From an uncultured Bacteroides sp. (GTDB lineage Bacteria; Bacteroidota; Bacteroidia; Bacteroidales; SM23-62), in contig CAZNQG010000001.1 of assembly GCA_964575235.1 (NCBI GenBank), positions 5,467 through 69,466 on the forward strand: a stretch of DNA of 64,000 bases. The letters run 5' to 3'. This document shows, in pieces, positions 1-64,000 of this stretch; positions within the stretch are counted from its first letter, which is position 1; each line of letters begins with the position of its first letter. The notes beneath the pieces are model-generated. The model was not told the origin of the DNA. It saw only the letters and a list, made by a program, of their open reading frames with translations, and did not search any database. Both the position numbers and the translations under genes were made by a program.

Positions 1-690
1 GACCATGCGCTGGTAAACGTGGCTCAGCGGCAGGAAGGCCAGGGTCTTGTCCCCGAACCCCAGGGTATGCACCTTGGCGGTGGTAATAAAATTACTCACC
101 ATGTTTGTGTGCGAAAGCATAACTCCTTTTGGAAAGCCCGTGGTGCCCGATGTATAGATCAGGGTAAACAGGTCCTCCGGTTTTACGGATGCCTTTATTT
201 TTTCCAGTTCCTCCCTGTGTTTGTCCGCCTGCTTTTCCCCCAGTTCAAGGATTTCGGAATAGTTTTTAGCACCCTCCACCTCGTTGAAGGTATAGACCTC
301 GAGGACGCCCCTGGCATCGGCCAGGGGTTTGATTTTGTCGTACAGGGCCTTATCCGAGACAAAAATCAGCATGGGTTTGCAGTCATCCAGGATGTATTCG
401 TATTCTTCCAGGCTGATGGTCGGGTAAATCGGAACGTGGACCAGTCCCGCCATGCTCACGCCCATATCCACAAAATTCCATTCCGGCCTGTTGTTGGAGA
501 TGGTTGCGACCATTTCTCCCTTTTTCAGTCCCAAGTCCATCAATCCATAACTGGTCAGGTGGGATTTTTCAATGAATTGTTCGGAGGAGTAACGGACCCA
601 GACCCCCTGCTCCTTTCCGGCAAGGGCGTCGTCCATCTTGAATTTTTCACGGTATTGATCGAGGAGATCAAATATCCTGGTGATTTCCAT
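1..690 (-). CDS. Long-chain acyl-CoA synthetase / AMP-dependent ligase, N-terminal part (gene runs off the left edge)
   Basis: Own translation of the minus strand from the ATG at 690-688: MEITRIFDLLDQYREKFKMDDALAGKEQGVWVRYSS...LIYTSGTTGFPKGVMLSHTNMVSN...LPLSHVYQRMV. It carries the AMP-binding signature TSGTTGxPKG. It is absent from the supplied ORF track because there is no stop inside the window. The listed + ORF 19..696 is its antisense shadow. Confidence 0.85.
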   Translation of the reverse strand, partial: MEITRIFDLLDQYREKFKMDDALAGKEQGVWVRYSSEQFIEKSHLTSYGLMDLGLKKGEMVATISNNRPEWNFVDMGVSMAGLVHVPIYPTISLEEYEYILDDCKPMLIFVSDKALYDKIKPLADARGVLEVYTFNEVEGAKNYSEILELGEKQADKHREELEKIKASVKPEDLFTLIYTSGTTGFPKGVMLSHTNMVSNFITTAKVHTLGFGDKTLAFLPLSHVYQRMV

Positions 691-764
691 GGGTAGTGTT
701 TTGGGTTAGTAAGCCAAATATATTGAAAATCTTTGAGTATGGAGATTTAATTATATTTGTGGAC

Positions 765-1631
765 ATGAGAAAGCAGACGGCCATACTGGCGGCAGGGATT
801 CTCCTGCTTTCGTTTGCACCGGACAAACCGGCCTACCGGATATACGATTCAGGCGGGAAAAACGTAACCTTTTACAGAATGATGAAATCCCTTGCCGGGG
901 CTGACATCATCCTCTTCGGGGAGTACCATGACAACCCGATCGCCCATTGGCTCCAGAGGGAAGTGACCGCCGCGCTTTATGAGGACGACCCGGATGCACT
1001 GGTCCTCGGTGCCGAGATGCTCGAGGCCGACAACCAGCTGCTGGTGGATGAATACCTCGGGGGACTCATTCCGGAGGACAAGTTTGAGGATCAGGCAAGG
1101 CTCTGGAACAATTACAAGACCGATTACAAGCCCCTGCTTAAATTTGCATTCGACCACAAGCTGCCCTTCGTTGCGACCAACGTGCCCCGCCGTTATGCCA
1201 ACCTGGTGTACCGGGAGGGGTTCGGGGGACTGGAGGCCCTCTCGGAGGAAGCAAAAGAATTCCTGCCCCCCCTGCCCGTAAAATACGATCCCGAACTGCC
1301 GGGTTATAAGAAAATGATGGAAATGGGCCATATGGGAGGTGCAGATGTGAATGAGAATTTCCCGAAGGCGCAGGCCATCAAGGATGCTACCATGGCTTAC
1401 TTCATTCTCCGCAACTGGTCCCCGGGGAAGCGTTTTCTGCATTTCAACGGATCGGGCCATTCGGATAACTATGAGGGGATCGTCTGGTACCTGCTCCAGG
1501 ACCGCCCGGATCTGAAGGTTGTGACCCTTACCACCGTCCTGCAGGATAACCCGGAAGAATTGATGGAAGAATCGGCCGGCCGTGCCGATTTTACCATTGT
1601 GGTACCCGGCAACATGACCCGGACCTACTGA
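765..1631 (+). CDS. ChaN/DUF399 (Tiki-ChaN superfamily) haem-binding-type lipoprotein
   Basis: ORF 696..1631. The likely start is MRKQTAILAAGILLLSF at 765, which gives a signal peptide. The GEYHDNPIAHW and HFNGSGHSD motifs are typical of ChaN-family proteins. Confidence 0.7.
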   Translation: MRKQTAILAAGILLLSFAPDKPAYRIYDSGGKNVTFYRMMKSLAGADIILFGEYHDNPIAHWLQREVTAALYEDDPDALVLGAEMLEADNQLLVDEYLGGLIPEDKFEDQARLWNNYKTDYKPLLKFAFDHKLPFVATNVPRRYANLVYREGFGGLEALSEEAKEFLPPLPVKYDPELPGYKKMMEMGHMGGADVNENFPKAQAIKDATMAYFILRNWSPGKRFLHFNGSGHSDNYEGIVWYLLQDRPDLKVVTLTTVLQDNPEELMEESAGRADFTIVVPGNMTRTY

Positions 1632-1654
1632 TCCGTCGGACAGGCTGCATCCGT

Positions 1655-2533
1655 TCAGGACCGTGAGGGCCGGTCCCAGGCTTTCTCCATCTCGCGGGGC
1701 ACGCGCATGCGTTTTGTGAAGTAGATCCAGGCGGTGACTATGATCATCAGCAAAAGGGCTGGTATTCCGGCTTCGGGACCGTATTCGCCTCCCGTGATCC
1801 AGGCAGGTCCCGTATCCGTAACCTTCAGCAGGGAAGCCGAAGTGGCTGTTCCGCTTACAGGCAGGGAATAAATGTTTCTCATGAAAAAGTTCCAGCCGAA
1901 GTGCAGGCCCGACGGAAGGTACAGTGATCTGGTCCGGATATAGCAAATGGCATGCATCGCACCGAAGATCGACAGATTGACGCACACGATCCAGCTGGAA
2001 TGCGGGGTCAGCATATGACCCAGGCCAAAAACAGCCGACGTTATCAGGATGGCGCTGAAGGTATTGATGCCGGTCATAACATTCTGGAAGACGTAACCCC
2101 GGAAAAACAGCTCTTCGAATGCCGATTGAAGCAGGGTAATGGGAAGTGCGACAAGGAAAATGCTTACCATCAGGGAAACCGAAAATGTCCGGATGCTGAT
2201 TTCCACATATCCCGGAATTATGAGCAGTAAAAACAGGATGGAGACCAGCAAGAACCCGATCAGTACTCCAAGGAAGCAGGACCCGAGAAATCCCGGGTAA
2301 GGAAGAAATCCGATCGTGCCGGTGGGTCTGCGGTCAAGGAACCTGGCTGCGAGAAAGGAGAGCAGCAACAGCAGGGAAAAAAGGATGAAGTAACGAAGGA
2401 GATATTCGTCCCATAAAAGAATGCTCAGGTAATACAGCGGTGGAAATGCAACGGCCAGAAAAATGAAAATCCTCCACCCGCTCCTGATCCGCCTGTCCCG
2501 GACGAATATGCTGCGGATCTTAAAGGAAGTCAT
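1655..2533 (-). CDS. CPBP family (CAAX/Abi-type) intramembrane metalloprotease
   Basis: Polytopic hydrophobic protein with EELFFRGYVFQ (EExxxR) and FGLGH motifs. Its start overlaps the alaS stop by 4 nt (ATGA). Confidence 0.8.
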   Translation of the reverse strand: MTSFKIRSIFVRDRRIRSGWRIFIFLAVAFPPLYYLSILLWDEYLLRYFILFSLLLLLSFLAARFLDRRPTGTIGFLPYPGFLGSCFLGVLIGFLLVSILFLLLIIPGYVEISIRTFSVSLMVSIFLVALPITLLQSAFEELFFRGYVFQNVMTGINTFSAILITSAVFGLGHMLTPHSSWIVCVNLSIFGAMHAICYIRTRSLYLPSGLHFGWNFFMRNIYSLPVSGTATSASLLKVTDTGPAWITGGEYGPEAGIPALLLMIIVTAWIYFTKRMRVPREMEKAWDRPSRS

Positions 2534-5157
2534 TTTGCAGCCTTCTCCACAAGCTTACCGATCATGTCCAGCGCCTTGGGAATACCGGAGGGGTCCTTCC
2601 CTCCAGCTGTGGCGAAAAAATCCTGTCCCCCTCCGCCTCCCCGGATCGCCCCGGATACCTCCCGGATGATCTGCCTGGCATCCAGTCCCCTTTCCTTGAC
2701 AAGGTTCTCCGATATCATCAGGCTGAGGTGCGCCTTTCCTCCAAGGTCCGCACCCACGGCCATCACCAGGTTATCAACCTGGTTCTTCAGTTCAAAGGCC
2801 AGGGTTTTAATATTTTCGATGGATGTCAGCAGGATCTCTTCCGCAATGAGGTTCACACTGCCGATCTTGCGGATCCTGCCCAGGAGATTCTTCCTGGTTA
2901 TGTCCCTGAGCAGCTTACCCTGCTCTTCAATGGTCTTTTTTTGTTGGGCAGCCTCGGATATCATTTTTTCAATGGCGGGAAGGATGTCGGGCGACTTAAC
3001 GAGCTTTTCGACGGATTTCAGTGTTTGTTCGATCTCTTCCACGAAGGTTTCCGAAGGGGGACCCGCAACCGCCTCGATTCTCCTGATCCCTGCAGCGATG
3101 GCGGATTCCCTTACAATCTTGAAGAATCCTATATTGCCGGTGGAGGTGACGTGTATGCCTCCGCAGAGTTCGACGGAGTTGCCGAACTTTATCACTCTCA
3201 CGCGTTCCCCGTACTTTTCACCGAAAAAGGCAAGCGCACCCATATCCAAGGCCTTCTTCACGGGAACGGACCGGTTCTCTTCCAGGGGGATGTCGGTGCG
3301 GATAAGCCCGTTAACCATTTGCCCGATACGGCGGAGTTCCTCATCCTCCACCTTTTTGAAATGGGAGAAGTCGAACCGCAGGTAGTCCGGGTGCACCAGG
3401 GAACCTTTCTGCTCTACATGGCTTCCGAGCACCTCCCGGAGTGCAAAATGCAGCAGGTGCGTGGCGGTATGGTGGCAGGCAGTGGCTTTTCTGGCCTCCA
3501 GGTCGACCTCTGCATGGAAGGCTTTGCCGGGTTCCGAAGGGATCCTTTCGGCGATGTGAATGCTCAGGTTGTTCTCCTTGCGGGTATCGAGAATCCGGAT
3601 CGATTCCGAATCGTTCCGGATGATCCCGGTATCCCCTACCTGTCCCCCGCTTTCCGCGTAAAAGGGCGTCCGGTCGAAAACCAGATCGTACCGGGTTTTA
3701 CCCTTCTCCTTGGTACTGCGGTAGCGTGCGATCCGGACTTCGGCTTCGGATTCATCGTACCCCAGGAACTCCGTGGATTCCATGGGCAGGATTATCTGCC
3801 AGTCCCCCGCAGCGGCCCCTGCAGCGTCCCTGGAGCGGGATTTCTGCACGGCCATTTCCCGTTCAAATTCCTGCTGGCTTACCTCCAGGCCGTTTTCCTT
3901 CAGGATGAGGCGGGTCAGGTCCAGGGGGAAACCGTAGGTGTCGTAAAGAACGAAGGCGGATTTTCCATCGATGGATGTTTTCTTGTGCTTCCCGGCCTTC
4001 TCCATGATCTGGTCCAGCATCCGGATCCCGTTCGCCAGGGTTTTCAGGAAGGAATTTTCCTCTTCACGCATGACCTTGGAGATCAGTTCCTGCTGTTCCC
4101 GGATCTCAGGATAGGCATCTCCCATTTCGTCGGCCAGCACCCCCACCAGCCGGTACATGAACGGTTCCTCCTGTCCCAGGAAGGTATAGCCGTACCGGAC
4201 GGCCCTTCTCAGGATCCTGCGTATGACATAGCCCGCCTTGTTGTTCGAGGGCAACCGGTTGTCCGCGATCGAGAAACTCACGGCCCGGAGATGGTCGACC
4301 ACCACCCTCATAGCCGTACCGGTCGGTTCATCCCTGCCGTATCTGAGGGAAGTGATCTTTTCCAGTTCGCGTATAAGGGATTGGAAGATGTCGGTATCGT
4401 AATTCGATTGCTTGTCCTGCATGACCATAGCCAGCCGTTCGAGTCCCAATCCCGTATCGATATGCTTCAGGGGCAGGGTTTCAAGCTTTCCATCCGCTTT
4501 CCGGTTGTACTGTATGAAGACCAGATTCCAGAGTTCGATAACCTGCGGGTGGTCCCGGTTGACCAGCAGGGCGCCGTCTTTTTTCTTTCGATCTGCATCC
4601 GGGCGGATGTCGATGTGGATTTCCGAACAGGGTCCGCAGGGACCGGTTTCACCCATTTCCCAGAAATTATCCTTTCTGGAGCCTTTCAGGATGTGATGGT
4701 CCCCCAGGTGCCCCTTCCAGTGATCATAGGCTTCCTGGTCCGTTTCCAGCTTATTTTCCGGGTCCCCTTCGAAAAACGTGGCATACAGCCTGTCCTTTTC
4801 GATGCCAAGGGTGGAGGTAAGGAATTCCCATGCCCAGGCGATGGCTTCTTTCTTGAAATAATCCCCGAACGACCAGTTCCCGAGCATTTCGAACATGGTG
4901 TGATGGTAGGTATCGTGTCCCACCTCCTCCAGATCGTTATGCTTCCCGGATACCCGGAGACATTTCTGGCTGTTGGCGACCCTTTTGTGTGTAACCGCTT
5001 CATTGCCAAGGAATAAGTCTTTGAATTGGTTCATGCCCGCGTTGGTAAACATCAGGGTTGGATCGTTACGAACCACCATCGGTGCGGAGGGAAGGATGGT
5101 GTGGCCCCGGGATGTAAAAAAATCGAGAAAAGCCTTGCGGATATCCTTTGCGTGCAT
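2530..5157 (-). CDS. alaS: Alanine--tRNA ligase
   Basis: 875 aa. The N-terminal class II core reads FTNAGMNQFK and HHTMFEMLGNWSFGDYFK. The editing-domain motif HHTATHLLH and a C-terminal GGGGGQ/DHHA1-like tail are present. Confidence 0.98.
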   Translation of the reverse strand: MHAKDIRKAFLDFFTSRGHTILPSAPMVVRNDPTLMFTNAGMNQFKDLFLGNEAVTHKRVANSQKCLRVSGKHNDLEEVGHDTYHHTMFEMLGNWSFGDYFKKEAIAWAWEFLTSTLGIEKDRLYATFFEGDPENKLETDQEAYDHWKGHLGDHHILKGSRKDNFWEMGETGPCGPCSEIHIDIRPDADRKKKDGALLVNRDHPQVIELWNLVFIQYNRKADGKLETLPLKHIDTGLGLERLAMVMQDKQSNYDTDIFQSLIRELEKITSLRYGRDEPTGTAMRVVVDHLRAVSFSIADNRLPSNNKAGYVIRRILRRAVRYGYTFLGQEEPFMYRLVGVLADEMGDAYPEIREQQELISKVMREEENSFLKTLANGIRMLDQIMEKAGKHKKTSIDGKSAFVLYDTYGFPLDLTRLILKENGLEVSQQEFEREMAVQKSRSRDAAGAAAGDWQIILPMESTEFLGYDESEAEVRIARYRSTKEKGKTRYDLVFDRTPFYAESGGQVGDTGIIRNDSESIRILDTRKENNLSIHIAERIPSEPGKAFHAEVDLEARKATACHHTATHLLHFALREVLGSHVEQKGSLVHPDYLRFDFSHFKKVEDEELRRIGQMVNGLIRTDIPLEENRSVPVKKALDMGALAFFGEKYGERVRVIKFGNSVELCGGIHVTSTGNIGFFKIVRESAIAAGIRRIEAVAGPPSETFVEEIEQTLKSVEKLVKSPDILPAIEKMISEAAQQKKTIEEQGKLLRDITRKNLLGRIRKIGSVNLIAEEILLTSIENIKTLAFELKNQVDNLVMAVGADLGGKAHLSLMISENLVKERGLDARQIIREVSGAIRGGGGGQDFFATAGGKDPSGIPKALDMIGKLVEKAAK

Positions 5158-5315
5158 ATTTATAAGTTCGGTGATCTGTAACCTTCTTTGAGAAAAAACG
5201 TTAAATGTTCACGTCTTAGCGGCTCAATATTAGTAAGTTGTAAAATTAATTTTTTTTGCTTGAGATTTGGTGGAAAATAATTGAATTTATATTTTCGTGA
5301 ATAAGATTTCATTAC

Positions 5316-6278
5316 ATGGGTAAGCAACTGTTTCATTTTAACCCTGTTACGCACCGCTTTGAAGTTTCCAGACCCGGGCCGGTACGCCTGCTGATCCGTT
5401 ATGGCCTTCCGCTGGTGCTGGCCGTGATCCTGTCGATCGGCATACGTTACTCCCTCGGGCGCTACATTACCAATCCCAAAGAAATTAAACTTCTGGCAGA
5501 AAAGGAAGCATTTCTTAATCAATATTTGACCGTTGAGGAGAGGGTGAAGGAACTGGAAGACCGCCTGCTGGAATTGCAGCAGAGGGATGATGGCATTTAC
5601 CGTTCCTTCTATGAAATGGACCCGGTGCCCAAGTCCCTGCGGGAGGCGGGTCTCGGTGGTGCTGAACATTATGCCCACCTGGAGGGTTTCGAAAGTTCAC
5701 CCGTTATGATCGGATTGACCCGACGTGCGGATATGGCTGGAGTAAAACTCGATATCCAGGCAAATTCCTTCAACGACCTGCTTGCCAAAGCCGAATATCA
5801 CCGGCAATTGATCGATCACAGACCCTCGATCCAGCCCATCTCCTTGCAGGATTATTACTGGATCAGTTCCGTTTTCGGTTACCGTACCGATCCGATGAGC
5901 AAGCGCCGGACCATGCACCGGGGGGTGGATTTTGCGGGCATGATCGGGCTGAATGTATATGCCACCGGCGATGGCGTTGTGATCCGTACAAAAATAAGCC
6001 GCACGGGATTTGGACGGGAGGTTCTGATAGACCATGGATTCGGTTATGTGACCCGTTACGGGCACATGCAGAGCATCCTGGTGCATGTGGGACAGAAGGT
6101 CAAGCGTGGCACTGTAATCGGGACCCTTGGCACTTCCGGGAAATCCACGGGACCGCACCTGCACTATGAGGTTCGTCAACACGGCATTGCAAGGAATCCC
6201 ATGCACTTCTATTCGGAAGATCTCAGTCCCGAGGAATACTTCGAGGTCGTTAACCTGGCCGGATCTGTTGATAACTAG
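5316..6278 (+). CDS. M23 family (LytM-domain) metallopeptidase
   Basis: N-terminal TM helix, coiled-coil segment, and a C-terminal LytM domain with HRGVDFAG ... GPHLHYEV. Confidence 0.85.
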   Translation: MGKQLFHFNPVTHRFEVSRPGPVRLLIRYGLPLVLAVILSIGIRYSLGRYITNPKEIKLLAEKEAFLNQYLTVEERVKELEDRLLELQQRDDGIYRSFYEMDPVPKSLREAGLGGAEHYAHLEGFESSPVMIGLTRRADMAGVKLDIQANSFNDLLAKAEYHRQLIDHRPSIQPISLQDYYWISSVFGYRTDPMSKRRTMHRGVDFAGMIGLNVYATGDGVVIRTKISRTGFGREVLIDHGFGYVTRYGHMQSILVHVGQKVKRGTVIGTLGTSGKSTGPHLHYEVRQHGIARNPMHFYSEDLSPEEYFEVVNLAGSVDN

Positions 6279-6330
6279 GATCTTGCGGGAGACAAAGTTT
6301 TTTCTTATTTTGCATACGTGAACATCGCCC

Positions 6331-7305
6331 ATGGCCAGGTTAAAATACAGATATAACCCGGAATCCCTGAGTTACGACCGGATCAGGCCGAGCTTCAAAA
6401 AGCGCCTGCTGGTATTCCTTTCCTACCTCTCCGTGGTTTTCTCGGTGGCCGTACTGCTGAACCTGTTCTACTCCTCACTATTCGATACACCGAGGGAGAA
6501 AATGCTGATCCGCGAAAACAACCAGCTGCTCCTGCAGTACGACATCCTGAACCAGAAGATCAACAATCTTGAAACGGTGCTACAGGATATTGAAAGAAGG
6601 GATGATAACATCTACCGGACCATTTTCAATACGGATCCCATCCCTTCCTCGGTGCGGGATGCAGGATTCGGTGGAGTGAACCGGTACGAGTACCTGGAAG
6701 GCTATGAGAATTCGGAGCTGATCATAGAGACCGCGAAGCGGCTGGACCTTTTGACCAAAGCGGTTTACGTACAAAGCAAATCCTATGACGAAGTGATCGA
6801 TCTGGCAAAGAGCCGGGAAGACCAGCTTTCATCCCTGCCGGCCATCATGCCCATAGCCAACAAGGACCTGACCCGCACGGCATCCGGCTGGGGCTTCCGC
6901 ATACACCCCATCTACAAGATCCGGAAATTCCACTACGGAATGGATTTCACGGCCCCCACGGGAACCGAGGTCTATGCTACCGCCGACGGCACGGTCGATA
7001 GAATACAAAGATCCAGGCGAGGCTACGGGAACGTACTGGTGATCAACCATGGCTACGGCTATAAAACCCTCTACGCCCACCTCAACGAATTCAACAACTG
7101 CTGGGTCGGCAAGGAAGTGAAAAGAGGGGATGTTGTGGCTTTTGTGGGCAGCACGGGTCTTTCAACCGCACCGCACCTGCATTACGAAGTTCACCTGAAC
7201 GGAAAGAAGGTAAACCCCGTCAATTACTATTTTGAGGACCTTACGGCTGAGGAATTCGACCGGATGATCGAATTGTCCATGCGCCCCGGGCAGAGTTTTG
7301 ATTAG
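6331..7305 (+). CDS. M23 family (LytM-domain) metallopeptidase, tandem paralogue
   Basis: Same architecture as the upstream gene: TM, coiled coil, HYGMDFTA ... APHLHYEV. Confidence 0.85.
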   Translation: MARLKYRYNPESLSYDRIRPSFKKRLLVFLSYLSVVFSVAVLLNLFYSSLFDTPREKMLIRENNQLLLQYDILNQKINNLETVLQDIERRDDNIYRTIFNTDPIPSSVRDAGFGGVNRYEYLEGYENSELIIETAKRLDLLTKAVYVQSKSYDEVIDLAKSREDQLSSLPAIMPIANKDLTRTASGWGFRIHPIYKIRKFHYGMDFTAPTGTEVYATADGTVDRIQRSRRGYGNVLVINHGYGYKTLYAHLNEFNNCWVGKEVKRGDVVAFVGSTGLSTAPHLHYEVHLNGKKVNPVNYYFEDLTAEEFDRMIELSMRPGQSFD

Positions 7306-7313
7306 GATTCGCT

Positions 7314-8378
7314 ATGAGATCCTGCACCCTTTTATTTCTGATAAACCTTTTCCTCGTAATCCCGGTTTTTTCACAGCCAGACACCCTTACGCTGATCGGG
7401 GTGGGCGACATTATGATGGGGACCGATTACCCTTCCATACGGTACCTTCCCCCAGGCAACGATTGCCGCCCGCTGATGCAGGAGGTCTATAGCCATCTAC
7501 GGGACGCGGACATTACCTTTGGCAACCTGGAAGGCACCTTTGCCGGGAAGGAAGGCATACCTAAAATTTGCAGGGACACCACACAGTGCTTTGTTTTCCG
7601 GATGCCGCCTGAATATGTGTCCTGCCTTGTGGAAGCGGGTTTCGACATCCTCAGCCTGGCCAATAACCATTCGAACGATTTCGGGGAAGGCGGCAGAAAG
7701 GAAACCGAGCGGGTGCTGGCCGCTGCCGGGATCGCCGCCGCCGGCCCGATCGCCGGTCCCTCCGCGGTGGTGGTCCGCGACAGCATACGGTACGGCCTGC
7801 TTGCCTTTGCCCCGTTCAGGGGCTGTTACTCGATCAAGGATACTTCAACCGCGGCCCGTATGATCCGGGACCTCAGGGAACGCTGCGACATCCTGATCGT
7901 TTCGGTCCACGGCGGTGCCGAGGGAGCCGATCATCAGCACGTTACCCGGGAAGCGGAAGTGTACCTGGGCTATGACCGGGGGAACGTATATGAATTTGCC
8001 CACATGGCCGTGGATGCGGGTGCCGATGTCGTATTCGGTCACGGCCCGCACGTGATCCGGGCCGCCGAGGTTTACAGGGACCGGTTCATCATATACAGCC
8101 TGGGCAATTTTTGCACCTACCGCAGGTTCAACCTGCGGGGACCGAACGGGATCGCGCCCATCCTGAAGCTGCACCTTTTGGGGGACGGGCGTTTCCTTTG
8201 CGGAGAAATCATACCGGTACACCAGCCCGGTGAAGGGGGACCCCGGATCGACCCGCAGGGGCGTGCCATCCGCAAGCTGCGGGAGCTTACCTCGGAAGAT
8301 TTTCCCGAAGTCCCCCTGCTCATCGGGGATGACGGCCGCATCACCCTGGAAAACCCGTCCACATCACCCGATCCATGA
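7314..8378 (+). CDS. CapA family (PGA_cap, metallophosphatase-like) protein
   Basis: Signal peptide, followed by the motifs GVGDIMMG, LANNHSNDFG, VSVHGGAEG and GHGPHV. Confidence 0.8.
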   Translation: MRSCTLLFLINLFLVIPVFSQPDTLTLIGVGDIMMGTDYPSIRYLPPGNDCRPLMQEVYSHLRDADITFGNLEGTFAGKEGIPKICRDTTQCFVFRMPPEYVSCLVEAGFDILSLANNHSNDFGEGGRKETERVLAAAGIAAAGPIAGPSAVVVRDSIRYGLLAFAPFRGCYSIKDTSTAARMIRDLRERCDILIVSVHGGAEGADHQHVTREAEVYLGYDRGNVYEFAHMAVDAGADVVFGHGPHVIRAAEVYRDRFIIYSLGNFCTYRRFNLRGPNGIAPILKLHLLGDGRFLCGEIIPVHQPGEGGPRIDPQGRAIRKLRELTSEDFPEVPLLIGDDGRITLENPSTSPDP

Positions 8379-8379
8379 C

Positions 8380-9852
8380 ATGAAACGGTCCCCCGCACTC
8401 ATAAGCCTTTTCTTCACTCTGTCCGTCACCCTTTGCGCACAGGATGCCGGGAACATGGTCTATCAGGATTCCCTTCCGGTTTGCAGGGTCCTCATCGGGA
8501 CCTTCCTGGGGAACGCGCAGCGTAACTATTACGGAAACCGGGCGCCCGATACCCTGGAGGTGATCTGGAAACATTACCTGGGTGAGGGGGAAACCGTAAT
8601 ATCACGGAAACTGGGATCCAGGACCTGGGCCGGGGCAGGGTGGACAGGGCAGCCGTTGCTGGTTGAGGAGAACGGGGAGCTTTACCTGATCCAGGGAGCC
8701 TACGATCACCACCTGAAGAAGATCCGGGCGGCGGACGGGCAACTCGTCTGGGAATACGCCTTCGACGATGTGGTCAAGGGTACCGGCAGCATCTGGGAAA
8801 ACCCGGATGCAGGGGACCCGGAGGAGAGGCTGGTTATCCTGCAAGGCAGCCGTCTGGGTGTGGGCAACTACCTGGATACGAAACACATCCCAAGTTTCAG
8901 GGCCGTTTCATACCTCAGCGGGAAAGAACTCTGGAGGCTGGATGTGAAATGGACGGATTCCTACAGCCGGGACGTGGACGGCTCGGCGCTCCTACTGGGT
9001 GATACAGCTTACCTGGGACTCGAAAACTCGCTTTTCACGGTTTTTAGTCCCGATCCGGCAAAGGCCCGCATGAAGGACGGCATGCTTCAGCCCGAGATCA
9101 TCCGGGAACGGAAGCTCTACCGCCCCGAGGACGTCACGGCCCACCGGTACAACGTGGTGACGGAATCCTCGCCCAGCTCTCTGGGCAAAAGGGTATACGT
9201 GGCATCCGGGTCCGGGCACGTGTGGGGCTATAACCTGGAGACGGGGGAACTGGACTGGGATTATTACACCGGCTCGGACATGGACGGGTCGGCCGTGGTG
9301 ACGGCGGACGGCTGCCTGATGGTTTCGATCGAGAAACAGTACATCGACGGACCCGGTGGTGCCATGAAGCTGGATCCCTCCAGACCTTCGCAAGATGCGG
9401 TGGTATGGTACCAACCGGTGGCGGACAGCAGCTTTTCGGGCTGGGAGGGGGGCGTCATCGGCAGCATCGGGATGACGGATGCCTATTCCCCCGGGAGCAA
9501 AAAGCAGTTCGCAGCCTTTGTGGGGATCGATGGCTACCTCAGGGTGGTTGAACATACTGCGGTGGACAGCCTTCGTGATGTGCCCGGTCCGGACGGCAAA
9601 ACCATGTTCCATCCCCCGAAAGGGGTATATTCCGGATACGTCGGGCCATCCATTTCCACACCCATATTTGCGGAAGACAAGCTCATCGTTGCAGGATATC
9701 ACGGAATACGGCTCTACGAATATGACATGGATGGGAAGTTTATCCTGCTCGATGAACTGGGACCGGCATTTGAGTCCACCCCCATTGCTTACGACGGCAG
9801 GATATACATTGCTTCCAGGAACGGATACCTTTACTGTCTGGGGCGTAAATAA
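8380..9852 (+). CDS. PQQ-like / BamB-like beta-propeller repeat protein (secreted)
   Basis: ORF-track start 8230 rejected. MKRSPALISLFFTLSVTLCAQ (ATG at 8380, 1 nt after the capA stop) gives a signal peptide. Repeated blade motifs are present (LVWEY, ELWRL, LDWDY, YLYCLG). Confidence 0.6.
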   Translation: MKRSPALISLFFTLSVTLCAQDAGNMVYQDSLPVCRVLIGTFLGNAQRNYYGNRAPDTLEVIWKHYLGEGETVISRKLGSRTWAGAGWTGQPLLVEENGELYLIQGAYDHHLKKIRAADGQLVWEYAFDDVVKGTGSIWENPDAGDPEERLVILQGSRLGVGNYLDTKHIPSFRAVSYLSGKELWRLDVKWTDSYSRDVDGSALLLGDTAYLGLENSLFTVFSPDPAKARMKDGMLQPEIIRERKLYRPEDVTAHRYNVVTESSPSSLGKRVYVASGSGHVWGYNLETGELDWDYYTGSDMDGSAVVTADGCLMVSIEKQYIDGPGGAMKLDPSRPSQDAVVWYQPVADSSFSGWEGGVIGSIGMTDAYSPGSKKQFAAFVGIDGYLRVVEHTAVDSLRDVPGPDGKTMFHPPKGVYSGYVGPSISTPIFAEDKLIVAGYHGIRLYEYDMDGKFILLDELGPAFESTPIAYDGRIYIASRNGYLYCLGRK

Positions 9853-9907
9853 ACGGGTTGTGAATTCAAACTGATTTTTCTATTTTAGATACATCAAATT
9901 CCATCCC

Positions 9908-10249
9908 ATGCCTTACAAAGAACCCACGGTTGAAAAATTGTTTTACAGTATCGGCGAAGTTGCGCAGATGTTTAACGTCAACACTTCGCTGATCCGTTTC
10001 TGGGAAAAGGAGTTTGATATCATCAAGCCGAAGAAGAACAAGAAAGGGAACCGGCTTTTCACCAAGGAAGATATCGATAATTTGCACATCATCTACCACC
10101 TGGTCAAGGAACGGGGCATGACCCTGAAAGGAGCCCAGAAGAAAATGAACGAGAATAAGGATGATGCCATCCATAACCTTGAGATCATCGAGTCCCTCCA
10201 CAGCATCCGTAAGATGTTGCTTGAGATCAAGGATGAAATCGGCCAGTGA
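9908..10249 (+). CDS. MerR family transcriptional regulator
   Basis: N-terminal MerR-type HTH: YSIGEVAQMFNVNTSLIRFWEKEF. Confidence 0.8.
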   Translation: MPYKEPTVEKLFYSIGEVAQMFNVNTSLIRFWEKEFDIIKPKKNKKGNRLFTKEDIDNLHIIYHLVKERGMTLKGAQKKMNENKDDAIHNLEIIESLHSIRKMLLEIKDEIGQ

Positions 10250-10306
10250 TGTATTCCCGCCAGCTGCCGGCCGGGAAGGAATAAACATATCCTAAAAAAA
10301 AATCCG

Positions 10307-11413
10307 ATGAAAGTCAAGGAAATCATCACCTGTCTTGAAACCTTTGCACCCCCCGAATACCAGGAATCATATGATAATGCCGGACTTCAGACGGGAGACC
10401 CGGAACAGGAGGTCAGCGGGGCCCTGGTCTGTATTGATGTTACACCGGAGGTCCTCCAGGAGGCCGTCCGGACGGGTGCGGGACTGATCCTTTCACACCA
10501 TCCGGTGATTTTCGGGGGACTCAAGAAACTGACCGGGTCCACACCGGCCGAACGGGTGATCATGGAGGCCGTCCGGCGGGAGATTTCCATTTATTCCGCT
10601 CACACCAACCTGGATGCCGTGCACCGGGGGGTAAGTTTCCGGATGGCGGAGAAACTCGGGATTAAAAAGCCGAAGGTCCTTGCACCGGTCAGGGGATACC
10701 TGCGCAAACTGGTCTTTTTTGTTCCCAGCGACCACGCCGCCGGGGTGCGTGACGCGATTTTCGAAGCCGGGGCCGGTCATATCGGGGAATACGACATGTG
10801 TAGTTTCAACGCTCCCGGGAACGGTACATTCCGGGGAGGGGAGGGAAGCGATCCCTTCGTCGGGGAAAAGGGCAAAATGCATACGGAACCCGAACTGAGG
10901 GTGGAGACCGTTTTCCCCAAGGAAAGGGAAGCGCGGATACTGCGGGCCTTGCTCGGGGCGCATCCCTATGAGGAGGTGGCCTACGATGTATACCCCCTGG
11001 AAAACGAATACGACCTGGCCGGGATGGGAGCGTTCGGGGAAATTAAAAAGCCCCTTGAGGAAAAAGAATTCCTGGACCTGCTGAAGGACCGTTTCGGGGT
11101 TCCTGTGATCCGCCATTCGAAATTCTTGGATAAACCGGTGAAGACCGTTGCCCTCTGCGGAGGAAGCGGCAGCCAACTGATCCAACGGGCTCTTGCCGGG
11201 GGGGCCGATGCTTTTGTGACCGGAGATATCCGTTACCACCCGTTTTTTGATGCGGATGGCAAAATCCTGTTGGCGGATATCGGACACTATGAAAGCGAAC
11301 GGTTTACCTGCGAAATAATTTATGATTTACTTAAGAAAAAATTCCCTAAATTTGCAGTTCGTTTAACGCAGGTGAATACGAATCCGGTAAATTATTATTT
11401 TAAAAATGGCTGA
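10307..11413 (+). CDS. Nif3-like dinuclear metal centre protein (YbgI/GTP cyclohydrolase 1 type 2 family)
   Basis: 368 aa with DNAGLQ, SHHPVIFGG, AHTNLD and C-terminal GHYESE motifs, plus the inserted PII-like domain typical of long Nif3 proteins. Confidence 0.9.
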   Translation: MKVKEIITCLETFAPPEYQESYDNAGLQTGDPEQEVSGALVCIDVTPEVLQEAVRTGAGLILSHHPVIFGGLKKLTGSTPAERVIMEAVRREISIYSAHTNLDAVHRGVSFRMAEKLGIKKPKVLAPVRGYLRKLVFFVPSDHAAGVRDAIFEAGAGHIGEYDMCSFNAPGNGTFRGGEGSDPFVGEKGKMHTEPELRVETVFPKEREARILRALLGAHPYEEVAYDVYPLENEYDLAGMGAFGEIKKPLEEKEFLDLLKDRFGVPVIRHSKFLDKPVKTVALCGGSGSQLIQRALAGGADAFVTGDIRYHPFFDADGKILLADIGHYESERFTCEIIYDLLKKKFPKFAVRLTQVNTNPVNYYFKNG

Positions 11414-12164
11414 AAAGGCAAAGAAGGGCGATGTAGCCGAAATGTCTGTAGCAGAAAAGCTCAGCGCTTTATACCAGTTACAGCAGGTAGATACAGAAAT
11501 AGACAAGATCAAGATACTCCGGGGTGAATTGCCCCTTGAAGTCCAGGATCTGGAGGACGAGATTGCGGGACTCGAAACGCGGGTCGGAAACATAGAGACC
11601 GAGGTAAGCGCCATGCAGGAATCCATTTTGAAGAAGAACAACGAAATCGTGAATGCCCAGAGCCTGATCAAAAAGTATGAGGAGCAGCAGAAGAACGTAA
11701 GGAACAACCGCGAATACGATTCGCTTTCAAAGGAGATCGAATTCCAGACCCTGGAGATTGAACTGGCGGAAAAGCGTAAAAAGGAGTTCAGCGAACAGGT
11801 GACCGACAAGGAAACGTTGATTGCAGAATCCAAGACCGTACTGGAAGAAAGGCAGGGTGACCTGAAGAACAAGCAGTCCGAGCTGGACGAGATCATTTCA
11901 GATACCCAGAAGGAAGAGGAAGTGCTCGCCAAAAAGCGGATCGATATCCAGAACATAATTGAGCCCCGGCTTTTTACTGCATATGAGAAGATCCGTGCCA
12001 ACGCCCGGAACGGGCTTGCCGTGGTGACCGTCGAAAGGGATGCATGCGGCGGGTGTTTCAATAAGATTCCCCCGCAGCGCCAGCTTGATATCGCATCCAG
12101 GAAAAAGGTGATCGTTTGTGAATACTGCGGCCGTATCCTGGTGGATATCGACAAGGAAGACTGA
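11406..12164 (+). CDS. Coiled-coil zinc-ribbon protein (COG1579-type partner of Nif3)
   Basis: Long coiled coil and a C-terminal CGGCFNKIP...CEYCGRIL zinc ribbon. It overlaps the Nif3 stop by 8 nt. Confidence 0.8.
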   Translation: MAEKAKKGDVAEMSVAEKLSALYQLQQVDTEIDKIKILRGELPLEVQDLEDEIAGLETRVGNIETEVSAMQESILKKNNEIVNAQSLIKKYEEQQKNVRNNREYDSLSKEIEFQTLEIELAEKRKKEFSEQVTDKETLIAESKTVLEERQGDLKNKQSELDEIISDTQKEEEVLAKKRIDIQNIIEPRLFTAYEKIRANARNGLAVVTVERDACGGCFNKIPPQRQLDIASRKKVIVCEYCGRILVDIDKED

Positions 12165-12190
12165 TCGGTACTGTACAGACATAAATGACA

Positions 12191-12226
12191 AGCTGTCCAC
12201 AGCACATCGCCGGGCAGCTTTTTTTG
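12191..12226 (+). terminator. Rho-independent terminator candidate
   Basis: AGCTGTCC (12191-12198) pairs with GGGCAGCT (12212-12219), with one G-U pair. The loop is 13 nt and a T7 run follows at 12220-12226. Confidence 0.5.
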
Positions 12227-12227
12227 C

Positions 12228-13862
12228 ATGATCGGGATGCTCCTCCATACCCTCCTTACATGGCTCCTGTCCGGGATGCTGCTACAGGGTTCTACGGCCC
12301 GGGCTATTCAGGGTACGATACAATCCCCGGGACGATTCAACACCCCCCGAATTTCAGGCTACGCTGCAGAACAGGGTATGGATCCGGGTGCCTCTATCGA
12401 TCCGGATGTTCCGGTCGTTGTGCTGGATTCGATCTTTTACCGCATCCTGGACCTCCGGCTGGAGGCCGCGGACAGCTTGCTGGAACGATCCCAGCAGTAT
12501 AACCCCGGCAATCCCGGCACATTCTACCTGATTAACTACGGGGATTTCCTGGATGCCCTGATTGCCGGAAGCCGGCCGGAATTCGAGGATTACCTCAGGG
12601 GTTCCGGGGAACGCATCGGATTATTACTCCAGGATACCGGAAAGGATCCCTTTGCTTACTCATACGTTTCATCGGCACATCTGCAATCCTCCATGCTATG
12701 CGCATACCACGGGGAATATTTCCGGGCGGCCAGGCATTATTATTATGCCTTTCGCTATCTGCGCCAGTCCGAGCTCGAAGCTCCGGGTAATCCTATGAAT
12801 TACAGGAACCGGGGACTAATCACGCTTGTGAGCGCAGCGGTCCCGGAAGAATACAGGTGGATACTGAATGTTTTCGGGCTCCGGGGGGATACGGAAGAAG
12901 GATTCGGCTACCTGCAGGAGTACATGGCGGCTGCGGCCGGTCCCGAACGCCTCGAGGCCTGCCTGCTCCTGATGTTCGCAGGGCAGGTCCTTGGGACGGG
13001 TGACCCGGTTGTGAACGGGCGGCCGGATCCGCCGGGTTGCGGGGAACAAGCCGGTGCCCGGGATTACGGACAAACCCTGCAGCGGTACGCGAGGGCCCTC
13101 GCCGACCTGAGCTCCGGTGAAAGCAAGGCCGTTGTGGAGAACCTTGGGAATTACCGGCAGGCCGACGGGGAACGGGCATTCCCCTACCTGGACCTTCTGC
13201 TGGGGGAAGCCGGGCTCCAGCGTCTCGACTCCTCGGCCGGGCCGTCGCTGGAACGGTTCATCCGGGGCAATACGGGCCTGCATTACAGGCATTATGCCTG
13301 GCACCGCTTGAGCTGGCACCATGCCCTGAAAGGGGAATGGGAGCTTTACCGGGCCGCACGCCGGCAGGTTCTCGAATGCGGTGACCCTTACCTGGACGCC
13401 GACCGGCAATCCCTCGCCGAAGCCGTGGACACCCTGCCGCTGAACATTGACTTGTTGAAAGCCAGGCTGCTCTTCGACGGGGGCGACTGCCTGGAGGCAC
13501 TTGGGGCGCTCGGAAAATATTCGGACAGCCCGGATAGTACGGAGGAAATAAAAATTCCGCTGCTCAGCAGGCGGGACACCATCGAGTACCGTTACCGGCT
13601 GGCCAGGATCCACGAAAGGCTCGGTGAAACGGGAAAGGCCATCACCGGCTACGATCGGGTGATTGCATCGGGGTCGGACGGGGACTGGTATTTTGCTCCC
13701 AACGCCGCCCTTCACATGGGAATGATACACGAACAGGCCGGGAATACGGAGGAAGCCGGGAAATATTACCGGATATGCCTGAAGATCAACCGTTCAGCCT
13801 ATGAGAAAAGCATCGATTACCGGGCCCGGCAGGGCCTTCGGAGGCTGGAGAAAATACCATAA
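12228..13862 (+). CDS. Hypothetical protein with C-terminal TPR-like repeats
   Basis: 544-aa ORF with a hydrophobic N-terminus. The C-terminus has TPR-like helices (YRLARIHERLGETGKAITGYDRVIA; ALHMGMIHEQAGNTEEAGKYYRICLKIN). No family recognised. Confidence 0.5.
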   Translation: MIGMLLHTLLTWLLSGMLLQGSTARAIQGTIQSPGRFNTPRISGYAAEQGMDPGASIDPDVPVVVLDSIFYRILDLRLEAADSLLERSQQYNPGNPGTFYLINYGDFLDALIAGSRPEFEDYLRGSGERIGLLLQDTGKDPFAYSYVSSAHLQSSMLCAYHGEYFRAARHYYYAFRYLRQSELEAPGNPMNYRNRGLITLVSAAVPEEYRWILNVFGLRGDTEEGFGYLQEYMAAAAGPERLEACLLLMFAGQVLGTGDPVVNGRPDPPGCGEQAGARDYGQTLQRYARALADLSSGESKAVVENLGNYRQADGERAFPYLDLLLGEAGLQRLDSSAGPSLERFIRGNTGLHYRHYAWHRLSWHHALKGEWELYRAARRQVLECGDPYLDADRQSLAEAVDTLPLNIDLLKARLLFDGGDCLEALGALGKYSDSPDSTEEIKIPLLSRRDTIEYRYRLARIHERLGETGKAITGYDRVIASGSDGDWYFAPNAALHMGMIHEQAGNTEEAGKYYRICLKINRSAYEKSIDYRARQGLRRLEKIP

Positions 13863-13955
13863 AGCACAGAGCCTGATAGACATTGAAAGCATAATGTAAT
13901 TGCCGGGATATGATATTTCGCATCGGCTGAAATGAACTGAACCTAAATGATATAA

Positions 13956-16259
13956 ATGATGAAAATAAATCACGCGCTCGGTATCAGCCTGTTCTGTACG
14001 CTATTCATAGGTTCCGGATGCCTCCGGGCGCAACCTAAATACCCGGAACTCACAAAACCGCCCGCACCGGGAGAAATCATAAATCAGTTACCCGCGGAAT
14101 ACATGCCCGTCATAGGCGTCTGGGTGATGAGTGAACAGGAACTGAGTCCCGACGGTTTTAAAAAAACACTGGACCAGGCAAGCAAGAATTCGCCATTTAA
14201 CCTCCTGATCCCCTTCCTGAGGTTCCCGGACAAGGAAGTGGCTGACGACGAGATCTACCAAGCCGTAAAACAGGCGGCAGAGTATGCTGTTGAGAACAAC
14301 CTGGTGCTGGTCCCCGACCTGGATGTCCGGTCTGCGCGCCGCGCTTTTAAAAAACAATATCCGGATGAACTGCAGGAATTGCTAAGGGTACAGGAAATAA
14401 AACTTACCGGCGAAAAGAAGACGGAAACATACATCAAGAGTATCGATAACCTGAGTGATCACTACACGGATGGGAACATACCGAAATACAATGCCCTTAA
14501 GAGTTCCCTCCTGCGGGTTTATGCATACCGGAGCGGGCCGGAAGGAATTGAACCGGAGACCCTGGAAGACATCACGAAGGACTGCCGGGTAACCTGTTCA
14601 TCCGAAGATTCTGTCAGGATAAGCATTCCGGTTTCCGGTGACAAACACACCCATGCCTGCGTCATGGCTTCCTTTACCTTGTTCTATCCGGATATTTTCG
14701 CACCGCATCTGATGGAATTCCAGCGTCAGCTGATCCGTCAGTATGCCGATGTTCCCCTGGCGGGTGTTTGCAAGGACGAGTGGGGATTTCCACCCTATTT
14801 CCCCAGATATGCCGTTGAAGGCACGTACGATTTCTGGTATTCCGGGCACCGTGCCGCGGAATATGCCGACCGGACGGGAGGAAGGGAATTGCTGGGTGAC
14901 TGTCTGCTGATGGCCATAGGTATCCGGGGAAGGGAGATCGAAAGGCAGGTGGCCATCAATCATTTCAGGGAGATGTCCCTGGAGCGGAACGCTGCCCTGG
15001 AGGCTGATTTTTACGATGCGGTGAAGGAAGCTTTCGGTCCCAAAGCCGTCGTAACGGTGCACCCGACCTGGTGGCCGTATCCCGACCGCCAGGAAATGAA
15101 GAAAAACGGGCTTGACTGGTGGGCTGTGAAGCGGGACTGGGCGCAGACGGATGAAATCGTACCCTTCGGTGCAAGAACGGCTCTCTGCAAGAAATGGGGC
15201 AGTCCCATATGGTACAACATGTACTATACCAGGATGTTCCCCGACCAGTTGTGGAGTTCGGCCCTGGGCGGAGGCAGGCTGGACTACCTGAGCTTTCAGA
15301 GACTTTACGATAAAGACCTGATGCGGGCCGAAACCCGGATAAGACTCCTGAACAGCATCAGCCGAAGTCCCCTGGACTGCCCCGTGGCCGTGATCTTCGG
15401 CCATGCGGCTTCCATGAACTGGGCGGGTTCGTATTTTAACGACGTCGGGATGCCCCTGCTAAACCTTTTATGGAACGCCGGTTACCCGGCCGATCTGATA
15501 CCGACCAGCGAGATTGATAACGGAAGCCTGCGGACCGACGAGGAGGGCTGGATATGTTACGGTGACCAGCGCTATGCCGCCGCGGTCCTTTACCATCCGG
15601 AATTCGACAAGAAAACCACCTCGGAGTTTTTCATGAACCCGGGCATCCGCAAGACCGCCATGTTCCGCGTTGGCGATTGGACGAGGGATTTCTACGGTAA
15701 GCCCGTGGATGCAAATCGAATCCTGCCCGTAACCATGACGGTCGTAAAAGATTACAGGGATGCATACCTCCGGATCGCAGAAGTATTGAGGGATCGTAAT
15801 ATAGCCCCGCAGACACCGGCGACGGAGGACCTGGATGAGAAATACTATACCCTCCGGGATTTCCACGAGGTCTCCAAATTCCCGCCGACTACCGGTTTCT
15901 GCCGCCTGATAGACGGTACGGTCATTCATGTGGCGGGAACGCACGATGTAAGCGGGGATCCCATACGTACCGAATTCCGCATCGGGGATTACCCGGTTGC
16001 CTTTGATGCCGTAGGAGTGGCTGCAGTGCGGCTGGATGAGAACGGGGAGGTCAGGGCTCTGGCTGCGGGAAGCCTTAAGTCATTTAAAAGCGGTAGTTTT
16101 AAGATCGAGCTGGACGAACCCGTGGACCTCGCCCTGTGGATGGATGATGCGGGAATATGGAAAGGCATAATACAGGGCAGGGGAGGACCCATACCCGAAG
16201 CCCTGTTGAAAATCACGGGTAACTGGCAACGCATCCTCATCCCGGAAGACCGTCAATGA
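13956..16259 (+). CDS. Hypothetical 767-aa lipoprotein (no recognisable family)
   Basis: The lipoprotein signal LFCTLFIGSGC and a long uninterrupted ORF with host-like composition. It lies directly upstream of the GH31 gene. Confidence 0.6.
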   Translation: MMKINHALGISLFCTLFIGSGCLRAQPKYPELTKPPAPGEIINQLPAEYMPVIGVWVMSEQELSPDGFKKTLDQASKNSPFNLLIPFLRFPDKEVADDEIYQAVKQAAEYAVENNLVLVPDLDVRSARRAFKKQYPDELQELLRVQEIKLTGEKKTETYIKSIDNLSDHYTDGNIPKYNALKSSLLRVYAYRSGPEGIEPETLEDITKDCRVTCSSEDSVRISIPVSGDKHTHACVMASFTLFYPDIFAPHLMEFQRQLIRQYADVPLAGVCKDEWGFPPYFPRYAVEGTYDFWYSGHRAAEYADRTGGRELLGDCLLMAIGIRGREIERQVAINHFREMSLERNAALEADFYDAVKEAFGPKAVVTVHPTWWPYPDRQEMKKNGLDWWAVKRDWAQTDEIVPFGARTALCKKWGSPIWYNMYYTRMFPDQLWSSALGGGRLDYLSFQRLYDKDLMRAETRIRLLNSISRSPLDCPVAVIFGHAASMNWAGSYFNDVGMPLLNLLWNAGYPADLIPTSEIDNGSLRTDEEGWICYGDQRYAAAVLYHPEFDKKTTSEFFMNPGIRKTAMFRVGDWTRDFYGKPVDANRILPVTMTVVKDYRDAYLRIAEVLRDRNIAPQTPATEDLDEKYYTLRDFHEVSKFPPTTGFCRLIDGTVIHVAGTHDVSGDPIRTEFRIGDYPVAFDAVGVAAVRLDENGEVRALAAGSLKSFKSGSFKIELDEPVDLALWMDDAGIWKGIIQGRGGPIPEALLKITGNWQRILIPEDRQ

Positions 16260-16319
16260 CCTGCAGCCGCCTGTGCGCCGCTTGTTTTTGTGTCCATAAG
16301 GATGTAAATTGAAAAAAAA

Positions 16320-18554
16320 ATGAAGCATATGAAATGTACAGAATTTTCACTGAAAGCAACGATCCTCTCCTCGCTCTTTTTATGGATTTTTATTTCCTGC
16401 ACCCACCAGGGGATCGTGAAGGTCAGCGTGAGCGAAACGAACGATTTCCCCCTGCTGGAGATCAGACATCCTTCGGGACCGGATATCGTTTTTCAACCCG
16501 TATCGAAGGATACCGGAAGCATCGGTTTTGAGTCGGGAGGGGAGATCTTCTGGCTCAGGGGCGAGCCGGACCAGCAATACCGAGAAGACGGAAAGCTGGA
16601 TCTGGTCTGGAACCTGGATACAGGGGATCGGGTTAGGATCCGGATTAACGAAAATCCGGACGCACCTGTTTTGAAACTGGCCCTGGTGTCAGCCGACAGC
16701 CTTAAAAAGCCCGAAAAATGGTTTATCCATGCAAGGGCGAGCGAAGGGGAATACTTCACCGGTGCCCTGGAAAGGGTGGTGGATGGTCCCCAGGGAGACT
16801 CATGGAGGCAGGGCATTGAAACGGCCATGGATTTGCGGAACGAGCGCGTTGAAATGAAGGTGAAACCGACGGTCTCCGCCTATGCTCCTTTTTACCTTTC
16901 GTCGAATAATTACGGACTTTTTGTGAAAGGAACCTGGCCGGGGCTGTTTGACTTCTGCAAGACACATCCGGGTATCGTCCGGATCGCTTTCGAAGGCCCG
17001 GAACTGGTCTTTAAGCTTTACCTGGGATCTGAACCCGGAGAGATCGTTCGAAAGCACGCACTCGAGACCGGACCCTCATTTGTTCCGCCCAAATGGGCAT
17101 TCGGCCCGTGGCGCTGGCGCGATGAACACCGCAACGGGAAAACTTATTTTGACGGCTCGGAGGTTAAGGCTCCCTACAATTCGGAAATCGTGGAGGACAT
17201 CCTGATGATGGATGCATACGACATTCCCTGTACGGCCTACTGGATCGATCGTCCATGGGGGCCCGGAGGCTTCGGTTTCGAAGATTATGAGATCGATTAT
17301 GAACGACTGCCGAATTTTACAGAAATGATCACCTGGCTCAACGGGAAAGGCATCGAGCTGATGCTCTGGATCTGTCCCTGGGTGTACGGTGATATGGCCG
17401 TCGTTGCCAGGGAAAAAGGCTACGGTCTGGTCCCCCGCAGCATGAGGAGAAGGTTCGGCAGGCCCCCCGGACCCAGGCCGGGTGGCCCGGATTCTCCCGC
17501 AGGGGTGGATACGGCAAGGTTTAACCGGTTCCTGAGGAGGATGGAAAGGGAAATGGGAACCATGGTGGTGATGGACTACTCCAATCCGGAAGCATGCGCC
17601 TGGTGGGGGGAGAACGGCCCCGGAAAGCTCGCCCGGATGGGTGTCAAAGGTTTTAAGCTGGACCGTGGGGACGGGGAACGGCTTTGCGATTCCTTACACC
17701 TGCTGACCTCTGCCGGCCTGTCCTACCGTGAAAATTACAACGATTATCCCAGGCAGTATGTGAAGGCAACATACGATGCGGTTGAACCGGTGCTGGGCGG
17801 CGATTTCGTTTTGTTTCCCCGGGCACAGTACACCGGGAGTGCCAGATACGGCGCCATGTGGGCCGGGGATACCGATAACTCGGATGAAGGTTTGCGTTCT
17901 GCACTGATCGCTTTGCAGCGATGTGCGGTGATGGGGTATCCGCTCTGGACCTCCGATGCCGGAGGGTATCCCAAGCGCCTTGAACGGGAGACGGCAATGC
18001 GCTGGATCGGGTTCGCATGCTTTTGCCCGATTATGGAAGTTGGTCCTACCGATAACCGCGGTTTCTGGGGAATGAACTATGAGCCTTCATACGATCACGA
18101 ATTGCTGGCCGTCTGGCGATTCTATGCCAAGCTGAGAATGAGCCTGGCAGATTATGTGCACGACTATGCAGTGGCGGCTCATGAAACGGGAATGCCCATT
18201 GCCAGGCCGCTGTTCATGGAATACCCGGAGCAGGATGAATGCTGGGAGGAATGGGAAACCTATAAATTCGGGGATGACCTGCTGGTTTCCCTGGCCTGGG
18301 AGAACGGGAGAACCACACAGAGGGTTTACCTGCCGGCCGGCGAAACCTGGATCAACCTATGGGATGAACAGGAATACGAAGGAGGGCAGTACCTGGAGGT
18401 CGATGCAGCCGTTTATAAGATCCCCGTGTTCCTGAGGAAAGGGAGTGATCTGGAGCTGCCGGGGCTGAGTGAATTGTATGAGGAATCGGTGGCCCTGACT
18501 TCTGAAAAACTTCAGATGAGCCTTCTGGAAGAGAAAGAAGACTGGATGAAATAG
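16320..18554 (+). CDS. Glycoside hydrolase family 31 protein (alpha-glucosidase/xylosidase-like)
   Basis: Lipoprotein-type signal (LFLWIFISC). GH31 catalytic-region motifs YWIDRPWG, GVKGFKLDRGDGE and MWAGDTDN are present. Confidence 0.85.
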   Translation: MKHMKCTEFSLKATILSSLFLWIFISCTHQGIVKVSVSETNDFPLLEIRHPSGPDIVFQPVSKDTGSIGFESGGEIFWLRGEPDQQYREDGKLDLVWNLDTGDRVRIRINENPDAPVLKLALVSADSLKKPEKWFIHARASEGEYFTGALERVVDGPQGDSWRQGIETAMDLRNERVEMKVKPTVSAYAPFYLSSNNYGLFVKGTWPGLFDFCKTHPGIVRIAFEGPELVFKLYLGSEPGEIVRKHALETGPSFVPPKWAFGPWRWRDEHRNGKTYFDGSEVKAPYNSEIVEDILMMDAYDIPCTAYWIDRPWGPGGFGFEDYEIDYERLPNFTEMITWLNGKGIELMLWICPWVYGDMAVVAREKGYGLVPRSMRRRFGRPPGPRPGGPDSPAGVDTARFNRFLRRMEREMGTMVVMDYSNPEACAWWGENGPGKLARMGVKGFKLDRGDGERLCDSLHLLTSAGLSYRENYNDYPRQYVKATYDAVEPVLGGDFVLFPRAQYTGSARYGAMWAGDTDNSDEGLRSALIALQRCAVMGYPLWTSDAGGYPKRLERETAMRWIGFACFCPIMEVGPTDNRGFWGMNYEPSYDHELLAVWRFYAKLRMSLADYVHDYAVAAHETGMPIARPLFMEYPEQDECWEEWETYKFGDDLLVSLAWENGRTTQRVYLPAGETWINLWDEQEYEGGQYLEVDAAVYKIPVFLRKGSDLELPGLSELYEESVALTSEKLQMSLLEEKEDWMK

Positions 18555-18574
18555 GGAAAGGGTTCGGGTGGAAC

Positions 18575-19702
18575 TCAATCCGGCTGTTCCGGGAAAGGGC
18601 TTTGCGGGACGTTGGAAAGGTGTTCCCGTGTATCTTCGCAGAATTCCAGGAAGGTGGCCTTTTCGTCTTCCGTGAAGCCGATATCTTGCATTGTTTCATC
18701 CGGGATGCCGCATGGGACCAGCTCGAAAATGCTCCTCTCATCCCGATCGTGTTTGTGTACATACACCGGCAGATAATCCATGCCGACGATACGCGTTTCG
18801 TCGGTCTTTTCCAGTAGGAGTCCCACAACAATACCCCCGTTCCGGTACCGGTCCCTCTGGTTGGAAACAAAATTCCCCAGGGAATAGACCACAGGCCGGT
18901 AATAGTTCCTGCCGAACTTCTGGAACCTGACCGGCTGGACTACATGGGGATGGGAACCGATAACAGCGTCAACTCCCTGATCAAACAGGAAACGGGCCAG
19001 CTCCTGCTGCGTTTGGTTTTCCTCCCGCTGGTATTCCTTTCCCCAGTGCATGCATGCGATGATAAGATCGGGTTCCGCCAGTTGAACTTTCCGGATATCC
19101 TGGCGGATCAGCGTGGTGTCGATGTAATTCACGATGTTGGGTGTATCCGCCACCAGGCTGTTGGTGCCGTATGTATAATTCAGCAGGGCAAGCAGGATAT
19201 CGTTCTTTTCAAGGAGCAGGGGATAGCTCGACTCCCTCTGGCCGGGGGAGACGAAAGACCCGGTAAGGATCATGCCTTTGTCGTCGAGCACCTGCCGTGT
19301 GCGTTCGAGTCCCTCTTTACCCCTGTCCAGAGCGTGGTTGTTTGCGTTCACCAGCACATTGAAACCGGCATCCAGCAGGGCATCGGTAAGTTCATCGGGG
19401 CTGGAAAACTGGGGATAGCCCTTGTATGGCGGTCCCCCGTGCGTCAACTCCAGGTTCCCAACGGCAATACCGGCCTCCTTCAGGTAGGGTTTGAGGTGCC
19501 GGAAACAACCGGTGTAATCGTAGCTGCCTGAATCCGACCTGGCCGCCTCGATCTGGGAATCGTGCCCCATGATGTCGCCGGCGAACACGATTCGCAGGGT
19601 GGATGGCTCATCCCCCTGGGCCAGGGCAGGGGCAACATGCCCTGATGAAAGGGCGGTGATGAGGGTGACGATGCACGATATTTTACGAAAAATCAATTTC
19701 AT
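18575..19702 (-). CDS. CapA family (PGA_cap) protein, second copy
   Basis: Start moved to MKLIFRKISCIVTLITALSS (ATG at 19702), which is a signal peptide. Motifs AGDIMGHD, NANNHALD, MHWGKEY and GSHPHV are present. The ORF-track N-terminal extension overlaps the upstream TPM gene. Confidence 0.8.
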   Translation of the reverse strand: MKLIFRKISCIVTLITALSSGHVAPALAQGDEPSTLRIVFAGDIMGHDSQIEAARSDSGSYDYTGCFRHLKPYLKEAGIAVGNLELTHGGPPYKGYPQFSSPDELTDALLDAGFNVLVNANNHALDRGKEGLERTRQVLDDKGMILTGSFVSPGQRESSYPLLLEKNDILLALLNYTYGTNSLVADTPNIVNYIDTTLIRQDIRKVQLAEPDLIIACMHWGKEYQREENQTQQELARFLFDQGVDAVIGSHPHVVQPVRFQKFGRNYYRPVVYSLGNFVSNQRDRYRNGGIVVGLLLEKTDETRIVGMDYLPVYVHKHDRDERSIFELVPCGIPDETMQDIGFTEDEKATFLEFCEDTREHLSNVPQSPFPEQPD

Positions 19703-19703
19703 G

Positions 19704-20510
19704 TTACCAGGCGCCTCCGGCACCGCCTCCGCCGAAACTGCCGCCCATGCCGCCTCCGAAGCCGCCTCCACCGAACCCCCCGAATCCGCCGCTGCCGGAA
19801 CTGAAATTGCCGTAACTTCCATGGTGTGACCGGCCTGCCCCGCTGGCCAGGAAGAGTGCGGCCCAGAACGGGAGGCTGCTTTTCCCCATGGTGTAATGCC
19901 TTCGGGAGCGCGACCTGCCGATAATCGAGAGCATGACGATGATGAAAACGATCGTTACGATCAGTCCCTCGGGAGCGGCGGAGCCAGAGCGCTCCTGTAT
20001 GTATTCATCCACGGTGTATTCTCCCCGGGTAAGGTCCATGATGGTGGTGGTTGCGGCATCCAGGCCGCCGTAATAATCCAGCTCCTTGAACCGGGGGATC
20101 ATATCGTAATCCACGATCCGGTTTGCTTTTGCATCGGGGACCACGGATTCCAACCCGTAACCGGAGGCAATGAACACATCCCCATGCTGCCGGTCGGGAG
20201 AGGGGTTCATCAGGATCAGGATCCCGTTGTCCTTACCCTTTGTGCCGATCCCCCATTCGTCCCCCAGCAGGAAACTGAATTCGGCGATATCGTAACCGGC
20301 CAGATCGTCCAGGATCACGATGTAGATCTGCGTGGAGGTCTGGTAGTAGAATTCCTGGAGTTTGGTTTCCAGCTTTTGCCGTTCGCTTTCCTTGAGGAGT
20401 TGCGAGAAGTCGTTGACCATCCTGGGAGGCTGCATCGGATCCGGGATATCCTGGGCCCGTGCCCCGTGCAGGGTAAAAATGACGAGCATCATGCTGAGAA
20501 TCTGTCTCAT
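19704..20510 (-). CDS. TPM domain protein (YgcG-like) with TM segment and Gly-rich tail
   Basis: Signal peptide, a TPM domain (VNDFSQLL..., IYIVILDDL), a TM helix and a C-terminal GSGGFGGFGGGGFGGG tail. Confidence 0.8.
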   Translation of the reverse strand: MRQILSMMLVIFTLHGARAQDIPDPMQPPRMVNDFSQLLKESERQKLETKLQEFYYQTSTQIYIVILDDLAGYDIAEFSFLLGDEWGIGTKGKDNGILILMNPSPDRQHGDVFIASGYGLESVVPDAKANRIVDYDMIPRFKELDYYGGLDAATTTIMDLTRGEYTVDEYIQERSGSAAPEGLIVTIVFIIVMLSIIGRSRSRRHYTMGKSSLPFWAALFLASGAGRSHHGSYGNFSSGSGGFGGFGGGGFGGGMGGSFGGGGAGGAW

Positions 20511-20525
20511 GGTTGTTCCTTTTTT

Positions 20526-20966
20526 TTATTGGTCCCCGAAAGAAATCTCATCGGGCAGTTCGTTTACATCGCCCTTCTGGTAGGGGAAATGTTTCTTCAG
20601 TTGTTCGCCCGCCATCCGTATGCCGGCCTCCAGTCCTCCGCAAAACCTTTCCTCCCGGAATTCCGCCAGCATTTTTTTCTTGATGACGTTCCAGAAATCA
20701 TCCGGGGTCACGGCATTGATCCCGGCGTCCCCCAGGATGGCAAACTTGCGTTCTTCGACGGCCAGGTAAAAGAGCACCCCATTGCGTTTCTCGGTCCGGT
20801 GCATTTCAAGTTTCCTGAACAGGAAAGCCGCACGGTCCAGCACATCCCCCCTGCAGAGACGCTCGACGTGTACGCGTATTTCCCCTGAGGTATTAAGCTC
20901 GGCATCCCGGATGGCGTCCCGTATCCGGTCTTTTTCTTCCTTTGAAAAGAATTGGTATGGCTGCAT
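20526..20966 (-). CDS. TPM domain-containing protein
   Basis: 146 aa: EIRVHVE...RNGVLFYLAVEERKFAILGDAGI, typical of the small TPM protein encoded next to lemA. Confidence 0.8.
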   Translation of the reverse strand: MQPYQFFSKEEKDRIRDAIRDAELNTSGEIRVHVERLCRGDVLDRAAFLFRKLEMHRTEKRNGVLFYLAVEERKFAILGDAGINAVTPDDFWNVIKKKMLAEFREERFCGGLEAGIRMAGEQLKKHFPYQKGDVNELPDEISFGDQ

Positions 20967-20968
20967 GG

Positions 20969-21559
20969 TTAAAACTCTACGGTTGGTGGTGTTTCGGTTC
21001 CCTCGGCCGCCTCGAAGTATCCCTTGGTGTCAAATCCGAAGATCGCAGCCGTGATCAGTGCCGGAAACCTTCGGATATAGGTGTTGTAGCTTCGGGTCGC
21101 GTCGTTGAATTTACGACGTTCGACGGCTATCCTGTTTTCGGTTCCCTCGAGCTGTGCCTGCAGGTCCAGGAAGTTCTGATTGGCTTTCAGATCCGGGTAG
21201 CGTTCCACGACAACCATCAGTCTTGACAGGGCCGAGCTGAGTCCGTCCTGGGCGGCCTGGAATTGCTGGATTGCTTCAGGGTTCAGGTTCTCGGGACTGA
21301 TCGTAACGCCGGTGGCCTTGGCTCTGGCTTCGATCACCCCAGTCAGGGTTTCCTGCTCGAAGTCGGCATATCCTTTGACGGTATTCACCAGGTTCGGGAT
21401 CAGGTCTGCCCTTCTCTGGTAAGCGTTTTCCACGTTTGACCACTGGGCCGTCACGGCCTCCTCGAGCGTGACCATGTTGTTGTAACCGCAGGAAGTGAGC
21501 AGGGGTATAAGTCCTGCAAGGGCCATCAGGTTCAGGAATTTTCTTCTTTTGATTTTCAT
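20969..21559 (-). CDS. lemA: LemA family protein
   Basis: 196 aa with an N-terminal anchor and LemA motifs (QWSNVENAYQRRADLIPNLV, ERYPDLKANQNF, RRKFNDATRSYN). Confidence 0.9.
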   Translation of the reverse strand: MKIKRRKFLNLMALAGLIPLLTSCGYNNMVTLEEAVTAQWSNVENAYQRRADLIPNLVNTVKGYADFEQETLTGVIEARAKATGVTISPENLNPEAIQQFQAAQDGLSSALSRLMVVVERYPDLKANQNFLDLQAQLEGTENRIAVERRKFNDATRSYNTYIRRFPALITAAIFGFDTKGYFEAAEGTETPPTVEF

Positions 21560-21700
21560 GGGGTTTTCTTTTTAATACGGATTTTAAAAATACGATACTG
21601 GATCCATACTAGCAAAAGTTGAACCATCGCCATTTACTTGTTGTAGAATATAAAACTTGACATGATTTAATCTTAAATTTACGCGTCGATCCATGAAAAA

Positions 21701-23722
21701 ATGACAGACGCAGAATTCAGGAAGCAGATAAGGGAGGGAATCCCAGGAACCATTCCCCCGGCCAAAGCCTATGACCCCGACGTAAACCATGCGCCCAGGC
21801 GGAAGGATGTTTTGGGTCCGGAGGAAAAGAAACTGGCCCTGCGAAACGCTCTCCGCTATTTTCCCCGCTCGCACCATCCGGTGCTTGCCCCGGAATTTGC
21901 AGAGGAACTGTCCCGCTACGGGCACATCTACATGTACCGGTACCGGCCGGAATATAAAATTTATGCCAGGGATATCAATGCGTATCCGCACCGTTCGAAA
22001 CAGGCGGCGGCCATCATGCTGATGATCAGCAACAACCTGGACGAGTACGTCGCGCAGCACCCCCATGAGCTGATCACCTACGGGGGCAACGGCGCCGTCT
22101 TCCAGAACTGGGCCCAGTACCGGCTTTGCATGCAGTACCTTTCCGAAATGACCGACCAGATGACCCTGGTGCTGTATTCCGGACATCCCATGGGACTTTT
22201 CCCGTCCGATCCCTCCGCCCCGCGTGCCGTGGTTACCAACGGCATGGTCATCCCGAATTATTCCTCCCCGGAGGATTACGAGCGCATGTATGCACTGGGC
22301 GTGAGCCAGTACGGCCAGATGACCGCAGGTTCCTTCATGTACATAGGCTCCCAGGGCATCGTTCACGGGACCACCATCACGGTGCTGAATGCGGGCCGGA
22401 TGAAAAGCGGCAGGGAAGAGGCGGATCTGGGGGGACAGGTATTTGTCACTTCCGGGCTTGGAGGCATGTCCGGAGCCCAGCCAAAGGCCACCGAGATTGC
22501 CGGAGGCATCTGCCTGGTGGCGGAGGTCAATCCGAAGGCCGTGAAGATCCGTCATGACCGGGGCTGGGTGCGCGAGGTATACGAGGACCTTGACAAGCTT
22601 CTTCTGCGGATGGAAAAGGCCCGGCGGGAAAAGGAAGCCATGTCCCTGGCATACCGGGGCAACGTCGTGGACCTGTGGGAAAAACTGGTCCACGAAAACG
22701 TGGAAATAGAAATGGGTTCGGACCAGACATCCCTGCATAATCCCTATGCAGGCGGGTATTATCCGGTTGGGATCTCCTTCGAGGAGGCCAACCGTATGAT
22801 GACGGCCGATCCGGATGGATTCAGGCAGAAGGTCCGGGAATCTTTAAGGAGGCAGGTGGAGGCCGTTAACGCCATGGCCGACAGGGGAATGTATTTCTGG
22901 GATTACGGGAATGCATTCCTGCTTGAGGCGGGCCGTGCCGGGGCTGATATCTTCAGGGACGGCAAAGCTTACCGCTATCCTTCCTACGTGGAGGACATCA
23001 TGGGTCCCCTGTTCTTTGATTACGGCTTCGGACCTTTCCGCTGGATATGCACTTCTTCAAAGGAGGAGGACCTGCGGATAACGGACGAAATCGCCACCGG
23101 GGTCCTGGAAGGCATGAGCAGGAATGCCCCGCCGCGGATACGCAGCCAGTTGCTGGATAACCTCAAATGGATCCGGGAGGCCGGCCGGAACCAGCTGGTG
23201 GTCGGGTCACAGGCCAGGATCCTGTATGCCGATGCCGAGGGTAGGGTCAAGATTGGAAGAGCCTTCAACGATGCCATACGGGAAAAGAAAATATCGGCTC
23301 CCCTTGTGCTGGGGCGGGACCACCACGATGTAAGCGGTACCGACTCCCCGTACCGGGAAACGGCGAACATTTACGACGGTTCCAGGTTCACGGCCGACAT
23401 GGCGGTGCAGAACGTGATCGGTGATGCATTCCGCGGGGCAACCTGGGTTTCCCTGCACAACGGGGGAGGTGTTGGCTGGGGTGAGGTTATGAACGGGGGA
23501 TTTGGCATGGTTTTGGATGGTTCCCTCGAGGCCGAACGCAGGCTGGAAAACATGCTTTTCTGGGATGTGAACAACGGAATCGCCAGAAGAAGCTGGGCCC
23601 GGAACGAAGGAGCCATGTTCACCATCGAAAGGGAAATGGACCGTTTCCCGGACCTGAAGGTAACCATACCCAGCCTGGCCGACGAGGCCCTCATCGAACA
23701 GGCCCTGAAAAAGACCGATTGA
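21701..23722 (+). CDS. hutU: Urocanate hydratase
   Basis: 673 aa of the long Bacteroidota form, containing LRNALRYFP, GGNGAVFQNW, MTAGSFMYIGSQGIVHGT and GGVGWGE. Confidence 0.95.
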   Translation: MTDAEFRKQIREGIPGTIPPAKAYDPDVNHAPRRKDVLGPEEKKLALRNALRYFPRSHHPVLAPEFAEELSRYGHIYMYRYRPEYKIYARDINAYPHRSKQAAAIMLMISNNLDEYVAQHPHELITYGGNGAVFQNWAQYRLCMQYLSEMTDQMTLVLYSGHPMGLFPSDPSAPRAVVTNGMVIPNYSSPEDYERMYALGVSQYGQMTAGSFMYIGSQGIVHGTTITVLNAGRMKSGREEADLGGQVFVTSGLGGMSGAQPKATEIAGGICLVAEVNPKAVKIRHDRGWVREVYEDLDKLLLRMEKARREKEAMSLAYRGNVVDLWEKLVHENVEIEMGSDQTSLHNPYAGGYYPVGISFEEANRMMTADPDGFRQKVRESLRRQVEAVNAMADRGMYFWDYGNAFLLEAGRAGADIFRDGKAYRYPSYVEDIMGPLFFDYGFGPFRWICTSSKEEDLRITDEIATGVLEGMSRNAPPRIRSQLLDNLKWIREAGRNQLVVGSQARILYADAEGRVKIGRAFNDAIREKKISAPLVLGRDHHDVSGTDSPYRETANIYDGSRFTADMAVQNVIGDAFRGATWVSLHNGGGVGWGEVMNGGFGMVLDGSLEAERRLENMLFWDVNNGIARRSWARNEGAMFTIEREMDRFPDLKVTIPSLADEALIEQALKKTD

Positions 23723-23786
23723 AAATTCAGTCCTGCCAGAGCGGTGAGGCCCTCACCGGAACGGTCCTTAAAAACACGGAACGAAA

Positions 23787-24242
23787 ATGCTTCAAGGTAC
23801 ACGGCATATGCGGGGAGCATGGAGACTGCTGCTGGCGGTGCTCCTTGCGGGAATGTCACTTACGTCCTGCGAGGACATCCTGAACAACATGGACGGAGGT
23901 GACCCGAGAGACAAACTGGTGGATACCTGGAAGGTGGATGAAAGCCTATTACCCTACAAATCCGCCATGGAGATATACTGGGTGGAAATATCCAAGCACC
24001 CGTATGACAGCACCAGGGTGATCATATATAATTTCTTCAACGTCGATGCGGATGCGGAAGCCGTCGTCAGCGGGAGCAACCTCAGCCTGCCCGCGCAAAC
24101 CCTTCAGGGGGGGTTCGGCGTAAGCGGGTCCGGGCAGGTGCAGGGGATAAAGGCCGATGAGATCGTCTGGACCTACACGGTGGATGACGGCAGCGGGCAG
24201 CCGGACCAGTATACGGCGGTTTACTCCAGGCTTACTTTCTAA
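23787..24242 (+). CDS. Hypothetical small lipoprotein
   Basis: Lipobox LAGMSLTSC. No recognisable domain. The start could also be the internal Met at 23808. Confidence 0.5.
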   Translation: MLQGTRHMRGAWRLLLAVLLAGMSLTSCEDILNNMDGGDPRDKLVDTWKVDESLLPYKSAMEIYWVEISKHPYDSTRVIIYNFFNVDADAEAVVSGSNLSLPAQTLQGGFGVSGSGQVQGIKADEIVWTYTVDDGSGQPDQYTAVYSRLTF

Positions 24243-24266
24243 AGCGGGTTTGCTGCCTTTGCAGAA

Positions 24267-24659
24267 CTAAAAGGAACCGGTGTTGATCATGATCAGGGCG
24301 CAGTCAACAACCACCTCGACCCCTTTTTCCCCCAGGATTTCCTGCAGTTCAGGATTCTCGGTACCCGGATTGAAAATGACCCGCCGGGGATTCAGGCTGA
24401 CCAGGTAATCGTAGTATGCCTCCTGCTTCTTTTTCCCCATGTAGAGCAGTACGGTATCCACATCATCCACCCCGGGCATCCCGGTCAGGATCTCGATGTC
24501 CTTGATGTATCCCTCCTGCAGACCGACGGCAACCACATCGTATCCGTTCCGGTCCAGGCTTTTGACAGCCTTGCAGGAGAACCGATCCGGGTTTTCGACT
24601 GCCCCCAGAACCATCATTTTGCCTGTTTTTCCGGTTTTTTTGGAACGGAAAAGCATCAT
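24267..24659 (-). CDS. CoA-binding domain protein (YccU-like)
   Basis: MMVLGAVENPDRFSCKAVKSLDRNGYDVVAVG is characteristic of the CoA_binding_2 family. Confidence 0.75.
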   Translation of the reverse strand: MMLFRSKKTGKTGKMMVLGAVENPDRFSCKAVKSLDRNGYDVVAVGLQEGYIKDIEILTGMPGVDDVDTVLLYMGKKKQEAYYDYLVSLNPRRVIFNPGTENPELQEILGEKGVEVVVDCALIMINTGSF

Positions 24660-24671
24660 CGTTTGACAAAT

Positions 24672-25151
24672 TTAGCTCAAAACCAGCAATACCGCGGCAT
24701 AGGCTGAAATCCCCTGTTCCTCGCCCACAAAACCGAGCCTCTCGGTTGTGGTTGCCTTGATGGAAACCTGGTGGGAATCGATATGCAGGACATCGGACAG
24801 GGCCTTTACCATGTCCGGTATGTATTTCCCGATCCTGGGGGTTTGCAGGCAGACCGTGCTGTCTATATTGGATATTTCGTACCCGTAAAAACGGATCATG
24901 TTAATCGTTCTTTCCAGAAGGATCTTGCTGTCGATGCCGCGGAACTCTTCTTCGGTATCGGGGAAGTGCTTGCCGATATCGCCCAGGGCCAGGGCCCCCA
25001 GCATGGCATCACAGATTGCGTGGATCAGCACGTCGCCGTCGGAATGGCCCATGGGACCTTTTTCGGATGGGATTTTAATGCCTCCGAGGATGAAGTCCCG
25101 GCCTTCCTCGAGCCGGTGGACGTCATACCCGATGCCGATCCGGTAACTCAT
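24672..25151 (-). CDS. ispF: 2-C-methyl-D-erythritol 2,4-cyclodiphosphate synthase
   Basis: 159 aa with IGIGYDVHRL, GHSDGDVLIHA and TTTERLGF. Confidence 0.95.
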   Translation of the reverse strand: MSYRIGIGYDVHRLEEGRDFILGGIKIPSEKGPMGHSDGDVLIHAICDAMLGALALGDIGKHFPDTEEEFRGIDSKILLERTINMIRFYGYEISNIDSTVCLQTPRIGKYIPDMVKALSDVLHIDSHQVSIKATTTERLGFVGEEQGISAYAAVLLVLS

Positions 25152-25154
25152 GAT

Positions 25155-26405
25155 TCAATACTGCGGCCTGCCGAACTCGAATCCGAGGGTAAACCTCAGG
25201 GTATTGGCCAGGGGATTGTTCTGCTTGACGGGTACCAGGTAGGAGAAATCCAGTTCAAATACATTCAGCCGCAGTCCCACGCCCAGGGTAAAATACTTCC
25301 GGTTCCCCTTGGTTTCGTGCTCGTAGAAGTATCCCGCACGGATGGCGAACTGCCTGCGGTACCAGTATTCAACACCGAGTCCGAAGGTAATCTCATTGAA
25401 CTCTTCCCGGAAAACGCTGCGTGACCCGTCTTTCATCAGCACCCCGGGAGCATCGTAGAAGGAAACGAACATCCCGACGGGGGTTGGTACGTCTGGGTCC
25501 TGTCCGAATTCAATCACTTTGTTGCCCAGTGAGTCGATCACGGTGCTTCCGGTGCTGTCGGTTGCATATATCGGGGGTGTGGGGACCAGCATCTTGTTGA
25601 TGTCTGCCATGAAAGTGATGGAATTGTATTCGTCCATTTCAATCATCAGGGCGCCCCCGAATTTGAGGTTGATCGGGAGGAAGGTTTTTTCCCCGCCCTC
25701 CGTATAGGATACCTTGTTCCCCATGTTGGAGATGTTAAACCCGAGCCCCAGGGTCCCGTCCTTGCTTCCGAGGGCCAGGTCGGTATTGTTGTAGTAGAAG
25801 GCAAGGTCCCCTGCAATGGCCATGGCCGCCTTGGACTCCCCACCTGAAATATAGGTTCCACTTGTCAGGTCGGAGCGGATGAAGCGGAAGACGATCCCCC
25901 CGGAGAAGCGGTCGGTCAGCAGCCTGGAATACCCGGCATCGACGGCAAATTCATTGGGCACGTAAATCCCCTGCGGGGTTCCGTAATTATCCGTGAATAC
26001 GATTTGTCCCAGGCTGAAGTACCTCAGGGATGCGCTGACCACCTGCCGGTCTCGGAACTTATAGTATCCCACAAGGTAAGCAAGGTTTATGTCTTTGATG
26101 AGTTTGCGGAGCCAGGGAGTATAGGAGAGGGCAACCCCGCCCTGGCTCTCGATAAAAGGATATTTTGCCGGGTTCCAGTTCTGGGAATTGAGATCGGGTG
26201 ATGTGGCTACGCCCACGTCTCCCAAAGCCCCGGCCCTCGAATCAGGAGTAATGGTCATAAAGGGAACCGCGGTCTGGATGGCGTTGAGTTGGGGACCGCT
26301 GGCCGTAGATCCCCCATTTTGTCCATGCACTGCATAACTGCCCGAGAGTAAGGTGAACACCAGGCTCAGGACCGTTATGCCCTTTCTCATTCTAATTTTC
26401 TTCAT
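25155..26405 (-). CDS. porV: Type IX secretion system outer-membrane protein PorV (LptO)
   Basis: Beta-barrel-type sequence with a signal peptide. It lies immediately downstream of porU, which is the conserved pairing. The start is taken at ATG 26405 (MKKIRMRKG) because the ORF-track start at 26423 is TTG. Confidence 0.85.
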   Translation of the reverse strand: MKKIRMRKGITVLSLVFTLLSGSYAVHGQNGGSTASGPQLNAIQTAVPFMTITPDSRAGALGDVGVATSPDLNSQNWNPAKYPFIESQGGVALSYTPWLRKLIKDINLAYLVGYYKFRDRQVVSASLRYFSLGQIVFTDNYGTPQGIYVPNEFAVDAGYSRLLTDRFSGGIVFRFIRSDLTSGTYISGGESKAAMAIAGDLAFYYNNTDLALGSKDGTLGLGFNISNMGNKVSYTEGGEKTFLPINLKFGGALMIEMDEYNSITFMADINKMLVPTPPIYATDSTGSTVIDSLGNKVIEFGQDPDVPTPVGMFVSFYDAPGVLMKDGSRSVFREEFNEITFGLGVEYWYRRQFAIRAGYFYEHETKGNRKYFTLGVGLRLNVFELDFSYLVPVKQNNPLANTLRFTLGFEFGRPQY

Positions 26406-26455
26406 AAGCAATAGGGAGAACAAATATAAGGGATTTTTACTATCTAACGAGGATT

Positions 26456-29400
26456 CTAATTTAATATTACCAGCTTCTCGAATTTTTCAGCCGTATGGCC
26501 CAGGGAGGTTCTTACCTTCAATCGGTAGATGTAAACACCGCGCCCGATCCTGCTGCCGTAATCGTCCCTGCCGTCCCAGTCTATGGGCCCCACCCGGTAG
26601 CCTGATGCGGGGGCATAGTGCTCGATCGTTTTCACCAGTTTACCCGATACGGTGAATACCTGGACGAGCACCTCCAGGTCGGCACTTGGCTGGTTGTGTT
26701 CGAAGAAGAACCGGGTATGCGTGGTGAAGGGATTGGGGTAGTTCAGGACGTGGTCAAGACGCAGGTCCTGGTCCGCATTCACGGTGAATTCGAGGATTTC
26801 CTCCGAGGAATTGTTATACACGTCCCAGACCTTGACCTTCAGGGTGTGGGGACCGGCCTCCAGGTTCTTGAAGCTGTACCGGATCTTTCCGCTCTTGTAG
26901 GAATCCGCGTCAGCCTCGTAATAATCGTTCAGGATGATCGGTTGCTGTGTGTTACCGTCCAGCAGCGCCGTCAGGTCGTGCCCGATGCCGTTCCCGAGGG
27001 TATTGATCCCGTTGCTGTCGCTGACGTAAGCCAGGAGCACCGGACTTTCGTCGGTCATGCCACCGAATACGAAGTTCTCGTCGTTCATGAAAACCTCCAG
27101 TTGCGGGCCTTCGGTATCTTCTGTTACGGAATCTGCTGTACCCCCTATGACTACCTGCTGGAAGGATCCGTGTGCGTCTTCCAGGCCGTCTTCGGCATAG
27201 AAGCTCAGCTTGCCATAGTCGTAGTTGTAGGAAATATCCTTCGGAACTACAAAGCTGAAGGAAAAAGTACCGTTCGTTACCGTCGCCTTGCCCTTGTAAA
27301 GTACACGGTTCTGCATGGAGAAGTTGAACGGCGAACCTCCGTCGTTCGAGAGGGTGGTGATGCTGCTGCTTTTATCGAATACCGTCGGGTATACCGTGCC
27401 GTTGAATTGATCCAGGGGGTTCCCCGTTTCGTCTTCCATATACCCGCTGACGGTCACCTTGCCCAGGGCTTTCAGGGTATCTCCCTGCTCCGTAGCCGGA
27501 ATCCCGTTGATCGCTTCAACCCTGACCCGGTGTTTCGGATAGGCCAGTTCCAGGGCAGGGTCGCCCAGCAGTGTGAAATTGCGTTTGTTGATCCCGCCTG
27601 AGGTGGCGTTCTTGGTCAGGCGGATGATGTCTCCGAGTTTGTAGTTCCGGCCGTTCTCATCCTTTTCGAATACGTAATCATAGAAGTATTCGTTCAGGAC
27701 TTGATTGGGTGGCGAAAATACCAGGCGGGTTGTGGTCAGCAGGGCGATGCCTCCGCCGTCGGGATTCAGCAGTACCAGTTCACCCGCGGAAGGAGCTTCG
27801 TATTCGTCGAAACGGCTGAACTCACAGGTGGCGGTCATGAACAGCGGGAGCCTGTCGGCGTTTTTCCAGGACAGTACATCCTCTATTCGAAGCACCCTCT
27901 CATGGGCAAGTCCCTTGCTGCCCCCGTGTCCCGTATAGTTCATGATCAGCGCTCCTTTTTCGACGCGCTGGCCGATGGCATCGTTCACGTCCGGGTAGCG
28001 GGGACCGGAAGGCGTGGATACCTGGGTGTAGGCGTCGAGGTAGATCTTACCCACCGTGAAATCCGGGTAGTTTTGTTCGATGCTCCGGGCAAGCTGGTCT
28101 GCCTGGCGCATATGGATGTTGTTTTCCTCGTCATCACCAATGAAGCAGATCACGTTACGCCAATCCCCCATCCTGTCAGCATTCTTATAGGAAAGGACCT
28201 TTTCCAGCACGTTCTCAGCCTCCTCGAGACTGGAGACGGGGAAGCGTCCCACGCCGATGTCAATGAGTCCCATGGCCTCCCCTTCATCATCGTCCAGCAG
28301 TCCGAAGAAATCATCGGTAACGTAGCTGGTGGTTGGTGAAAGGGAATTGGCGGACTGGTAAGTGGGTATCAGGTTGGTGTTGTTCACGTCGGTACCTTTG
28401 TTATCGTAAGACCCGTCCCCGTAAAGAAGCACATACTTTGGCATCTCATCGGGTGTGGCCGCCCGATCGTAGAGCATTTTAAGGAAATCCCGGATGGCCG
28501 AAGCATCCGGGCTCCCGGATGAAAACTCGTGGTATATCTGCTGCGGTGTTACCACCACGGTGTCGAGTCCGTCGCGATCCTGCCGGTACGCGGCGAGCCT
28601 GCGGGCATAGGGGAGGAATTGAGGGGGACTCACAACCACATAGTTCCGGCCTTTGAGTGCATGCAGGTTCTGGTTCGGTACGGGTCCAACATCGTCCCCC
28701 TGGGTTACCGGCGTCCGGTGGGATGACTCGGGGATGAATGCGATGAATTCCTTCAGCACTTCAGTCTCGGCCTTGAAATGCAGGTTTCCGTCCCGGTAGC
28801 TTTTCGGCATGCGTACGGGCCGGGTCGGGTCCGTAATGTCCCATACCTGGACGGAGGCAGGTGCATCTTCGATCACGAATTCCGTGATCCTTCCGGGTCC
28901 CACGGAAAGCCGGTCTCGGAATGTCTTTTCCATGGGATTGGAATCACCGGGTCCCAGGAGCGGTGCGCGCGCGTTGACGGTGATGTAGTTCAGCCAGGCT
29001 TCGGCCGAAGGGGCGTTCTTGATGTAGCGCAGGGAGACGTTCAATCCGTCGGCGGTGGGCGTATAGCTGAAGGTGGCGGTTGCCGGATTGGCGTATGGCA
29101 GGGAATAGGAGCCGATCACCGTTCCCTGCATATGCAGGGTGCCGAGCAGGTCCCCGTTGGCGCGCACCTGCATGCTGGTCTGGGCGGAAGCCCTGCCCAC
29201 GGTCTGCACGCGGATCCTGACCTCCTCGCCGCTAACCGTTGGTATCGACAGCATGTTAAAGTCCTGTTCCGTGACGATGTCGAAATGTTCCCCGTACCAT
29301 TCCCTGCCGGACTGGATCAGGTTGATCTCGTCCATTTCATGATGGCGCAGTACATCGTAGGCGGTGCAGGTGTAGTTGGCAGGAAGCGAAGGTTCCACTG

Positions 29401-30265
29401 CATCCTGGACCCTTAGGCCGGGTCCCAGGTCGGAGGTCAGGTAATAATAGGAAGCCGTGGCATAATCATGCTTTTCATAATGGAAGAAATCGCTGTTTTC
29501 ATCGTACTTCCATGCATCCTCACAGCGGCCGTAAAACAGGACCCTGTCCCCTGTTACCAGGATGGCATTCTCGACCAGGTCATCGTGCCTGGGATCCGCG
29601 TTCATTTTTCCCAGCATGCCTCCGCCGTTCCCGTATACCCGCACGCCGGCAGGGTCTTCGATGCCCAGTTCCCGGAGGCGGTCAAAGCTCAGGGCGTGGA
29701 TGCCATCCTCTTTGACCGCGACCCGGATCCATTTCCCGATGGCCAGCACCGAACGGTCCGCATACTCCCGGCTTGCCGAGGGGGCGCTTTTCAACGGCCC
29801 CGGGGAGGGTACCAGTTCCAGGTCGAAGGACTCCAGCAACTCGATCCGGCCGGTCTTCGGATTCCTCCGCAGGGGAATGAAACCGACCTGCAGGTGCTTT
29901 TCTTTCCGTAAACGAGCCGTACTGCTGCTAACCTCGATTTCGGCAGGGATGCCTTCGAGGTTCTTGACATCCCTAAGTAATTCATTATCAACCTCCTGGA
30001 ATCCGGGATTCCGGAGGCGAACCGTATATTCGGAATTATTTCCTATTTTTATCACCTCATAATAATTTGGTAATAAAGTATTTAGATCATAAGTGGCTCG
30101 CTGAAAATGAAGGACCTTTACTTCTTCGCTCCCGAATTGCATATGCTGGATTGGTGTCCACCGGATGGTCCTCCTTCCGGGGATCTGCTGTCCGGAAAGC
30201 AGAACGGGCAGAAACAGAACAATAAAGGCCAGGGGAATGATACGGATAAAACGTATTGGGAACAT
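26456..30265 (-). CDS. porU: Type IX secretion system C-terminal signal peptidase/sortase PorU (C25 gingipain-like)
   Basis: 1269 aa with a signal peptide and a central peptidase C25-like region (YVLLYGDGSYDNKG, MNYTGHGG, TATCEFSRFD). The C-terminal beta-sandwich reads NYPNPF...VYIYRLKV. It is adjacent to porV. Confidence 0.85.
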   Translation of the reverse strand: MFPIRFIRIIPLAFIVLFLPVLLSGQQIPGRRTIRWTPIQHMQFGSEEVKVLHFQRATYDLNTLLPNYYEVIKIGNNSEYTVRLRNPGFQEVDNELLRDVKNLEGIPAEIEVSSSTARLRKEKHLQVGFIPLRRNPKTGRIELLESFDLELVPSPGPLKSAPSASREYADRSVLAIGKWIRVAVKEDGIHALSFDRLRELGIEDPAGVRVYGNGGGMLGKMNADPRHDDLVENAILVTGDRVLFYGRCEDAWKYDENSDFFHYEKHDYATASYYYLTSDLGPGLRVQDAVEPSLPANYTCTAYDVLRHHEMDEINLIQSGREWYGEHFDIVTEQDFNMLSIPTVSGEEVRIRVQTVGRASAQTSMQVRANGDLLGTLHMQGTVIGSYSLPYANPATATFSYTPTADGLNVSLRYIKNAPSAEAWLNYITVNARAPLLGPGDSNPMEKTFRDRLSVGPGRITEFVIEDAPASVQVWDITDPTRPVRMPKSYRDGNLHFKAETEVLKEFIAFIPESSHRTPVTQGDDVGPVPNQNLHALKGRNYVVVSPPQFLPYARRLAAYRQDRDGLDTVVVTPQQIYHEFSSGSPDASAIRDFLKMLYDRAATPDEMPKYVLLYGDGSYDNKGTDVNNTNLIPTYQSANSLSPTTSYVTDDFFGLLDDDEGEAMGLIDIGVGRFPVSSLEEAENVLEKVLSYKNADRMGDWRNVICFIGDDEENNIHMRQADQLARSIEQNYPDFTVGKIYLDAYTQVSTPSGPRYPDVNDAIGQRVEKGALIMNYTGHGGSKGLAHERVLRIEDVLSWKNADRLPLFMTATCEFSRFDEYEAPSAGELVLLNPDGGGIALLTTTRLVFSPPNQVLNEYFYDYVFEKDENGRNYKLGDIIRLTKNATSGGINKRNFTLLGDPALELAYPKHRVRVEAINGIPATEQGDTLKALGKVTVSGYMEDETGNPLDQFNGTVYPTVFDKSSSITTLSNDGGSPFNFSMQNRVLYKGKATVTNGTFSFSFVVPKDISYNYDYGKLSFYAEDGLEDAHGSFQQVVIGGTADSVTEDTEGPQLEVFMNDENFVFGGMTDESPVLLAYVSDSNGINTLGNGIGHDLTALLDGNTQQPIILNDYYEADADSYKSGKIRYSFKNLEAGPHTLKVKVWDVYNNSSEEILEFTVNADQDLRLDHVLNYPNPFTTHTRFFFEHNQPSADLEVLVQVFTVSGKLVKTIEHYAPASGYRVGPIDWDGRDDYGSRIGRGVYIYRLKVRTSLGHTAEKFEKLVILN

Positions 30266-30336
30266 GGGTAACTTGTTACGGCTGAGAATGCAACGTTAAT
30301 AAAAAAGGTAGATTATCCGCATATTTTTAGATCAAA

Positions 30337-31389
30337 TTGAACGTTTCATTTTACAACGACGGCCGGCAGCGATTATTGCGGCCATCGGGAATAAAATGGT
30401 ATAATCAAAGCAGCATCCTGAAAGGAACAAAGGCCATAACGATCCTGGCATTCCTGATACCGCACATCTGTTTGTGGGGACAGGATCCCTATTTTTCACA
30501 ATTTTTCAACAGCATTCTGTACCTGAACCCTGCCTATGCGGGTGCCGCCCATCAACCCAGGATTTCGGCTGCATACCGGAACCAGATGCCGGCCCTGGGA
30601 TCTCCCTGGGTAACCTATAATGCCTCCTACGACCAGCCGGTGAGGATCCTGCAGGGAGGGATCGGCATCAACATCATGAACGATGCCCAGGGCCCCGCTC
30701 TGAACCGTTTCAGTGCAGATATCCAGTATGCTTATTTCCTTGCGGTAAATCCTACCCTGACCATCCATGCCGGCTTTCAGGCATCCTATGTGCACCGCTT
30801 CCTCAAAAGATCAGCGCTGGTGCTGCCCGAGGAAATTGCGGATGGTACCAACACCGAGAACCTGGGGGACCTGAATAAGGGTTATCCGGATTTTGCGGTT
30901 GGATTTGTAGCCCTGACACGCATAGCCTATGCAGGCATTTCGATGCATCACCTGACGCGGCCCGATCTTTCCATGTCAAAATCGGTACGGCAGCCCCTTC
31001 CGCGGAAACTGACGGTCCACGGCGGGATCTACATTCCCCTGTATGAGCGAAGGCTGGGCAGGGAGGTATTGAAACTCAATCCCTCTCTTGTATATCAGCA
31101 CCAGGCCGGATTCAGGCAGTTGAATTACGGAATGGATGTGATTTTCAAGGATCTTTTCGCAGGAGTCTGGTTTCGCCATAGCCTTGATTTCAGGATAAGT
31201 GCATTCAGCCTGCACCTGGGCTATGATCACGATTACTTCAGGATCGGGTATTCGTACGATTTCAGCCTGTGGAATCCCTGGAGGGATATGCGTAACACGG
31301 GTGCACATGAGCTTACATTACTGTTGAAATTAGAGAAGGGAGAGCGGTCCAGGGAAAGGTTCAGGACAATAAAGAGTCCCAAAATTTAG
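30337..31389 (+). CDS. PorP/SprF family type IX secretion system membrane protein
   Basis: QDPYFSQFFNSILYLNPAYAG is the family N-terminal signature, followed by beta-barrel-like repeats. There is no in-frame ATG before the signal-like segment. The ORF-track start at 30337 is TTG, so the true start is uncertain. Confidence 0.75.
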   Translation: MNVSFYNDGRQRLLRPSGIKWYNQSSILKGTKAITILAFLIPHICLWGQDPYFSQFFNSILYLNPAYAGAAHQPRISAAYRNQMPALGSPWVTYNASYDQPVRILQGGIGINIMNDAQGPALNRFSADIQYAYFLAVNPTLTIHAGFQASYVHRFLKRSALVLPEEIADGTNTENLGDLNKGYPDFAVGFVALTRIAYAGISMHHLTRPDLSMSKSVRQPLPRKLTVHGGIYIPLYERRLGREVLKLNPSLVYQHQAGFRQLNYGMDVIFKDLFAGVWFRHSLDFRISAFSLHLGYDHDYFRIGYSYDFSLWNPWRDMRNTGAHELTLLLKLEKGERSRERFRTIKSPKI

Positions 31390-31432
31390 TTATTTTTGGG
31401 ATGGAGCATGTGTTTTCATTGAAAAATTAAAC

Positions 31433-31440
31433 TATATTTG
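31433..31440 (+). promoter_or_regulatory. Candidate Bacteroidota -7 promoter box (TAnnTTTG) upstream of gldJ
   Basis: Exact TATATTTG lies 33 nt upstream of the gldJ ATG. No well-spaced -33 TTTG was found, hence the low confidence. Confidence 0.3.
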
Positions 31441-31472
31441 AATATTCAGAATAGCTAATAAACCTAACAGCC

Positions 31473-33020
31473 ATGACTAGTAAGGTAAAATTTCTTCCTT
31501 TCTTGCTGACGGTCGTATTGCTTTTTGCGTCCTGCGGGGGGAAAGATATTACGCAGACGGGCAAAGAATCGACCACTACCGGATGGACTTACAACGACCC
31601 GGACTGGGGTGGGTTTGAAGTGGTGCAGGCATACGAACAGGAAACGGGTCCGGGCCTGGTTTTCATCGAGGGCGGCTCGTTTTCAATGGGACGGACCGAA
31701 CAGGATGTTCTGTACGACTGGAACAATATACCGCGCCGGGTAACGCTTACATCGTTTTATATGGATGAAACGGAAGTCAGGAATGTCGATTACCTTGAAT
31801 ATCTGTACTGGATCAGACGCGTATTTTCCGATATGAGGGATGTGTACCGCCGGGCCCTGCCCGATACTCTTGTCTGGCTTGACCCGATGGGATATAACGA
31901 ACCCTATGTGGAATATTACCTGCGCCACCCGGCATACAGCCAGTACCCCGTAGTGGGCGTCAGCCATGTACAGGCCCGGGATTATGCCCTCTGGCGTACG
32001 GACAGGGTCAATGAAAAAGTACTGATCGATGAAGGCATTCTGCTTGTGGATCCGGCAGGGCAGCAGGGCGCCGAACATTTCAATACCGATGCCTACCTGG
32101 CCGGGCAGTACATTGGGCTTGTAGGGGAAAACCTTCCGAGCCTCCGCCCGACCAACCCGGCCGAAGGAGGGGCGGACGGCGCCACGGATCCGAGCGGCGA
32201 AGGCCGGCCGGTCCGTATGGAAGACGGGCTCCTGTTCCCGAAGTACAGGCTCCCGACCGAAGCGGAATGGGAATTTGCCGCGCTGGGCCTGATCGGGAAT
32301 ACATTTGAAGAAAGGCTATGGGAAAGAAGGATATACCCCTGGAACGGTCACAGCGTACGCATGCACCCGGATGAGGTGAGGGCTCATACCGGTGAAATGA
32401 GGGCCAACTTCGTAAGGGGGCGCGGCGACTACATGGGAATGGCAGGCGACCTGAACGACAATGCCGCCATTACGGCACCGGTTTATTCCTTCTGGCCAAA
32501 CGATTACGGGCTTTATTGCATGGCCGGCAACGTGAACGAGTGGGTAGCGGACGTATACCGCCCCTCATCGCTCCAGGATGTCAGCGATTTCAGGCCGTTT
32601 CGTGGTAATGTATTCGAGACCCTTCAGCGTGACGAGACCGGGGCCATTGTACCCAAGGACAGGTACGGCAACCTTCAGAAGCGCGAACTGGATGCATCCG
32701 ATGTCAAGGAATACACGCAGAACTACCGCCAGGCTGATTACCGTGACTTCAAGGACGGGGACCTCAATTCCAGCATTTATTTCCGGGAAGAGGAAACCGA
32801 CAGCGTGAGTGCCGCCTCGAGGGCCATGTATTCCCAGTACCAGCAGGATATAACCTCCCTTGTCAACAACCGCGCAAGGGTGTACAAAGGCGGATCCTGG
32901 AAAGACCGTGCCTACTGGCTCAGCCCCGGAACCCGCAGGTTCCTTGACGAGCAGGCCGCGCGCAACGACCTGGGTTTCCGATGCGCCATGACGAGGGTCG
33001 GAAGTCCCGCTGGAATGTAG
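31473..33020 (+). CDS. gldJ: Gliding motility lipoprotein GldJ (SUMF1/FGE-like fold)
   Basis: Lipobox LLFASCGG. The sequence contains QETGPGLVFIEGGSFSMG, FYMDETEV, LRHPAYSQYPVVGV and WRTDRVNE, and ends with the C-terminal KGGSW..LGFRC. Its context next to porU/porV matches the arrangement known in Flavobacterium. Confidence 0.85.
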   Translation: MTSKVKFLPFLLTVVLLFASCGGKDITQTGKESTTTGWTYNDPDWGGFEVVQAYEQETGPGLVFIEGGSFSMGRTEQDVLYDWNNIPRRVTLTSFYMDETEVRNVDYLEYLYWIRRVFSDMRDVYRRALPDTLVWLDPMGYNEPYVEYYLRHPAYSQYPVVGVSHVQARDYALWRTDRVNEKVLIDEGILLVDPAGQQGAEHFNTDAYLAGQYIGLVGENLPSLRPTNPAEGGADGATDPSGEGRPVRMEDGLLFPKYRLPTEAEWEFAALGLIGNTFEERLWERRIYPWNGHSVRMHPDEVRAHTGEMRANFVRGRGDYMGMAGDLNDNAAITAPVYSFWPNDYGLYCMAGNVNEWVADVYRPSSLQDVSDFRPFRGNVFETLQRDETGAIVPKDRYGNLQKRELDASDVKEYTQNYRQADYRDFKDGDLNSSIYFREEETDSVSAASRAMYSQYQQDITSLVNNRARVYKGGSWKDRAYWLSPGTRRFLDEQAARNDLGFRCAMTRVGSPAGM

Positions 33021-33038
33021 GATCGAAACTAGGACATG

Positions 33039-33076
33039 AAAAAAACCTTCCCGGCAGGATCGGGAAGGTTTTTTTT
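33039..33076 (+). terminator. Rho-independent (bidirectional-looking) terminator
   Basis: CCTTCCCG (33046-33053) pairs with CGGGAAGG (33061-33068) around a 7-nt loop. An A7 run (33039-33045) and a T8 run (33069-33076) flank the stem. Confidence 0.7.
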
Positions 33077-33090
33077 ATCTTTGCACATCC

Positions 33091-34389
33091 ATGGAGACAA
33101 CCTCTTTATACGGTCTGTTTAGCCGTTATCCTCGTGTTGTAACGGATTCCAGGAGCGCTGTAAAGGATTCGATCTTTTTCGGCCTGCGCGGGCAGCGTTT
33201 CAACGGGAACAGGTTTGCACGCGAAGCCCTGAAAAACGGCGCTGCTTACGCCGTGGTGGATGACCCGGAAGTGGTTGATGGAGAGCGTTATATCCTGGTA
33301 AGGGACAGCCTGCTGGCACTGCAGGAGCTTGCCGCATACCACCGCGGCCGACTCGGAATTCCGCTGGTCGCCATCACCGGTTCAAACGGGAAGACGACCA
33401 CGAAAGAAATTGCGGCAGGCATCCTGTCTACCAGCTATAGGGTATCAGCAACCTGCGGGAACCTTAACAACCACATAGGCGTTCCCCTGACGGTTCTGGG
33501 AATGGACCGCAATACCCAGGTCGGCATGGTGGAAATGGGCGCAAACCATTCCGGGGAAATCGCAATGCTTTGCCGGCTGGCGAGGCCGGATCACGGACTG
33601 ATTACCAACATCGGCCGGGCCCACCTGGAAGGATTTGGAAACCTGGAAGGGGTAAAGAGGGCCAAAGGGGAACTTTACGTTTACCTGGAGGAGAACGGGG
33701 GACTCATATTCTGCAATGCGGAGGACCGGACCCTGAAGGAAATGCTGGCGGATTTGCGTACAGGAATACGCTATTATGGCCGGGGAGAAGAAACCCTTTG
33801 CTCCGGGGAGGTTCTCGCCGGGGATCCCTTCCTGAGCGTCCGGCTGGATATTCCCGGAAAGGCTGCCCTGAAGGTTGAAACGGGATTGGTCGGCAATTAC
33901 AACCTGGAAAACATACTCGCCGCAGTGGCGATCGGACTTCATTTCGGGATCGATCCCCGGCAGATTGAGCAAACCCTGCGGGGATGGTCATCCGGGGACA
34001 ACCGTTCCCAGCGCATTGAAACGGACCGAAACGTCCTGGTCATGGATGCCTACAACGCCAATCCTACCAGCATGGAGGCCGCCCTGGAGAGTTTCAACCG
34101 GCAGATCCATCCGCGGAAGGTTCTGATACTCGGGGATATGCTCGAACTGGGGGAAAATACAGGTCCCGCGCACAGCGGCGTTCTGGAATGCATCCGGGGA
34201 ATGGATTGCAGCGAGGTTTTTCTTGTGGGACCGGCTTTTGCATCCGTGCCGGTGCCCGAAGGGATCCGGGTGTTCCAATCCGTGGAGGAACTGGATGGCT
34301 GGCTTGCCCGCCACCCCCTACAGGACAGCCTTGTCCTGCTGAAAGCATCCAGGGGAATGGGACTGGAACGGCTGAAAGACAGGCTTTGA
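33091..34389 (+). CDS. murF: UDP-N-acetylmuramoyl-tripeptide--D-alanyl-D-alanine ligase
   Basis: 432 aa with VAITGSNGKTTTKE (Mur ligase P-loop), EMGANHSGEI and DAYNANPTSM. Confidence 0.9.
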   Translation: METTSLYGLFSRYPRVVTDSRSAVKDSIFFGLRGQRFNGNRFAREALKNGAAYAVVDDPEVVDGERYILVRDSLLALQELAAYHRGRLGIPLVAITGSNGKTTTKEIAAGILSTSYRVSATCGNLNNHIGVPLTVLGMDRNTQVGMVEMGANHSGEIAMLCRLARPDHGLITNIGRAHLEGFGNLEGVKRAKGELYVYLEENGGLIFCNAEDRTLKEMLADLRTGIRYYGRGEETLCSGEVLAGDPFLSVRLDIPGKAALKVETGLVGNYNLENILAAVAIGLHFGIDPRQIEQTLRGWSSGDNRSQRIETDRNVLVMDAYNANPTSMEAALESFNRQIHPRKVLILGDMLELGENTGPAHSGVLECIRGMDCSEVFLVGPAFASVPVPEGIRVFQSVEELDGWLARHPLQDSLVLLKASRGMGLERLKDRL

Positions 34390-34411
34390 GGAAAATTTTA
34401 AGTACGATGAT

Positions 34412-35080
34412 ATGGCTCAGAAAGTAACGGAATACTACGGAAAACTGATGGGGCTGCGCTACAAGTCCCATCCCTGGCACGGACTGGATATCGGCCCGGA
34501 AGCACCGGAGGTCCTGACCTGCTACATTGAAATGGTACCGGTCGATACGGTCAAGTACGAGGTGGACAAGGTCTCTGGCTATCTCAAGATCGACCGACCC
34601 CAGAAGTACAGCAATCAGGTGCCCTGCCTCTATGGTTTCATTCCCCAGACATACAGCGGCGACCTTGTGGGAAGGTTCGGGACAGGAGAGGGGGAAGACA
34701 AGGTCATGGGAGACGGGGATCCCATCGATATCTGCGTTCTCACCGAGAAGGAAATCTCGCACGGGGACATCCTGGTGCGTGCGCGTCCGATCGGAAGTTT
34801 CCGGATGATCGACAACAAGCAGGCGGACGATAAAATCATAGCTGTGCTTCATAACGATGCGGTTTACGGGGAATACAAGGACATCTCGGATGTGCCCCCC
34901 AAGGTGCTGGACCGCCTGAAGCATTATTTCCTAACCTACAAGGACCTTCCCGGGGAGGAGAGGGATTGCTACATCACCACCGTGCGGGGCATAAAGGAGA
35001 CTCAGGAACTGATCAACCTCGCCATAGAAGACTACCATACGAAGTTCGCGGGACTTGAATCCATGCTTTCTACGCTCTGA
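34412..35080 (+). CDS. ppa: Inorganic diphosphatase (family I)
   Basis: VKYEVDKVSGYLKIDR, GDGDPIDICV and DDKIIAV are canonical family I PPase motifs. Confidence 0.9.
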   Translation: MAQKVTEYYGKLMGLRYKSHPWHGLDIGPEAPEVLTCYIEMVPVDTVKYEVDKVSGYLKIDRPQKYSNQVPCLYGFIPQTYSGDLVGRFGTGEGEDKVMGDGDPIDICVLTEKEISHGDILVRARPIGSFRMIDNKQADDKIIAVLHNDAVYGEYKDISDVPPKVLDRLKHYFLTYKDLPGEERDCYITTVRGIKETQELINLAIEDYHTKFAGLESMLSTL

Positions 35081-35100
35081 TCAGGCCGGTACCGGAGGCT

Positions 35101-35538
35101 TCAGGAAAGGAAAATGTCCAGGGTGGAGGGTACGTTGGGCTGCGTGTCCAGGTACTTCGAGAGGGTGGACAGGATGACTTTAGGGTGAACGGGTTTAAGC
35201 AGGAATTCTCCGCAGTTCAACTTTTTCATCAGGTGCTTGTATTCGGGTTGGTTCAGGGCCGAATATACGATGATGGGAAGGTCTTCCCGGTATTTCCGGA
35301 TCAGGCGTGTGGCTTCAACGCCGTTCATGTCCGGCATCCGTATATCCATGATAATCAATTGTATATCCGGATACTCGATACAGGCTGTGAAGGCCTCTGA
35401 GCCATCGTAGGCAGTGTAAATCTTGATACCGGTGGGATTCAGTATCCCGCTGAGAAGGGCGTGAGCCGCAGGATCGTCGTCAGCTATCAGGATACTTCGG
35501 TTTTTCCAGTCCGGCATCAAGGATTGATCGATTTTCAT
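35101..35538 (-). CDS. Stand-alone response regulator receiver (CheY-like)
   Basis: ILIADDDP ... LIIMDIRMPDMNG ... PIIVYSA. No output domain. Confidence 0.8.
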   Translation of the reverse strand: MKIDQSLMPDWKNRSILIADDDPAAHALLSGILNPTGIKIYTAYDGSEAFTACIEYPDIQLIIMDIRMPDMNGVEATRLIRKYREDLPIIVYSALNQPEYKHLMKKLNCGEFLLKPVHPKVILSTLSKYLDTQPNVPSTLDIFLS

Positions 35539-35641
35539 CGAAATTTACTAAAATAAATTCCAACGGACAGGAATCGGCCCATAACTTTTCAACGGCCTCA
35601 CCGGATTATGAACAGCATGGGCACTGTAAAACACGGTATAC

Positions 35642-36664
35642 TTAGAAATCAAGCTCTTCGAAGCGTTTTATCCCTTTGATAAAAAAATTAAAAACGATGC
35701 TTTTTCGGTACATTTCCGGGTGCATGGACAGGGTGCAGAGATCCAGATTCCTTCTGCGAAGCCTGCGTATGGAAGGGATATGCCCGAGCAGGAACAGGTG
35801 CGCTTTTATGACCGCGCTGAAGTTCCTGAATTCCAGTCTTGCCAGGAACTGGACCATGGAGATGTAATCCAGGATAAGTCTCGGGAAGAGCACCCGGAAC
35901 AACCTGTGAAAAGGCAGGTTCTTGTAAAGGAGGATGATGTTGTTCCTGAAATTCAGGTAGGTTTTCTTGTGGTCTTTCTTGGGGAGGGTCCCTCCTCCGA
36001 TGTGAAAGACGGTGGATTCGTGGCAGAACCTTACACGGTACCCCATGCTTTTGATCCTCCAGCACAGATCGATCTCCTCCATGTGGGCAAAGAAAAAGGG
36101 ATCCAGTCCCCCGGCCTCTCTGTACAGGTCCGACCGGATCATCAGGCAGGCTCCGGAGGCCCAGAAAATGTCAATGTCCCGGTCATACTGACCGTGGTCG
36201 TCCTCCAGAACGTTGAATATCCTTCCCCTGCAGAAAGGGTAACCGTATTTGTCAAGGAATCCTCCGGCGGCTCCGGCATGTTCAAATGCCTCCCGGTGGT
36301 GCCATGAGCGGATCTTGGGACCGCAGGCACCCGTCGATGGATCAGCGTCAAGGGTACGGTACATGGGTTCCAGCCAGTTTTCCGTCACCTCGACATCGGA
36401 ATTCATCAGTATGTAATACGGTGCTTCGATTTCCGCCAGCGCACGGTTATAGCCTTCGGCGAATCCGTAATTCCTTTCGAGTTCAAGTACCCGGACCGAG
36501 GGAAAATCCCTGCCCAGAAGCTCCGTAGAGGCATCGGTCGAACCGTTGTCGGCCACCCAGATCTCGGCCAGTTCCGGGTTCGTATACCGGAGCATGGGCG
36601 GGAGGAAACGCTGCAGGAAATCAGCTCCGTTCCAATTCAGTATGACAACGGCAACTTCAGCCAA
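35642..36664 (-). CDS. Glycosyltransferase family 2
   Basis: VAVVILNWNG, ADNGSTD and LMNSDVEV (DxD-like). The start codon is TTG. Confidence 0.85.
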   Translation of the reverse strand: MAEVAVVILNWNGADFLQRFLPPMLRYTNPELAEIWVADNGSTDASTELLGRDFPSVRVLELERNYGFAEGYNRALAEIEAPYYILMNSDVEVTENWLEPMYRTLDADPSTGACGPKIRSWHHREAFEHAGAAGGFLDKYGYPFCRGRIFNVLEDDHGQYDRDIDIFWASGACLMIRSDLYREAGGLDPFFFAHMEEIDLCWRIKSMGYRVRFCHESTVFHIGGGTLPKKDHKKTYLNFRNNIILLYKNLPFHRLFRVLFPRLILDYISMVQFLARLEFRNFSAVIKAHLFLLGHIPSIRRLRRRNLDLCTLSMHPEMYRKSIVFNFFIKGIKRFEELDF

Positions 36665-36722
36665 TCTGAGAACTTTAGGGGCCTAAAATACGACAAATAT
36701 CTGATTCGGGATTATACATACG

Positions 36723-37631
36723 TCATTCGGAACGGCCTGTCTTTTCCCTTTCCGCCAGTTTCTTCGGGGTCAGTTTCCAGCGCCTGTGTGTCCAGAGCCA
36801 GTACTGGGGATGCTCGCGTATGCTTCTTTCCAGGGCGCGGATGAAAAGATCGGTTATTTCATGGGGACCGGTCGCTTCCGGTTTTTCGCAAAGCGGGACC
36901 AGGTCAATGACATAACGGCCCCTTCCGACTTTTCTCATGGAATAGTAAACGACGGGAAGTCCGGTCTTCAACGCAAGCTTTTCGGCACCCATGAACCAGG
37001 GGGTCAACTGATTCATGAAGGGGGACCAGTACTGGATTTCTTCCCAGACGGGGGACTGGTCGCTGATCAGGCCGTAACCGGCCAACCTGCCTTCCTGCTG
37101 GTCCTGCAACACCCTGCGGAGGGTTCCCCTCATGGTAATCAGTTCCACTCCGTGCCTTTCCCTTGCTTTTTTCATAAACCGGTCGAAGTACTTGTTGTGG
37201 AGGGGCTTGTAAACGGCCATTGCCTGCTGCGGTGCACTGTCGCTTATGGCGACGGTCCATTCCCAGTTGTTGTAATGAGCCAGCATTCCGATCAGTCCCA
37301 AGCCCCGGAGGTGGTAATCCAGGAGCAGTTCCGGGTTGCTGTATTGTATCCTGTTGCGGAGTCCCCTGCGCGAGATCGTCCGCATTTTAATCACCTCGAA
37401 CATAATATCCGTGAAATGCCGGTAGAATTTCCTGGCGATGGCCCTTCTTTCCTGTTCGGATTTCTCCGGGAAGGCATTCCTGAGGTTTTCCATTACCACC
37501 CTTTTACGGTAGCCCACTACGTAATAAAGGACGGGGTAAAGCATGTCTGACAGGCCGTATAGTACAGGGAACGGCAGAATGGAAAGGGAAAAAAGGAGCG
37601 GGGCGGTCAGATGGAAAAGGATTGCGTTCAT
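36723..37631 (-). CDS. Lysophospholipid/lipid A biosynthesis acyltransferase (LpxL/HtrB family)
   Basis: 302 aa with an N-terminal TM segment and the LpxL-like pattern (MLAHYNNWEW, PVVYYSMRK). 4-nt overlap with the upstream gene. Confidence 0.8.
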   Translation of the reverse strand: MNAILFHLTAPLLFSLSILPFPVLYGLSDMLYPVLYYVVGYRKRVVMENLRNAFPEKSEQERRAIARKFYRHFTDIMFEVIKMRTISRRGLRNRIQYSNPELLLDYHLRGLGLIGMLAHYNNWEWTVAISDSAPQQAMAVYKPLHNKYFDRFMKKARERHGVELITMRGTLRRVLQDQQEGRLAGYGLISDQSPVWEEIQYWSPFMNQLTPWFMGAEKLALKTGLPVVYYSMRKVGRGRYVIDLVPLCEKPEATGPHEITDLFIRALERSIREHPQYWLWTHRRWKLTPKKLAEREKTGRSE

Positions 37632-38434
37632 GGGCGTTTTATTGTGCCGAACAGATTACGGATCACCTGCTTGAACTCCTCAAATACATTTGCATTGGTT
37701 GCGATTATGGTACCGCCGTGAAGCCAGTTGTTCATTCCGTAAAAATCGCATACCTTTCCCCCGGCCTGTTCCAGAATGAAGGTGCCGGCCGCCACGTCCC
37801 AGGCATTGAGCCCGTATTCGTAAAATGCCTCGAACCGGCCGCAGGCTACGTAGGCAAGGTCGGTTGCCGCTGAACCGAGCCTGCGCAGTCCGTGGGAATT
37901 TTGCATGAAGTAGCGCACCGAATCCATGAAGGGATCCAATCGGTCAAAATAGGTATAGGGAAAGCCGGTTGCGATCAGGGAATCACTGACTCTGGATGTT
38001 TCGGTCACACGGATCTCTTCACCGTCCAGGTAAGCTGCACTTCCCTTCCAGGCATAAAAGAATTCCCGGAATCCCAGCTCGTATACGATGCCCATAACGA
38101 TTTCACCACGGTTTGAAAGGGCTATGCTGATGGCATAAGGGGGTAGCCCGTGGATGAAATTCGTGGTGCCGTCGAGGGGATCGATGATCCACTGCCATTC
38201 CTCGCCGGACTGTCCTGCCGTTCCTTCTTCCGCAATGAATCCTGCTTCCGGCAGGAGTTTACCCAATCCCCCGACAAGCATCTTCTCGGCGCCGGTGTCC
38301 ACGTGGGTGACGTAATTCTGTCTTCCCTTGGCCTCGAAATCCGTAGATGAAAACTTTTTCCGCTCATCCAGGATAAACCCGCCGGTTTCCCTGACAATGT
38401 TGATTGCTTGCCTGCAGAGTTTTTCCAGGTCCAT
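37628..38434 (-). CDS. Inositol monophosphatase family protein
   Basis: WIIDPLDGTTNF, SIAL and WDVAAG motifs. Confidence 0.9.
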   Translation of the reverse strand: MDLEKLCRQAINIVRETGGFILDERKKFSSTDFEAKGRQNYVTHVDTGAEKMLVGGLGKLLPEAGFIAEEGTAGQSGEEWQWIIDPLDGTTNFIHGLPPYAISIALSNRGEIVMGIVYELGFREFFYAWKGSAAYLDGEEIRVTETSRVSDSLIATGFPYTYFDRLDPFMDSVRYFMQNSHGLRRLGSAATDLAYVACGRFEAFYEYGLNAWDVAAGTFILEQAGGKVCDFYGMNNWLHGGTIIATNANVFEEFKQVIRNLFGTIKRP

Positions 38435-38519
38435 GCGATCGATGTTGAAAACGGGTCAAAATTAGACAAAATCCTCCGGACGGAATTGCAAAAGGCTTTA
38501 CGGGCTGTCCGAAGGGCAA

Positions 38520-40571
38520 CTATTTTTTCTGGTAATATCTGTATAGTTCCATCTGGGACTGTACCTTCCTCGCACCGGTTGATACCCTGTACTGGTTGTC
38601 CTGTGTGTCGTTTATGATCCTGGCCTTGACGTTGTCGCGAAGCTGGATCTCGAGAATATCCCTTATCTCCTGCTGGATATCGGGGTCGAAAATGGGAGAG
38701 GCCACTTCGATCCGGTGGTCCAGGTTCCGGATCATCCAGTCCGCCGAAGAAAGATAATACTTCTCGTCCCCCCCGTTGCAGAAAACGAAGATCCGTGCAT
38801 GCTCAAGGTACTTGTCCACGATGCTGATTACCTCGATGTTTTCGCTGAGTCCCGGAACCCCCGCTGTCAGGGAACAGGTGCCCCGGATGATGGCACGGAT
38901 CTGCACCCCGGCTGCATTCGCCTGGTATAATTTCTTGATGATGTCCCTGTCCACCAGGCTGTTGATTTTCATCAGGATATAAGCCTTTTTACCGGCTTTT
39001 GCATTCTTGATTTCTTTGTCGATCAGATTATAGAATCGGTTTCGCATATACAGGGGGGAGACCAGCAGGTGTTTGTATTTGAAGGATTTGTATGTGGCTT
39101 CAAAGAAGTTGAAGACCTTTTCCACCTCTTCGGTGATCCTCGGGTCGTGCGTCAGCAGGGTCAGGTCCCCGTACAGGGCCGCCGTGCCTTCGTGGAAATT
39201 CCCGGTTCCGACGCTGGCATACCGTGTGGTTTTCTTGCCTTCCCTCCGGGTGATCAGTCCCAGTTTGGCGTGCACCTTGAGTCCGGGCAGGCCGAAAAGG
39301 ACCCGGGCTCCCGCCTCTTCCAGCATCCGTGCATAGTGAATGTTTGTTTTTTCGTCGAAACGTGCCTGAAGTTCAATAACTACAGTGACTTTCTTGCCGT
39401 TCATGGCGGCGGATACCAGGGCATTGATCACCCTTGAATTCTCGGCAACACGGTAAAGGGTCATACTGACGGACTTTACATCCGGGTCAATGGCGGCCTC
39501 CCTGAGCAGGTTGATGTAGTGGTCGAATTTCTGGAAGGGGAAATGCAGGAGCAGGTCCCGGTTCTTGATTATCTCGAGTATGCTCCGGTGAGGCTGGATC
39601 AGTGGATGCGGCACGGCAGGCGTCGGTATGTAAACCATTTCAGGTCCCCCGAGGTTCGGAAACTTCATGTAATCCTTGAAGTTGTGGTACCGGCCCCCGG
39701 GGATCAGGTTGTCCTCCTCGTCCAGCTGGAGCTTGTCCTTCATGTAATCCAGCAGATCTTCGGGCATGGAACTGTCGTATACGAAGCGCACGGGCTGTCC
39801 GGTTTTCCGGTCCGACACGCTGCTGTCGATGATCTCCAGGAAACTTTTGGTCAGGTCGTTGTCGATATCGAGCTCCGCATCCCTGGTAAGTTTGATGGTG
39901 TATGCTTCAAACTGGTCGTACTGGAAGATCCCGAAGATATCGTCCAGGCAGAACCGGATCACGTTGTCCAGCAGAATGATATATTGTTTTTTCCCGGAAG
40001 GCGGCAGGACAACAAAACGGCCGATCTCATCGCTCGGTATCTCGATCAGTGCATATTCAGGGGCGATGCCGTCGCCCGAACTGGTAAGTTTGATTGCAAG
40101 GTAAATGGATTTATCCCGGAGCTGCGGAAATTCCTTTACATTGTGCAGCATAACCGGGGTGATGACCGAAAGAACCTCGTCCTGGAAGAACTTCCGTACG
40201 TATTTGGCCTGTTCTTCGTTCAGGTGATCTTCACGGATGATGTGGATGTCCTTTTCAGCCAGCTCAGTAATCAGGTCCTGATAGGTCTGCTCAAAGCGCT
40301 GCTGCAGCAGGATCACCTTTTGCTGGATTCCGTTGAGTATCTTTTTGGGCTTTTCCTTGTTCTTGACACCGGTGGATTCTTCCACGTCGATCATGCGCTT
40401 GATGGTGGCCACCCGAACCTTGAAGAATTCATCCAGGTTGTTGGAGAAAATGCCCAGGAAGCGAAAGCGTTCAACCAGGGGAACGTTGGGGTCGATGGCC
40501 TCCTGCAGCACCCTTTCGTTAAAGGCCAGCCAGCTCAGTTCCCGGTTGATGATCTTTTTCTTTACCGCCAT
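38520..40571 (-). CDS. ppk: Polyphosphate kinase 1
   Basis: 683 aa with INRELSWLAFNERVLQEA, FLGIFSNNLDEFF and two PLD-like HKL regions (VHAKL...). Confidence 0.95.
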   Translation of the reverse strand: MAVKKKIINRELSWLAFNERVLQEAIDPNVPLVERFRFLGIFSNNLDEFFKVRVATIKRMIDVEESTGVKNKEKPKKILNGIQQKVILLQQRFEQTYQDLITELAEKDIHIIREDHLNEEQAKYVRKFFQDEVLSVITPVMLHNVKEFPQLRDKSIYLAIKLTSSGDGIAPEYALIEIPSDEIGRFVVLPPSGKKQYIILLDNVIRFCLDDIFGIFQYDQFEAYTIKLTRDAELDIDNDLTKSFLEIIDSSVSDRKTGQPVRFVYDSSMPEDLLDYMKDKLQLDEEDNLIPGGRYHNFKDYMKFPNLGGPEMVYIPTPAVPHPLIQPHRSILEIIKNRDLLLHFPFQKFDHYINLLREAAIDPDVKSVSMTLYRVAENSRVINALVSAAMNGKKVTVVIELQARFDEKTNIHYARMLEEAGARVLFGLPGLKVHAKLGLITRREGKKTTRYASVGTGNFHEGTAALYGDLTLLTHDPRITEEVEKVFNFFEATYKSFKYKHLLVSPLYMRNRFYNLIDKEIKNAKAGKKAYILMKINSLVDRDIIKKLYQANAAGVQIRAIIRGTCSLTAGVPGLSENIEVISIVDKYLEHARIFVFCNGGDEKYYLSSADWMIRNLDHRIEVASPIFDPDIQQEIRDILEIQLRDNVKARIINDTQDNQYRVSTGARKVQSQMELYRYYQKK

Positions 40572-40646
40572 GGTTTTCCTCTGATAACCCGGTTGTTGGT
40601 TTTTAAGGGATGGTAAAGGTAATAAAAAAAACCCTTGAGTCTTTTA

Positions 40647-41147
40647 TTAACTATAGCGTTTGGGATAGTCGAAAAAATCCTTTGCGGGTTTTGCTTTTCC
40701 GACCTGGTCCCAGGATTCGACCCGGTATGTCAGGCTGACGATCCCGGCGGTGGGTATGTTATCCAGGTAATGGTCCATCAACTGGTTTGCCAGGGCGGTG
40801 AAGGCGGGATTATGCCCGAAGACCAGGAGATGGTTGACCGCCTTGTCCTGTTCCCTCACCAGCTCAATGAGTTCATCGGTATAACCCGTATATATGCTGT
40901 CCGAGATCTGTATCTGCCCGTAGGGGAACTTCAGGACGCGTGCAAAAATGATGGCCGTGTACAGCGCGCGGTTTGCGGGACTTGTAATGAAGCGGTCGGG
41001 AACCACCTTCCGGTCACCCAGCTTTTTTGCCATCAGGTAGGCGTTGTTGATGCCCCGGGGACTGAGCGGGCGGTCGATGTCGGATATATCCTCGAAATCC
41101 CAGCTTGATTTCCCGTGCCGGATGATGTGCAGTGTCTTTTCGCTCAT
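40647..41147 (-). CDS. Histidine phosphatase family protein (SixA-like)
   Basis: LHIIRHGKS (RHG catalytic motif) and LVFGHNP. Confidence 0.8.
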   Translation of the reverse strand: MSEKTLHIIRHGKSSWDFEDISDIDRPLSPRGINNAYLMAKKLGDRKVVPDRFITSPANRALYTAIIFARVLKFPYGQIQISDSIYTGYTDELIELVREQDKAVNHLLVFGHNPAFTALANQLMDHYLDNIPTAGIVSLTYRVESWDQVGKAKPAKDFFDYPKRYS

Positions 41148-41199
41148 GGCAGGTGATTTCTACCAAAAATAAGTAAAAATTGGATTCCCGGTGAGCGGT

Positions 41200-42531
41200 T
41201 CAGAGAAGGTTGCTGGCCAGTTCGGCAAGGAAGGACCGTTCGCCCTTTACCAGGTTGACATGGGTAAATATCTCCTGTCCCCGCATCTTGTCCGACAGGT
41301 AAGAAAGCCCGTTGGAGGTCGAATCCAGGTAAGGTGAGTCGATCTGCTCAATGTCTCCCGTAAATACCATTTTTGTGCCCTCGCCTGCGCGTGTGATGAT
41401 GGTTTTGACCTCGTGGGGCGTCAGGTTCTGTGCCTCGTCCACGATGAAGAATACCCGGGAAAGGCTGCGTCCCCGGATGTAAGCCAGGGGTGTGATGACG
41501 AGCTTTTCGTTTTTCAGCATATCGTCGATCTTTGTGAACTCGGGACTCTGCTGGCTGAACTTGTGCTTGATGACCGACAGGTTATCCATCAAAGGCTGCA
41601 TGTAGGGATCGATTTTTTCCTTGACATCGCCCGGGAGAAAACCCAGGTCGCGGTTGGCAAGGGGCACAATGGGCCTTGCCAGGAATATCTGGGTGAATAA
41701 TTTCCGCTGGTAAAGGGCTGAGGCCAGGGCAAGAAGGGTTTTTCCCGTACCTGCCTTGCCGGTAAGGGAGACCAGCTGTACCTCGGGCCGCATCAGGGCA
41801 TCCAGGGCAAAGGCCTGCTCGGCATTCCGGGGTTCAATGCCGTAGGCTTTCTGCTTTTCGACCCGGTCCAGCACATCGTTGAAGGGATCGTAGTGCGCCA
41901 GCGCGCTCGATTTCTCGTTTTTCAGGATGTAATACTGGTGGGCACTCGGCTTCTCCTCGAATCCGAAATCATCGGCCGGAACACCTTCGTAATCCTCGTA
42001 CATGCGCGATATCATCTTGGTGCCGATGCCTTCGACGATGCTGATGCCCTTGTACAGGTCGTCCAGGTTCGCAACCTTGTCGTTCTTGTAATCCTGGGCA
42101 ATTACGCCCAGGGCCTTGGCCTTCATCCTGAGGTTGATGTCCTTGGTGATCAGGATCACATTCCTGGGCGGCTTTTCTTCCTTCAGGTACTGGGCAATGG
42201 CCAGGATGCGGTGATCGGGGGTGTCTTCCGGGAAGGATTTTTTCATCTCTTCGGAATAGGCCTTGCCCGTCTCGATCGAGAGTTTCCCGAGATCCTCGCC
42301 CAGGGGCACTCCGCCGTTGAAAAGCCCATCCCCCGAGAGTTTATCCAGTTCCCTGGTGAATTCCCGTGCGTGGAAATTGATCAGGTCGTTGCCCCTCTTG
42401 AAACGGTCAAGTTCCTCAAGGACCACGATGGGAATGACGACGTCATTCTCTTCGAAATTATAGATACATTTGTAATCATGCAACAGGACGTTCGTATCCA
42501 CGACGAAGGTCTTCTTGGCTTTCTTCGGCAT
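41200..42531 (-). CDS. PhoH family ATPase with N-terminal PIN domain (YlaK-like)
   Basis: The PIN-like N-terminus reads FVVDTNVLL, and the PhoH P-loop reads LTGKAGTGKT. The start is taken at ATG 42531 (MPKKAKK) because the ORF-track start is TTG. Confidence 0.9.
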   Translation of the reverse strand: MPKKAKKTFVVDTNVLLHDYKCIYNFEENDVVIPIVVLEELDRFKRGNDLINFHAREFTRELDKLSGDGLFNGGVPLGEDLGKLSIETGKAYSEEMKKSFPEDTPDHRILAIAQYLKEEKPPRNVILITKDINLRMKAKALGVIAQDYKNDKVANLDDLYKGISIVEGIGTKMISRMYEDYEGVPADDFGFEEKPSAHQYYILKNEKSSALAHYDPFNDVLDRVEKQKAYGIEPRNAEQAFALDALMRPEVQLVSLTGKAGTGKTLLALASALYQRKLFTQIFLARPIVPLANRDLGFLPGDVKEKIDPYMQPLMDNLSVIKHKFSQQSPEFTKIDDMLKNEKLVITPLAYIRGRSLSRVFFIVDEAQNLTPHEVKTIITRAGEGTKMVFTGDIEQIDSPYLDSTSNGLSYLSDKMRGQEIFTHVNLVKGERSFLAELASNLL

Positions 42532-42625
42532 CCAACGGCGTTTTAAGGTAAGATCTTCTAAAATTAGCAATAATTACCTTGATAAATTGTTGGAAAATTG
42601 TTCATAACCTGTTAAATACGAGAAA

Positions 42626-43150
42626 ATGAACGAATCCGCTAATCCCGTAATTGACGCGATATTAAAGAGAAGGAGCATCAGGCGCTACCTCGGGAAGTCT
42701 GTTGATAAATCCACAATCAATCAATTGTTAAAAGCCGGTATGTATGCACCTTCGGCGCGCAACCAGCAGCCCTGGCATTTCCTGGTTATAGAGGAACGCG
42801 GACTGATGAATAAACTCATGGGGATCCACCCCTATGCATCCATGCTGTCCGGTGCGGCCCTGGCCATCCTGGTCTGTGGCGACGAAACGCTAGAGCTCAG
42901 CAGGGGATACTGGTCGGTGGACTGTGCCGCGGCGACCCAAAACATCCTGCTGGCCGCACATGCCTTGGGACTGGGGACCGTTTGGCTTGGCGTCTACCCA
43001 AGGGAGGAAAGGCAGAAAGGGATCCGGCGCTTGTTCGACCTTCCTTCCCACATCCATCCTTTTTCCCTGATATCCGTCGGCTTCCCTGCCGAAGAGAAAC
43101 CTGTGCCGGACCGGTTCAGGGAGGACCGGATTCGCTGGAACGCCTGGTAG
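42626..43150 (+). CDS. Nitroreductase family protein
   Basis: RRSIRRY, PSARNQQPW and LGTVWLG. Confidence 0.85.
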   Translation: MNESANPVIDAILKRRSIRRYLGKSVDKSTINQLLKAGMYAPSARNQQPWHFLVIEERGLMNKLMGIHPYASMLSGAALAILVCGDETLELSRGYWSVDCAAATQNILLAAHALGLGTVWLGVYPREERQKGIRRLFDLPSHIHPFSLISVGFPAEEKPVPDRFREDRIRWNAW

Positions 43151-43153
43151 GAA

Positions 43154-44449
43154 ATGCTGATGAATTACGAAGAGGCCATATCCTTGCTGTTCTCAAGCCT
43201 GCCCATGTACCAGAGGGTAGGAAAGGCGGCTTATAAATCCACCCTCGACAACACCCTCGAACTGGATGATTATTTCGGTCATCCCCACAGGGCGTTTGAC
43301 AGCATCCACGTCGGGGGTACCAACGGAAAGGGCTCGGTTGCCCACATGCTGGCGGCCGTCCTGCAGAAGGCCGGGTACCGAACCGGCCTGTATACTTCCC
43401 CGCACCTCAAGGATTTCCGTGAGCGGATCCGGGTGGACGGGGAAATGATCCCCCGGGAAGCGGTAACGGATTTTGTCAATGCCCACAGGGCCATCCTGGA
43501 CCGGGTGCGTCCCTCTTTTTTCGAGATGACCGTGGCCATGGCTTTCGATCACTTTGCCAGGGAAAAGGTTGATGTGGCTGTGATCGAGGTTGGAATGGGC
43601 GGAAGGCTGGATTCTACCAACATCATCCTGCCGCGGATGTCGGTGATAACCAACATCGGGATGGATCACAGCCAATACCTGGGCGATACGCTTTACAAGA
43701 TTGCCCGGGAAAAGGCCGGCATCATAAAGGCAGGTATCCCGGTCGTGGTCGGGCAGAGACAGGACGAGGTAAGCATTGTGTTCGAACGCAGGGCCGGGGA
43801 ACTGGGTTGTCCACTGTACTTTGCCGACGAGGAATACCGCGTGGACTACGCTTTGAGATCCCTCGCCGGTCAGCAGCTAATGCAGGTATACCGGAACGGG
43901 GAGCCTTTCTTGAAATCGCTGGGAACAGACCTGCTGGGCTTTTACCAGCAGAAAAACATTGTAACCGTTCTGAAGTCCCTCGACGTCCTGGCAGAAGCCG
44001 GCTTTGAGGTCCCCGAACAGTACCTGCGCGGGGGAATGGCCGATGTCAGGGGTATCACGGGATTAAGGGGGCGATGGGAGATACTGGGCCATAATCCACT
44101 GACCATATGCGATGCCGCCCATAACCCGGACGGGATGAAGGAAGCAATGCTGCAAATGCAGCAGATCCCGAGGAAAGAACTTCACTTTATCCTTGGAATG
44201 GTCGATGACAAGGACCCGGGGGGCGTGCTTGCCCTGCTTCCACAAAAGGCGAAGTATTACTTCACCCAGGCTTCCATCCCCAGGGCCATGGACCGTGAAA
44301 AACTCGCCCGCGAGGCCATGAAGTTCGGCCTGCACGGCCAGGTCTCCCCGAATCCGCCGCGTTCGCTGGAAATCGCCAGGTCTGAAGCGGGACCGCATGA
44401 CCTGATCTTTGCGGGGGGAAGCACCTTCCTGGTAGCCGAACTGCTCTGA
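43154..44449 (+). CDS. folC: Bifunctional folylpolyglutamate synthase / dihydrofolate synthase
   Basis: HVGGTNGKGS P-loop, EVGMGGRLDSTN and DAAHNPDG. Confidence 0.9.
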   Translation: MLMNYEEAISLLFSSLPMYQRVGKAAYKSTLDNTLELDDYFGHPHRAFDSIHVGGTNGKGSVAHMLAAVLQKAGYRTGLYTSPHLKDFRERIRVDGEMIPREAVTDFVNAHRAILDRVRPSFFEMTVAMAFDHFAREKVDVAVIEVGMGGRLDSTNIILPRMSVITNIGMDHSQYLGDTLYKIAREKAGIIKAGIPVVVGQRQDEVSIVFERRAGELGCPLYFADEEYRVDYALRSLAGQQLMQVYRNGEPFLKSLGTDLLGFYQQKNIVTVLKSLDVLAEAGFEVPEQYLRGGMADVRGITGLRGRWEILGHNPLTICDAAHNPDGMKEAMLQMQQIPRKELHFILGMVDDKDPGGVLALLPQKAKYYFTQASIPRAMDREKLAREAMKFGLHGQVSPNPPRSLEIARSEAGPHDLIFAGGSTFLVAELL

Positions 44450-44528
44450 ACGTCCCCGAAGCCGGGCAGGGTCCTTGCCGTTCTGAACATTATCGAACTG
44501 CTCGACCTCAGCGGGGATGATGAGTAAC

Positions 44529-44828
44529 CTATTTTCCGGCCTTAAGCATTTCAACGGCTTTGTGCCAGTCGCTGTCCGGATCGCCGGGTTCACCGCTCAG
44601 CATGCGCTCCAGGTATATTTCATGCGCCTTCTGGGAGATCTGCTCCTCGGTGAATTGAATTCCTTTTTTAGCGGTTGACCGGGTTGTTTTTTTCGCAGCG
44701 GGTTGTTTTTTTGAAGCCGCAGGCCCGGTCGTTTTTGTCTTGCCGGCCGATGCCTTCGATGGGGTTTTGCTTACAGCCTTCTTCGACGCGGCTCCCGCAC
44801 TTTTAGAGGTTCCTTTTTTTGTGGCCAT
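44529..44828 (-). CDS. Small protein: Lys/Ala-rich histone-H1-like N-terminus + DUF2934-like C-terminus
   Basis: The N-terminus reads MATKKGTSKSAGAASKKAVSKTPSKASAGKTKTT...AAKKTTRSTAKKG. The C-terminus follows the DUF2934 pattern EQISQKAHEIYLERMLSGEPGDPDSDWHKAVEML. Confidence 0.6.
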   Translation of the reverse strand: MATKKGTSKSAGAASKKAVSKTPSKASAGKTKTTGPAASKKQPAAKKTTRSTAKKGIQFTEEQISQKAHEIYLERMLSGEPGDPDSDWHKAVEMLKAGK

Positions 44829-45116
44829 AGCTTATGATTTTAGCAATAATAACTTTATTTTCTTTCCAAACCGTATGTCTACTTCCAGCTCGGGATCAAT
44901 GAAGTATTCAAGCAATCAAAATTAAATAATAATCCAACAGATTATGACGATTCTTAGAGATATAATTTACCCCGACGGAAAGAAATTTATTAACGGACCT
45001 GCGGAGTTCAATGCCTGCCAGAAAAACCTTCAACGGCTTTATCCGGTGACGGACCGCCAACCGTTGGTCCCTGATCCATAACGGCTCTCTACAGAGCTTG
45101 TTTTTTATGTAAAGCC

Positions 45117-45147
45117 TTTGTTAAAATAAAATAGTCCCCTATATTTG
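45117..45147 (+). promoter_or_regulatory. Bacteroidota-type promoter for tRNA-Val (TTTG-N19-TATATTTG)
   Basis: TTTG at 45117-45120 and TATATTTG at 45140-45147, separated by a 19-nt spacer. The -7 box ends 31 nt before the tRNA 5' end. This matches the published Bacteroides consensus TTTG / TAnnTTTG. Confidence 0.5.
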
Positions 45148-45178
45148 CAGCCGCTCGCGGGGCATCCCCAGATCGCCC

Positions 45179-45253
45179 GGGCGATTAGCTCAGTTGGTTC
45201 AGAGCACCTGCCTTACAAGCAGGGGGTCACTGGTTCGAATCCAGTATCGCCCA
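45179..45253 (+). tRNA. tRNA-Val (anticodon TAC)
   Basis: 75 nt. The acceptor stem GGGCGAT/ATCGCCC is fully paired. The D-arm is GCTC...GAGC, the anticodon arm is CCTGC-CTTACAA-GCAGG, and the T-arm is ACTGG-TTCGAAT-CCAGT. The discriminator is A and no CCA is encoded. Confidence 0.93.
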
Positions 45254-45266
45254 CCCAATAAAATAA

Positions 45267-45300
45267 GGCCTTTCGGTGTTTTCGTTGAAAGGCCCTTTTT
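45267..45300 (+). terminator. Rho-independent terminator candidate after tRNA-Val
   Basis: GGCCTTTC (45267-45274) pairs with GAAAGGCC (45287-45294) around a 12-nt loop. The tail is CTTTTT. Confidence 0.55.
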
Positions 45301-45431
45301 CTTTGGTTTAAATATGGTTTAAATATTTTTATGTTATTGTTTTATCCTTCAGTTTACTAATTTACCTTTCCAGTACTCCTGGGATCTATCATTACTTCAA
45401 TAAAGAATCACCTTAAACTTGACTACTGTAT

Positions 45432-45540
45432 ATTCCGGTGAGCATTGACCCACCATTCCGGCGACCTTTGACCCATCATTCCGGAGCATTGACCCCCCTG
45501 ATTTCAAGTTAGCCGATGTGTCATTCCGGCGCTTTGACCC
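45432..45540 (+). repeat. IS21-A left-end multiple terminal repeats (4 x (C)ATTCCGG-N4-6-TTGACCC)
   Basis: The four units lie at 45432-45451, 45454-45474, 45477-45495 and 45522-45540. Multiple subterminal repeats are a hallmark of IS21-family ends. Confidence 0.7.
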
Positions 45541-45605
45541 CCCGTTTCGTGGCAAAAGAAATAATGCTTTGATTTGATGTATTCGCAACATCAAATCACA
45601 AGAAA

Positions 45606-47096
45606 ATGGCTTATCACAAAGTTGAAATGGGAGAAAAGAAATTAGTAAAACGATTATCTGAAAGCGGAGTAAGTATCCACGAAATTGTTCGCCAGACTGG
45701 GCTCTCAAGGAATACAGTCCGAGGATACATCCGTGATGATGATCTGGACGAATCAACCGAAGAGCAATTGGATGACCGGTACAACCAGCTCTTAGAGTTG
45801 TTGCCTGACTATAAGTTAGAACTAGCACGCAAAGGCGTTACCCGTCAGTTATTATGGCTTGAATACAAGCAAAAACATCCCGATGGCTATGGTTACTCCC
45901 AGTTCTGTTATCACTTTCATGAATATCTTAAACGTGATGACGTCACGTTGCATATTGACCAAAAGCCTGGAGATAAGTTGTATGTTGATTTTACGGGTTG
46001 GAAATTAGAGATTGTTGACCGCAATACCGGAGAAATCATACCCCAGGAAGTATTTGTCAGCGTACTTGGCTACAGTTCATTTGGTTATCTCGAAGCCTGT
46101 AATAGCCAGAAGAAAGAAGACTTTCTTCATTGCATGGAGAATACTCTTCGATACATCGGCGGAGTACCTGCTGTCATCGTCCCGGATAATATGAAAGCAG
46201 CCGTCATCCAAGCGGATAATTATGAACCGGATTTGAACCGGAACCTACAGGAATTTGGGGAGCACCATGGCGTAGGGATCCTGCCAGCCAGAAGCCGTAA
46301 GCCGAGAGATAAGGCATGGGTTGAAAGGATGGTCGGGATCATCTACACCCACGTCTTTGCTCCTTTACGCGACCAGGTCTTCCATGATCAGTTTTCATTG
46401 AACCAGGCACTCTGGGACAAGCTGGAGGATCTCAACAACATGCCGCTGCAGAAACGACCGGAAAGTCGGCGTGAACTGCTGGAAAGGGATGAAAGGCCCC
46501 TTCTTAAGGATCTCACAGCTGAGCGGTACGTGGTCAAAGAATATGCTCAAGCGACAGTAATGAAAAACTCCCATGTTCATCTGTCCAGGGATAAACACTA
46601 TTACAGCGTTCCTTACAAATATGTCGGAAAGAAAATCAAGATAAGCTTTACCCGCGATCATGTCAGTGTGTTTTACAATCATCAACAGATTGCTTTTCAT
46701 CAGCGAGATCGCAGACCCTACAAATACACCACAGTTGCAGCTCACTTGCCTTCCACTCATCAGGTGATCCTGGACTGGAATCCGGAAAAGTTCATTAAAC
46801 AAGCATCCGAGATCTCCCAGGAAGTGGAACATTACATGCGGGAGATCCTGGAGAGGAAATATTATCCCGAACAAGCTTACCGAAGTTGTGCTGGCCTGTT
46901 GAACCTGGGAAGGAAGTACGGCCATCAGAGGCTGACAAATGCATGCCGGCGAGCAGCCACGTTCGGTAATTACGGTTACAAGACCATTGGCAATATCCTG
47001 AAAAACAACTATGACAATTTACCTGACTCAACGATACAGCAAAAGAAAAAGCTTCCCTTCCATGATAATATCCGGGGGGTTGGTAATTACAAATGA
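45606..47096 (+). CDS. istA: IS21 family transposase IstA
   Basis: 496 aa with an N-terminal HTH (SIHEIVRQTGLSRNTVRGYI) and an rve/DDE core (YVDFTG..., VIVPDNMKAAV, ...PRDKAWVER). Confidence 0.92.
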   Translation: MAYHKVEMGEKKLVKRLSESGVSIHEIVRQTGLSRNTVRGYIRDDDLDESTEEQLDDRYNQLLELLPDYKLELARKGVTRQLLWLEYKQKHPDGYGYSQFCYHFHEYLKRDDVTLHIDQKPGDKLYVDFTGWKLEIVDRNTGEIIPQEVFVSVLGYSSFGYLEACNSQKKEDFLHCMENTLRYIGGVPAVIVPDNMKAAVIQADNYEPDLNRNLQEFGEHHGVGILPARSRKPRDKAWVERMVGIIYTHVFAPLRDQVFHDQFSLNQALWDKLEDLNNMPLQKRPESRRELLERDERPLLKDLTAERYVVKEYAQATVMKNSHVHLSRDKHYYSVPYKYVGKKIKISFTRDHVSVFYNHQQIAFHQRDRRPYKYTTVAAHLPSTHQVILDWNPEKFIKQASEISQEVEHYMREILERKYYPEQAYRSCAGLLNLGRKYGHQRLTNACRRAATFGNYGYKTIGNILKNNYDNLPDSTIQQKKKLPFHDNIRGVGNYK

Positions 47097-47126
47097 TCTC
47101 AATAATAATCTATCAAAACCAAAAAT

Positions 47127-47801
47127 GTGATGAATGAAATTACACTGAACAAAATGAATGAGATGAAGTTCTACGGTATGCAGCGCACCTTTGAAATGTT
47201 GCTCACTACCAAGAACATTGATCAACTCGGAACGGATGAATTTATACATATGTTGATCCAGGCTGAATGGGAGGACCGCGAAAACAGAAAAGTTAATCGA
47301 TACATTAAGGCAGCCCGGTTCCGTCAAACAGCAACCGTAGAGCAGGTTGATTTTACCACCGCACGGCGATTGGACAAATCTTCTTTCCTTCGTTTTGCTG
47401 ACTGCAGCTTTATCCAAAAGGGTGAAAACATACTGATTACAGGGCCAACCGGTGTTGGTAAAAGCTATCTGGCTTCTGCACTTGGCCACCAGGCTTGCCT
47501 CAAAGGATACAAGGTCAAATACTATAACATGCAAAAATTGATCTCATGGCTGAAAATGTCACAGGCTGATGGAGCCTACTATCGAGAGATAGATAAAATC
47601 GAAAAATACAATCTGTTGATCCTTGATGACTTTGGTCTACAGCCCTTTGATGAGCAATCGAGAATTATACTCTTGGAGATTATTGAAGACCGTTACGATA
47701 AAAAATCCACCATTATAAGCTCTCAGATACCGGTTGCAAAATGGTACGAGCTAATCGGCGAAAATACGATTGCAGATTATCCTAACTTTTTTATTATGTG
47801 A
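47127..47801 (+). pseudogene. istB: IS21 helper ATPase IstB, 3'-truncated (last 7 codons and stop supplied by the RIT inverted repeat)
   Basis: Walker A (GPTGVGKSYLASALG) and Walker B (LLILDDFG) are present. The sequence ends ...GENTIAD|YPNFFIM*. It lacks the ~35-aa AI(L/I)DR(L/I)xHH...SYR tail seen in the istB fragment at 53693..54205. Confidence 0.8.
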
Positions 47802-47803
47802 AG
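47775..47803 (+). repeat. RIT left terminal inverted repeat
   Basis: GATTATCCTAACTTTTTTATTATGTGAAG. Its reverse complement occurs at 51278-51306 as GATTATCCTACCTTTTTTTATTATGTGAAG. Confidence 0.8.
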
Positions 47804-47929
47804 CTGTTTTTTGAAGGATCCTATTAATCAATTACTTATAAATATCCCTTCATCATTTTGTTAGCATAATAATTTCCTTTATATCCTGGGCATAAGCCCT
47901 GATTAAAGGTATCACTAAACAAAATTATT

Positions 47930-49181
47930 ATGCAAAACAATTTCGATTACGAAGAAATTACCTCCAAGGTTTACAATTATCTTAAGGAGGAATTTTCCTA
48001 CAAGTATGTTACCCTTCGTCATTACAGAAGTCGATGGCTTCCCGTTAAAAAGTATATGGAGAAGCATGGGCTAAAATTCATTAACCCGGCAGTGTGTAAA
48101 GGCTTTTTAATCGAGTTTTATAATGGTCGAACTCATGAAGAATTAACTGAAAAAGAAAAATACATCGAGAAATCCGTTTCAGTACTTTCCGAGTATATGG
48201 TGACTGGTTCTGTACAACGGAGATGTAAGGTCAGGTATTTGGACGGTTCTATTGGTCATTTGATGAAGGATTTTATTGCACATAAGCGATCTCATCGTTT
48301 AAGAGTAACAACTCTTGCTAAGATAGAAAGCCACTTGAGCACTTTTAATTTCTGGCTTTCTACGAATGGCATTTGCAGTATTAATGATATCAAACACCAT
48401 CACATTATCACCTTTATTAAAAGCCTTGATCCACATAAAAAAGCTCTCATCCATGATACTTTGATAGATTTACGCGGGTTTTTCAAATTTCTTTATGAGA
48501 AAGGAGTTATTCCTTCCAATTTATCAACCTTTATTCCTAAGGATAATTATCAGAAACAGAATAAATTACCCGCTTATTATACGGAAGCGGAAATTGAAAA
48601 GCTCCTGAAATCGATTGACAGAGGAAATATTGTAGGAAAAAGGGATTATGCTATTTTGGTACTTGCCGCTTATCTCGGTTTGAGGGCATCCGATATCGCC
48701 CGTCTTCGGTTCGAGAACTTACACTGGGATCAGAATACGATCATTCTCAGGCAATACAAGACTGGTAAAAATATAACCCTTCCTTTGTTGCCGGTGGTTG
48801 GGAATGCACTCCTTGATTATATCCAATACGGGAGGCCCAAATCAGATGAACAGTATATTTTTTTTACTTGTGATATCTCCATTCCTTTCCATTCGTGCAC
48901 ATACCATTACTGGTATGATAAACCGAAGATTTTCCTATGCTGGATTTAAATCAACTAACAGGAGATATGGGGGGCATGCCCTCCGCCATAGTCTTGTTAA
49001 GGAATTACTTAACAATAAGCAGTCCCTTCCTGTAATAAGCGAAGTCCTCGGCCATAAAAACACAACTTCGACCCGGCATTATATAAGGATAGATACTGAA
49101 TCCCTTGGTCAATGCGCTTTGGATGTCCCTCTTGTTGACCCAGCATTTTACAACCAGGAAGGAGGTCTATTACTGTCATGA
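47930..49181 (+). pseudogene. RIT tyrosine recombinase 1 (RitA-like), interrupted by a +1 frameshift in a T8 run
   Basis: ORFs 47930..48949 and 48798..49181 are two halves of one gene. Removing one T from the T8 run at 48858-48865 gives ...SDEQYIFLLVISPFLSIRAHTITGMINRR...GGHALRHSLV...LGHKNTTSTRHYIRID (R..HxxR..Y catalytic set), 416 aa in total. Confidence 0.8.
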
Positions 49182-50170
49182 ACAGTAAATCATTCTGGAG
49201 TGTATTCGCTCCACACATCAGAGACTTTATTAGTCTTAAAAGAAGCCTCGGCTATAAATACCAAGTAGAAGAAAGAATCCTATATACCTTTGATCGATTT
49301 ATACTGGATCAGGGTCATACCAATCCCGGATTAACCAAAGAGATATCTGATAAATGGGCTGATGGACGCCATAATGAAGCTGAGCTGACCATTTATGGTA
49401 AAATTAAGGTAGTAAAACAGTTGGCGGAACACTTACGTGATCAGGGCATCAAAACCTTTGTTCCTCAATTACCCAAATATCCAGGCAACACATTTATCTC
49501 TTACATCTATTCCCATGAAGAGATAAACGCTATGTTCCGGGCCTGCGACAGTCTGAGGATGAAATGCAGGAATGTTTATTCCTGTCTTTTAATCATGCCC
49601 TGCCTGTTACGGTTACTTTATGGGACAGGTATTCGTATCAATGAGGCTCTATCGTTAAAGAATAAGGATGTAAATATTAATGGGAGATTCCTGACTTTAA
49701 AGGATACCAAAAACGGAAAAGACAGGTTAATACCCATGTCAAGTTCGCTTACCGTCGTCTTCAAAGACTATCTGAAACAACGAAATAAGCTTCCTCTCAA
49801 TGGCTTGAAACGTGAAAATGGGCCATTCTTTGTTTCCTTGAATGGTGGAGAATGTACACAAGGTGCTGTACATCGCTGGTTCCGGAAGGTGCTTGTATTG
49901 GCGGGAATCCCTTTTACGGGTAACAGAAAAGGACCCAGGATCCATGATATCCGCCATACCTTCGCCTGTCATTCTTTTTTGAAGCTTTCCGATGAAGGTG
50001 TGGACCTGTATTGTTCATGGCCTTACCTTTCGACTTATCTCGGGCATCAGTCGCTGGAATCCACTGAGCAATATATAAGATTGACCACACAAATGTATCC
50101 AGAACTGCTGAAAGATACCGACGGACTGTATGTAGATGTTCTCCCGGATATTCCAGCCAAAACTAAATGA
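49178..50170 (+). CDS. RIT tyrosine recombinase 2 (RitB-like)
   Basis: 330 aa with GIRINEALSL (Arg I), HDIRHTFACH (HxxR) and LGHQSLESTEQYIRL (Tyr). ATGA overlap with the upstream gene. Confidence 0.85.
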   Translation: MNSKSFWSVFAPHIRDFISLKRSLGYKYQVEERILYTFDRFILDQGHTNPGLTKEISDKWADGRHNEAELTIYGKIKVVKQLAEHLRDQGIKTFVPQLPKYPGNTFISYIYSHEEINAMFRACDSLRMKCRNVYSCLLIMPCLLRLLYGTGIRINEALSLKNKDVNINGRFLTLKDTKNGKDRLIPMSSSLTVVFKDYLKQRNKLPLNGLKRENGPFFVSLNGGECTQGAVHRWFRKVLVLAGIPFTGNRKGPRIHDIRHTFACHSFLKLSDEGVDLYCSWPYLSTYLGHQSLESTEQYIRLTTQMYPELLKDTDGLYVDVLPDIPAKTK

Positions 50171-51201
50171 CTGCCATGAAGCAAGTAAACGATTTTACCC
50201 GGTTACTGTCTGGCTTTCTGAACAACTATCTGCCTCATGAAAAGGGAGTTAGTGCAAATACGATAAAGTCATACAGTTATACGTTCATCCTCTTTATCAA
50301 ATTTATGCGTGAGAACAGGAACGTACCTGCTACAAAGTTATCATTCACTCATCTTAAAAAGGATTTGGTTGTTGGATTCCTTGATTGGCTCCAGAACGAT
50401 AGGGGCTGTGGTGAGGCTACTCGCAATCAACGATTAGCAGCTCTATCTTCATTTATAAAATATGCCGAATATATGAATCCTGGTCATTTATTTGACTGCC
50501 ATGAAATATTATCCATCCCTGCCAAAAAAACAGAAAGCAAAACACGTAATTATTTGAGTATTGACGGCATGAAACTGCTGTTGCAACAACCCAATACTCA
50601 ACAAACCAAAGGGCTCCGGGACCTTGCTCTGTTATCCTTAATGTACGAGAGTGCCGCTAGGGTCCAGGAAATTATTGATCTGACTCCTGCTTCCCTGTTC
50701 ATCGCTAACAAACCCTATAGGGTTATCCTGCATGGGAAGGGTAACAAATACAGGTCAATACCTCTTCCAGACAAGCAGGCAGAACTGCTAAGATTATATA
50801 TATCCCAGAATGGTCTTTTAAACAGGGAAAATGCGCAAAAATCCTTGTTCCCAAATTACCAGGGGCAGAAGATGACACGTAATGGTATTAATAATGTCCT
50901 GGTTAAATATTTAAAGATGGCTAACAAAAAAAATCCCTCTTTGGTACCTGATCATCTGAGTTGTCATTCCATAAGACATACCAAGGCTATGCACTTATTG
51001 GAATCTAAGGTTGAATTGATACATATAAGAGACTTCCTGGGTCATAAATCAGTATTGACTACCGAAACCTATGCTCGTATGAATCCTAAGTTTACTTTTG
51101 AAGCGGTGAAGAACGCGTATAAAAACATAACTGTTGATAATATACCAGCCTGGAAGGGTAATAATGAATTAATGGTAATGCTGAAAAACCTTGCTAAATG
51201 A
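50167..51201 (+). CDS. RIT tyrosine recombinase 3 (RitC-like)
   Basis: 344 aa with an N-terminal SAM-like core-binding domain, ARVQEIIDL (Arg I), HSIRHTKAMHLL and LGHKSVLTTETYARM. ATGA overlap with the upstream gene. Confidence 0.85.
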   Translation: MTAMKQVNDFTRLLSGFLNNYLPHEKGVSANTIKSYSYTFILFIKFMRENRNVPATKLSFTHLKKDLVVGFLDWLQNDRGCGEATRNQRLAALSSFIKYAEYMNPGHLFDCHEILSIPAKKTESKTRNYLSIDGMKLLLQQPNTQQTKGLRDLALLSLMYESAARVQEIIDLTPASLFIANKPYRVILHGKGNKYRSIPLPDKQAELLRLYISQNGLLNRENAQKSLFPNYQGQKMTRNGINNVLVKYLKMANKKNPSLVPDHLSCHSIRHTKAMHLLESKVELIHIRDFLGHKSVLTTETYARMNPKFTFEAVKNAYKNITVDNIPAWKGNNELMVMLKNLAK

Positions 51202-51277
51202 GGTAGAATATTATGCAAAGAGATTAATTGAATATGGACAGATAAGTAGATGGTTCACAGAACATACCGTTATAATA

Positions 51278-51306
51278 CTTCACATAATAAAAAAGGTAGG
51301 ATAATC
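51278..51306 (-). repeat. RIT right terminal inverted repeat
   Basis: CTTCACATAATAAAAAAAGGTAGGATAATC on the + strand, which is the reverse complement of the left IR. Confidence 0.8.
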
Positions 51307-51954
51307 GGCAACAGTTTTGTCGGAGATTATATCGTACCATTGCTCAACTGGGAACTGTGAGGTGATGATCGTTGACTTCTGATCATGCCTGTCCTCGATT
51401 ATTTCAAGGAATGAAAGCCTGCCCGGGCTGTCCAGTGATTGCAGGCCAAAGTCGTCGATAATCAGCAGATCCACTTTCGCCATCCTGGTTATTTCCTTCA
51501 GATAAGAACCATCCGCTTTCAGCATCTTCAGCTTTGACAGAAGCTTGGCCATGTTCTCATACAGCACCTTAAATTCTTTAATACAGGCCTGGTGACCAAG
51601 GGCCGAAGCTACAAAACTTTTACCCACACCGGTAGCACCGGTTATGATGATGTTTTCATTTCGACGGATAAAATCGCAGCTGGCAAAACGAAGGATCTGA
51701 TTCCTGTCCAGGTTTCGTTTATCATCGTAGGTCAGATCTTCAATACAGGCTTTATACCTGAACCTGGACATGCGAACCAGTCTTTCGATTTTCCTTGTGT
51801 GCCTTTCATCCATCTCGGCATCGAGCAGGTAGTTGATCATTTCATCCTGTGTGTAGTTCTGATTCCTGCCAGCCTCCAAGGTGGTCTCAAAGGCTCTGCA
51901 CATGCCAAAGAAGTTAAGATGCTTCATCTTTTCCAGTAAAACTTCACTTTCCAT
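51280..51954 (-). pseudogene. istB: IS21 helper ATPase IstB (element B), 3'-truncated at the same codon as IstB-A
   Basis: Contains GATGVGKSFVASALG and LLIIDDFG. The sequence ends ...SDKTVAD|YPTFFIM*, with the last 7 codons and the stop lying inside the RIT right IR. Confidence 0.8.
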
Positions 51955-51983
51955 AATTGTTGTTTGATTTGTTAGTATTTGGA

Positions 51984-53526
51984 TTATTTATAGTACTTGT
52001 TGCCCCTGATGTTCTTGTGACTTGGTAATGGATCCTGGGACTCATCGTCATCGATGAACTTATCCATGTTATTTTCCAGTATGTTCTTGATGATTGTGTA
52101 ATTGTGGGTTCCGTATTCAAGGGCTCTGCGACAGGCATTTTCCACCCTCATGCTCCCGACTTTGGTAACAAGCTGCAATACCCCCGAACACGAACGATAC
52201 GCTTTTGCCGGGTATTTGCTTTCTTCGAGGATTTGGGTGATAAACTGACTTGTGTAGACACCCACCTTTTCGGCATCTGCCAGTAAGTTCTCGGGGTTCA
52301 GATCAAGATAATGTTTCTGATTCTGGGTCAGATGTTCCGGGACAGTGGTATATGCATGCGGGGCTCTGTCCCTGTCATGAGAGGCTATCAGATCATAGTT
52401 GCTGTATATCTCAACGGTTGACTGAGTGTAAACAATTTTAACCTTGCTGCCGATGTAGTAATGCGGTACGCTGTAATAATGTTTATCCCTGGGCATGTAG
52501 ACATGACAATGCCGGTATACCGTTCCGACAGCGTACTCCTTCATCTGATAATAGCATGCCGGCAACGGTTTCAACAGGTTCTTTTCCATCTGTTCAAACA
52601 GATCCCACCGGCTGTATCTCTTGTTGGTCAAAGGCATTTTGTTGTGTTTATCCAGCTCCCGGAGGATCGCCAGGTTCAACTGTTCAAGGCTGTGGAAGGT
52701 CTGGGACTGCAGCGGAACGTATACTCGATGGTACAATATCTTGATTACTCCTTCTACCAGGGATTTGTCGCGGGGCTTACGGATCCGGGCGGGAAAAACA
52801 ATGGTATCATAATGATCGGCAAAATCGGCAAAAGCTTCATTGAGCTGAGGCTCGTATGGATTGGTTTTAGTAACGGCCGATTTAAGATTATCCGGGACGA
52901 TACTTTTGGGTACACCGTTATAGAAGTAAAGTGCGTTCTCAACGCATGAGATAAAGTCCTCCTTCTTCTGGCTCATCGCTGCCTCCATGTAAGTATATTG
53001 GCTGGCGCCCATGATTGCTACAAATACTTCCACGGCTGTCCTGTCGCCGGTTTTCTTATCAACGACATGAAGCTTCTTGCCTGCAAAATCCACGAACATG
53101 CTATCTCCGGCCTTATGGTTCATACGCATCGTCGGTGAACTGCTTTTCTTCCATTTATTGTAGTAATGGCAAAACTGTGTTCTCTGATAGCCTCCCGGAT
53201 TTCCTCTGATGTAGCGTTCCCATAGCTTTCCTTTGGTCATCCCTGGTTTCTTCAAATCCCGGTCATAAATCGGGAACAACTCCAATAATTGATTCAGCTT
53301 TGGGGGATTTTCATTGGTTCTCGATTCAAACATCTTCCAGCTGCTTATCACTCAGTCGCATGATCTCATCATAATCCAGACCACAGACACTGAAGTAATC
53401 CAGGTACTTGGTGACCGTGTTGCGGGAGACACCCAGCAGCGTACTGATAAACCTTTTACTCTTGCCAGAGTTGTGTAAACGCAAAATCCTTCTTGTTTCC
53501 ATAATTTCAAGTTTTTTGTTGGACAT
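51984..53526 (-). pseudogene. istA: IS21 family transposase IstA (element B), split by a frameshift between HTH and catalytic parts
   Basis: ORF 53326..53526 encodes the HTH part (ISTLLGVSRNTVTKYL ... LSDKQLEDV*). ORF 51984..53351 encodes the remainder (FESRTNENPPKLNQLLELFP..., DDE core). The two frames overlap at 53326-53351. Confidence 0.8.
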
Positions 53527-53619
53527 GATTTAGAGAATTGGTACATATATCTATACCATAAGCTCCAAATCGTTGCCTGGAAAACAGTAATAATTATTAA
53601 CTTGAATGACGGCTTGGCG

Positions 53620-53712
53620 GGTGGTTCAATTTGAACCGGAGAAGGTGGCTCAGTTTGCCCCGGACAGCTATGCTCAGTTACGAGCGGATTGAATGGCTCA
53701 GTTTATCCGAAA
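53620..53712. repeat. IS21-B end repeats (4 units of ~GGTGGCTCAGTTTnnCCGGA, ~24-nt period)
   Basis: The units are GGTGGTTCAATTTGAACCGGA (53620-), GGTGGCTCAGTTTGCCCCGGA (53644-), TATGCTCAGTTACGAGCGGA (53669-) and AATGGCTCAGTTTATCCGAAA (53692-). Confidence 0.6.
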
Positions 53713-53718
53713 TTTCCA

Positions 53719-54296
53719 CCTGGCAGCATGCCGATTTATCCCGGAAAAACAAAATGTCGTCTTTATGGGCAAGCCCGGTGTGGGCAAAACACACCTCGCG
53801 AATGCTTTGGGCTTGGAAGCAATCAAGAAAGGGTACAAAGTAATATTTACTCATGCCAATAGCCTGATCGATCAGCTTCACAGATCTAAAGCAGATGGAA
53901 AATACCAGAACGTTCTATCAAAGATTAGCCGAATCGATCTGTTGATCATCGATGAGCTGGGCTTCCGTAAAATCCCACAGAATGGAATGGATGACTTTTT
54001 TGAAATCATCCGCAGTAGATACGAAACCGGATCCATCATAATTACGACTAACCGAAACTTTGAAGACTGGGGATCATTGCTGGGTGATATGGTAATGGCA
54101 TCTGCAATTATCGATCGGATAGTTCATCATGCAGAAATCATTAAAATCATTGGAAATAGCTATAGAATAAGGAATTACGAGGAAAGATTAACTGATAACA
54201 ATTAAACTAATAGACAGACATAACAGATTTAATTCTATTTTTAAAGTGGCTCAATTTTATTGAGAAAAACTGGCTCAGAATTATTGATAGGTAACA
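53719..54296 (+). mobile_element. Right-hand remnant of a third IS21-family element (C): istB 3' portion plus right terminal repeats ending ...GGTAACA
   Basis: An istB fragment is followed by two TGGCTCA-type repeats (54245-54265 and 54269-54296). The terminus ends in CA at 54296. Confidence 0.65.
53720..54205 (+). pseudogene. istB: IstB fragment (Walker A to native C-terminus) of IS21-C
   Basis: Reads ...FIPEKQNVVFMGKPGVGKTHLANALG...LLIIDELGF...GDMVMASAIIDRIVHHAEIIKIIGNSYRIRNYEE. The N-terminal ~80 aa are missing. The ATG at 53693 in the ORF track lies inside the IS21-B end repeat. Confidence 0.75.
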
Positions 54297-54447
54297 TAAT
54301 CGCAGATACCATGAATCACTGAACAATCTTACACCCGCTGATGTCTACTTTGATCGGGACAAGGAGATCCTCAAAAAAAGGAAAGCAATTAAACAAAGGA
54401 CTATGATCCAGAGAAGAATGGATAACGATCTACGAAATGCAATTTGA
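54297..54447 (+). pseudogene. C-terminal tail of an rve (integrase-core, IS481/IS3-like) transposase gene
   Basis: Own translation: (H)NRRYHESLNNLTPADVYFDRDKEILKKRKAIKQRTMIQRRMDNDLRNAI*, with the stop at 54445-54447. This is the conserved rve C-terminal motif. Everything upstream has been replaced by the IS21-C end. Confidence 0.6.
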
Positions 54448-54455
54448 ATTAAAAA

Positions 54456-56128
54456 GGGACCTTCGTAAAATAGACTTGATTTCTAAAAATCCGGCTGGGT
54501 GATGGTTGAACTGGCCGGATTTTTTAGTTGCAAGCCATCGATTTTACGTTTTCCTCTTAATATGTGCATGATTTTGAAGTTCTTGTAGACACCTCTTCCA
54601 TCCAACCATCATTTGATCGGTCATCTTTAGCCCTATGCTGCTAAGTGAGGTAGTTTTTCTTGTGCCAGACGTTTTGAGATCCTGACAGCATTGGCTGTAT
54701 GGACGCCAAAGAAAATCCAGAGGATTTCATTCTTCTCGATCCTGGCTTTGATCTTGTCAAGGCTATAGTGTTGTTTCTCAGTACCAAAACTACCCTCCAT
54801 GCGAGTAACTCTTTCCTTACGCAACTCAGCTGCCAGGATAAGTCGCTGGTCTTCATATTTCCCTGCTCGACCTTTGCGTTTGAAGTCGGTAGCAATATCG
54901 CGCCCAGTGCACCATTTCCGGTTGGCATTGTTGGCATAGATGTCATCGGCAGCTATATGCGTAATCTTCCCAAACAAGGACCGGCTGTACCAAATGGAGT
55001 CAATCAGCCTGGGGCCTTCGTTGAAGGCATCAAAGCTTAGGTGCTCAATGAAGTTGATTCCATCCACCTGGATCATATTTACTTTGGCTCCGAACTCTAC
55101 TTTCTTTACCTCTTTGCCACGGACAATAGGTCGAACATAACTCTTTGCGATAGAGACGATCCTGTCCGGAATAGAGTGGGAGCCTGTGGTGAACATCTCC
55201 TTCTGTTGCCTGAGTACCTTGAGGATCACCCTGCGTCGCTGATAATACTTTTCAGGGAACTGAAGGTAGGCGCGGTGTCTGTCTTCGATCTTCTTCTGTT
55301 CATCGATCAGTTTCTCCAGGAGGTAAAGTAAACTTCGGGTCCGTTTGGTAGTCTGCTTCCAGGGCTTCTTACGCATACGCATATAGGAAAAATACTTGTC
55401 TTTCTGATCCAGGTACTTGGTCCTGGGTGTGGGGATCTTCAGATACTTGCAGGTTCGCTTCATTTGCCCATGCATCCAGTCAACACACTCCCACAGAAGC
55501 TTAACGTTGGTCGGGAAGCGGATGTAACTCTCGTAGCAGGTGGCGTCCTCCAATATAATGTTTGTTTGCTCCAGGTATGGCTTCCAGGATTTGGCCAATA
55601 CAGACTGGACTTCCCGGATATTCAACTTCCTGGCAAGCTCTGTCCGGATCCGGCTGATCACCTTAAAATCTATCAGTTTATCCGTGCCCAGGAAGATTCC
55701 GCAGAATATCTGCCACTGGATGTTCCCGTTGAGTTGTTCATAAAGCAGTCGATCCGACATGCCACTATAGGACTTCAGGAACATCAAGGCCAATTTACCC
55801 CGAGGACTGAACAATGACTTGCGACCTGAACGGTTCTCCTTTAATTTCAAGGATTTGATCAGTTGATCCCAGGGGATGGACTGATAGACTTTGCCAAGTT
55901 CTGATTCCAGAAAGCGGTTCCAGTATAGTGAAAATTCCTGCTGTGGGGAAATAAATGAAATCTCTTGGGTAGATTCGAAAATTCGGTGTAAATTGTTCAT
56001 GTAATTTGAAGATTTACCCCGATTTCTTGCCTGCAGAGCTGATTTCGGGGTTTTTCTTTAAATTACAAAAAATATAACTCTTTAACAATCAAAGTTTTAA
56101 ACAGGTTTTCGACATTCGCGAAGGTCCC
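54456..56128 (-). mobile_element. IS4/IS5-superfamily insertion sequence (IS5/IS1182-like)
   Basis: The terminal IRs GGGACCTTCG(T/C)(A/G)AA lie at 54456-54469 and, as reverse complement, at 56115-56128. They enclose a single transposase gene. The flanks are A-runs, so a target-site duplication cannot be resolved. Confidence 0.7.
54633..56000 (-). CDS. DDE transposase (DUF772 N-terminal domain + DDE_Tnp_1-type catalytic domain)
   Basis: 455 aa with SLFSPRGKLALMFLKSYSGMSDRLLYEQL (InsH-N/DUF772-like), EDATCYES, RGKEVKKVEFGAKV, AADDIYANNANR and ERVTRMEGSFGTEKQHY. The exact family assignment is uncertain. Confidence 0.85.
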   Translation of the reverse strand: MNNLHRIFESTQEISFISPQQEFSLYWNRFLESELGKVYQSIPWDQLIKSLKLKENRSGRKSLFSPRGKLALMFLKSYSGMSDRLLYEQLNGNIQWQIFCGIFLGTDKLIDFKVISRIRTELARKLNIREVQSVLAKSWKPYLEQTNIILEDATCYESYIRFPTNVKLLWECVDWMHGQMKRTCKYLKIPTPRTKYLDQKDKYFSYMRMRKKPWKQTTKRTRSLLYLLEKLIDEQKKIEDRHRAYLQFPEKYYQRRRVILKVLRQQKEMFTTGSHSIPDRIVSIAKSYVRPIVRGKEVKKVEFGAKVNMIQVDGINFIEHLSFDAFNEGPRLIDSIWYSRSLFGKITHIAADDIYANNANRKWCTGRDIATDFKRKGRAGKYEDQRLILAAELRKERVTRMEGSFGTEKQHYSLDKIKARIEKNEILWIFFGVHTANAVRISKRLAQEKLPHLAA

Positions 56129-56215
56129 TAAAAAAACTGTCTCTTAACTTTATGTTCCCTGATGTCCGAGTTTTGATGAAGTCAAACAAATGTGCTTGGC
56201 TGTGCGGGCTGATAT

Positions 56216-57688
56216 TTATTCATATTTATAAATTCTTTCGACTACAAGTTTTGAACTAATCACTGCCATTGGCAAACCTGCTCCCGGTATTGTTGAAGCC
56301 CCAACATAAAAAGTATTTGAAAATTTTTCGTCATAATTCTTAGGTCTGAATGCTCCAATTTGCATCATACTATGAGACAATCCGAGACCTGCACCTTTAT
56401 ATAAGTTAAACTGATTTTGCCAGTCTTCAGGTGTATATTCCATTTGAAATACAATATCTTTTGAAATATCCTGATGGATTCTTATAGAAAAATCATCGAT
56501 TATACTTTTAATAATCTCTTGTTTATCTGACCAATCAATTTTGAATAGCAGATTTGGAACAGGGCATACAAAAAACAAGGCTTCGCAACCTTCCGGCGCA
56601 CAATCGGGATTGTGTTTCGATACTACATTTACATAATAATAAGGTTTTTCAAGAGTCCCTGGATTTTTCATCACATCTTTGGCATATTCTTCATAATTGT
56701 TGCCCAAAAAGTAGTTGTGGTGTTCTATTTGATTGAGTTTCTTATTTATGCCTACATAAAATGTCAAATAGCCCATTGTCCAACTCATTTTCGCAAGTTT
56801 CTTTGGAGCATATTTTCTTCGTTTAAAAACAATACCTCTAAAAAATGCGGCATCGGCATTTATTACAAAAATATCAGCTTTCCATGTTTTGCCAGTTTGG
56901 TCTGTCAGGAAATCTAATTTTCCGTTGCTACTTTTGTAATCTTTAATTTCAGTTTCGTAATTAAAAGTAGCCCCGAGTTTAAGTAATTCATTTACAAGGC
57001 TAGTAACAATAGTATACATGCCACCTTTTACATTGTAATATCCTGTATGCTTAAACTCAATATGTGAAAGTAAAGTGTAAACAGCATTGGTGTCAAAAGG
57101 AGTCCTGCCCAAGAAGAAAGCTATTAAAGAAACAATTTGCTTTACTTCTTTCGATTCAAAATAAAAATTTACCTGTTTCCAGAAGCTTTTTAATAATACA
57201 GGAAGGTGAATAGGGTTTACCTGCATTAAAGCTATCAGATAAGCAGGAATGCTGTTAAAATTTTGTTTTATTGCTATATCAACCGTGTCATTGTATAACT
57301 GCTCACACTTTTTTAGATATGCTGTAATTTTTTTTTTAAAATCAGGCTCAATCCCATCAAACTGTTCGCTCAATTTGACAATATCTTTGTAAAGCGAAAA
57401 TTTCTTATCACTACCCCTGAAATTTACCGCGTATAAAGGGTCAAGTTCAACAAATTCAAAAGGCATATCAATTCCACAATCTTTTAACAGTTCCTCAAAC
57501 TCATAAGGCATGCTAAAAAAACTTGGGCCAACATCAAAAGTAAAGCCTTCTTTTTTCAGTTGGTTTAGCCTGCCTCCTGCCTGTTTGTTTTTCTCAACAA
57601 AAGTAACTTTATAACCACGTGAAGCTAACCTTAATCCAGTTGAGAGTCCTCCTAGCCCTGTTCCTACTATCAATACAGTTTTATTCAT
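56216..57688 (-). CDS. crtI: Phytoene desaturase family protein
   Basis: 490 aa with an N-terminal FAD fold (VLIVGTGLGGLSTGLRLASRGYKVTFVEKNKQAGGR) and a C-terminal YVGASTIPGAGLPMAVISS. Confidence 0.9.
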   Translation of the reverse strand: MNKTVLIVGTGLGGLSTGLRLASRGYKVTFVEKNKQAGGRLNQLKKEGFTFDVGPSFFSMPYEFEELLKDCGIDMPFEFVELDPLYAVNFRGSDKKFSLYKDIVKLSEQFDGIEPDFKKKITAYLKKCEQLYNDTVDIAIKQNFNSIPAYLIALMQVNPIHLPVLLKSFWKQVNFYFESKEVKQIVSLIAFFLGRTPFDTNAVYTLLSHIEFKHTGYYNVKGGMYTIVTSLVNELLKLGATFNYETEIKDYKSSNGKLDFLTDQTGKTWKADIFVINADAAFFRGIVFKRRKYAPKKLAKMSWTMGYLTFYVGINKKLNQIEHHNYFLGNNYEEYAKDVMKNPGTLEKPYYYVNVVSKHNPDCAPEGCEALFFVCPVPNLLFKIDWSDKQEIIKSIIDDFSIRIHQDISKDIVFQMEYTPEDWQNQFNLYKGAGLGLSHSMMQIGAFRPKNYDEKFSNTFYVGASTIPGAGLPMAVISSKLVVERIYKYE

Positions 57689-58409
57689 CGTTCAGTTGTT
57701 TTTGTATTTTCGGATAAAGCTTATTCTTTACCCAATCAAATTCGGGTTCAATGGCTAATGTTTTTATACAATACTTTTCAGCCAATTCAAACTTCCCTAT
57801 TTCATAATAGGCATTTATTATGGTAGCTAATAAGTTTAAATAGTTCCAGTTGCCCTTTAACGAAGCAAGATTTTTTTCCATGAGTTCAAGGGCTTTTAAA
57901 TAATATTGCATGGCATCTGTTTTTGAACCGCCAAACATTGCAGGTGTATAAAATGCTATGTTTCCTAACTGAACATATCCAAAATAATTTGTACCGTCTA
58001 AGGATACTGATTTTTTTGCATAAGCTAAACTTTCCTGTCCAAGAAAAGGTGCTTTATATGGCGATAAACCAATTTTGAAACCAACAAATGCCGATTTATA
58101 TGCATTTATCATCGACATACCATATTGTTGTTTTTCCAGCTCAACAAGAAGATTTTCTGCTGCTTGAAGATATTTTTCGGCTTCGTCATCTTTATCCTGG
58201 TCAATGCAGTATGCCATATAGCCATATTGACAATTAATTAAATCTAATTTTTGTGCATTTGTAGATGCTTTATAGGAATCCATGTGCTTTTCCCAATCAG
58301 CCATATTCCCACTTACATAAGCCTTGTAAATTATTGTGTTTGTTTGGCCGAAAACCGAAACAAGCATTGTAATAAATATAGCTATGAGTATATATTTCTT
58401 TCTTTCCAT
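57681..58409 (-). CDS. Hypothetical secreted helical-repeat (TPR-like) protein embedded in the carotenoid operon
   Basis: Signal peptide ILIAIFITMLVSVFGQ and TPR-like helices (AMQYYLKALELMEKN, KFELAEKYCIKTLAIEPEF). The ORF overlaps crtI by 8 nt and the GT2 gene by 28 nt. Confidence 0.55.
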   Translation of the reverse strand: MERKKYILIAIFITMLVSVFGQTNTIIYKAYVSGNMADWEKHMDSYKASTNAQKLDLINCQYGYMAYCIDQDKDDEAEKYLQAAENLLVELEKQQYGMSMINAYKSAFVGFKIGLSPYKAPFLGQESLAYAKKSVSLDGTNYFGYVQLGNIAFYTPAMFGGSKTDAMQYYLKALELMEKNLASLKGNWNYLNLLATIINAYYEIGKFELAEKYCIKTLAIEPEFDWVKNKLYPKIQKQLNDE

Positions 58410-59473
58410 TCAAGTTTTGTGTGTTTTCTAATTAATAAAGCTTTCCCCATAATTGTGATAAAAAAAATTAAATGAAGGGGGAACAAAAGTATATTTAAGA
58501 GGATGTTTTGTTTGCTAACAGAAGAATAAAGCGATAGAATAAGAACCAAAGTTACAAAGTAAAATACCAGGTATTGAGGCAAGGCAACTAAAACAGGAAT
58601 AAAACTAAATGCGGAAAAACTCCAAAACAAAAAAGCAAAAACAGGCATGTTCCCAAAAAACATAAATACGTTTTTAGAAAATCCATTTCCAGCCTCTTTG
58701 TAAGTTTTGTACATTCTGCATTGAATTCGTTTTTCACCGGTTAAACAAGCAACTCTGATTTTTTCTTTTTTTAATAAACGGGCAATTGCAATATCTTCTA
58801 TAGCTGAATTTTTAAACAGTTGATGAGGCTGTATTTTTTTATAGGCTTCACCATCGAATAGCATGAATTGACCGTTTGCAGCAGCATGCGATTTAAATGG
58901 TGAAATCCTGACAAATATTAGTGGTAGAAGTGTTAAAAGAATATAGTTCATTAAAGGAACAGAAATTTTCTCGCTAAAAGTTTTTTGTAATTGGACTGGA
59001 AAAACAGATAATAATTTCAAATTAAACCTTTTTAAATAACCAACTGCATCGGGTATAAAACCTTCTTCAATTCTTACATCTGCATCAAGAAATAAAAAGT
59101 ATTTGCCACTTGCTTTTTGTGCCAGTTTAAAACAAGCATGGTTTTTGCCTAACCAGCCTTTGGGTAGGCCATCAGATTGTATCAAAACAATTCTTTTATC
59201 TTGCTTTGCAAAATCCTGCACCACTTTTGCTGTGCTATCGGTTGACTCATCATCAAAAACAATAATTTCAATGTTTTCGTTTCTTGATTTTTGTAAATCG
59301 GAAAGTAGAAATGAAATATTCGTTTCTTCATTTCTGGCCGGTATTAATACAGAAATATGTTCGTTAGTTGGTGCGGAAGAAATTTTGATTTTTTGTTTAA
59401 AAACCAGGTTTAAAACAACATTAATTAGTTGTATTCCCAAAAATAAAAACGATATGCAGGCAAGATATAACAT
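58382..59473 (-). CDS. Glycosyltransferase family 2 (CruC-like carotenoid glycosyltransferase candidate)
   Basis: ISVLIPARNEE, VFDDESTDST, LFLDADV (DxD) and multiple C-terminal TM helices. The carotenoid operon context supports the role. Confidence 0.8.
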   Translation of the reverse strand: MLYLACISFLFLGIQLINVVLNLVFKQKIKISSAPTNEHISVLIPARNEETNISFLLSDLQKSRNENIEIIVFDDESTDSTAKVVQDFAKQDKRIVLIQSDGLPKGWLGKNHACFKLAQKASGKYFLFLDADVRIEEGFIPDAVGYLKRFNLKLLSVFPVQLQKTFSEKISVPLMNYILLTLLPLIFVRISPFKSHAAANGQFMLFDGEAYKKIQPHQLFKNSAIEDIAIARLLKKEKIRVACLTGEKRIQCRMYKTYKEAGNGFSKNVFMFFGNMPVFAFLFWSFSAFSFIPVLVALPQYLVFYFVTLVLILSLYSSVSKQNILLNILLFPLHLIFFITIMGKALLIRKHTKLEWKERNIYS

Positions 59474-60093
59474 TACGATATTTTTGCTTTTTGTGAGTTA
59501 AGAACCTGCCTGAAGAAACCGTTATATTCCGTTTCTAAATCTGACTGTTGGATGTCTTTAGCTAAAAATGGTTTGATATAGATATATAGGTTTGGCTTGC
59601 TATCGGAAAAGTAATCAACTAGGTTTGCAACAAATATTATTTGAGTCTCTGGCGAAACATTTTGGATAATTCTTTCGACTCCCTTTTCAAAATGTACAAT
59701 ATCATTATGCATTGAGTGTATTTGTCCCTGCGGAAACATTAAAACCAAATTTTCAGGCTGTTGTAATAGCTCTATGCTATAATTGAGGCTTTCGATTATG
59801 TTTCGTGATTTCTTTTTTATTGAATATCCACCTGAATACTGAAAGTACCAATGTTTTTCTAGCTGTTCTTCAAGCATCATAAAATGAAATTTACGGTAGA
59901 TTTTTTCTTTGTTAAGATATTCAACCCAAAAACCATCCCACCAACTAACATGGTGGGCAATTACCAATACAGGTTTTCCATTGTCGGCAAACTCACCATT
60001 GATACATACAGAATTAAAATTTCGATTGATTAAGAAACGGCTTAACCATTGAAACATTGGATATATTACCTTATGATGTTTTGCCTTAATCAT
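59473..60093 (-). CDS. Lysophospholipid acyltransferase family protein (CruD-like carotenoid-glycoside acyltransferase candidate)
   Basis: HHVSWWDG (HX4D acyltransferase motif). The start is taken at ATG 60093 (MIKAKHH) because the ORF-track start at 60138 is TTG and would overlap the upstream gene by 43 nt. Its stop overlaps the GT2 start (TAATG). Confidence 0.7.
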   Translation of the reverse strand: MIKAKHHKVIYPMFQWLSRFLINRNFNSVCINGEFADNGKPVLVIAHHVSWWDGFWVEYLNKEKIYRKFHFMMLEEQLEKHWYFQYSGGYSIKKKSRNIIESLNYSIELLQQPENLVLMFPQGQIHSMHNDIVHFEKGVERIIQNVSPETQIIFVANLVDYFSDSKPNLYIYIKPFLAKDIQQSDLETEYNGFFRQVLNSQKAKIS

Positions 60094-60095
60094 GT

Positions 60096-60743
60096 TTACA
60101 GTAATAAAGTTAACAAAGCAAAAAACACAAACTGGCAAATAAAAAGAATAGCAGACAAAGGGTTCTTGGTCTCTATTTTAAAAATCTTGAAAAGCAATAC
60201 AAAACAAAAAGCTATTGCATACCAGGCAATATAATTCCTGATAGGAACTTCCGAATTCTGCCATGTCCACATATTCATTTTTGGCGCTACCTGCTCAAGA
60301 ACAATATCATATACAAGCATTAATGCAGGAGCAACAAACACGGCAAGCCATTTATTTCCTTTTAAAGAATCGGTTATTGCTGTAGCCGTGTATGTTAAAA
60401 ACAACCAGTTAATACCAATCATTAAAGGTGTTTCAAACATTTTTAACCCTAAGGCATTGCCATAAGTATAAATTCCAAAAATCAATCCTGTTTTTACACC
60501 AATAACTTCAATTACATATCCTGAAATAAAAATTAATAGAAATATCAGAACATCTTTTAAAGCATATTTTTTATGATAAATTGCTAAAAGATAAGAATTA
60601 AGCAGCAAGGCAAATGGGGTAATAACAATAAAAAATTCTTTTGAAAAAGGAATGATAAATCCTAAAAGCCCAACAAGGTAAAAGATAACAATAAACTTCT
60701 TTACATCGGCAATTGGTATTTTGTTTTTAGGATATAATTCCAT
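60096..60743 (-). CDS. Carotenoid biosynthesis membrane protein (PF04240/DUF422, CruF-like 1',2'-hydratase family)
   Basis: 215-aa polytopic protein with GYVIEVIGVKTGLIFGIYTYG and ETPLMIGINW, a typical pattern for this family. Confidence 0.75.
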   Translation of the reverse strand: MELYPKNKIPIADVKKFIVIFYLVGLLGFIIPFSKEFFIVITPFALLLNSYLLAIYHKKYALKDVLIFLLIFISGYVIEVIGVKTGLIFGIYTYGNALGLKMFETPLMIGINWLFLTYTATAITDSLKGNKWLAVFVAPALMLVYDIVLEQVAPKMNMWTWQNSEVPIRNYIAWYAIAFCFVLLFKIFKIETKNPLSAILFICQFVFFALLTLLL

Positions 60744-60754
60744 TTTTTGAAAGT

Positions 60755-61289
60755 CTATTTATTATGCTCAATCCACAAGAGGTTTGAGGTATGAAAACCC
60801 AATTTTTCAGCTTTTTCCAAATATTCTTATTTGATAGCATCAGGTATGGTCTTTTCCCTTGATAGTATCCACAAGTAGTCAAAACTCGCTCCACATACCA
60901 AAGCGTATTTGTATTCTGTATCAATGGCTATAACATTATAACCTGAATAGAACGGGCCAAAAAATGATACTTTTAACATAGCAATTGTATCGACTCCCAC
61001 GAATTTTGCTTTGCCAATGGCCTCTTTCCATTCTTTTTGTTCATAATCGTAACCACGGTTAGTTACTTTTATTTTGCCATCATTGCGTAAGGTGTATTCT
61101 GCAGTTGTATTGTTCAATCCTTTTTCGAATTTAAAATCGAAACGGGCAATCTCATACCATGTTACCTAAATAGTCTTCCTTCTTAAAAGGCGAAACTGCT
61201 GTAATACTTTTTGGTATTGATGAGCAGGAACATAATGAAACAATCATAGCTGCTGCAATTAAATTGAAAATGTTTTTTGAGAAATTCAT
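60755..61289 (-). pseudogene. Bacterial lipocalin (Blc-like outer-membrane lipoprotein) gene with a frameshift and an in-frame stop
   Basis: Own translation: MNFSKNIFNLIAAAMIVSLCSCSS...PFKKEDYLGN then a frame break at 61157-61166 (GGTAACATGG, where GGTACATGG would give G-T-W-Y-E). Translation resumes as WYEIARFDFKFEKGL...VSFFGPFYSGYNVIAID...YLWILSREKTIPDAIK. An in-frame TAA at 60827-60829 is followed by EYLEKAEKLGFHTSNLLWIEHNK*, which still aligns to the Blc C-terminus. Confidence 0.75.
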
Positions 61290-61301
61290 ATTTTTTATGG
61301 T

Positions 61302-61832
61302 TTACTTAAAGCTAAAATTTTGAACGTCAGATAGAACACGGTCAATGATTTTTTTAAACCATACCGTGTAATTTTCAGGATTTTTTTGAATTTGTTCTAA
61401 AAGTCTGTCACTTTTAACATATTCAAAATCACACACCTCTGTTGGTTCGGGAATTGGCAAATCATCAGTAAAGCCAACAAAAACATGGTCAAACTCATAT
61501 TCTGTTAAGCCGTTTTCAAATTCTTCTTTATAAATAAAGTCAAATAGTTTGGTGAGTTTTACGTGCTTTATGCCCATTTCTTCATTCAGCCTTCTTACTA
61601 CTGCGTTTTCATTGCTCTCATTTGGTTTGGGATGCGTGCAGGCAGTATTTGTCCATAACCCAGGTGAATGATATTTGCTTTCGGCTCTTCTCTGAAGCAG
61701 GAGTTTCCCCTGCGAGTTAAAAATAAAAACAGAAACAGCCCTATGCAGTTGTGCTTTCTGGTGTGCTTCGAGTTTTTCCATTTCTCCAACTACAGTATCA
61801 TTGCTATCTACAAGTATTACTTTTTCAGTCAT
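61302..61832 (-). CDS. idi: Isopentenyl-diphosphate delta-isomerase, type 1 (Nudix)
   Basis: LHRAVSVFIFNSQGKLLLQRRAESKYHSPGLWTNTACTHP and EYEFDHVFVG. Confidence 0.9.
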   Translation of the reverse strand: MTEKVILVDSNDTVVGEMEKLEAHQKAQLHRAVSVFIFNSQGKLLLQRRAESKYHSPGLWTNTACTHPKPNESNENAVVRRLNEEMGIKHVKLTKLFDFIYKEEFENGLTEYEFDHVFVGFTDDLPIPEPTEVCDFEYVKSDRLLEQIQKNPENYTVWFKKIIDRVLSDVQNFSFK

Positions 61833-62675
61833 TTAAATAAGTTTAGTTTTATACAAAAAGGCTACTTGTAGTATTATCAAGTACTTTTGAAAATTCGGAA
61901 CCCTCATTCGTTTTTTAAGGACTTTTTCAGGTGAGGTTCTTTTTATTCTAAGAAATAAGCTTTTGTAATAATAAAAAGCCAGGGCAACAGCCAATTTCGA
62001 CCTTCCGGGTAATTGTTTTAGCCCTATCCATGCTTCATCAAAATCTTTTTGTATCGATTCTTCAATTAATTGTTTTGTTTGCTGATTAAATGTGCTGTTT
62101 GATATATCGGGAAAATAACTTCTGCCTAAATTATTCATGTCATCTTTTAAATCTCTTAGAAAATTCACTTTCTGAAACGCAGAACCTAATTTTTGGGCAG
62201 GATGTTTTAACCTTTCAAACAACCCATTTTCTCCATTGCAAAACACTTTTAAGCACATCAATCCAACCACATCGGCCGAACCATAAACGTATATGTCAAA
62301 ATCTTTTGAAGTAGTATATTTCGTTCTTGACAAATCATTTTCCATGCTTTTCATAAACGACTGAATATGCTCAATGCTTATATTATATGCTTTCACGGTG
62401 TCGGCAAACGCTGTGAGAATGGTGTTGGTACTAATGCCATTTTTCAAAGCATAATCAAGATCTTCATTTAATTTAGCCAGTAAAAAGGCTTTATCATATC
62501 CATGAAAACTATCTACAATTTCATCGGCAAGGCGTACAAATCCATAAATAGCATAAATAGCCCGTTTTTTATACTTTTCCAATAACGATGTCGCCAAGGA
62601 AAACGAAGTGCTGTATTCTTTAGTAATCAGCTTCGATATTTTGTAACTATTTTCTATGTAAAAATCAATGTTCAT
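61833..62675 (-). CDS. crtB: Phytoene (or related squalene/phytoene family) synthase
   Basis: 280 aa with YGFVRLADEIVD (DxxxD motif 1) and YGSADVVGLM...; FLRDLKDD (motif 2). It directly abuts the idi start. Confidence 0.9.
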   Translation of the reverse strand: MNIDFYIENSYKISKLITKEYSTSFSLATSLLEKYKKRAIYAIYGFVRLADEIVDSFHGYDKAFLLAKLNEDLDYALKNGISTNTILTAFADTVKAYNISIEHIQSFMKSMENDLSRTKYTTSKDFDIYVYGSADVVGLMCLKVFCNGENGLFERLKHPAQKLGSAFQKVNFLRDLKDDMNNLGRSYFPDISNSTFNQQTKQLIEESIQKDFDEAWIGLKQLPGRSKLAVALAFYYYKSLFLRIKRTSPEKVLKKRMRVPNFQKYLIILQVAFLYKTKLI

Positions 62676-62946
62676 TTATTAGTCGAGCGTATAATGTATT
62701 TTTCAAATATCTAACTGTGTATTAATTATTTCTTTTTAAAACTGTAAAATACAACAAAATTCTGTTTAGATTTGAGCGTTGGTAAAAATTGCACTCTTTT
62801 GCAAAATTTGGTTTGTGGGTCAGTAACTTAGCTGAAACTTTCTCTTCATTTTCGTTCATTTTTATTCATAGTTGTTTTATAAACAATTTCATAAAACATT
62901 GATAATCAATATATTAGAATGAAATCAAAAGAATAGCTATGAAGAT

Positions 62947-62968
62947 GTTCGAATCCATTATCACCCAC
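62947..62968 (+). repeat. Imperfect direct repeat of the tRNA-Val 3' end (attR-like island boundary)
   Basis: GTTCGAATCCATTATCACCCAC compared with tRNA positions 45233-45254, GTTCGAATCCAGTATCGCCCAC. 20 of 22 positions are identical and the orientation is the same. Confidence 0.5.
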
Positions 62969-63058
62969 AATGAAGGAGAAGGAGTTAGGTTAAAACGGTC
63001 TGATTCCTTTTTTAATGCACTTGAAGGATTACCAAAATATTGAGGTGATAAATTTTAT

Positions 63059-64000
63059 CTATTGATTGTTAGAAAGAGATATCTTTTCTGTCCGGCAAAC
63101 ATGATCGTTACGGACACGAACACAATATAATCCATTATCCAGGGAGGTCATATCAATCGTAATTGAGTTTCCGTATTCCGGGATGTCAGACTCCAGCATC
63201 CTGGCCCCCTGGAGTGAGAATATTTCAGCTTTCATAGCGTCCTGCACCGGTTCATTGAATTGAATTATAATTTTCCCTGAACAGGGATTCGGATATATAT
63301 TAAAATCGAGGGTGTAATTATTTATAATGTTCGAAGGTTGAGTGGGATTTCTTCCCACCGTATCCATCTCGCTTAAAGGAACAAACTTGTAATCAAGAAG
63401 ATGTTCCTGAGTATATTGCGTCAAAATCACGGCATAATTATGCTCGTCCGTGAAGGTTCCCACCATGCCCGAAGCGATAAACCGAATGCTGTCCTCCATG
63501 GAATATTCTATATTAATATCGGTACGATCACCGGCAATGCAATAAACCGGTATCCCTTTGTTTTTAACTTTTTGCAGTTCCGGGTACACTTCGTCGAAAA
63601 AGTTGGAGGAGCTTAAATTCTTTGAGCTTGCGGCCACGGAATCTTTCAGGTGTGCCAGGTCTGGATTATCAGCCATCCATAGTATTCTGTGATGAATGAG
63701 GACTAAATAATCCGAGTTCTGTATGGTATCTGCCACGGTTTTGATTAAATCAAGCTGTAAACCGGAGATATCGGGTGTGGAAAGTTCTGTGTCCAATACA
63801 ATAAAGGTGATATTATTTCTGCTAAAACCGTAGAACCTCTCTTTTTGGGTAAATGAAAGAAGAAGGGGTACATTATCAATATCGTGGTTTCCTATGGCCA
63901 GATGAGTGTTCGTATCGCTGAGACTGAAAATGCCATCGCAATATTCCAGTGTGCCGACCAGTTCCGAGGTATTCCAGGTTAAATCTCCTCCCAGCAGGAG
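63059..64000 (-). CDS. Calcineurin-like metallophosphoesterase with T9SS C-terminal sorting domain (gene runs off the right edge)
   Basis: The reading frame stays open upstream of the ORF-track start, which is a TTG at 63796. My translation of 63797-64000 gives LLLGGDLTWN...LAIGNHDIDN (GD / GNHD phosphoesterase motifs). The C-terminal ~80 aa (NIYPNPCSGKIIIQF...GLYCVRVRN...) look like a Por_Secre_tail domain. Confidence 0.75.
   Translation of the reverse strand, partial: LLLGGDLTWNTSELVGTLEYCDGIFSLSDTNTHLAIGNHDIDNVPLLLSFTQKERFYGFSRNNITFIVLDTELSTPDISGLQLDLIKTVADTIQNSDYLVLIHHRILWMADNPDLAHLKDSVAASSKNLSSSNFFDEVYPELQKVKNKGIPVYCIAGDRTDINIEYSMEDSIRFIASGMVGTFTDEHNYAVILTQYTQEHLLDYKFVPLSEMDTVGRNPTQPSNIINNYTLDFNIYPNPCSGKIIIQFNEPVQDAMKAEIFSLQGARMLESDIPEYGNSITIDMTSLDNGLYCVRVRNDHVCRTEKISLSNNQ

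Follow-up and report, generated by a model that had tools for sequence, protein, structure and literature searches.

Integration by tyrosine integrases targeting tRNA 3′ ends, followed by decay driven by insertion sequences (ISs), is a textbook mechanism. Cis-mobilizable elements (CIMEs), described for streptococcal ICE families, are remnants bounded by att sites, with no genes for recombination or transfer. Genomic islands integrated in tDNAs can be recognized with the Islander criteria (Hudson, Lau & Williams 2015; PMC4383910). In Bacteroidota, integrative mobilizable elements of the NBU1/NBU2 type use the 3′ end of tRNA-Leu or tRNA-Ser as their integration site (PMC5704250). Recombinase-in-trio (RIT) elements are ∼3.5 kb in size and predominate in alpha- and beta-proteobacteria, and many have been reported inside transposition genes and in genomic islands (Van Houdt et al. 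2012; PMC3414803).

The locus described here lies in a 64,000-nucleotide stretch of DNA (hereafter, the window) that is part of a 78,419-bp MAG contig. As in Islander tDNA islands, an intact tRNA gene is followed downstream, at a distance of 17.7 kb (within the 2–200 kb range), by an intergenic fragment that has the same orientation, reaches the end of the tRNA, and is outside any conserved coding domain (table 1). The fragment starts at the T-stem/T-loop, one known crossover sublocation, and composition and cargo are foreign. Unlike those islands, the fragment is imperfect (20/22) and the flank is not demonstrably native; the region also has no integrase of its own, and a purely formal filter might pass the RIT ORFs. 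NBU1/NBU2-type elements share with the locus the phylum, a tRNA 3′ end as target, and direct-repeat flanks. Among relatives, the 7.2-kb tRNA-Val island of L027 belongs with these elements, and its target is the orthologous FolC-linked tRNA-Val. The window lacks the integrase, perfect repeat, and distal terminator-like sequence of L027, and has no relaxase or oriT module. Like CIMEs, the locus has its cargo flanked by two att-like repeats and encodes no dedicated integrase, but the putative att sites differ at 2 of 22 positions and the interior is mostly IS debris. The RIT element resembles described members in its three tandem tyrosine recombinase genes, 4-nt overlaps, size of ∼3.5 kb, and location in a transposition gene within an island; it differs in having a frameshifted ritA and a Bacteroidota host, and in being a passenger rather than a module for integration at a tRNA site.

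Table 1. Features of the tRNA-Val locus, in window coordinates
Feature	Position	Strand	Support or remarks
tRNA-Val(TAC), intact	45179..45255	+	ARAGORN; Rfam RF00005, 75.5 bits
Intrinsic terminator of tRNA-Val	45267..45304	+	12-bp stem then T-run
AT-rich noncoding spacer	45305..45427	.	IS21 homology begins only at 45427/8
IS21-family element #1	45428..47777	+	istA 45606–47096, istB 47127–47801; Pfam
RIT (recombinase-in-trio) element	47778..51303	+	3526 bp; three PF00589 ORFs
RIT genes	ritA 47930–48949 plus 48798–49181; ritB 49178–50170; ritC 50167–51201	+	
IS21-family element #2, inverted	51304..53600 (right-hand coordinate approximate)	-	Inverted repeats I1–I4
IS21-family element #3, internally deleted	53640..54290 (boundaries approximate)	+	Pfam IstB_IS21 positions 82–235 only
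IS5/IS1182-like DDE transposase gene	54633..56000	-	Pfam DUF772, DDE_Tnp_1_2
Carotenoid cassette	56189..62798	-	33% GC, 6.6 kb; Pfam, NCBIfam
Junction segment with distal repeat	62799..63058	.	260 bp, 25–31% GC
Distal copy of tRNA-Val 3′ end, 20/22	62947..62968	+	Probable att scar
T9SS-sorted metallophosphoesterase-like gene	63059..64000, on to ∼64186 past window	-	Por_Secre_tail; 375 aa

The tRNA-Val Anchor and Its Distal Repeat

The tRNA-Val(TAC) gene anchors the locus. It is the single tRNA-Val called by ARAGORN and Rfam, and its end is at 45253 or 45255, depending on the call. The order of FolC then tRNA-Val(TAC) is kept in at least 13 distant relatives, and by eye, a hairpin and T-run are found at the same place after the tRNA in most relatives. 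Positions 45256–45427 have an overall GC content of 30%.

The final 22 nt of the tRNA, GTTCGAATCCAGTATCGCCCAC (45233–45254), recur on the same strand as GTTCGAATCCATTATCACCCAC (62947–62968) with 20 of 22 positions identical, in agreement with the preliminary description, and identity between the copies does not extend into their flanks. The match begins at G53, in the final T-stem pair ahead of the T-loop, and extends one base beyond the discriminator, and the left break of the distal copy is exactly at the T-loop, as in att cores. Both mismatches (G64->T and G69->A) fall within stems of the tRNA. The distal copy is therefore unable to pair with the 5′ half of the host tRNA, and does not represent an unaltered host 3′ end that was displaced.

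The repeat is unlikely to be due to chance, but its significance is less extreme than the chance of 1e-5 estimated in the preliminary description, which was about 100 times too optimistic. With the 22-mer fixed, a second match occurred in 0 of 100 shuffles. When any subsegment of the tRNA was allowed to match within the same-strand 18.7 kb downstream, none of 1000 block shuffles attained the observed ungapped score of 14 (maximum of 13, in nine shuffles), giving a p of roughly 1e-3. Of 372 tRNAs in the fetched loci, the distal copy most resembles host-type tRNA-Val, over other isoacceptors.

The sequence of the distal copy is also present in an independent Logan contig from the same sample (L001). 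A search for a donor tRNA or an attP found the exact distal 22-mer in no fetched locus other than this contig, and the 22-mer has no match in IMG/VR. The proximal 22-mer has 34 matches in IMG/VR, of which 31 are inside complete, ARAGORN-called tRNA-Val genes that are apparently phage-encoded, and these matches are uninformative on att sites.

The distal copy is located between crtB (ends at 62675) and the T9SS gene (ends at 63059). Homology to relatives of the carotenoid (crt) cassette stops at 62798 and homology to relatives of the T9SS gene stops at 63059, hence the repeat sits at a structural seam. The 260-bp segment in between has no homology to relatives of either, and any promoter or terminator signals in it do not exceed chance level. 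A terminator-like sequence trails the distal copies in the relatives L027, L011, and L010; none follows the distal copy here. Plasmid and phage similarity searches, done with the whole region and with the junction segment, returned no match.

Content of the Region Downstream of the tRNA

Composition changes abruptly at the tRNA. The first 45 kb of the window are 54% GC with a gene GC3 of about 0.70 (0.56–0.72), the IS/RIT block is 37–47% GC, and the crt genes are 30–36% GC. The drop coincides with the join between the tRNA and IS21 #1, and between the repeats there are three distinct compositions. These values bear out two earlier observations, that composition drops after the tRNA and that the carotenoid operon is AT-rich. 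Likewise, Pfam and NCBIfam annotations and comparisons of the IS21 elements and the cassette uphold the view that the interior is mobile or horizontally shared DNA.

Six IS and RIT pieces are within 11 kb (45.4–56.0 kb). IS21 #1 has an intact left end with multiple terminal repeats but lacks ∼195 nt at its right end, the right inverted repeat among them. Its nucleotide identity to intact copies (L126/L127) is 92.6%, over 45427–47777 only, and its IstB is 224 aa, against the 242 aa encoded by the intact copy. IS21 #2 is 70–74% identical to IS21 #1; its istB (51280–51954) is cut at the same codon as that of IS21 #1 and its istA is frameshifted (51984–53351 plus an N-terminal HTH at 53340–53526). 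What remains of IS21 #3 is the C-terminal 170 aa of IstB (53693–54205) between terminal-repeat-like “TGGCTCAG” motifs. The IS5-like gene has an NCBIfam IS5-family match under its cut-off. A C-terminal transposase fragment of the IS3/IS481 type, tentatively called by eye at 54310–54450, has no Pfam support.

The unit between IS21 #1 and IS21 #2 has the characteristics of a RIT element, namely three adjacent tyrosine recombinase genes, short overlaps (4 nt each for ritA′/ritB and ritB/ritC), and a size of about 3.5 kb. The gene ritA is frameshifted and its C-terminal catalytic part is in another frame. Ends of the element were placed according to the identical “YPxFFIM*” tails on both IstB proteins. 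Because both proteins share this RIT-derived tail, two RIT insertions followed by a deletion between the two RIT copies are suggested. Such a deletion would also account for the arrangement in which the left halves of two different IS21 elements lie on either side of the RIT.

Neither boundary has an integrase gene, as had been described, and the only tyrosine recombinases are those of the RIT trio. Pfam searches of all ORFs of at least 80 aa from 45.2 to 64 kb identified no Arm-DNA-binding/SAM_5 integrase and no relaxase/oriT mobilization module. For integrase pseudogenes, a tblastn search with the L027 integrase matched only the RIT genes, and weakly. The RIT trio was considered and rejected as the integrase of the island, as it is a self-contained 3.5-kb unit inside istB, its ritA is broken, and targeting of tDNAs is not known for RITs.

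The compact carotenoid cassette is horizontally shared between Bacteroidales genomes. Its genes are ordered crtB, idi, a decayed lipocalin, a CruF-like hydratase, an acyltransferase, a CruG-like glycosyltransferase, a 242-aa protein, and a CrtI-family desaturase. It has 78.7% nucleotide identity to that of L120 over exactly 56189–62798, and 80–87% identity to those of L117–L119 and L122, where it is at unrelated chromosomal sites. In every genome that carries it, the cassette is 33–38% GC, and no tRNA gene or tRNA fragment adjoins the cassettes of other genomes. A composite transposon carrying the cassette was also rejected; IS elements are on the crtI side only and there is nothing IS-like between crtB and the T9SS gene.

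The gene beyond the distal repeat is compositionally foreign. The T9SS gene (P0129 is the full-length protein) has a GC of 0.42 and a GC3 of 0.46, versus about 0.70 for host genes, and no host window of 940 nt is under 0.47 GC. Its relatives (L002 and L129–L132) are found in different surroundings that lack both a tRNA-Val and a crt cassette nearby. In L129, from another MAG, the copy is 85% identical, has a GC of 0.41, and is beside a gene of 0.54 GC. No gene on the 78,419-bp source contig is a close homolog of this neighbor, hence synteny is not shared.

Integration at the Same tRNA-Val in Relatives

Relatives across Bacteroidales show repeated integration at the FolC-linked tRNA-Val. In L027, the tRNA-Val is followed by the 7.2-kb island, which encodes a tyrosine integrase (Arm-DNA-bind_5, SAM_5, and Phage_integrase) and is bounded by a perfect 46-nt repeat; the integrase adjoins the distal copy of this repeat, and the terminator-like sequence comes after that copy. 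Further scars of 18 and 13 nt are present in L027, and tRNA-Val 3′ fragments are also in L011, L010, and L012.

The comparison with related genomes that was proposed in the preliminary description gave no empty site in the collections searched, from either the FolC side or the T9SS side, and in none of the relatives does the T9SS gene come after tRNA-Val. The best FolC relatives are only 63–72% identical in FolC, and in these, the sequence ends soon after FolC or other genes are present without tRNA-Val there.

Origin of the Repeat

The region downstream of the tRNA is most likely not one element but an accreted, decayed island of three layers: an IS graveyard at 45.4–56.0 kb, the AT-rich carotenoid-glycoside-ester cassette, and at least one foreign gene after the scar. 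At present, the region is probably immobile. Within it, we put at about even the chances that the 22-nt repeat is a genuine att scar, the decayed island having built up at a tRNA hot spot. Under the att-scar reading, a tyrosine integrase would have inserted an element into the FolC-linked tRNA-Val, leaving a displaced or element-borne copy of the 3′ end, and the cognate integrase would later have been lost, plausibly through a deletion between two RIT copies in direct repeat (or their collapse during assembly). The repeat, the foreign content, the use of the site in relatives, and the absence of an integrase are direct observations, from which we infer both these events, including site-specific recombination as the origin of the repeat, and their timing.

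Consistent with an att scar are the canonical geometry, the p of about 1e-3, the resemblance to tRNA-Val, the position at a seam, the foreign interior, the precedent of L027, the shared RIT-derived IstB tails, and junctions confirmed by Logan contigs. Conversely, the strongly unameliorated cargo of 33% GC fits oddly with a scar that has diverged by 9%. The repeat is only 22 nt with two mismatches, no terminator follows the distal copy, and no remnant of an integrase is present outside of the RIT. Other crt cassettes occur without a tRNA, an empty site was not found, the nearest relatives of the host have no tRNA-Val at all behind FolC, and the join between tRNA and IS21 lacks independent support.

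The earlier proposal of a decayed island integrated in the tRNA is sustained by geometry and by the hot spot in relatives, but not in its placement of an island/host junction at 62968, which is unconfirmed given a T9SS flank that is not of host type. Likewise, the RIT/IS21 anatomy fits the suggested loss of the integrase in a deletion there, but no integrase remnant was found. That the distal repeat is the outermost edge of the island is unprovable from the window, and the repeat may be an internal boundary of a tandem array.

A stricter version, in which a single integration into tRNA-Val produced one 17.7-kb island, with 62947–62968 as the outer attR, a native T9SS gene, and an integrase deleted later, is unlikely. 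The geometry and significance of the repeat and its location in the gap that separates the crt cassette from the next gene suit such an island, the RIT–RIT deletion offers a route to integrase loss, and L129 demonstrates that a low-GC copy of the T9SS gene can reside in a high-GC genome. However, the neighbor of that copy is not shared with this contig, and the GC3 of the T9SS gene and the GC of host windows argue against native DNA to the right of the repeat. Nor does the distal copy have a native-looking terminator or the ability to pair with the 5′ half of the host tRNA, and the three interior compositions argue for several acquisitions.

Three other explanations are each improbable. The distal 22-mer could be the 3′ stump of a paralogous tRNA-Val from an ancestral tandem array, its 5′ part destroyed by insertion of ISs and the crt cassette with no site-specific integration. 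Tandem arrays of two to four tRNA-Val copies are indeed found after FolC in L050, L064, and L072, a degenerate second copy is in L012, and paralogs differ at stem positions, where both mismatches lie here. But copies in the arrays of relatives are 20–100 nt apart and then followed by a terminator, which the distal copy lacks, and its left break at the T-loop is like that of att cores. A stump also needs a native flank, yet the composition of the flank is atypical.

To a similarly small degree, we credit a fortuitous match or an unrelated tRNA-like fragment, with the foreign block having been gained through IS/RIT events or homologous recombination and located by chance beside the tRNA. A BLAST search of both window strands with a 152-nt query yielded an E of just 0.028, six IS/RIT pieces are crowded into 11 kb, the crt cassette occurs elsewhere without linkage to a tRNA, and there is no integrase. 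Nevertheless, no shuffle in 1000 reached the observed score, and the match is correctly oriented, is on the expected side of the tRNA, extends up to the tRNA 3′ end, and is at a structural seam. Scars are present at the same hot spot in relatives, and with ISs on one side of the cassette only, it is not a composite transposon.

It is also doubtful that the locus is an assembly artifact, that is, a 54%-GC genome joined to DNA of another genome, or from far away in its own, at the conserved tRNA-Val or at repeated IS/RIT sequences, making an island that is contiguous in no cell. The source is a MAG contig, and of the Logan contigs from the same run (SRR14802572; k = 31), one ends within the tRNA at 45224, and its successor begins inside IS21 at 45481. 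The tRNA-to-IS21 join (45225–45480) is thus without independent assembly support, composition steps down exactly there, and the a_L-RIT-b_L′ structure could be a collapse across two RIT copies. On the other hand, independent Logan contigs confirm three internal junctions: IS21 #1 to RIT, the IS5-like gene to crtI (L128 reaches window position 55873), and crtB to repeat to T9SS gene. The order of tRNA, terminator, and IS is an ordinary one in native DNA, and a random misjoin is not expected to have a same-strand, tRNA-derived repeat 17.7 kb away.

Finally, it is very unlikely that the crt cassette and tRNA-Val-derived att scars form a nonautonomous, CIME-like pigment element moved in trans by NBU-like, tRNA-Val-specific integrases of the L027 type, a proposal that, if true, would explain the same 33%-GC cassette in unrelated Bacteroidales genomes.

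Implications

As an ordinary, worn-out genomic island, the locus is of modest importance and bears on no open question. It offers a caution: a repeat of a tRNA fragment does not by itself fix the boundary of an island if the flank is atypical and the contig is metagenomic. For the order, the comparisons show that the FolC-linked tRNA-Val is a recurrent site of integration across Bacteroidales. They also document the horizontal gain of a complete carotenoid-glycoside-ester pathway by a sediment-type Bacteroidales lineage of 54% GC.

The 3' End of tRNA-Val Recurs Downstream

The last 22 nucleotides of tRNA-Val recur with 20 of 22 identities on the same strand, at both positions where a preliminary description placed them (table below). 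The repeat runs from G53 to one base beyond the discriminator and identity between the two copies ends with it, their flanks having nothing more in common. Relative to the proximal copy, the distal copy carries G64->T and G69->A, both in stems, so that pairing with the 5' half of the window tRNA-Val is not possible. Among 372 tRNAs from all loci fetched for comparison, the nearest to the distal copy is the host-type tRNA-Val (two mismatches) and no isoacceptor is nearer; the exact distal sequence was found in no tRNA of the fetched loci and in no viral contig.

The repeat is real and a chance origin is unlikely, though less so than the probability of 1e-5 estimated earlier, which we recomputed as p ~1e-3. 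No shuffle of the window produced a second match to the fixed 22-mer, a test that takes no account of the free choice of segment. In a fairer test, any tRNA sub-segment could match anywhere in the 18.7 kb of same-strand sequence downstream, and the result was set against composition-preserving block shuffles (n = 1000); none reached the observed score of 14 (0/1000) and the highest score, 13, was seen in nine. BLAST of a 152-nt query against the whole window, both strands, gave E = 0.028.

The exact proximal 22-mer is also present in 34 IMG/VR viral contigs. Thirty-one of these matches are inside complete ARAGORN-called tRNA-Val genes that have a different 5' half and are apparently phage-encoded; two contigs (L089 and L104) have the 22-mer without a tRNA call and in one (L114) it is at the contig end.

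We read the repeat as an att scar derived from tRNA-Val, within a decayed island of several layers that lacks an integrase and built up at a tRNA hot spot; this interpretation has about an even chance of being correct.

Features of the tRNA-Val region (window coordinates)
Feature	Position	Strand	Remarks
tRNA-Val(TAC)	45179-45253/5	+	sole tRNA gene in window
Proximal repeat copy, GTTCGAATCCAGTATCGCCCAC	45233-45254	+	last 22 nt of tRNA-Val
Intrinsic terminator of tRNA-Val	45267-45294		strong
IS21 #1	45428-47777		left end intact; last ~195 nt, including right inverted repeat, absent
RIT element	47778-51303		3526 bp; ritA frameshifted
IS21 #2			inverted, different copy; 70-74% nt identity to IS21 #1; istB truncated, istA frameshifted
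IS21 #3	53640-54290		internal deletion; only C-terminal 170 aa of IstB left
IS5/IS1182-like transposase gene	54633-56000		
Carotenoid genes	56216-62675	-	last block before distal repeat
Distal repeat copy, GTTCGAATCCATTATCACCCAC	62947-62968	+	same strand as tRNA-Val
T9SS-sorted phosphoesterase-like gene	63059 to ~64186	-	

The Right Edge of the Island

Position 62968 cannot be asserted as the outer edge of the island. The T9SS gene to its right has a GC content of 0.42 and a GC3 of 0.46 (host genes, ~0.70; carotenoid genes, 0.24-0.31), and no 940-nt host window has a GC content <0.47; this atypical composition implies that foreign-looking DNA continues beyond the repeat. Relatives of the gene are found in other contexts, including low-GC genomes (L002 and L130-L132), and their homology to the window stops at the stop codon. 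The distal repeat is within a 260-bp seam (62799-63058) that is part of neither neighbor's homology block, 149 nt outside that of the carotenoid cassette, a position to be expected for a junction between separately acquired pieces.

In the classical model of integration, the displaced native 3' end of the tRNA sits at the distal site with the native terminator. We found no terminator after the distal copy; in verified cases in relatives, terminator-like sequence does come after the distal copies. It is unlikely, in our judgment, that the two copies bound one single island in the strict sense. Against the other edge evidence, the arrangement in locus L129 (73-3952; GCA_964567565.1 CAZMNJ010000180.1) can favor a native right flank: its copy of the T9SS gene (85% identical, GC 0.41) neighbors an arabinofuranosidase gene with a GC content of 0.54, showing that a low-GC copy can occupy a high-GC genome. 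The 78,419-bp source contig of the window has no close homolog of that neighbor and synteny with L129 is thus not shared. In L129, too, homology to the window stops at the stop codon, so the gene itself resembles a small unit passed from genome to genome.

tRNA-Val Is a Recurrent Integration Site in Relatives

An empty site in close relatives had been proposed as a check; the loci compared yielded none. The metagenome relatives identified by FolC are only 63-72% identical, and the closest lack tRNA-Val after FolC; these share ppk-his-phoH-nitroreductase-folC with the window and continue with genes for a histidine kinase, a 143-aa membrane protein, and a DUF1080 protein, none of which is in the window. 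In distant relatives (FolC identity of 50-57%), the order FolC then tRNA-Val(TAC) is conserved, indicating that the linkage is ancestral.

In one relative (L027, 9314-16921), FolC and tRNA-Val are followed by a 7.2-kb insert that encodes an AAA_25 protein and, near its distal end, a tyrosine integrase with Arm-DNA-bind_5, SAM_5, and Phage_integrase domains. A perfect 46-nt repeat (16600-16645), covering the tRNA from its anticodon stem to its 3' end, borders the insert; beyond it, extra 18-nt and 13-nt tRNA-Val scars (16749-16761, 16789-16806, and 16909-16921) suggest repeated integration events. In L011 (5380-5799) and L010 (2285-2499), the 3' part of tRNA-Val and its terminator are copied 140-360 nt downstream, and L012 has a degenerate second tRNA-Val copy downstream (11739-11816). 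The upstream part of the L011 copy resembles a different anticodon arm. These inserts and fragments indicate that tRNA-Val is a recurrent integration site at which short scars persist, which supports the att-scar reading of the window 22-mer; they also imply that scars may predate, or be independent of, the cargo now adjacent. That the distal copy is instead the stump of a tandem tRNA-Val paralogue is improbable.

In most relatives, a hairpin and T-run, read by eye, are at the same place after tRNA-Val as the terminator in the window, where an AT-rich spacer of 123 nt separates it from IS21 #1. Between FolC and tRNA-Val, the window also has a histone-H1-like gene (44529-44828, minus strand; 99 aa, Lys/Ala-rich), for which tblastn found no homolog in the FolC-relative loci L003-L029.

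Composition of the Interior

As first described, the interior consists wholly of mobile DNA or the carotenoid operon, every piece between the repeats being mobile or horizontally shared. We give little credence to the alternative that the tRNA match is irrelevant and the foreign DNA was acquired via insertion sequences, a view that fits this content and has the rarity of the repeat in shuffles to explain.

Boundaries of IS21 #1 follow from comparison with intact copies in other samples (L126 and L127; 92.6% nucleotide identity). The Phage_integrase profile is split between two ritA ORFs in different frames, 47930-48949 (profile positions 4-98) and 48798-49181 (110-170), the latter overlapping the start of ritB by 4 nt. 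Likewise, istA of IS21 #2 is divided into an N-terminal HTH part (53340-53527) and a 455-aa body (51984-53351) in different frames. The IS21 #3 remnant retains both sets of terminal TGGCTCAG repeats. After it, a short ORF end (54310-54450) resembles by eye the C-terminus of an rve-type transposase; Pfam gave no support for this likeness.

IstB of IS21 #1 and of IS21 #2 are cut at the identical codon (47671-47803 and 51278-51410) and end in the same RIT-encoded tail, YP(N/T)FFIM*. RIT must thus have entered istB at one and the same point in each of two distinct IS21 elements, which suggests that it has a specific target site inside istB. The present order, left half of one IS21, RIT, and inverted left half of the other, suggests the expected product of deletion, or assembly collapse, between directly repeated RIT copies. 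The anatomy thus fits the deletion put forward in the preliminary description, and a collapse as well; its further suggestion, that the integrase was lost, perhaps thereby, is conjectural, with RIT-RIT deletion being a plausible route by which this could have happened.

The carotenoid cassette encodes CrtB, IPP isomerase, a lipocalin, a CruF-like hydratase, an acyltransferase, a CruG-like glycosyltransferase, a 242-aa protein, and a CrtI-family desaturase, which together make up a pathway leading to a glycosylated, acylated carotenoid. The lipocalin gene is decayed (96 aa vs. 166 aa in L120). Homologous cassettes in the same order are found in many Bacteroidales. Nucleotide homology to the best relatives spans exactly 56189-62798 (78.7% for L120; 80-87% for L117-L119 and L122); their cassettes are at unrelated chromosomal sites and have GC contents of ~33% (L117-L120) and 38% (L122) in flanks of 35-44%. 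No tRNA genes or fragments were found beside the crt cassettes of other genomes. Compact and AT-rich, the cassette is a horizontally shared unit.

Assembly Support

Independent support came from k=31 Logan contigs of the same run (SRR14802572), which confirm the junctions of IS21 #1 with RIT (L125; window 45481-48752), of the IS5-like gene with crtI (L128, reaching 55873), and of crtB, the repeat, and the T9SS gene (L001). The host-side contig (L124) ends at 45224, inside tRNA-Val and just before the T-arm, so the assembly graph of the sample appears to branch in the 3' part of the tRNA. None of these Logan contigs covers 45225-45480, which leaves room for a chimeric join at the tRNA or the insertion sequence; given the confirmed junctions, we consider an assembly chimera quite doubtful.

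Relation to Known Systems

The candidate island has the tDNA, fragment, orientation, CDS, and length expected of tDNA islands under the Islander criteria (PMC4383910) and fails the integrase test in its meaningful version. NBU-type elements of Bacteroidota (PMC5704250) are similar in target choice, but their genes are all absent from the island. The RIT element matches the published description (PMC3414803) and is a passenger. The region is a further instance of a well-known type of feature.

Follow-up and report, generated by a model that had tools for sequence, protein, structure and literature searches.

A recombinase-in-trio element between two truncated istB genes, and the istB codon pair occupied by its relatives

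The locus: two incomplete IS21 elements around a recombinase trio

The window (the whole stretch of 64,000 nt that was analysed) holds two insertion sequences of the IS21 family facing each other across a segment with three recombinase genes (Table 1). Both flanks meet the criteria for IS21, with the DDE transposase gene istA ahead of the AAA+ helper gene istB and with multiple terminal repeats, and both are incomplete. The two istB ORFs (47127-47801 on the forward strand and 51280-51954 on the reverse) run towards each other and encode 224 residues each. Their identity is 52% at the protein level and 58% at the DNA level, which bears out the original prediction that the proteins are about half identical and come from different IS21 members. 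Each covers the Pfam profile IstB_IS21 only from position 2/3 to 210 of 238. The third IstB fragment (53693-54205) reaches position 235 and keeps a C-terminus beginning AIIDR, so it does continue past the break, as had been claimed. It is 37% identical to IstB-A, has its 5′ side interrupted where IS21-B ends, and is a third, unrelated IstB.

Table 1 Features of the locus (positions in the window)
Feature	Position	Strand	Basis or remark
IS21-A, without right side	45427-47777	+	DNA homology to intact IS21 in L083/L084; Pfam
IS21-A left terminal repeats	start ~45427		terminal repeats seen
istA-A	45606-47096	+	Pfam Mu-transpos_C_2/rve
istB-A 5′ part	47127/47130-47777	+	Pfam IstB_IS21 3-210/238
Left spacer/crossover region TGCAGAT	47771-47777	+	codons A-D of IstB-A
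RIT left inverted repeat TATCCTAACTTTTTTATTATGTGAAG	47778-47803	+	encodes YPNFFIM* tail of IstB-A
ritA	47930-49181	+	+1 nt frameshift in T8 run ~48858; ORFs 47930-48949, 48798-49181
ritB, 330 aa	49178-50170	+	Phage_integrase; ATGA overlap with ritA
ritC, 344 aa	50167-51201	+	Phage_int_SAM_1/4/5 + Phage_integrase; ATGA overlap with ritB
RIT right inverted repeat	51278-51303	-	one mismatch to left; encodes YPTFFIM* tail of IstB-B
Right spacer ATCGGCA (reverse complement TGCCGAT)	51304-51310	-	codons A-D of IstB-B
IS21-B	51304-53715	-	cut at same istB position as IS21-A
istB-B 5′ part	51304-51954	-	
istA-B	51984-53526	-	two overlapping ORFs
IS21-B outer end	~53640-53715 (approximate)	-	ACTGAGCCA-type terminal repeats
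Third IstB, 3′ part	53717-54205 (ORF 53693-54205)	+	Pfam IstB_IS21 82-235/238; alignment

In a multiple alignment with intact homologues, IstB-A and IstB-B depart from homology at one column, after ...T-I/V-A-D, the same residue that had been singled out by eye. Beyond it both continue in a common 7-codon tail which, with its stop codon, is encoded by the inverted repeats of the central element, again as predicted. The break in istB-A can be placed to the nucleotide: an intact IS21 (L083/L084) is 93.8% identical in DNA to 45427-47777 and the match ends exactly at 47777, so that the break lies between 47777 and 47778. The empty site in L084 reads ...ACGATCGCAGAT up to the insertion point and GCGATCATGGATCGG after it. 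An intact IstB of 242 residues (P0122), 99% identical to IstB-A, follows ...TIAD with AIMDRIVNGANRIDLDGPTMRGNRKK, that is, AIMDR..., and the number of C-terminal residues missing is therefore 26 rather than the ~35 first estimated. The motif AD-A(I/V/L)(L/M)DR is intact in 119 of the 120 closest IstB homologues (239-256 residues long), and the IstB of PDB 8q3w aligns across the break with ...LAT followed by AMLDR. Measured against the intact relative, IS21-A lacks 26 istB codons and the IS21 right end. Both copies share with the IS21 family (IS5376 IstB structures 5bq5, 8q3w and 8q4d) the istA-istB order, the AAA+ domain of IstB and multiple terminal repeats, and differ from it in having lost the right IS end together with the final 26 codons of IstB, the sensor-II region, so that neither copy can transpose alone.

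A natural IstB ending in ...ADYPxFFIM, that is, a short isoform, would account for the same tails and has the two window ORFs as its only support. We give it practically no credence and reject it: 119/120 closest homologues carry the AILDR motif and are of full length, the Pfam match stops at 210 of 238, and the tail is repeat sequence of the inserted element, changing as the repeat changes (YPHFFIMR, YPNVFIMR, YHHFLIMR and others).

Judged from its genes and its ends, the segment 47778-51303 (3,526 bp) is a recombinase-in-trio (RIT) element of a Bacteroidota lineage. It has the defining features of RITs, namely three adjacent, co-oriented tyrosine recombinase genes whose start/stop overlaps fall within 4-8 bp (here 4 bp), and ~3.5 kb between terminal inverted repeats of ~28-34 bp. 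The predicted ATGA overlaps are found at 49178 and 50167, and all three genes match Phage_integrase (PF00589). The catalytic R...HxxR...Y residues are kept in the translations of RitA (LGLRASD, HALRHS, RHYIRI), RitB (GIRINE, HDIRHT, EQYIRL) and RitC (SAARVQE, HSIRHT, ETYARM). The proteins, of ~417, 330 and 344 residues, match the published range of 315-410 in size. Their assignment to the RitA, RitB and RitC subfamilies, in that order, is provisional, since it rests on size and on the similarity of RitB and not on subfamily-specific traits (two core-binding (CB) domains in RitA, an extra C-terminal helix in RitC). RitB has more than 2,000 homologues. Its matches include 729 plasmid records, mostly from Alpha- and Betaproteobacteria, at 25-31% identity over ~90% of the length; on a Cupriavidus plasmid the match is the middle gene of a trio, after a 410-residue RitA-like gene.

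Two features escaped the original account of the trio, the palindrome described below and a frameshift in ritA. The Phage_int_SAM_1 and Phage_integrase matches of ritA are spread over two ORFs by a single 1-nt gap relative to L004, a T-run insertion at ~48858, and the independent Logan contig L081 has it too; in 14 other loci ritA is intact, with 417-431 codons. Being split in this way, the gene probably yields no full-length RitA from the window copy. The terminal repeats, given earlier as ~29 bp, do match at 28 of 29 positions (47775-47803 and 51278-51306), but they comprise 26 nt of element and three shared flank bases (GAT) that are target or spacer. The similarity of the DNA just outside them, also pointed out earlier, is genuine and is explained by the conserved I/V-A-D codons together with the recombination spacer TGCNGAT. 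The inner 13-mer of the repeat occurs at these two sites only in the whole 64 kb. Each repeat is built of two direct repeats that resemble recombinase-binding sequences, binding being inferred from this likeness.

One istB codon pair as the target of the clade

The clade to which this RIT belongs was surveyed in 22 genome loci plus the window; the comparison as a whole took in about 100 related loci. All 41 evaluable junctions of the clade lie at the same istB site. There the codons for ...I/V-A-D are separated from those for A-I-L/M-D-R, immediately ahead of the AAA+ ATPase's sensor-II arginine, so that insertion destroys IstB. The sequence (T)GCNGAT adjoins the inverted repeat at every junction. 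The IstBs at the flanks form a diverse set, with 44-67% identity to IstB-A, and the RITs are 60-90% identical; in L040 RitB is only 48% identical, yet the istB site is the same. Both orientations of insertion are seen (L004 versus L009; L018-L022), the empty site is present in an intact IS21 of 94% DNA identity, and no RIT of the clade without istB flanks was found among the 22 genome loci and the window. Thus, the proposal that the element inserts site-specifically into istB, upstream of the AILDR codons and in either orientation, is strongly supported, and a count of RIT flanks gives no copy in unrelated surroundings within the clade. As far as the available sequences go, istB of IS21-family insertion sequences is the only integration site observed for this lineage. 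With about 100 related copies showing insertion at one conserved istB codon pair, the RIT family appears to parasitise another mobile element and to join its copies together. Other RIT lineages sit at other conserved motifs, in IstB Walker A, IS66 transposase, RadC, YhcG and IstA.

The roles might be reversed, the IS21 elements or a composite of them being the invaders, with an IS21 inserted beside a resident RIT or the istB fragments serving as the RIT's long inverted repeats. A repeat search does stretch the inverted repeat to 133 nt at 74%. This extension, however, is istB coding homology only: the istB pair is 58% identical over its whole length, with peaks of 0.73-0.75 at the Walker A region (47427-47516) and much the same level in the final ~80 nt leading up to the inverted repeat. 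Intact IS21 without a RIT exists whereas the clade's RITs are always flanked by istB, the flanking IstBs vary over 44-67% identity and the RITs over 60-90%, and both IS21 copies in the window lack right ends. These observations contradict an IS21 invasion, which we consider very improbable.

Palindrome P, rearranged forms and a possible mechanism

In an ordinary insertion the order is istB 5′ part, inverted repeat, ritABC, inverted repeat, a 20-nt palindrome (P) and the istB 3′ part (its last 26-30 codons). P consists of two inverted copies of the inner repeat of the inverted repeat (TTATGCGAA nn TTCGCATAA), and its arms equal that inner repeat in every clade. Eleven simple insertions of the clade studied here have it, the flanks on the P side all read AD-AILDR...stop, and the Cupriavidus plasmid RIT has the same layout, P included. 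An 'overlapping palindromic sequence' of RITs was mentioned, uninterpreted, by Van Houdt 2012 (PMC3414803). A spacer of 6-7 nt, (T)GCNGA(T), is found in three places: beside the bare inverted repeat, where the other inverted repeat meets P, and on the far side of P, ahead of the istB 3′ part. No P-like palindrome was found anywhere in the window, and its absence marks the window copy as a rearranged product.

The spacers carry further information. At L079 GTGCGG is present three times. At L072 the bare-junction and P-distal spacers are both CTGCGG, the native target sequence, and the P-proximal spacer is a foreign TCTTGG; this fits a spacer brought from the previous site, a behaviour known from Tn554 and SEs (PMC10214605). 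The three copies of the spacer often disagree at its variable base, so that an overlap at this position must tolerate mismatch or the model below is incomplete. P itself is found in both orientations relative to the RIT and to the target (L018-L022), and the model therefore needs an extra in-situ inversion step.

L002, L008 and L015 show the arrangement of the window, a RIT without P between two istB 5′ halves. L006, L014 and L016 have the mirror form, in which P and an istB 3′ half lie at either end of the RIT, and an equivalent two-3′-half form in the Walker-A clade (L067) lies inside a 377-kb contig of an isolate genome. Scars consisting of P alone, without a RIT, were predicted and have been found ten times, once inside a 358-kb contig (L087). 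All ten have IstB C-termini on either side, reading away from P, and rit, istA and istB 5′ sequences are absent from their vicinity. Rearranged forms make up 7/18 two-ended loci, a high share, and some of the cases from short-read MAGs could be assembler paths through an orientation polymorphism; in L030, L032, L037 and L061 the flanks are identical on the two sides.

The window itself could be such an assembly chimera, two ordinary insertions having been joined by an assembler that came into the repeat out of IS21-A and went on into IS21-B. RITs are multicopy in many metagenomes, where many contigs are exactly of element size (3.43-3.54 kb), and the other two-5′-half loci come from short-read MAGs. 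Each single junction is not an assembly artefact, since each lies inside an independent k=31 Logan contig unbroken at the inverted repeat ends: L082 extends 975 nt into the RIT and L081 (48728-53657) begins in ritA and continues past the right junction, and each agrees with the window at 100% identity. The two contigs meet inside ritA with an overlap of only 25 nt, and the linkage of the two junctions consequently rests on the deposited assembly. An overlap shorter than k-1 looks like a coverage dropout, however, and not a graph branch; a second RIT copy with other flanks would have broken the k=31 contigs at the inverted repeat ends, no P-type junction exists in the window, and solo-P scars and P/P forms occur in nature, including in the long contigs of L087 and L067. 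A chimera is thus unlikely.

The original prediction went further and derived the facing 5′ halves from recombination between two RIT copies, one in each IS21, with deletion of everything between them. The kind of product is upheld by the recurrent two-5′-half and mirror forms; the two-copy deletion is not the sole route, as the ten solo-P scars fit one RIT and an empty second istB. In the two-copy route, complete RITs in IS21-A and IS21-B, opposite in orientation relative to istB, exchange between their 3.5-kb lengths, by homologous or recombinase-mediated means, and the intervening DNA is deleted or inverted, leaving 5′ half, RIT and 5′ half. Both insertion orientations do occur within single genomes (L004/L009; L018-L022), and the expected reciprocal exists as the mirror form, with L067 as its Walker-A equivalent. 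The route does not itself yield RIT-less solo-P scars, although secondary excision from a P/P copy could, and the sample's k=31 contigs contain no second RIT copy, though the event would have consumed one. We keep this route as a possibility of the weaker kind; it cannot be distinguished from a single-copy route from the window alone.

For the single-copy route we propose a double-site mechanism, for which, taken alone and on comparison of sequences only, we judge the chances to be about even. In a tyrosine-recombinase reaction the spacer would serve as the 6-nt overlap for strand exchange. The mobile form would carry IRR-spacer-P-spacer-IRL, a large palindrome with two equivalent core sites, each of binding repeat, 6-nt overlap and binding repeat. 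Either core site could recombine with the partly palindromic target ATYGC-NGAT-GCNAT, which would explain both insertion orientations. After integration one intact core site (inverted repeat, spacer, P) would remain, able to capture a second, empty istB elsewhere. Such a capture would leave a P-less RIT between the facing 5′ halves of two different IS21s, exactly as in the window, with a RIT-less scar of P flanked by two istB 3′ ends as its partner product, and the DNA between the two original IS21 copies would be inverted or deleted. No circular or tandem IRR-spacer-P-spacer-IRL junction was found in JGI metagenome contigs or among the ~3.5-3.6-kb contigs of close relatives, and the mobile form thus remains hypothetical. 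Having half-sites only and a frameshifted ritA, the window copy is probably a trapped, decaying product; a dead end is not demonstrated for the two-5′-half form in general, as ritABC is intact in L002, L008 and L015. Taken together, the identity and target specificity of the RIT and the view that the window holds a product of rearrangement are, in our judgement, likely to be right.

Relation to other elements and what the site implies

The element agrees with published RITs (Van Houdt et al. 2009/2012, PMC3414803) in its three adjacent tyrosine recombinase genes, provisionally in the order ritA-ritB-ritC, 4-bp overlaps, ~3.5-kb length, ~29-bp terminal inverted repeats and occurrence in several copies within genomes; a palindrome beside one end, noted in PMC3414803, was seen here in the relatives and in the Cupriavidus plasmid RIT. 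It differs in that a whole lineage is tied to one istB codon pair and sister lineages to other motifs, in the reading of the repeat, spacer and P layout as a double recombination site, and in the window copy's missing P and broken ritA. Single, anecdotal cases of insertion had been reported before, one into a Tn6049-like transposase gene and one into the radC of an ICE (PMC3414803). The published descriptions of RITs give no target specificity or mechanism, and the searchable literature no RIT-istB relationship (Ricker et al. 2013 lay outside the scope of both statements), so the suggestion that this relationship was undescribed holds within that limit.

Tn554, SEs and GInts are, like RITs, elements with several tyrosine recombinases and high target-site specificity. 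The Tn554 site, att554, lies within radC, and one RIT lineage found here is likewise in RadC genes. Tn554 differs in having two recombinases and TnpC, no terminal inverted repeats and resistance cargo, and SEs and GInts in a fourth conserved protein and in the cargo that they carry; RITs have no cargo, symmetrical inverted repeats and the palindrome, and the gene targeted by the istB-RITs belongs to another transposable element and is not chromosomal. A Tn554-like transposon was rejected for the window element on its three recombinases, clear inverted repeats and lack of a TnpC-like ORF and of cargo; the resemblance is limited to site specificity and to spacer carry-over, a 6-bp core being taken from the previous site into the new one in Tn554/SE-type elements (PMC10214605). 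Homing elements (group I/II introns, inteins, Tn7-like elements, R1/R2 in rDNA) compare in their highly conserved, multicopy, horizontally spreading landing site, which is safe and never lacking, and in lineage-specific retargeting to different motifs. Their chemistry is entirely different from that of tyrosine recombinases, and the RIT is not spliced out, so istB is killed.

We lean slightly towards extending this picture to RITs as a whole, as homing, site-specific elements whose lineages would be specialised on short conserved coding motifs, mostly in mobile-element genes (IstB sensor-II, IstB Walker A, IstA, IS66 transposase, RadC of ICEs, PD-(D/E)XK 'transposases'). Their movement would proceed by way of a double-att junction of palindromic form (IR-spacer-P-spacer-IR), in which the overlap is 6 nt. 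One att staying live would make them recombinase-driven linkers that invert, delete or fuse the DNA between host-IS copies, with P-less trapped copies and solo-P joints as the scars.

RITs have been known since 2009, yet their target specificity and movement are still listed as not tested in a 2023 review table (PMC10214605). The present analysis adds a concrete attachment site at nucleotide resolution and a testable site architecture of two-repeat inverted repeats, a 6-nt overlap and a palindrome giving a second core site; the several kinds of half-site in it are a possible reason for more than one recombinase. In annotation, an unusual short C-terminal tail on an IstB or transposase ORF becomes a means of recognising a RIT-interrupted gene. 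The ecological role suggested is that of a hyperparasite residing in, and inactivating, the IS21 helper gene, with sister lineages in IS66, istA and radC. RITs are thereby predicted to be a hitherto unrecognised source of genome rearrangement between IS copies; with the diagnostic scars as a guide, any Bacteroidota genome can be screened for it.

The trio element and its break point in istB

The original prediction placed a trio of recombinase genes between two half-identical istB ORFs with tails encoded by inverted repeats (IRs), and this layout is confirmed by the ORFs, the Pfam matches and the repeat match. The two IRs agree at 28 of 29 positions and encode the final seven codons and the stop of both istB ORFs, each of which matches positions 2/3–210 of 238 in the Pfam IstB profile; the inner 13-mer of the IR has no further occurrence in the 64 kb. 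Identity between IstB-A and IstB-B is 52% at the protein level and 58% at the DNA level, so they derive from different IS21 members. A long IR extending into istB was rejected as an alternative reading. The frameshift in ritA, one additional T in a run of eight, is common to the deposited contig and an independent Logan contig; the gene is unbroken, at 417–431 codons, in 14 related loci.

Features of the recombinase-in-trio (RIT) element and its surroundings (window positions)
Feature	Position	Strand	Basis or remark
istA of IS21-A	45606-47096	+	ORF listing, IS21-type
istB-A ORF, 224 aa	47127-47801	+	ORF listing; Pfam
IR, left copy	47775-47803
ritA	47930-49181	+	tyrosine-recombinase gene, overlapping trio
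additional T in ritA	~48858 (T8 run, 48850-48866)
ritB	49178-50170	+	tyrosine-recombinase gene, ATGA overlap
ritC	50167-51201	+	tyrosine-recombinase gene, ATGA overlap
IR, right copy	51278-51306
istB-B ORF, 224 aa	51280-51954	-	ORF listing; Pfam
istA of IS21-B	51984-53526	-	ORF listing
its 455-aa ORF	51984-53351	-
its 66-aa HTH ORF	53326-53526	-
outer end of IS21-B with the adjoining 3' two-thirds of the third IstB	53640-54205
listed ORF of third IstB	53693-54205		Pfam positions 82-235 of 238
IS4-like transposase	54633-56000
IS21-A 3' end, version other than the window strain's			GCGATCATGGATCGGATCGTTAATGG...
istB target site, 40 bp			ATYGCNGATGCNATY

The istA of IS21-B consists of two ORFs overlapping by 26 nt. 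The split resembles a frameshift, and IS21-B seems degenerate beyond the RIT insertion, a judgement made without comparison with intact homologues. Its outer end (ACTGAGCCA-type repeats) adjoins the remains of a third, unrelated IstB, after which comes the IS4-like transposase. This junction is one IS21 inside the istB of another, and the initial codons of the ORF listed for the third IstB are really IS21-B terminal sequence.

The closest database IstB (P0122; 99% identical, 242 aa) continues intact as ...TIAD^AIMDRIVNGANRIDLDGPTMRGNRKK, where ^ marks the break in the window. The contigs that encode it, L083 and L084, match the window at 93.8% identity from the left end of the IS21 (45427) up to exactly 47777, and read ...ACGATCGCAGAT^GCGATCATGGATCGG across the break. 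Homology to the intact IS21 stops at this point. The window copy thus lacks 26 codons, rather than the ~35 residues predicted, together with the right end of the IS. The sequence AD^A(I/V/L)(L/M)DR is intact in 119 of the 120 closest IstB homologues, and the break corresponds to ...LAT^AMLDR in the solved IS5376 IstB (8q3w), in the sensor-II segment of AAA+ proteins. IstB-B departs from homology at the same alignment column as IstB-A.

The head-to-head structure might have been produced by an assembly chimera. Run SRR14802572, assembled independently at k = 31 (Logan), has two contigs that reproduce window 45481–48752 (L082) and 48728–53657 (L081) at 100% identity, and both are unbroken at the IR ends, where a second copy in the sample with other flanks would have broken them. 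The two contigs meet inside ritA, so that linkage of the two IR junctions is only partly confirmed, but their overlap of 25 nt is below k − 1 and thus looks like coverage dropout, not a graph branch. Linkage on one molecule is likely, if not independently proven, and we consider a chimera very improbable.

Site specificity and the palindrome beside the element

A profile search for RitB homologues, which number about 2,000, led to 80 loci fetched from species-representative genomes, nearly all Bacteroidota. The clade of the window copy is taken as those with a RitB at least 60% identical to its own, and 22 loci of this clade have at least one flank. In these loci and the window, all 41 evaluable junctions fall at the identical istB position. 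The flanking IstBs are diverse (44–67% identical to IstB-A), which indicates many independent insertions, and two insertion orientations coexist in single genomes (L004/L009; L018–L022). Thus, the prediction of site-specific insertion into istB, in either orientation, is supported. The same site is used in L040, a locus with a RitB only 48% identical. The RIT itself is a known kind of element; no relationship of RITs with istB or IS21 was found in the searchable literature, with the main caveat that Ricker et al. 2013 lay outside its coverage. Target specificity and movement of RITs are given as 'not tested' in one account (PMC10214605).

The junctions are of two types. In type 1 the istB 5' part lies directly on the IR (...ACN ATT GCN GAT^TATCC), and in type 2 a 20-nt palindrome, P, separates the IR from the remainder of istB. 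P is the inner repeat of the IR twice, inverted (TTATGCGAA nn TTCGCATAA), and is bordered by inverted copies of the spacer (sp), (T)GCNGA(T). Beyond it, GCN GAT GCA ATC CTT GA... encodes AD-AILDR...stop, that is, the missing 26–30 residues. An ordinary insertion, found at 11 two-ended loci, reads istB5'-sp-IR-ritABC-IR-sp-P-sp-istB3'. Since intact IS21 has no P, it is brought in by the RIT. Simple target-site duplication was rejected, as the three GCNGAT copies are often unlike at N and one is inverted. A fixed orientation of P relative to ritABC was also discarded, being true for L004/L009 and broken in L018–L022; by inspection the left flank of L022 is an ordinary istB 5' flank and not a palindrome. 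Among three contigs with the same RIT from related samples (L097–L099; ERZ247946xx / ERR13319637), one istB 5' flank adjoins the left end of the RIT in one of them and its right end in a second; the third has a P-type flank at the right end. The two orientations coexist in this one community, which is what in-situ inversion or two-way insertion into identical IS21 copies would give.

The IR/spacer/P layout is kept in all other RIT clades examined, and a canonical proteobacterial RIT, on a Cupriavidus plasmid, has a 29-bp IR with GCGTCATGCGTATGTTGGCATGACGC on a single flank. On this plasmid (L096, 2553–2611 and 5995–6023; Cupriavidus oxalaticus) the one-sided palindrome lies beside an IR composed of two repeats, and its centre, TCATGCGTATGTTGGCATGA, is similar to the Bacteroidota P, TTATGCGAATGTTCGCATAA; ritC has no annotation there and the ORFs suggest disruption. 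An 'overlapping palindromic sequence' of RITs was mentioned, without interpretation, by Van Houdt 2012 (PMC3414803).

Proposed recombination and the origin of the head-to-head form

The outer repeat of the IR, the 6-nt spacer and an arm of P would together make a core site with inverted repeats, as is usual for tyrosine recombinases; in intact IS21, the sequence at the insertion point, ATYGC-NGAT-GCNAT, is itself partly palindromic. The mobile form is proposed to carry IRR-sp-P-sp-IRL, and hence two equivalent core sites, with a predicted junction of GGATA-ATCNGC-N-P-N-GCNGAT-TATCC. Either site could recombine with istB, (T)GCNGA(T) serving as the overlap, to give the two orientations, and one complete core site (IR-sp-P) would remain after integration. 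The P-adjacent spacer might be brought along from an earlier site. This fits L072, a locus of a more distant lineage, since its P-proximal spacer, TCTTGG, differs from the native CTGCGG of both the bare-junction and P-distal spacers, a pattern resembling the 6-bp carry-over of Tn554 and SEs (PMC10214605). Because P orientation varies in L018–L022, the model also needs in-situ inversion between the bare junction and the remaining core site. The occurrence of P in both orientations is a weak point of the double-site model, as is the spacer N, often unlike among the three copies. A circular or tandem IRR-spacer-P-spacer-IRL junction gave 0 matches in JGI metagenome contigs, and no circular overlap or junction was found among 3.5–3.6-kb contigs of close RitB relatives, so the proposed mobile form has no direct observational support. 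Intact copies of the element are present in, for instance, a Prolixibacteraceae genome (OY759981/OY759982).

The RIT of the window has a type 1 junction at either end, and no P was found in the whole 64 kb with up to 3 mismatches tolerated. Three further loci (L002, L008, L015) share this head-to-head form, the two IstB 5' halves being unlike each other in every case, and the mirror form, P and an istB 3' half on either side, is seen in L006, L014 and L016. Recombination between two RIT copies, as originally predicted, would be an exchange between copies inserted in opposite orientation relative to istB, and the mirror loci are its expected reciprocal product. Alternatively, the remaining core site of one integrated RIT could recombine with a second, empty istB, for which the reciprocal product would be a RIT-less scar, istB-3'(rc)-sp-P-sp-istB-3'. 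A targeted search of JGI metagenome contigs found ten such scars (L085–L094), one of them in a 358-kb contig. All have outward-reading IstB C-termini on both sides, unlike each other in nine, with no rit, istA or istB-5' sequence nearby. In the remaining scar, L091, the two sides are identical and may be an assembly fold-back. However, scars could also arise by excision from copies with P at both ends, which keeps the two routes from being told apart cleanly. By whichever route, the window structure is a rearrangement product linking two IS21 copies, the DNA between them inverted or deleted; to that extent the prediction holds, but its two-copy route cannot be distinguished, on the window alone, from single-copy capture. 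With half-sites only and a broken ritA, the copy is probably trapped; this is inferred, and in L002, L008 and L015, which likewise have two 5' halves, the genes are intact.

Targets of other RIT lineages

Targets were surveyed in the same 80 loci.

Other RIT targets
Target	Position in target	Loci
IstB Walker A	G-x-x-G-x-G^K-S, codon 110	at least 12
IS66 transposase	Pfam DDE_Tnp_IS66 ~256/284, near ...RPxAxG^RKN(Y/W)LF	~13
RadC JAB domain	profile position 71-80	9 (L041, L048, L052, L056-L058, L064, L076, L077)
YhcG nuclease		2 (L051, L055)
AbiEii toxin		1 (L071)
PD-(D/E)XK_2 'transposase'		1 (L080)
ORF6N		1 (L034)
IS21 IstA		1 (L073, Neobacillus, a Firmicute)

The Walker A lineage (L059, L060, L062, L065, L066, L067, L070, L072, L074, L075, L078, L079) has a RitB 42–47% identical and an unchanged IR/spacer/palindrome layout. 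Its carriers include cultured Sphingobacterium or Chryseobacterium. Two RITs adjoin in L059, and two istB 3' halves are present in L067, a 377-kb contig from an isolate of Sphingobacterium. The IS66 lineage includes L027, L030–L032, L035–L037, L042, L044–L046 and L049. Near-identical P and IS66-3' flanks of up to 292 nt lie on both sides in L030, L032 and L037; this reflects either a genuine palindrome or an assembly path that crosses an orientation polymorphism.

Tn554 sits in radC of staphylococci, and the RadC-targeting RITs likewise lie in RadC genes. Van Houdt 2012 (PMC3414803) reported individual RITs at two such places, a Tn6049-like transposase gene and the radC of an ICE. From the sequence comparisons, insertion at conserved motifs, mostly those of other mobile elements, looks like a trait of RITs in general.

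Follow-up and report, generated by a model that had tools for sequence, protein, structure and literature searches.

A probably horizontally acquired operon of a Bacteroidota genome as a putative self-contained gene set for making a polar carotenoid glycolipid

Several gene sets for decorated carotenoids have been described. The salinixanthin-type cluster of Rhodothermus marinus and Salinibacter ruber comprises an operon of cruF-crtB, a hypothetical gene, cruD and crtI, plus cruC, crtY and crtO, and deletion of cruF in R. marinus leaves lycopene, with the glycosyl and acyl decoration lost (PMC7414004). The CruF/CruC/CruD enzymes of green sulfur bacteria and Ignavibacterium follow the same logic of 1'-hydroxylation, glycosylation and fatty-acyl esterification, leading to OH-chlorobactene glucoside laurate and to derivatives of deoxyflexixanthin and 1-OH-torulene; Ignavibacterium album possesses crtB, crtI, cruF, cruC and cruD as well as crtD, crtY and crtW, and its carotenoids are thought to include glycoside esters (PMC3362086). 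The staphyloxanthin operon crtOPQMN is likewise compact and combines a synthase, a CrtI-family desaturase, a family-2 glycosyltransferase (GT2) and an acyltransferase to make an acylated carotenoid glycoside, but on a C30 backbone and with the glucose placed on a carboxyl group that CrtP/AldH generate. Acyclic C40 carotenoids that are hydroxylated at C-1 and glycosylated are represented by the dihydroxylycopene diglucoside diesters of Halorhodospira, which are also acylated, and by the rhodopin glucoside of purple bacteria, which hydrate with the CrtC family and not with PF04240.

The stretch of DNA analysed here (the window, 64 kb) carries an AT-rich, compact pigment operon at 56216-62675 within a GC-rich Bacteroidota genome. 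The operon is encoded on the minus strand, reading from 62675 to 56216, and ORF calls together with searches against Pfam and NCBIfam recovered all eight elements listed in an earlier note, in the same order and with the same family identities:

61833-62675, minus: crtB, phytoene-synthase-like, 280 aa (PF00494, 155 bits)
61302-61832, minus: idi, type 1 isopentenyl-diphosphate isomerase, 176 aa (NF002995, TIGR02150)
60755-61289, minus: blc, lipocalin lipoprotein pseudogene (PF08212; NF007786 Blc, E 3e-40)
60096-60743, minus: CruF-like membrane protein, putative carotenoid 1,2-hydratase, 215 aa (PF04240)
59473-60093, minus: PlsC-type acyltransferase with a predicted CruD-like role, 206 aa (PF01553; HX4D)
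58382-59473, minus: family-2 glycosyltransferase, CruC/CruG-like, 363 aa (PF00535)
57681-58409, minus: exported all-alpha TPR-like protein, 242 aa (weak TPR Pfam matches only)
56216-57688, minus: crtI-family phytoene desaturase, 490 aa (TIGR02734)

The gene coordinates bear out the tight packing claimed for the operon: crtB and idi abut without a gap, idi and blc are spaced by 12 nt, blc and cruF by 11 nt, and cruF and the acyltransferase gene by 2 nt, as measured from the ATG used in the Logan gene call (the ORF runs upstream to a TTG at 60138, and the 206-aa gene call in L001 starts at the ATG). The remaining genes overlap, the acyltransferase and GT2 genes by 1 nt, the GT2 and TPR genes by 28 nt, and the TPR gene and crtI by 8 nt. 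The seven enzyme and accessory genes are all of full length, with motifs intact, and the lengths of the cassette genes match those of their orthologues. The operon includes no crtE or other GGPP synthase gene, and neither a regulator nor a recognisable Bacteroidetes TAnnTTTG promoter motif was found upstream of it.

The order crtB…cruF-acyltransferase-GT2-TPR-crtI recurs in all ten contexts examined, which include Balneicella halophila, a Paludibacter sp., other Bacteroidales MAGs and an Ignavibacteria MAG, and the GT2/TPR overlap is kept across cassettes (25-28 nt). B. halophila DSM 28579 has the same cassette at 64-88% amino acid identity, and the Ignavibacteria MAG (L007) shows the same gene order at 42-60%.

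Family searches assign the enzymes at different levels of detail. Idi exceeds the cut-offs of both its models (NF002995, 172.4 bits against 127; TIGR02150, 132.4 against 105.8), and CrtI that of TIGR02734 (349.6 against 238), though CrtI falls short of the equivalog cut-offs for CrtID and CrtD; it is 60-88% identical to its cassette orthologues. The PF04240, GT2 (PF00535) and PlsC (PF01553) profiles all matched, PF04240 with 84.8 bits (cut-off 25) and PF01553 with 35.7 (cut-off 23). The GT2, the acyltransferase, CruF and CrtB all lie far under the NCBIfam equivalog cut-offs. The top NCBIfam matches of the CruF-like protein are the three CruF models, all below cut-off, and CruG (carotenoid 2'-O-glycosyltransferase) is the top match of the GT2 among 18,950 models (E 6.7e-31, also below cut-off). 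A Paludibacter homologue of the GT2, 74% identical, is deposited under the name CruC; the acyltransferase has 800 homologues. The GT2 and acyltransferase are candidate counterparts of CruC and CruD, the characterised Chlorobaculum enzymes. The translations show two DxxxD motifs in CrtB, a GxGxxG in CrtI, a DXD in the GT2 and, in the acyltransferase, an HX4D motif that reads HVSWWD.

The synthase bears on whether the cassette could specify a staphyloxanthin-type C30 (4,4'-diapocarotenoid) glycolipid, in which the synthase would be a CrtM using FPP and the desaturase would take the part of CrtN. CrtM enzymes are its closest solved structures, the operon has a GT2 and an acyltransferase as crtOPQMN does, and no GGPP synthase accompanies them. 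However, in an alignment to the CrtM structures a Thr lines up with CrtM Phe26, the chain-length-limiting Phe of C30 synthases; all cassette orthologues have T, S or V there, against Phe in 3/3 aligned C30 synthases, which supports C40 over C30. In place of a CrtP-type oxidase or aldehyde dehydrogenase, which would make the carboxyl group needed in staphyloxanthin-type glycosylation, the operon encodes a putative CruF hydratase. The pigments linked to the related I. album cluster are C40 compounds. We therefore regard a C30 product as very improbable.

In the preferred reading, the operon probably came in by horizontal transfer and would form a self-contained gene set for making a polar carotenoid glycolipid; homology supports an acylated carotenoid glycoside, and we infer each step, and with them the product, from family membership. 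Idi would balance IPP and DMAPP, and CrtB would condense two GGPP, supplied by a host prenyl synthase, into phytoene, which the single CrtI-family desaturase would convert to a lycopene-type acyclic polyene. The CruF-like protein would then hydrate the terminal 1,2 double bond to yield a rhodopin-type tertiary 1-hydroxyl, onto which the GT2 would transfer a sugar, to be esterified with a fatty acid by the HX4D acyltransferase. The predicted product is an open-chain carotenoid bearing a sugar and a fatty acid, of the same class as the Halorhodospira diglucoside diesters and rhodopin glucoside; its backbone could be based on neurosporene, lycopene or didehydrolycopene. By established enzyme chemistry, none of these steps requires O2, as water is the source of the oxygen in the hydroxyl.

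As in R. marinus and S. ruber, the psi-end set of CruF, GT2 and PlsC-type acyltransferase is clustered with crtB and crtI, and a photolyase gene lies near the cassette in two relatives (L002, L005), as it does in R. marinus. Unlike in these species, cruF and crtB are separate in the window, the GT2 gene lies within the operon, the cassette also has a lipocalin and an exported protein resembling HusA, and there is no cyclase or ketolase, the product being predicted to be acyclic; the cassette hosts are Bacteroidales, as opposed to an aerobic thermophile or halophile. The predicted acyclic substrate likewise differs from the monocyclic or aromatic ones of green sulfur bacteria and Ignavibacterium.

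A homologue search found neither a CrtYcd-type cyclase nor a CrtZ-like hydroxylase anywhere in the 64-kb window; the earlier note had described the operon as free of such genes. Three cassettes of a sister clade (L005, L006, L011) encode both between crtB/idi and cruF, and bootstrap support is 100% for the cyclase-less clade as well as for the cyclase-bearing one. The cyclase-less state is therefore real, since the clade of the window's cassette lacks both genes, and the default product of such a cassette would be acyclic. Alternatively, the cassette might provide only the psi-end decoration, with host genes beyond the window (a CrtY, CruA or CrtYcd cyclase, a ketolase or a hydroxylase) acting on the other end and making the final pigment cyclic or further modified, as in salinixanthin and deoxyflexixanthin glycoside esters. 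The decoration enzymes of R. marinus and I. album do act on monocyclic gamma-carotene derivatives, the sister clade has its cyclase and CrtZ-like gene, and the visible part of the host genome is limited to 64 kb; against this, the window has no homologue of either gene, and the cyclase-less cassettes group in one coherent clade and are native in composition to several genomes, which suggests that the cassette functions alone. We consider this alternative unlikely.

Apart from mobility genes, the operon is all that a 17.7-kb island (about 45256-62968) carries. The island is delimited by a repeat of the tRNA-Val 3' end, for which 0 matches are expected in shuffled sequence. The tRNA-flanked, IS-ridden island described in the earlier note was recovered with ARAGORN and Pfam:

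45179-45255, plus: tRNA-Val(TAC) (ARAGORN; Rfam RF00005, 75.5 bits)
45233-45254, plus: attL-like left repeat copy, the tRNA-Val 3' end (repeat search)
45606-47801, plus: IS21-family element A, IstA 45606-47096 and IstB 47127-47801 (Pfam rve/Mu-transpos_C_2, IstB_IS21)
47930-51201, plus: three tandem tyrosine recombinases (Pfam Phage_integrase in all three)
51280-53351, minus: IS21-family element B, IstB 51280-51954 and IstA 51984-53351 (Pfam)
53693-54205, plus: IstB fragment, N-terminally truncated IS21 remnant (IstB_IS21 profile positions 82-235 of 238 only)
54633-56000, minus: IS1182/IS5-like DDE transposase (Pfam DUF772 and DDE_Tnp_1_2), directly abutting the operon 3' end
62947-62968, plus: attR-like right repeat copy of the tRNA-Val 3' end, imperfect, 20/22 (repeat search)

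The recombinase genes (47930-48949, 49178-50170 and 50167-51201, the last two sharing 4 nt) form a recombinase-in-trio-like unit. IS21 element B is inverted relative to element A, with a patchwise identity of about 70-86% (inverted repeats). DNA-level homology to other cassettes ends at 56206, and homology to L013 reaches 62823, so that about 150 bp of native upstream region moved along with crtB. The 3' end of tRNA-Val would have been the integration site of the island, and the IS21 and IS1182 elements and the three-recombinase unit would be later colonisers. No tRNA-site integrase is recognisable in the island; "transferable", as the earlier note had it, therefore fits the island's past and not its present state.

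The GC content of the operon is 32.8%, against 54.2% in the host part of the window (1-45000), in keeping with the AT-richness noted earlier, and GC3 is 0.24-0.31, against 0.65-0.71 in host housekeeping genes. To the right of attR the GC content is 41%, unlike the host's 54%, and composition alone thus cannot confirm the right boundary. A chimera of GC-rich host and AT-rich operon DNA, created in assembly or binning where IS sequences repeat, would fit a record that is a 78-kb contig, probably metagenomic, with an IS-rich zone between the two compositions. Yet beyond the operon the host tRNA-Val 3' end recurs as a specific 22-nt copy; at about 74% identity, the IS21 copies are too dissimilar to be prone to collapse; the crtI-IS1182 junction and the one from crtB through attR to a T9SS gene are both found at 100% in independent Logan contigs; and a single run contains proteins of both host and operon. 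A chimera is hardly credible. The cassette nests inside a low-GC, blc-bearing Bacteroidales clade, and its GC matches that of its flanks in Balneicella, the Paludibacter sp. and others, but not in the window; no tRNA lies beside it in six other genomes. The tRNA-repeat flanks, the nesting and the GC mismatch in the window together argue for the horizontal acquisition proposed earlier, and do so more strongly than the evidence open to the earlier note.

Compared with the intact 176-aa Balneicella orthologue, blc carries two lesions: a +1 insertion near 61163 shifts its frame, and at 60827-60829 a GAA codon has become the stop codon TAA. It is thus a pseudogene, as first noted. With blc dead and the codon usage very foreign to the host, the cassette may be poorly expressed, and it might be silent or decaying cargo, recently transferred, unexpressed or incomplete, that gives the host no pigment. 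The extremely foreign GC3, the divergence of attR at 2/22 positions, the invasion of the island by at least three IS elements and one IS remnant, and the missing crtE, regulator and TAnnTTTG motif would agree with decay. On the other hand, the seven remaining genes and their motifs are intact, crtB came with its native upstream DNA, and blc, intact in some relatives such as Balneicella, is missing or damaged in three other cassettes (L004, L012, L003) and hence dispensable. Silent cargo is, in our judgement, quite unlikely.

As part of the functional cassette that we favour, Blc, an outer-membrane lipocalin, might have been a dispensable partner in escorting the product. The exported protein, translationally coupled between the GT2 and crtI, may bind or escort the hydrophobic product in the periplasm. 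Its signal peptide ends in VFG followed by Q, and this Gln is near-invariant; the protein has 187 homologues, all unannotated. In a Foldseek search with its AF2 model (pLDDT 91.2), the best natural structural match was the Porphyromonas gingivalis haemophore HusA (6bqs; TM 0.57/0.67, 191 columns), with 17% identity and a profile E of 5.9e-4; the likeness is modest, and TPR-like folds match many things. HusA is also an exported, all-helical TPR-like Bacteroidales protein and binds a large hydrophobic ligand; it belongs, however, to a haem-uptake locus, and the cassette protein to a biosynthetic operon.

The operon is common in anaerobic Bacteroidales, yet undescribed there, and an O2-independent route would suit such organisms. 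Since the pathway was probably acquired as an island, the host need not own carotenoid genes, and the island operon would represent a clean transfer of a known pathway type.

According to the ORF call, 56216-62675 of the window holds eight reading frames, all on the minus strand; in transcription order they are:

61833-62675, minus strand: crtB (SQS_PSY domain PF00494, 155 bits)
61302-61832, minus strand: idi, type 1 (NF002995, TIGR02150)
61289-60755, minus strand: blc lipocalin, broken (PF08212; NF007786, E 3e-40)
60096-60743, minus strand: CruF-like membrane protein (PF04240, 84.8 bits)
59473-60093, minus strand: PlsC-type acyltransferase (PF01553; HVSWWD motif)
58382-59473, minus strand: GT2 (PF00535)
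57681-58409, minus strand: signal-peptide protein with faint TPR matches only
56216-57688, minus strand: crtI-family desaturase (TIGR02734, 349.6 bits vs 238)

Adjacent genes abut, are separated by 2-12 nt, or overlap by 1, 28 or 8 nt, and the cassette forms a compact 6.5-kb unit. An earlier note, made from the sequence by eye, had described it as an island-borne operon for an acylated carotenoid glycoside; its gene order, identities and coordinates all proved correct in the ORF call and the Pfam and NCBIfam searches, including the HMM check it proposed for PF04240 (84.8 bits), GT2 (PF00535, 77 bits) and PlsC (PF01553, 35.7 bits). The AT-richness it pointed out is equally clear, with 32.8% GC and GC3 of 0.24-0.31 in the operon vs 54.2% GC in the first 45 kb, where housekeeping genes have GC3 of 0.65-0.71. 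The lipocalin gene is indeed a pseudogene, carrying two lesions relative to the intact 176-aa orthologue of Balneicella halophila: a +1 frameshift insertion near 61163, and at 60827-60829 a GAA codon changed to the stop codon TAA. An Rfam scan of the window returned tRNA only and no regulatory RNA for the operon, a sigma-70 promoter scan stayed at background level, and no TAnnTTTG motif was found upstream of crtB.

Comparison with family models places the CruF-like protein well above the PF04240 gathering score of 25 (residues 46-192), in a family whose characterized members are, to our knowledge, all carotenoid 1,2-hydratases. Its only NCBIfam matches are the three CruF models, all below their equivalog cut-offs (TIGR03460 62.3/154.7, NF041333 36.3/300, NF045693 23.6/400), and we therefore regard it as a divergent subfamily. 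The GT2 exhibits the GT2 fold with a DXD motif (FDDESTD and LDAD are present) and a membrane-spanning C-terminus. NCBIfam has 18,950 models, none of them for CruC or CruD; among these the GT2 matches the carotenoid glycosyltransferase CruG best (E 6.7e-31, full-length alignment), at 107.6 bits and thus far below the equivalog cut-off of 600. A Paludibacter protein 74% identical to the GT2 carries the deposited name CruC; apart from this single label, homologues of the GT2 and of the acyltransferase are named generically. The acyltransferase exceeds the PF01553 cut-off of 23 and has the catalytic HX4D motif as HVSWWD. Idi passes both of its models (NF002995 172.4 vs 127, TIGR02150 132.4 vs 105.8), and the CrtI-family protein passes TIGR02734 (cut-off 238.1). 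CrtB possesses both Asp-rich motifs (DEIVD and DLKDD) and scores below the NCBIfam CrtB equivalog cut-offs (106.7/550, 62.4/480, 53.8/500). In an alignment to CrtM structures it has Thr at the position of CrtM Phe26, and six orthologues have Thr, Ser or Val; the position is Phe in wild-type CrtM (8is6) and in 5iys, both of them C30 synthases, and Ala in the S. aureus entry 3ae0, which we take to be CrtM with the engineered substitution F26A. In the mutational literature, C40 products become possible when this residue is small.

Two other assignments were considered. Membership of the CrtI-family protein in CrtD or in CrtID, a haloarchaeal family (PMC11946383), was rejected in NCBIfam, the CrtID score being about half of the cut-off (345.6 vs 640). 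HpnD and HpnB also turn up among the NCBIfam matches of the operon proteins; a squalene/hopanoid pathway was rejected on the grounds of the single synthase, an HpnE match limited to the N-terminal FAD motif, and the presence of CruF.

Judged by family membership, CrtB would produce phytoene, which the single CrtI-family enzyme would desaturate to a lycopene-type polyene; the PF04240 protein would then hydrate the 1,2 double bond, the GT2 would place a sugar on the new hydroxyl, and the HX4D acyltransferase would esterify that sugar, the role played by CruD. As crtE is absent from the operon, GGPP must come from elsewhere. A cruF deletion mutant of Rhodothermus marinus is left with lycopene that carries no decoration (PMC7414004). 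Ignavibacterium album, whose phylum shows the same cassette order (in an Ignavibacteria MAG, L007), has been reported to possess crtB, crtI, cruF, cruC and cruD, and its carotenoids are thought to include glycoside fatty-acyl esters (PMC3362086). Since the clade of the window cassette has neither cyclase nor oxygenase, the predicted default product is an acyclic 1-hydroxy-carotenoid glycoside ester. By established enzyme chemistry, its oxygen comes from water and the route needs no O2, as fits anaerobic Bacteroidales.

We surveyed the cassette by a scan of species-representative genomes and by exact-protein look-ups. The order crtB-(idi)-(X)-cruF-acyltransferase-GT2-TPR-crtI, where X is a variable slot, is shared by B. 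halophila DSM 28579 (L002; 64-88% amino acid identity), a Paludibacter sp., several Bacteroidales, Rikenellaceae and Prolixibacteraceae MAGs, and one Ignavibacteria MAG. The cassette is thus common in Bacteroidales, uncultured and cultured, and in Ignavibacteria. In 10/10 contexts, the window counted, GT2 and crtI have the TPR-like gene between them, and the genes flanking the cassette are ordinary chromosomal genes, different in each genome. DNA homology with Balneicella and Paludibacter extends from 56206 to 62676/62823 at 76-79% identity, and these limits indicate that the operon and about 150 bp upstream of it moved as a unit. Slot X holds a lipocalin in the window and in the loci L002, L003 and L013, a CrtZ-like di-iron hydroxylase and a CrtYcd-type lycopene cyclase in L005, L006 and L011, and is empty in L004, L007 and L012. 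A neighbour-joining tree of six concatenated proteins (1,693 gap-free columns, rooted on the Ignavibacteria copy) separates a cyclase-bearing from a cyclase-less clade, each with 100% bootstrap, and nests the window cassette within the lipocalin-bearing, low-GC group. The earlier description of the module as cyclase-less agrees with a tblastn search of the 64-kb window, which found no homologue of the cyclase, the CrtZ-like protein or a photolyase. In the Prolixibacteraceae MAG L011 a single 449-aa ORF (5945-7294) encodes a CrtYcd-type lycopene cyclase fused to a CruF-like domain, which recalls the cruF-crtB fusion reported in Rhodothermus.

Cassette neighbours in relatives include a photolyase (L002, L005), a pyrimidine-dimer DNA glycosylase (L012) and a glutathione peroxidase (L002), and such DNA-photodamage or oxidative-stress genes lie directly beside the cassette (L002 541-2339, L005 14549-15844, L012 4785-5216). 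They point to a role in light or oxidative stress. The occurrence of these genes is worth recording for lineages that are regarded as anaerobes. The cassette matches its flanks in GC content in the other genomes, except in L004 (Bacteroidales MAG E05-024), where the cassette (9004-13112) has 41.6% GC and the left flank (1-9003), encoding a P-type ATPase and an FAD/FeS oxidase, 53.3%. In L004 the cassette may have entered a Bacteroidales genome of higher GC content in another, independent transfer event; the examined part of this locus showed no mobile genes.

The GC-rich part of the window encodes AlaRS, MurF and FolC together with PorU and GldJ, which identifies the host as a member of Bacteroidota with a type IX secretion/gliding apparatus. 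Between this part and the operon we found the following features:

45179-45255: tRNA-Val(TAC), at the left island end
45606-47801: IS21 element A, downstream of the tRNA
47930-51201: three tandem tyrosine recombinases, XerC/D-like
51280-53351: IS21 element B, inverted relative to element A and only ~74% similar to it
53693-54205: IstB remnant (profile positions 82-235 of 238)
54633-56000: IS1182-like transposase, followed by the operon

A repeat search revealed that the last 22 nt of tRNA-Val (45233-45254) recur directly at 62947-62968, 270 bp upstream of crtB, with 20/22 positions identical; 100 shuffles gave 0 equivalent matches, and 0 are expected by chance. This is most simply explained by a 17.7-kb island that inserted at the tRNA-Val 3' end and whose sole non-mobility cargo is the carotenoid operon; in composition (GC and GC3) and in phylogeny (concatenated tree) the island is foreign to the host. 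The right repeat might instead be a fragment of a donor tRNA carried along with the cassette; we rejected this, as no tRNA lies near the cassette in six orthologous loci of other genomes. An assembly chimera is unlikely, since independent Logan assemblies of run SRR14802572 reproduce two junctions at 100% (window 55873-60473 and 61645-63979, the latter covering crtB, attR and the following gene) and the host proteins are present in the same run. The tRNA-flanked, IS-ridden island suspected earlier is borne out by the tRNA with its direct repeat, the two IS21 elements, the IstB remnant and the IS1182-like transposase. Of the further suggestion that the cassette is transferable, the past transfer stands, on foreign GC, tRNA repeat and nested phylogeny, and present mobility is doubtful: no integrase adjoins tRNA-Val, from which an IS21 separates the three XerC/D-like recombinases, these look like a self-mobile trio and not the island integrase, and the island may now be immobile.

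Some details of the island and its flanks deserve mention. The last two recombinases overlap by 4 nt, and the trio, bracketed by the inverted IS21 pair, looks like a recombinase-in-trio element that lies inside a composite IS structure. The IstB ORF, an N-terminally truncated orphan without istA, is the degraded remains of a third IS21. Immediately upstream of istA, at 45430-45560, there are several short direct repeats (CATTCCGG…TTGACCC), which probably represent the multiple terminal repeats at the left end of IS21. The gene to the right of attR (63059-63979 onward) encodes a T9SS C-terminal sorting domain and, with 41% GC and GC3 of 0.46, is intermediate in composition between island and host and not host-typical. 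This flank may be another acquired segment, and its GC content means that composition does not confirm the right boundary of the island. A search of metagenome contigs for exact patterns spanning attR and the right flank gave no match, and a protein-guided metagenome scan with the flanking T9SS gene returned one distant 2.7-kb contig with no tRNA.

The TPR protein has a signal peptide followed by a near-invariant Gln, which is typical of Bacteroidetes signal peptidase I substrates, and at least 187 homologues, none with a functional annotation. Its AlphaFold model (40-sequence alignment) comprises 11 helices (pLDDT 91.2, pTM 0.86). When designed TPR proteins are set aside, HusA, the haemophore of Porphyromonas gingivalis (6bqs), has the highest TM-score among the Foldseek matches; the similarity extends along most of the chain (rmsd 4.6 Å over 191 columns, TMq 0.57, TMt 0.67), and HusA is also recovered by sequence (phmmer E 0.006; profile E 5.9e-4 over ~115 residues). 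We treat this predicted likeness as a lead, not as membership. A possible function is extracytoplasmic binding of the hydrophobic product, perhaps together with the outer-membrane lipocalin Blc. The GT2 stop and the TPR start overlap out of frame by 25-28 nt in all cassettes (58382-58409 in the window; L002-L007 and L011-L013), and the TPR start is essentially invariant (Met-Glu, then nearly always Arg), probably because the overlap is dual-coding. Blc, dead in the window, C-terminally altered in L003 and absent from L004, L007 and L012, is clearly dispensable. Compared with its Balneicella counterpart, the lipocalin gene of L003 (9457-9939) has lost 2 nt close to the 3' end, so that the protein has a different C-terminus and 160 aa vs 176; this suggests that blc is eroding independently in a second lineage. 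A speculative proposal, which we hold to be unlikely, is that the TPR protein, always translationally coupled between GT2 and crtI, and Blc where present form an unrecognized trafficking branch that takes the acylated glycoside out of the inner membrane and hands it on to the outer membrane or the cell surface, the cassette serving as a mobile, O2-independent "plug-in" envelope photoprotectant or antioxidant for anaerobic Bacteroidales. If true, this would be the first case of a periplasmic carrier dedicated to carotenoids in bacteria.

The enzymology resembles the CruF/CruC/CruD glycoside-ester pathways of Chlorobi/Ignavibacteria, Rhodothermus and Salinibacter, and other bacteria are already known to make products of the predicted class (acyclic, 1-hydroxylated, glycosylated, acylated). 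Particular to this case are the cyclase-less, oxygenase-less cassette clade in Bacteroidales, the conserved exported HusA-like component, hitherto undiscussed, and a clear case in which a tRNA-Val island carried the cassette into a host whose composition differs strongly. In the literature searched, pigment data for Bacteroidales are sparse and no paper names CruF together with Bacteroidales; the cassette is apparently undescribed in Bacteroidales. The operon would be a ready-made module for heterologous production of acylated carotenoid glycosides, and the HusA-like protein is a concrete, testable candidate for extracytoplasmic carotenoid handling. The window catches the cassette as the sole cargo of an island and thereby provides direct evidence of horizontal transfer of polar-carotenoid biosynthesis within Bacteroidota; the cyclase-less, oxygenase-less version would give an O2-independent route to a membrane-anchoring pigment, which bears on how anaerobes handle light or oxidative stress.
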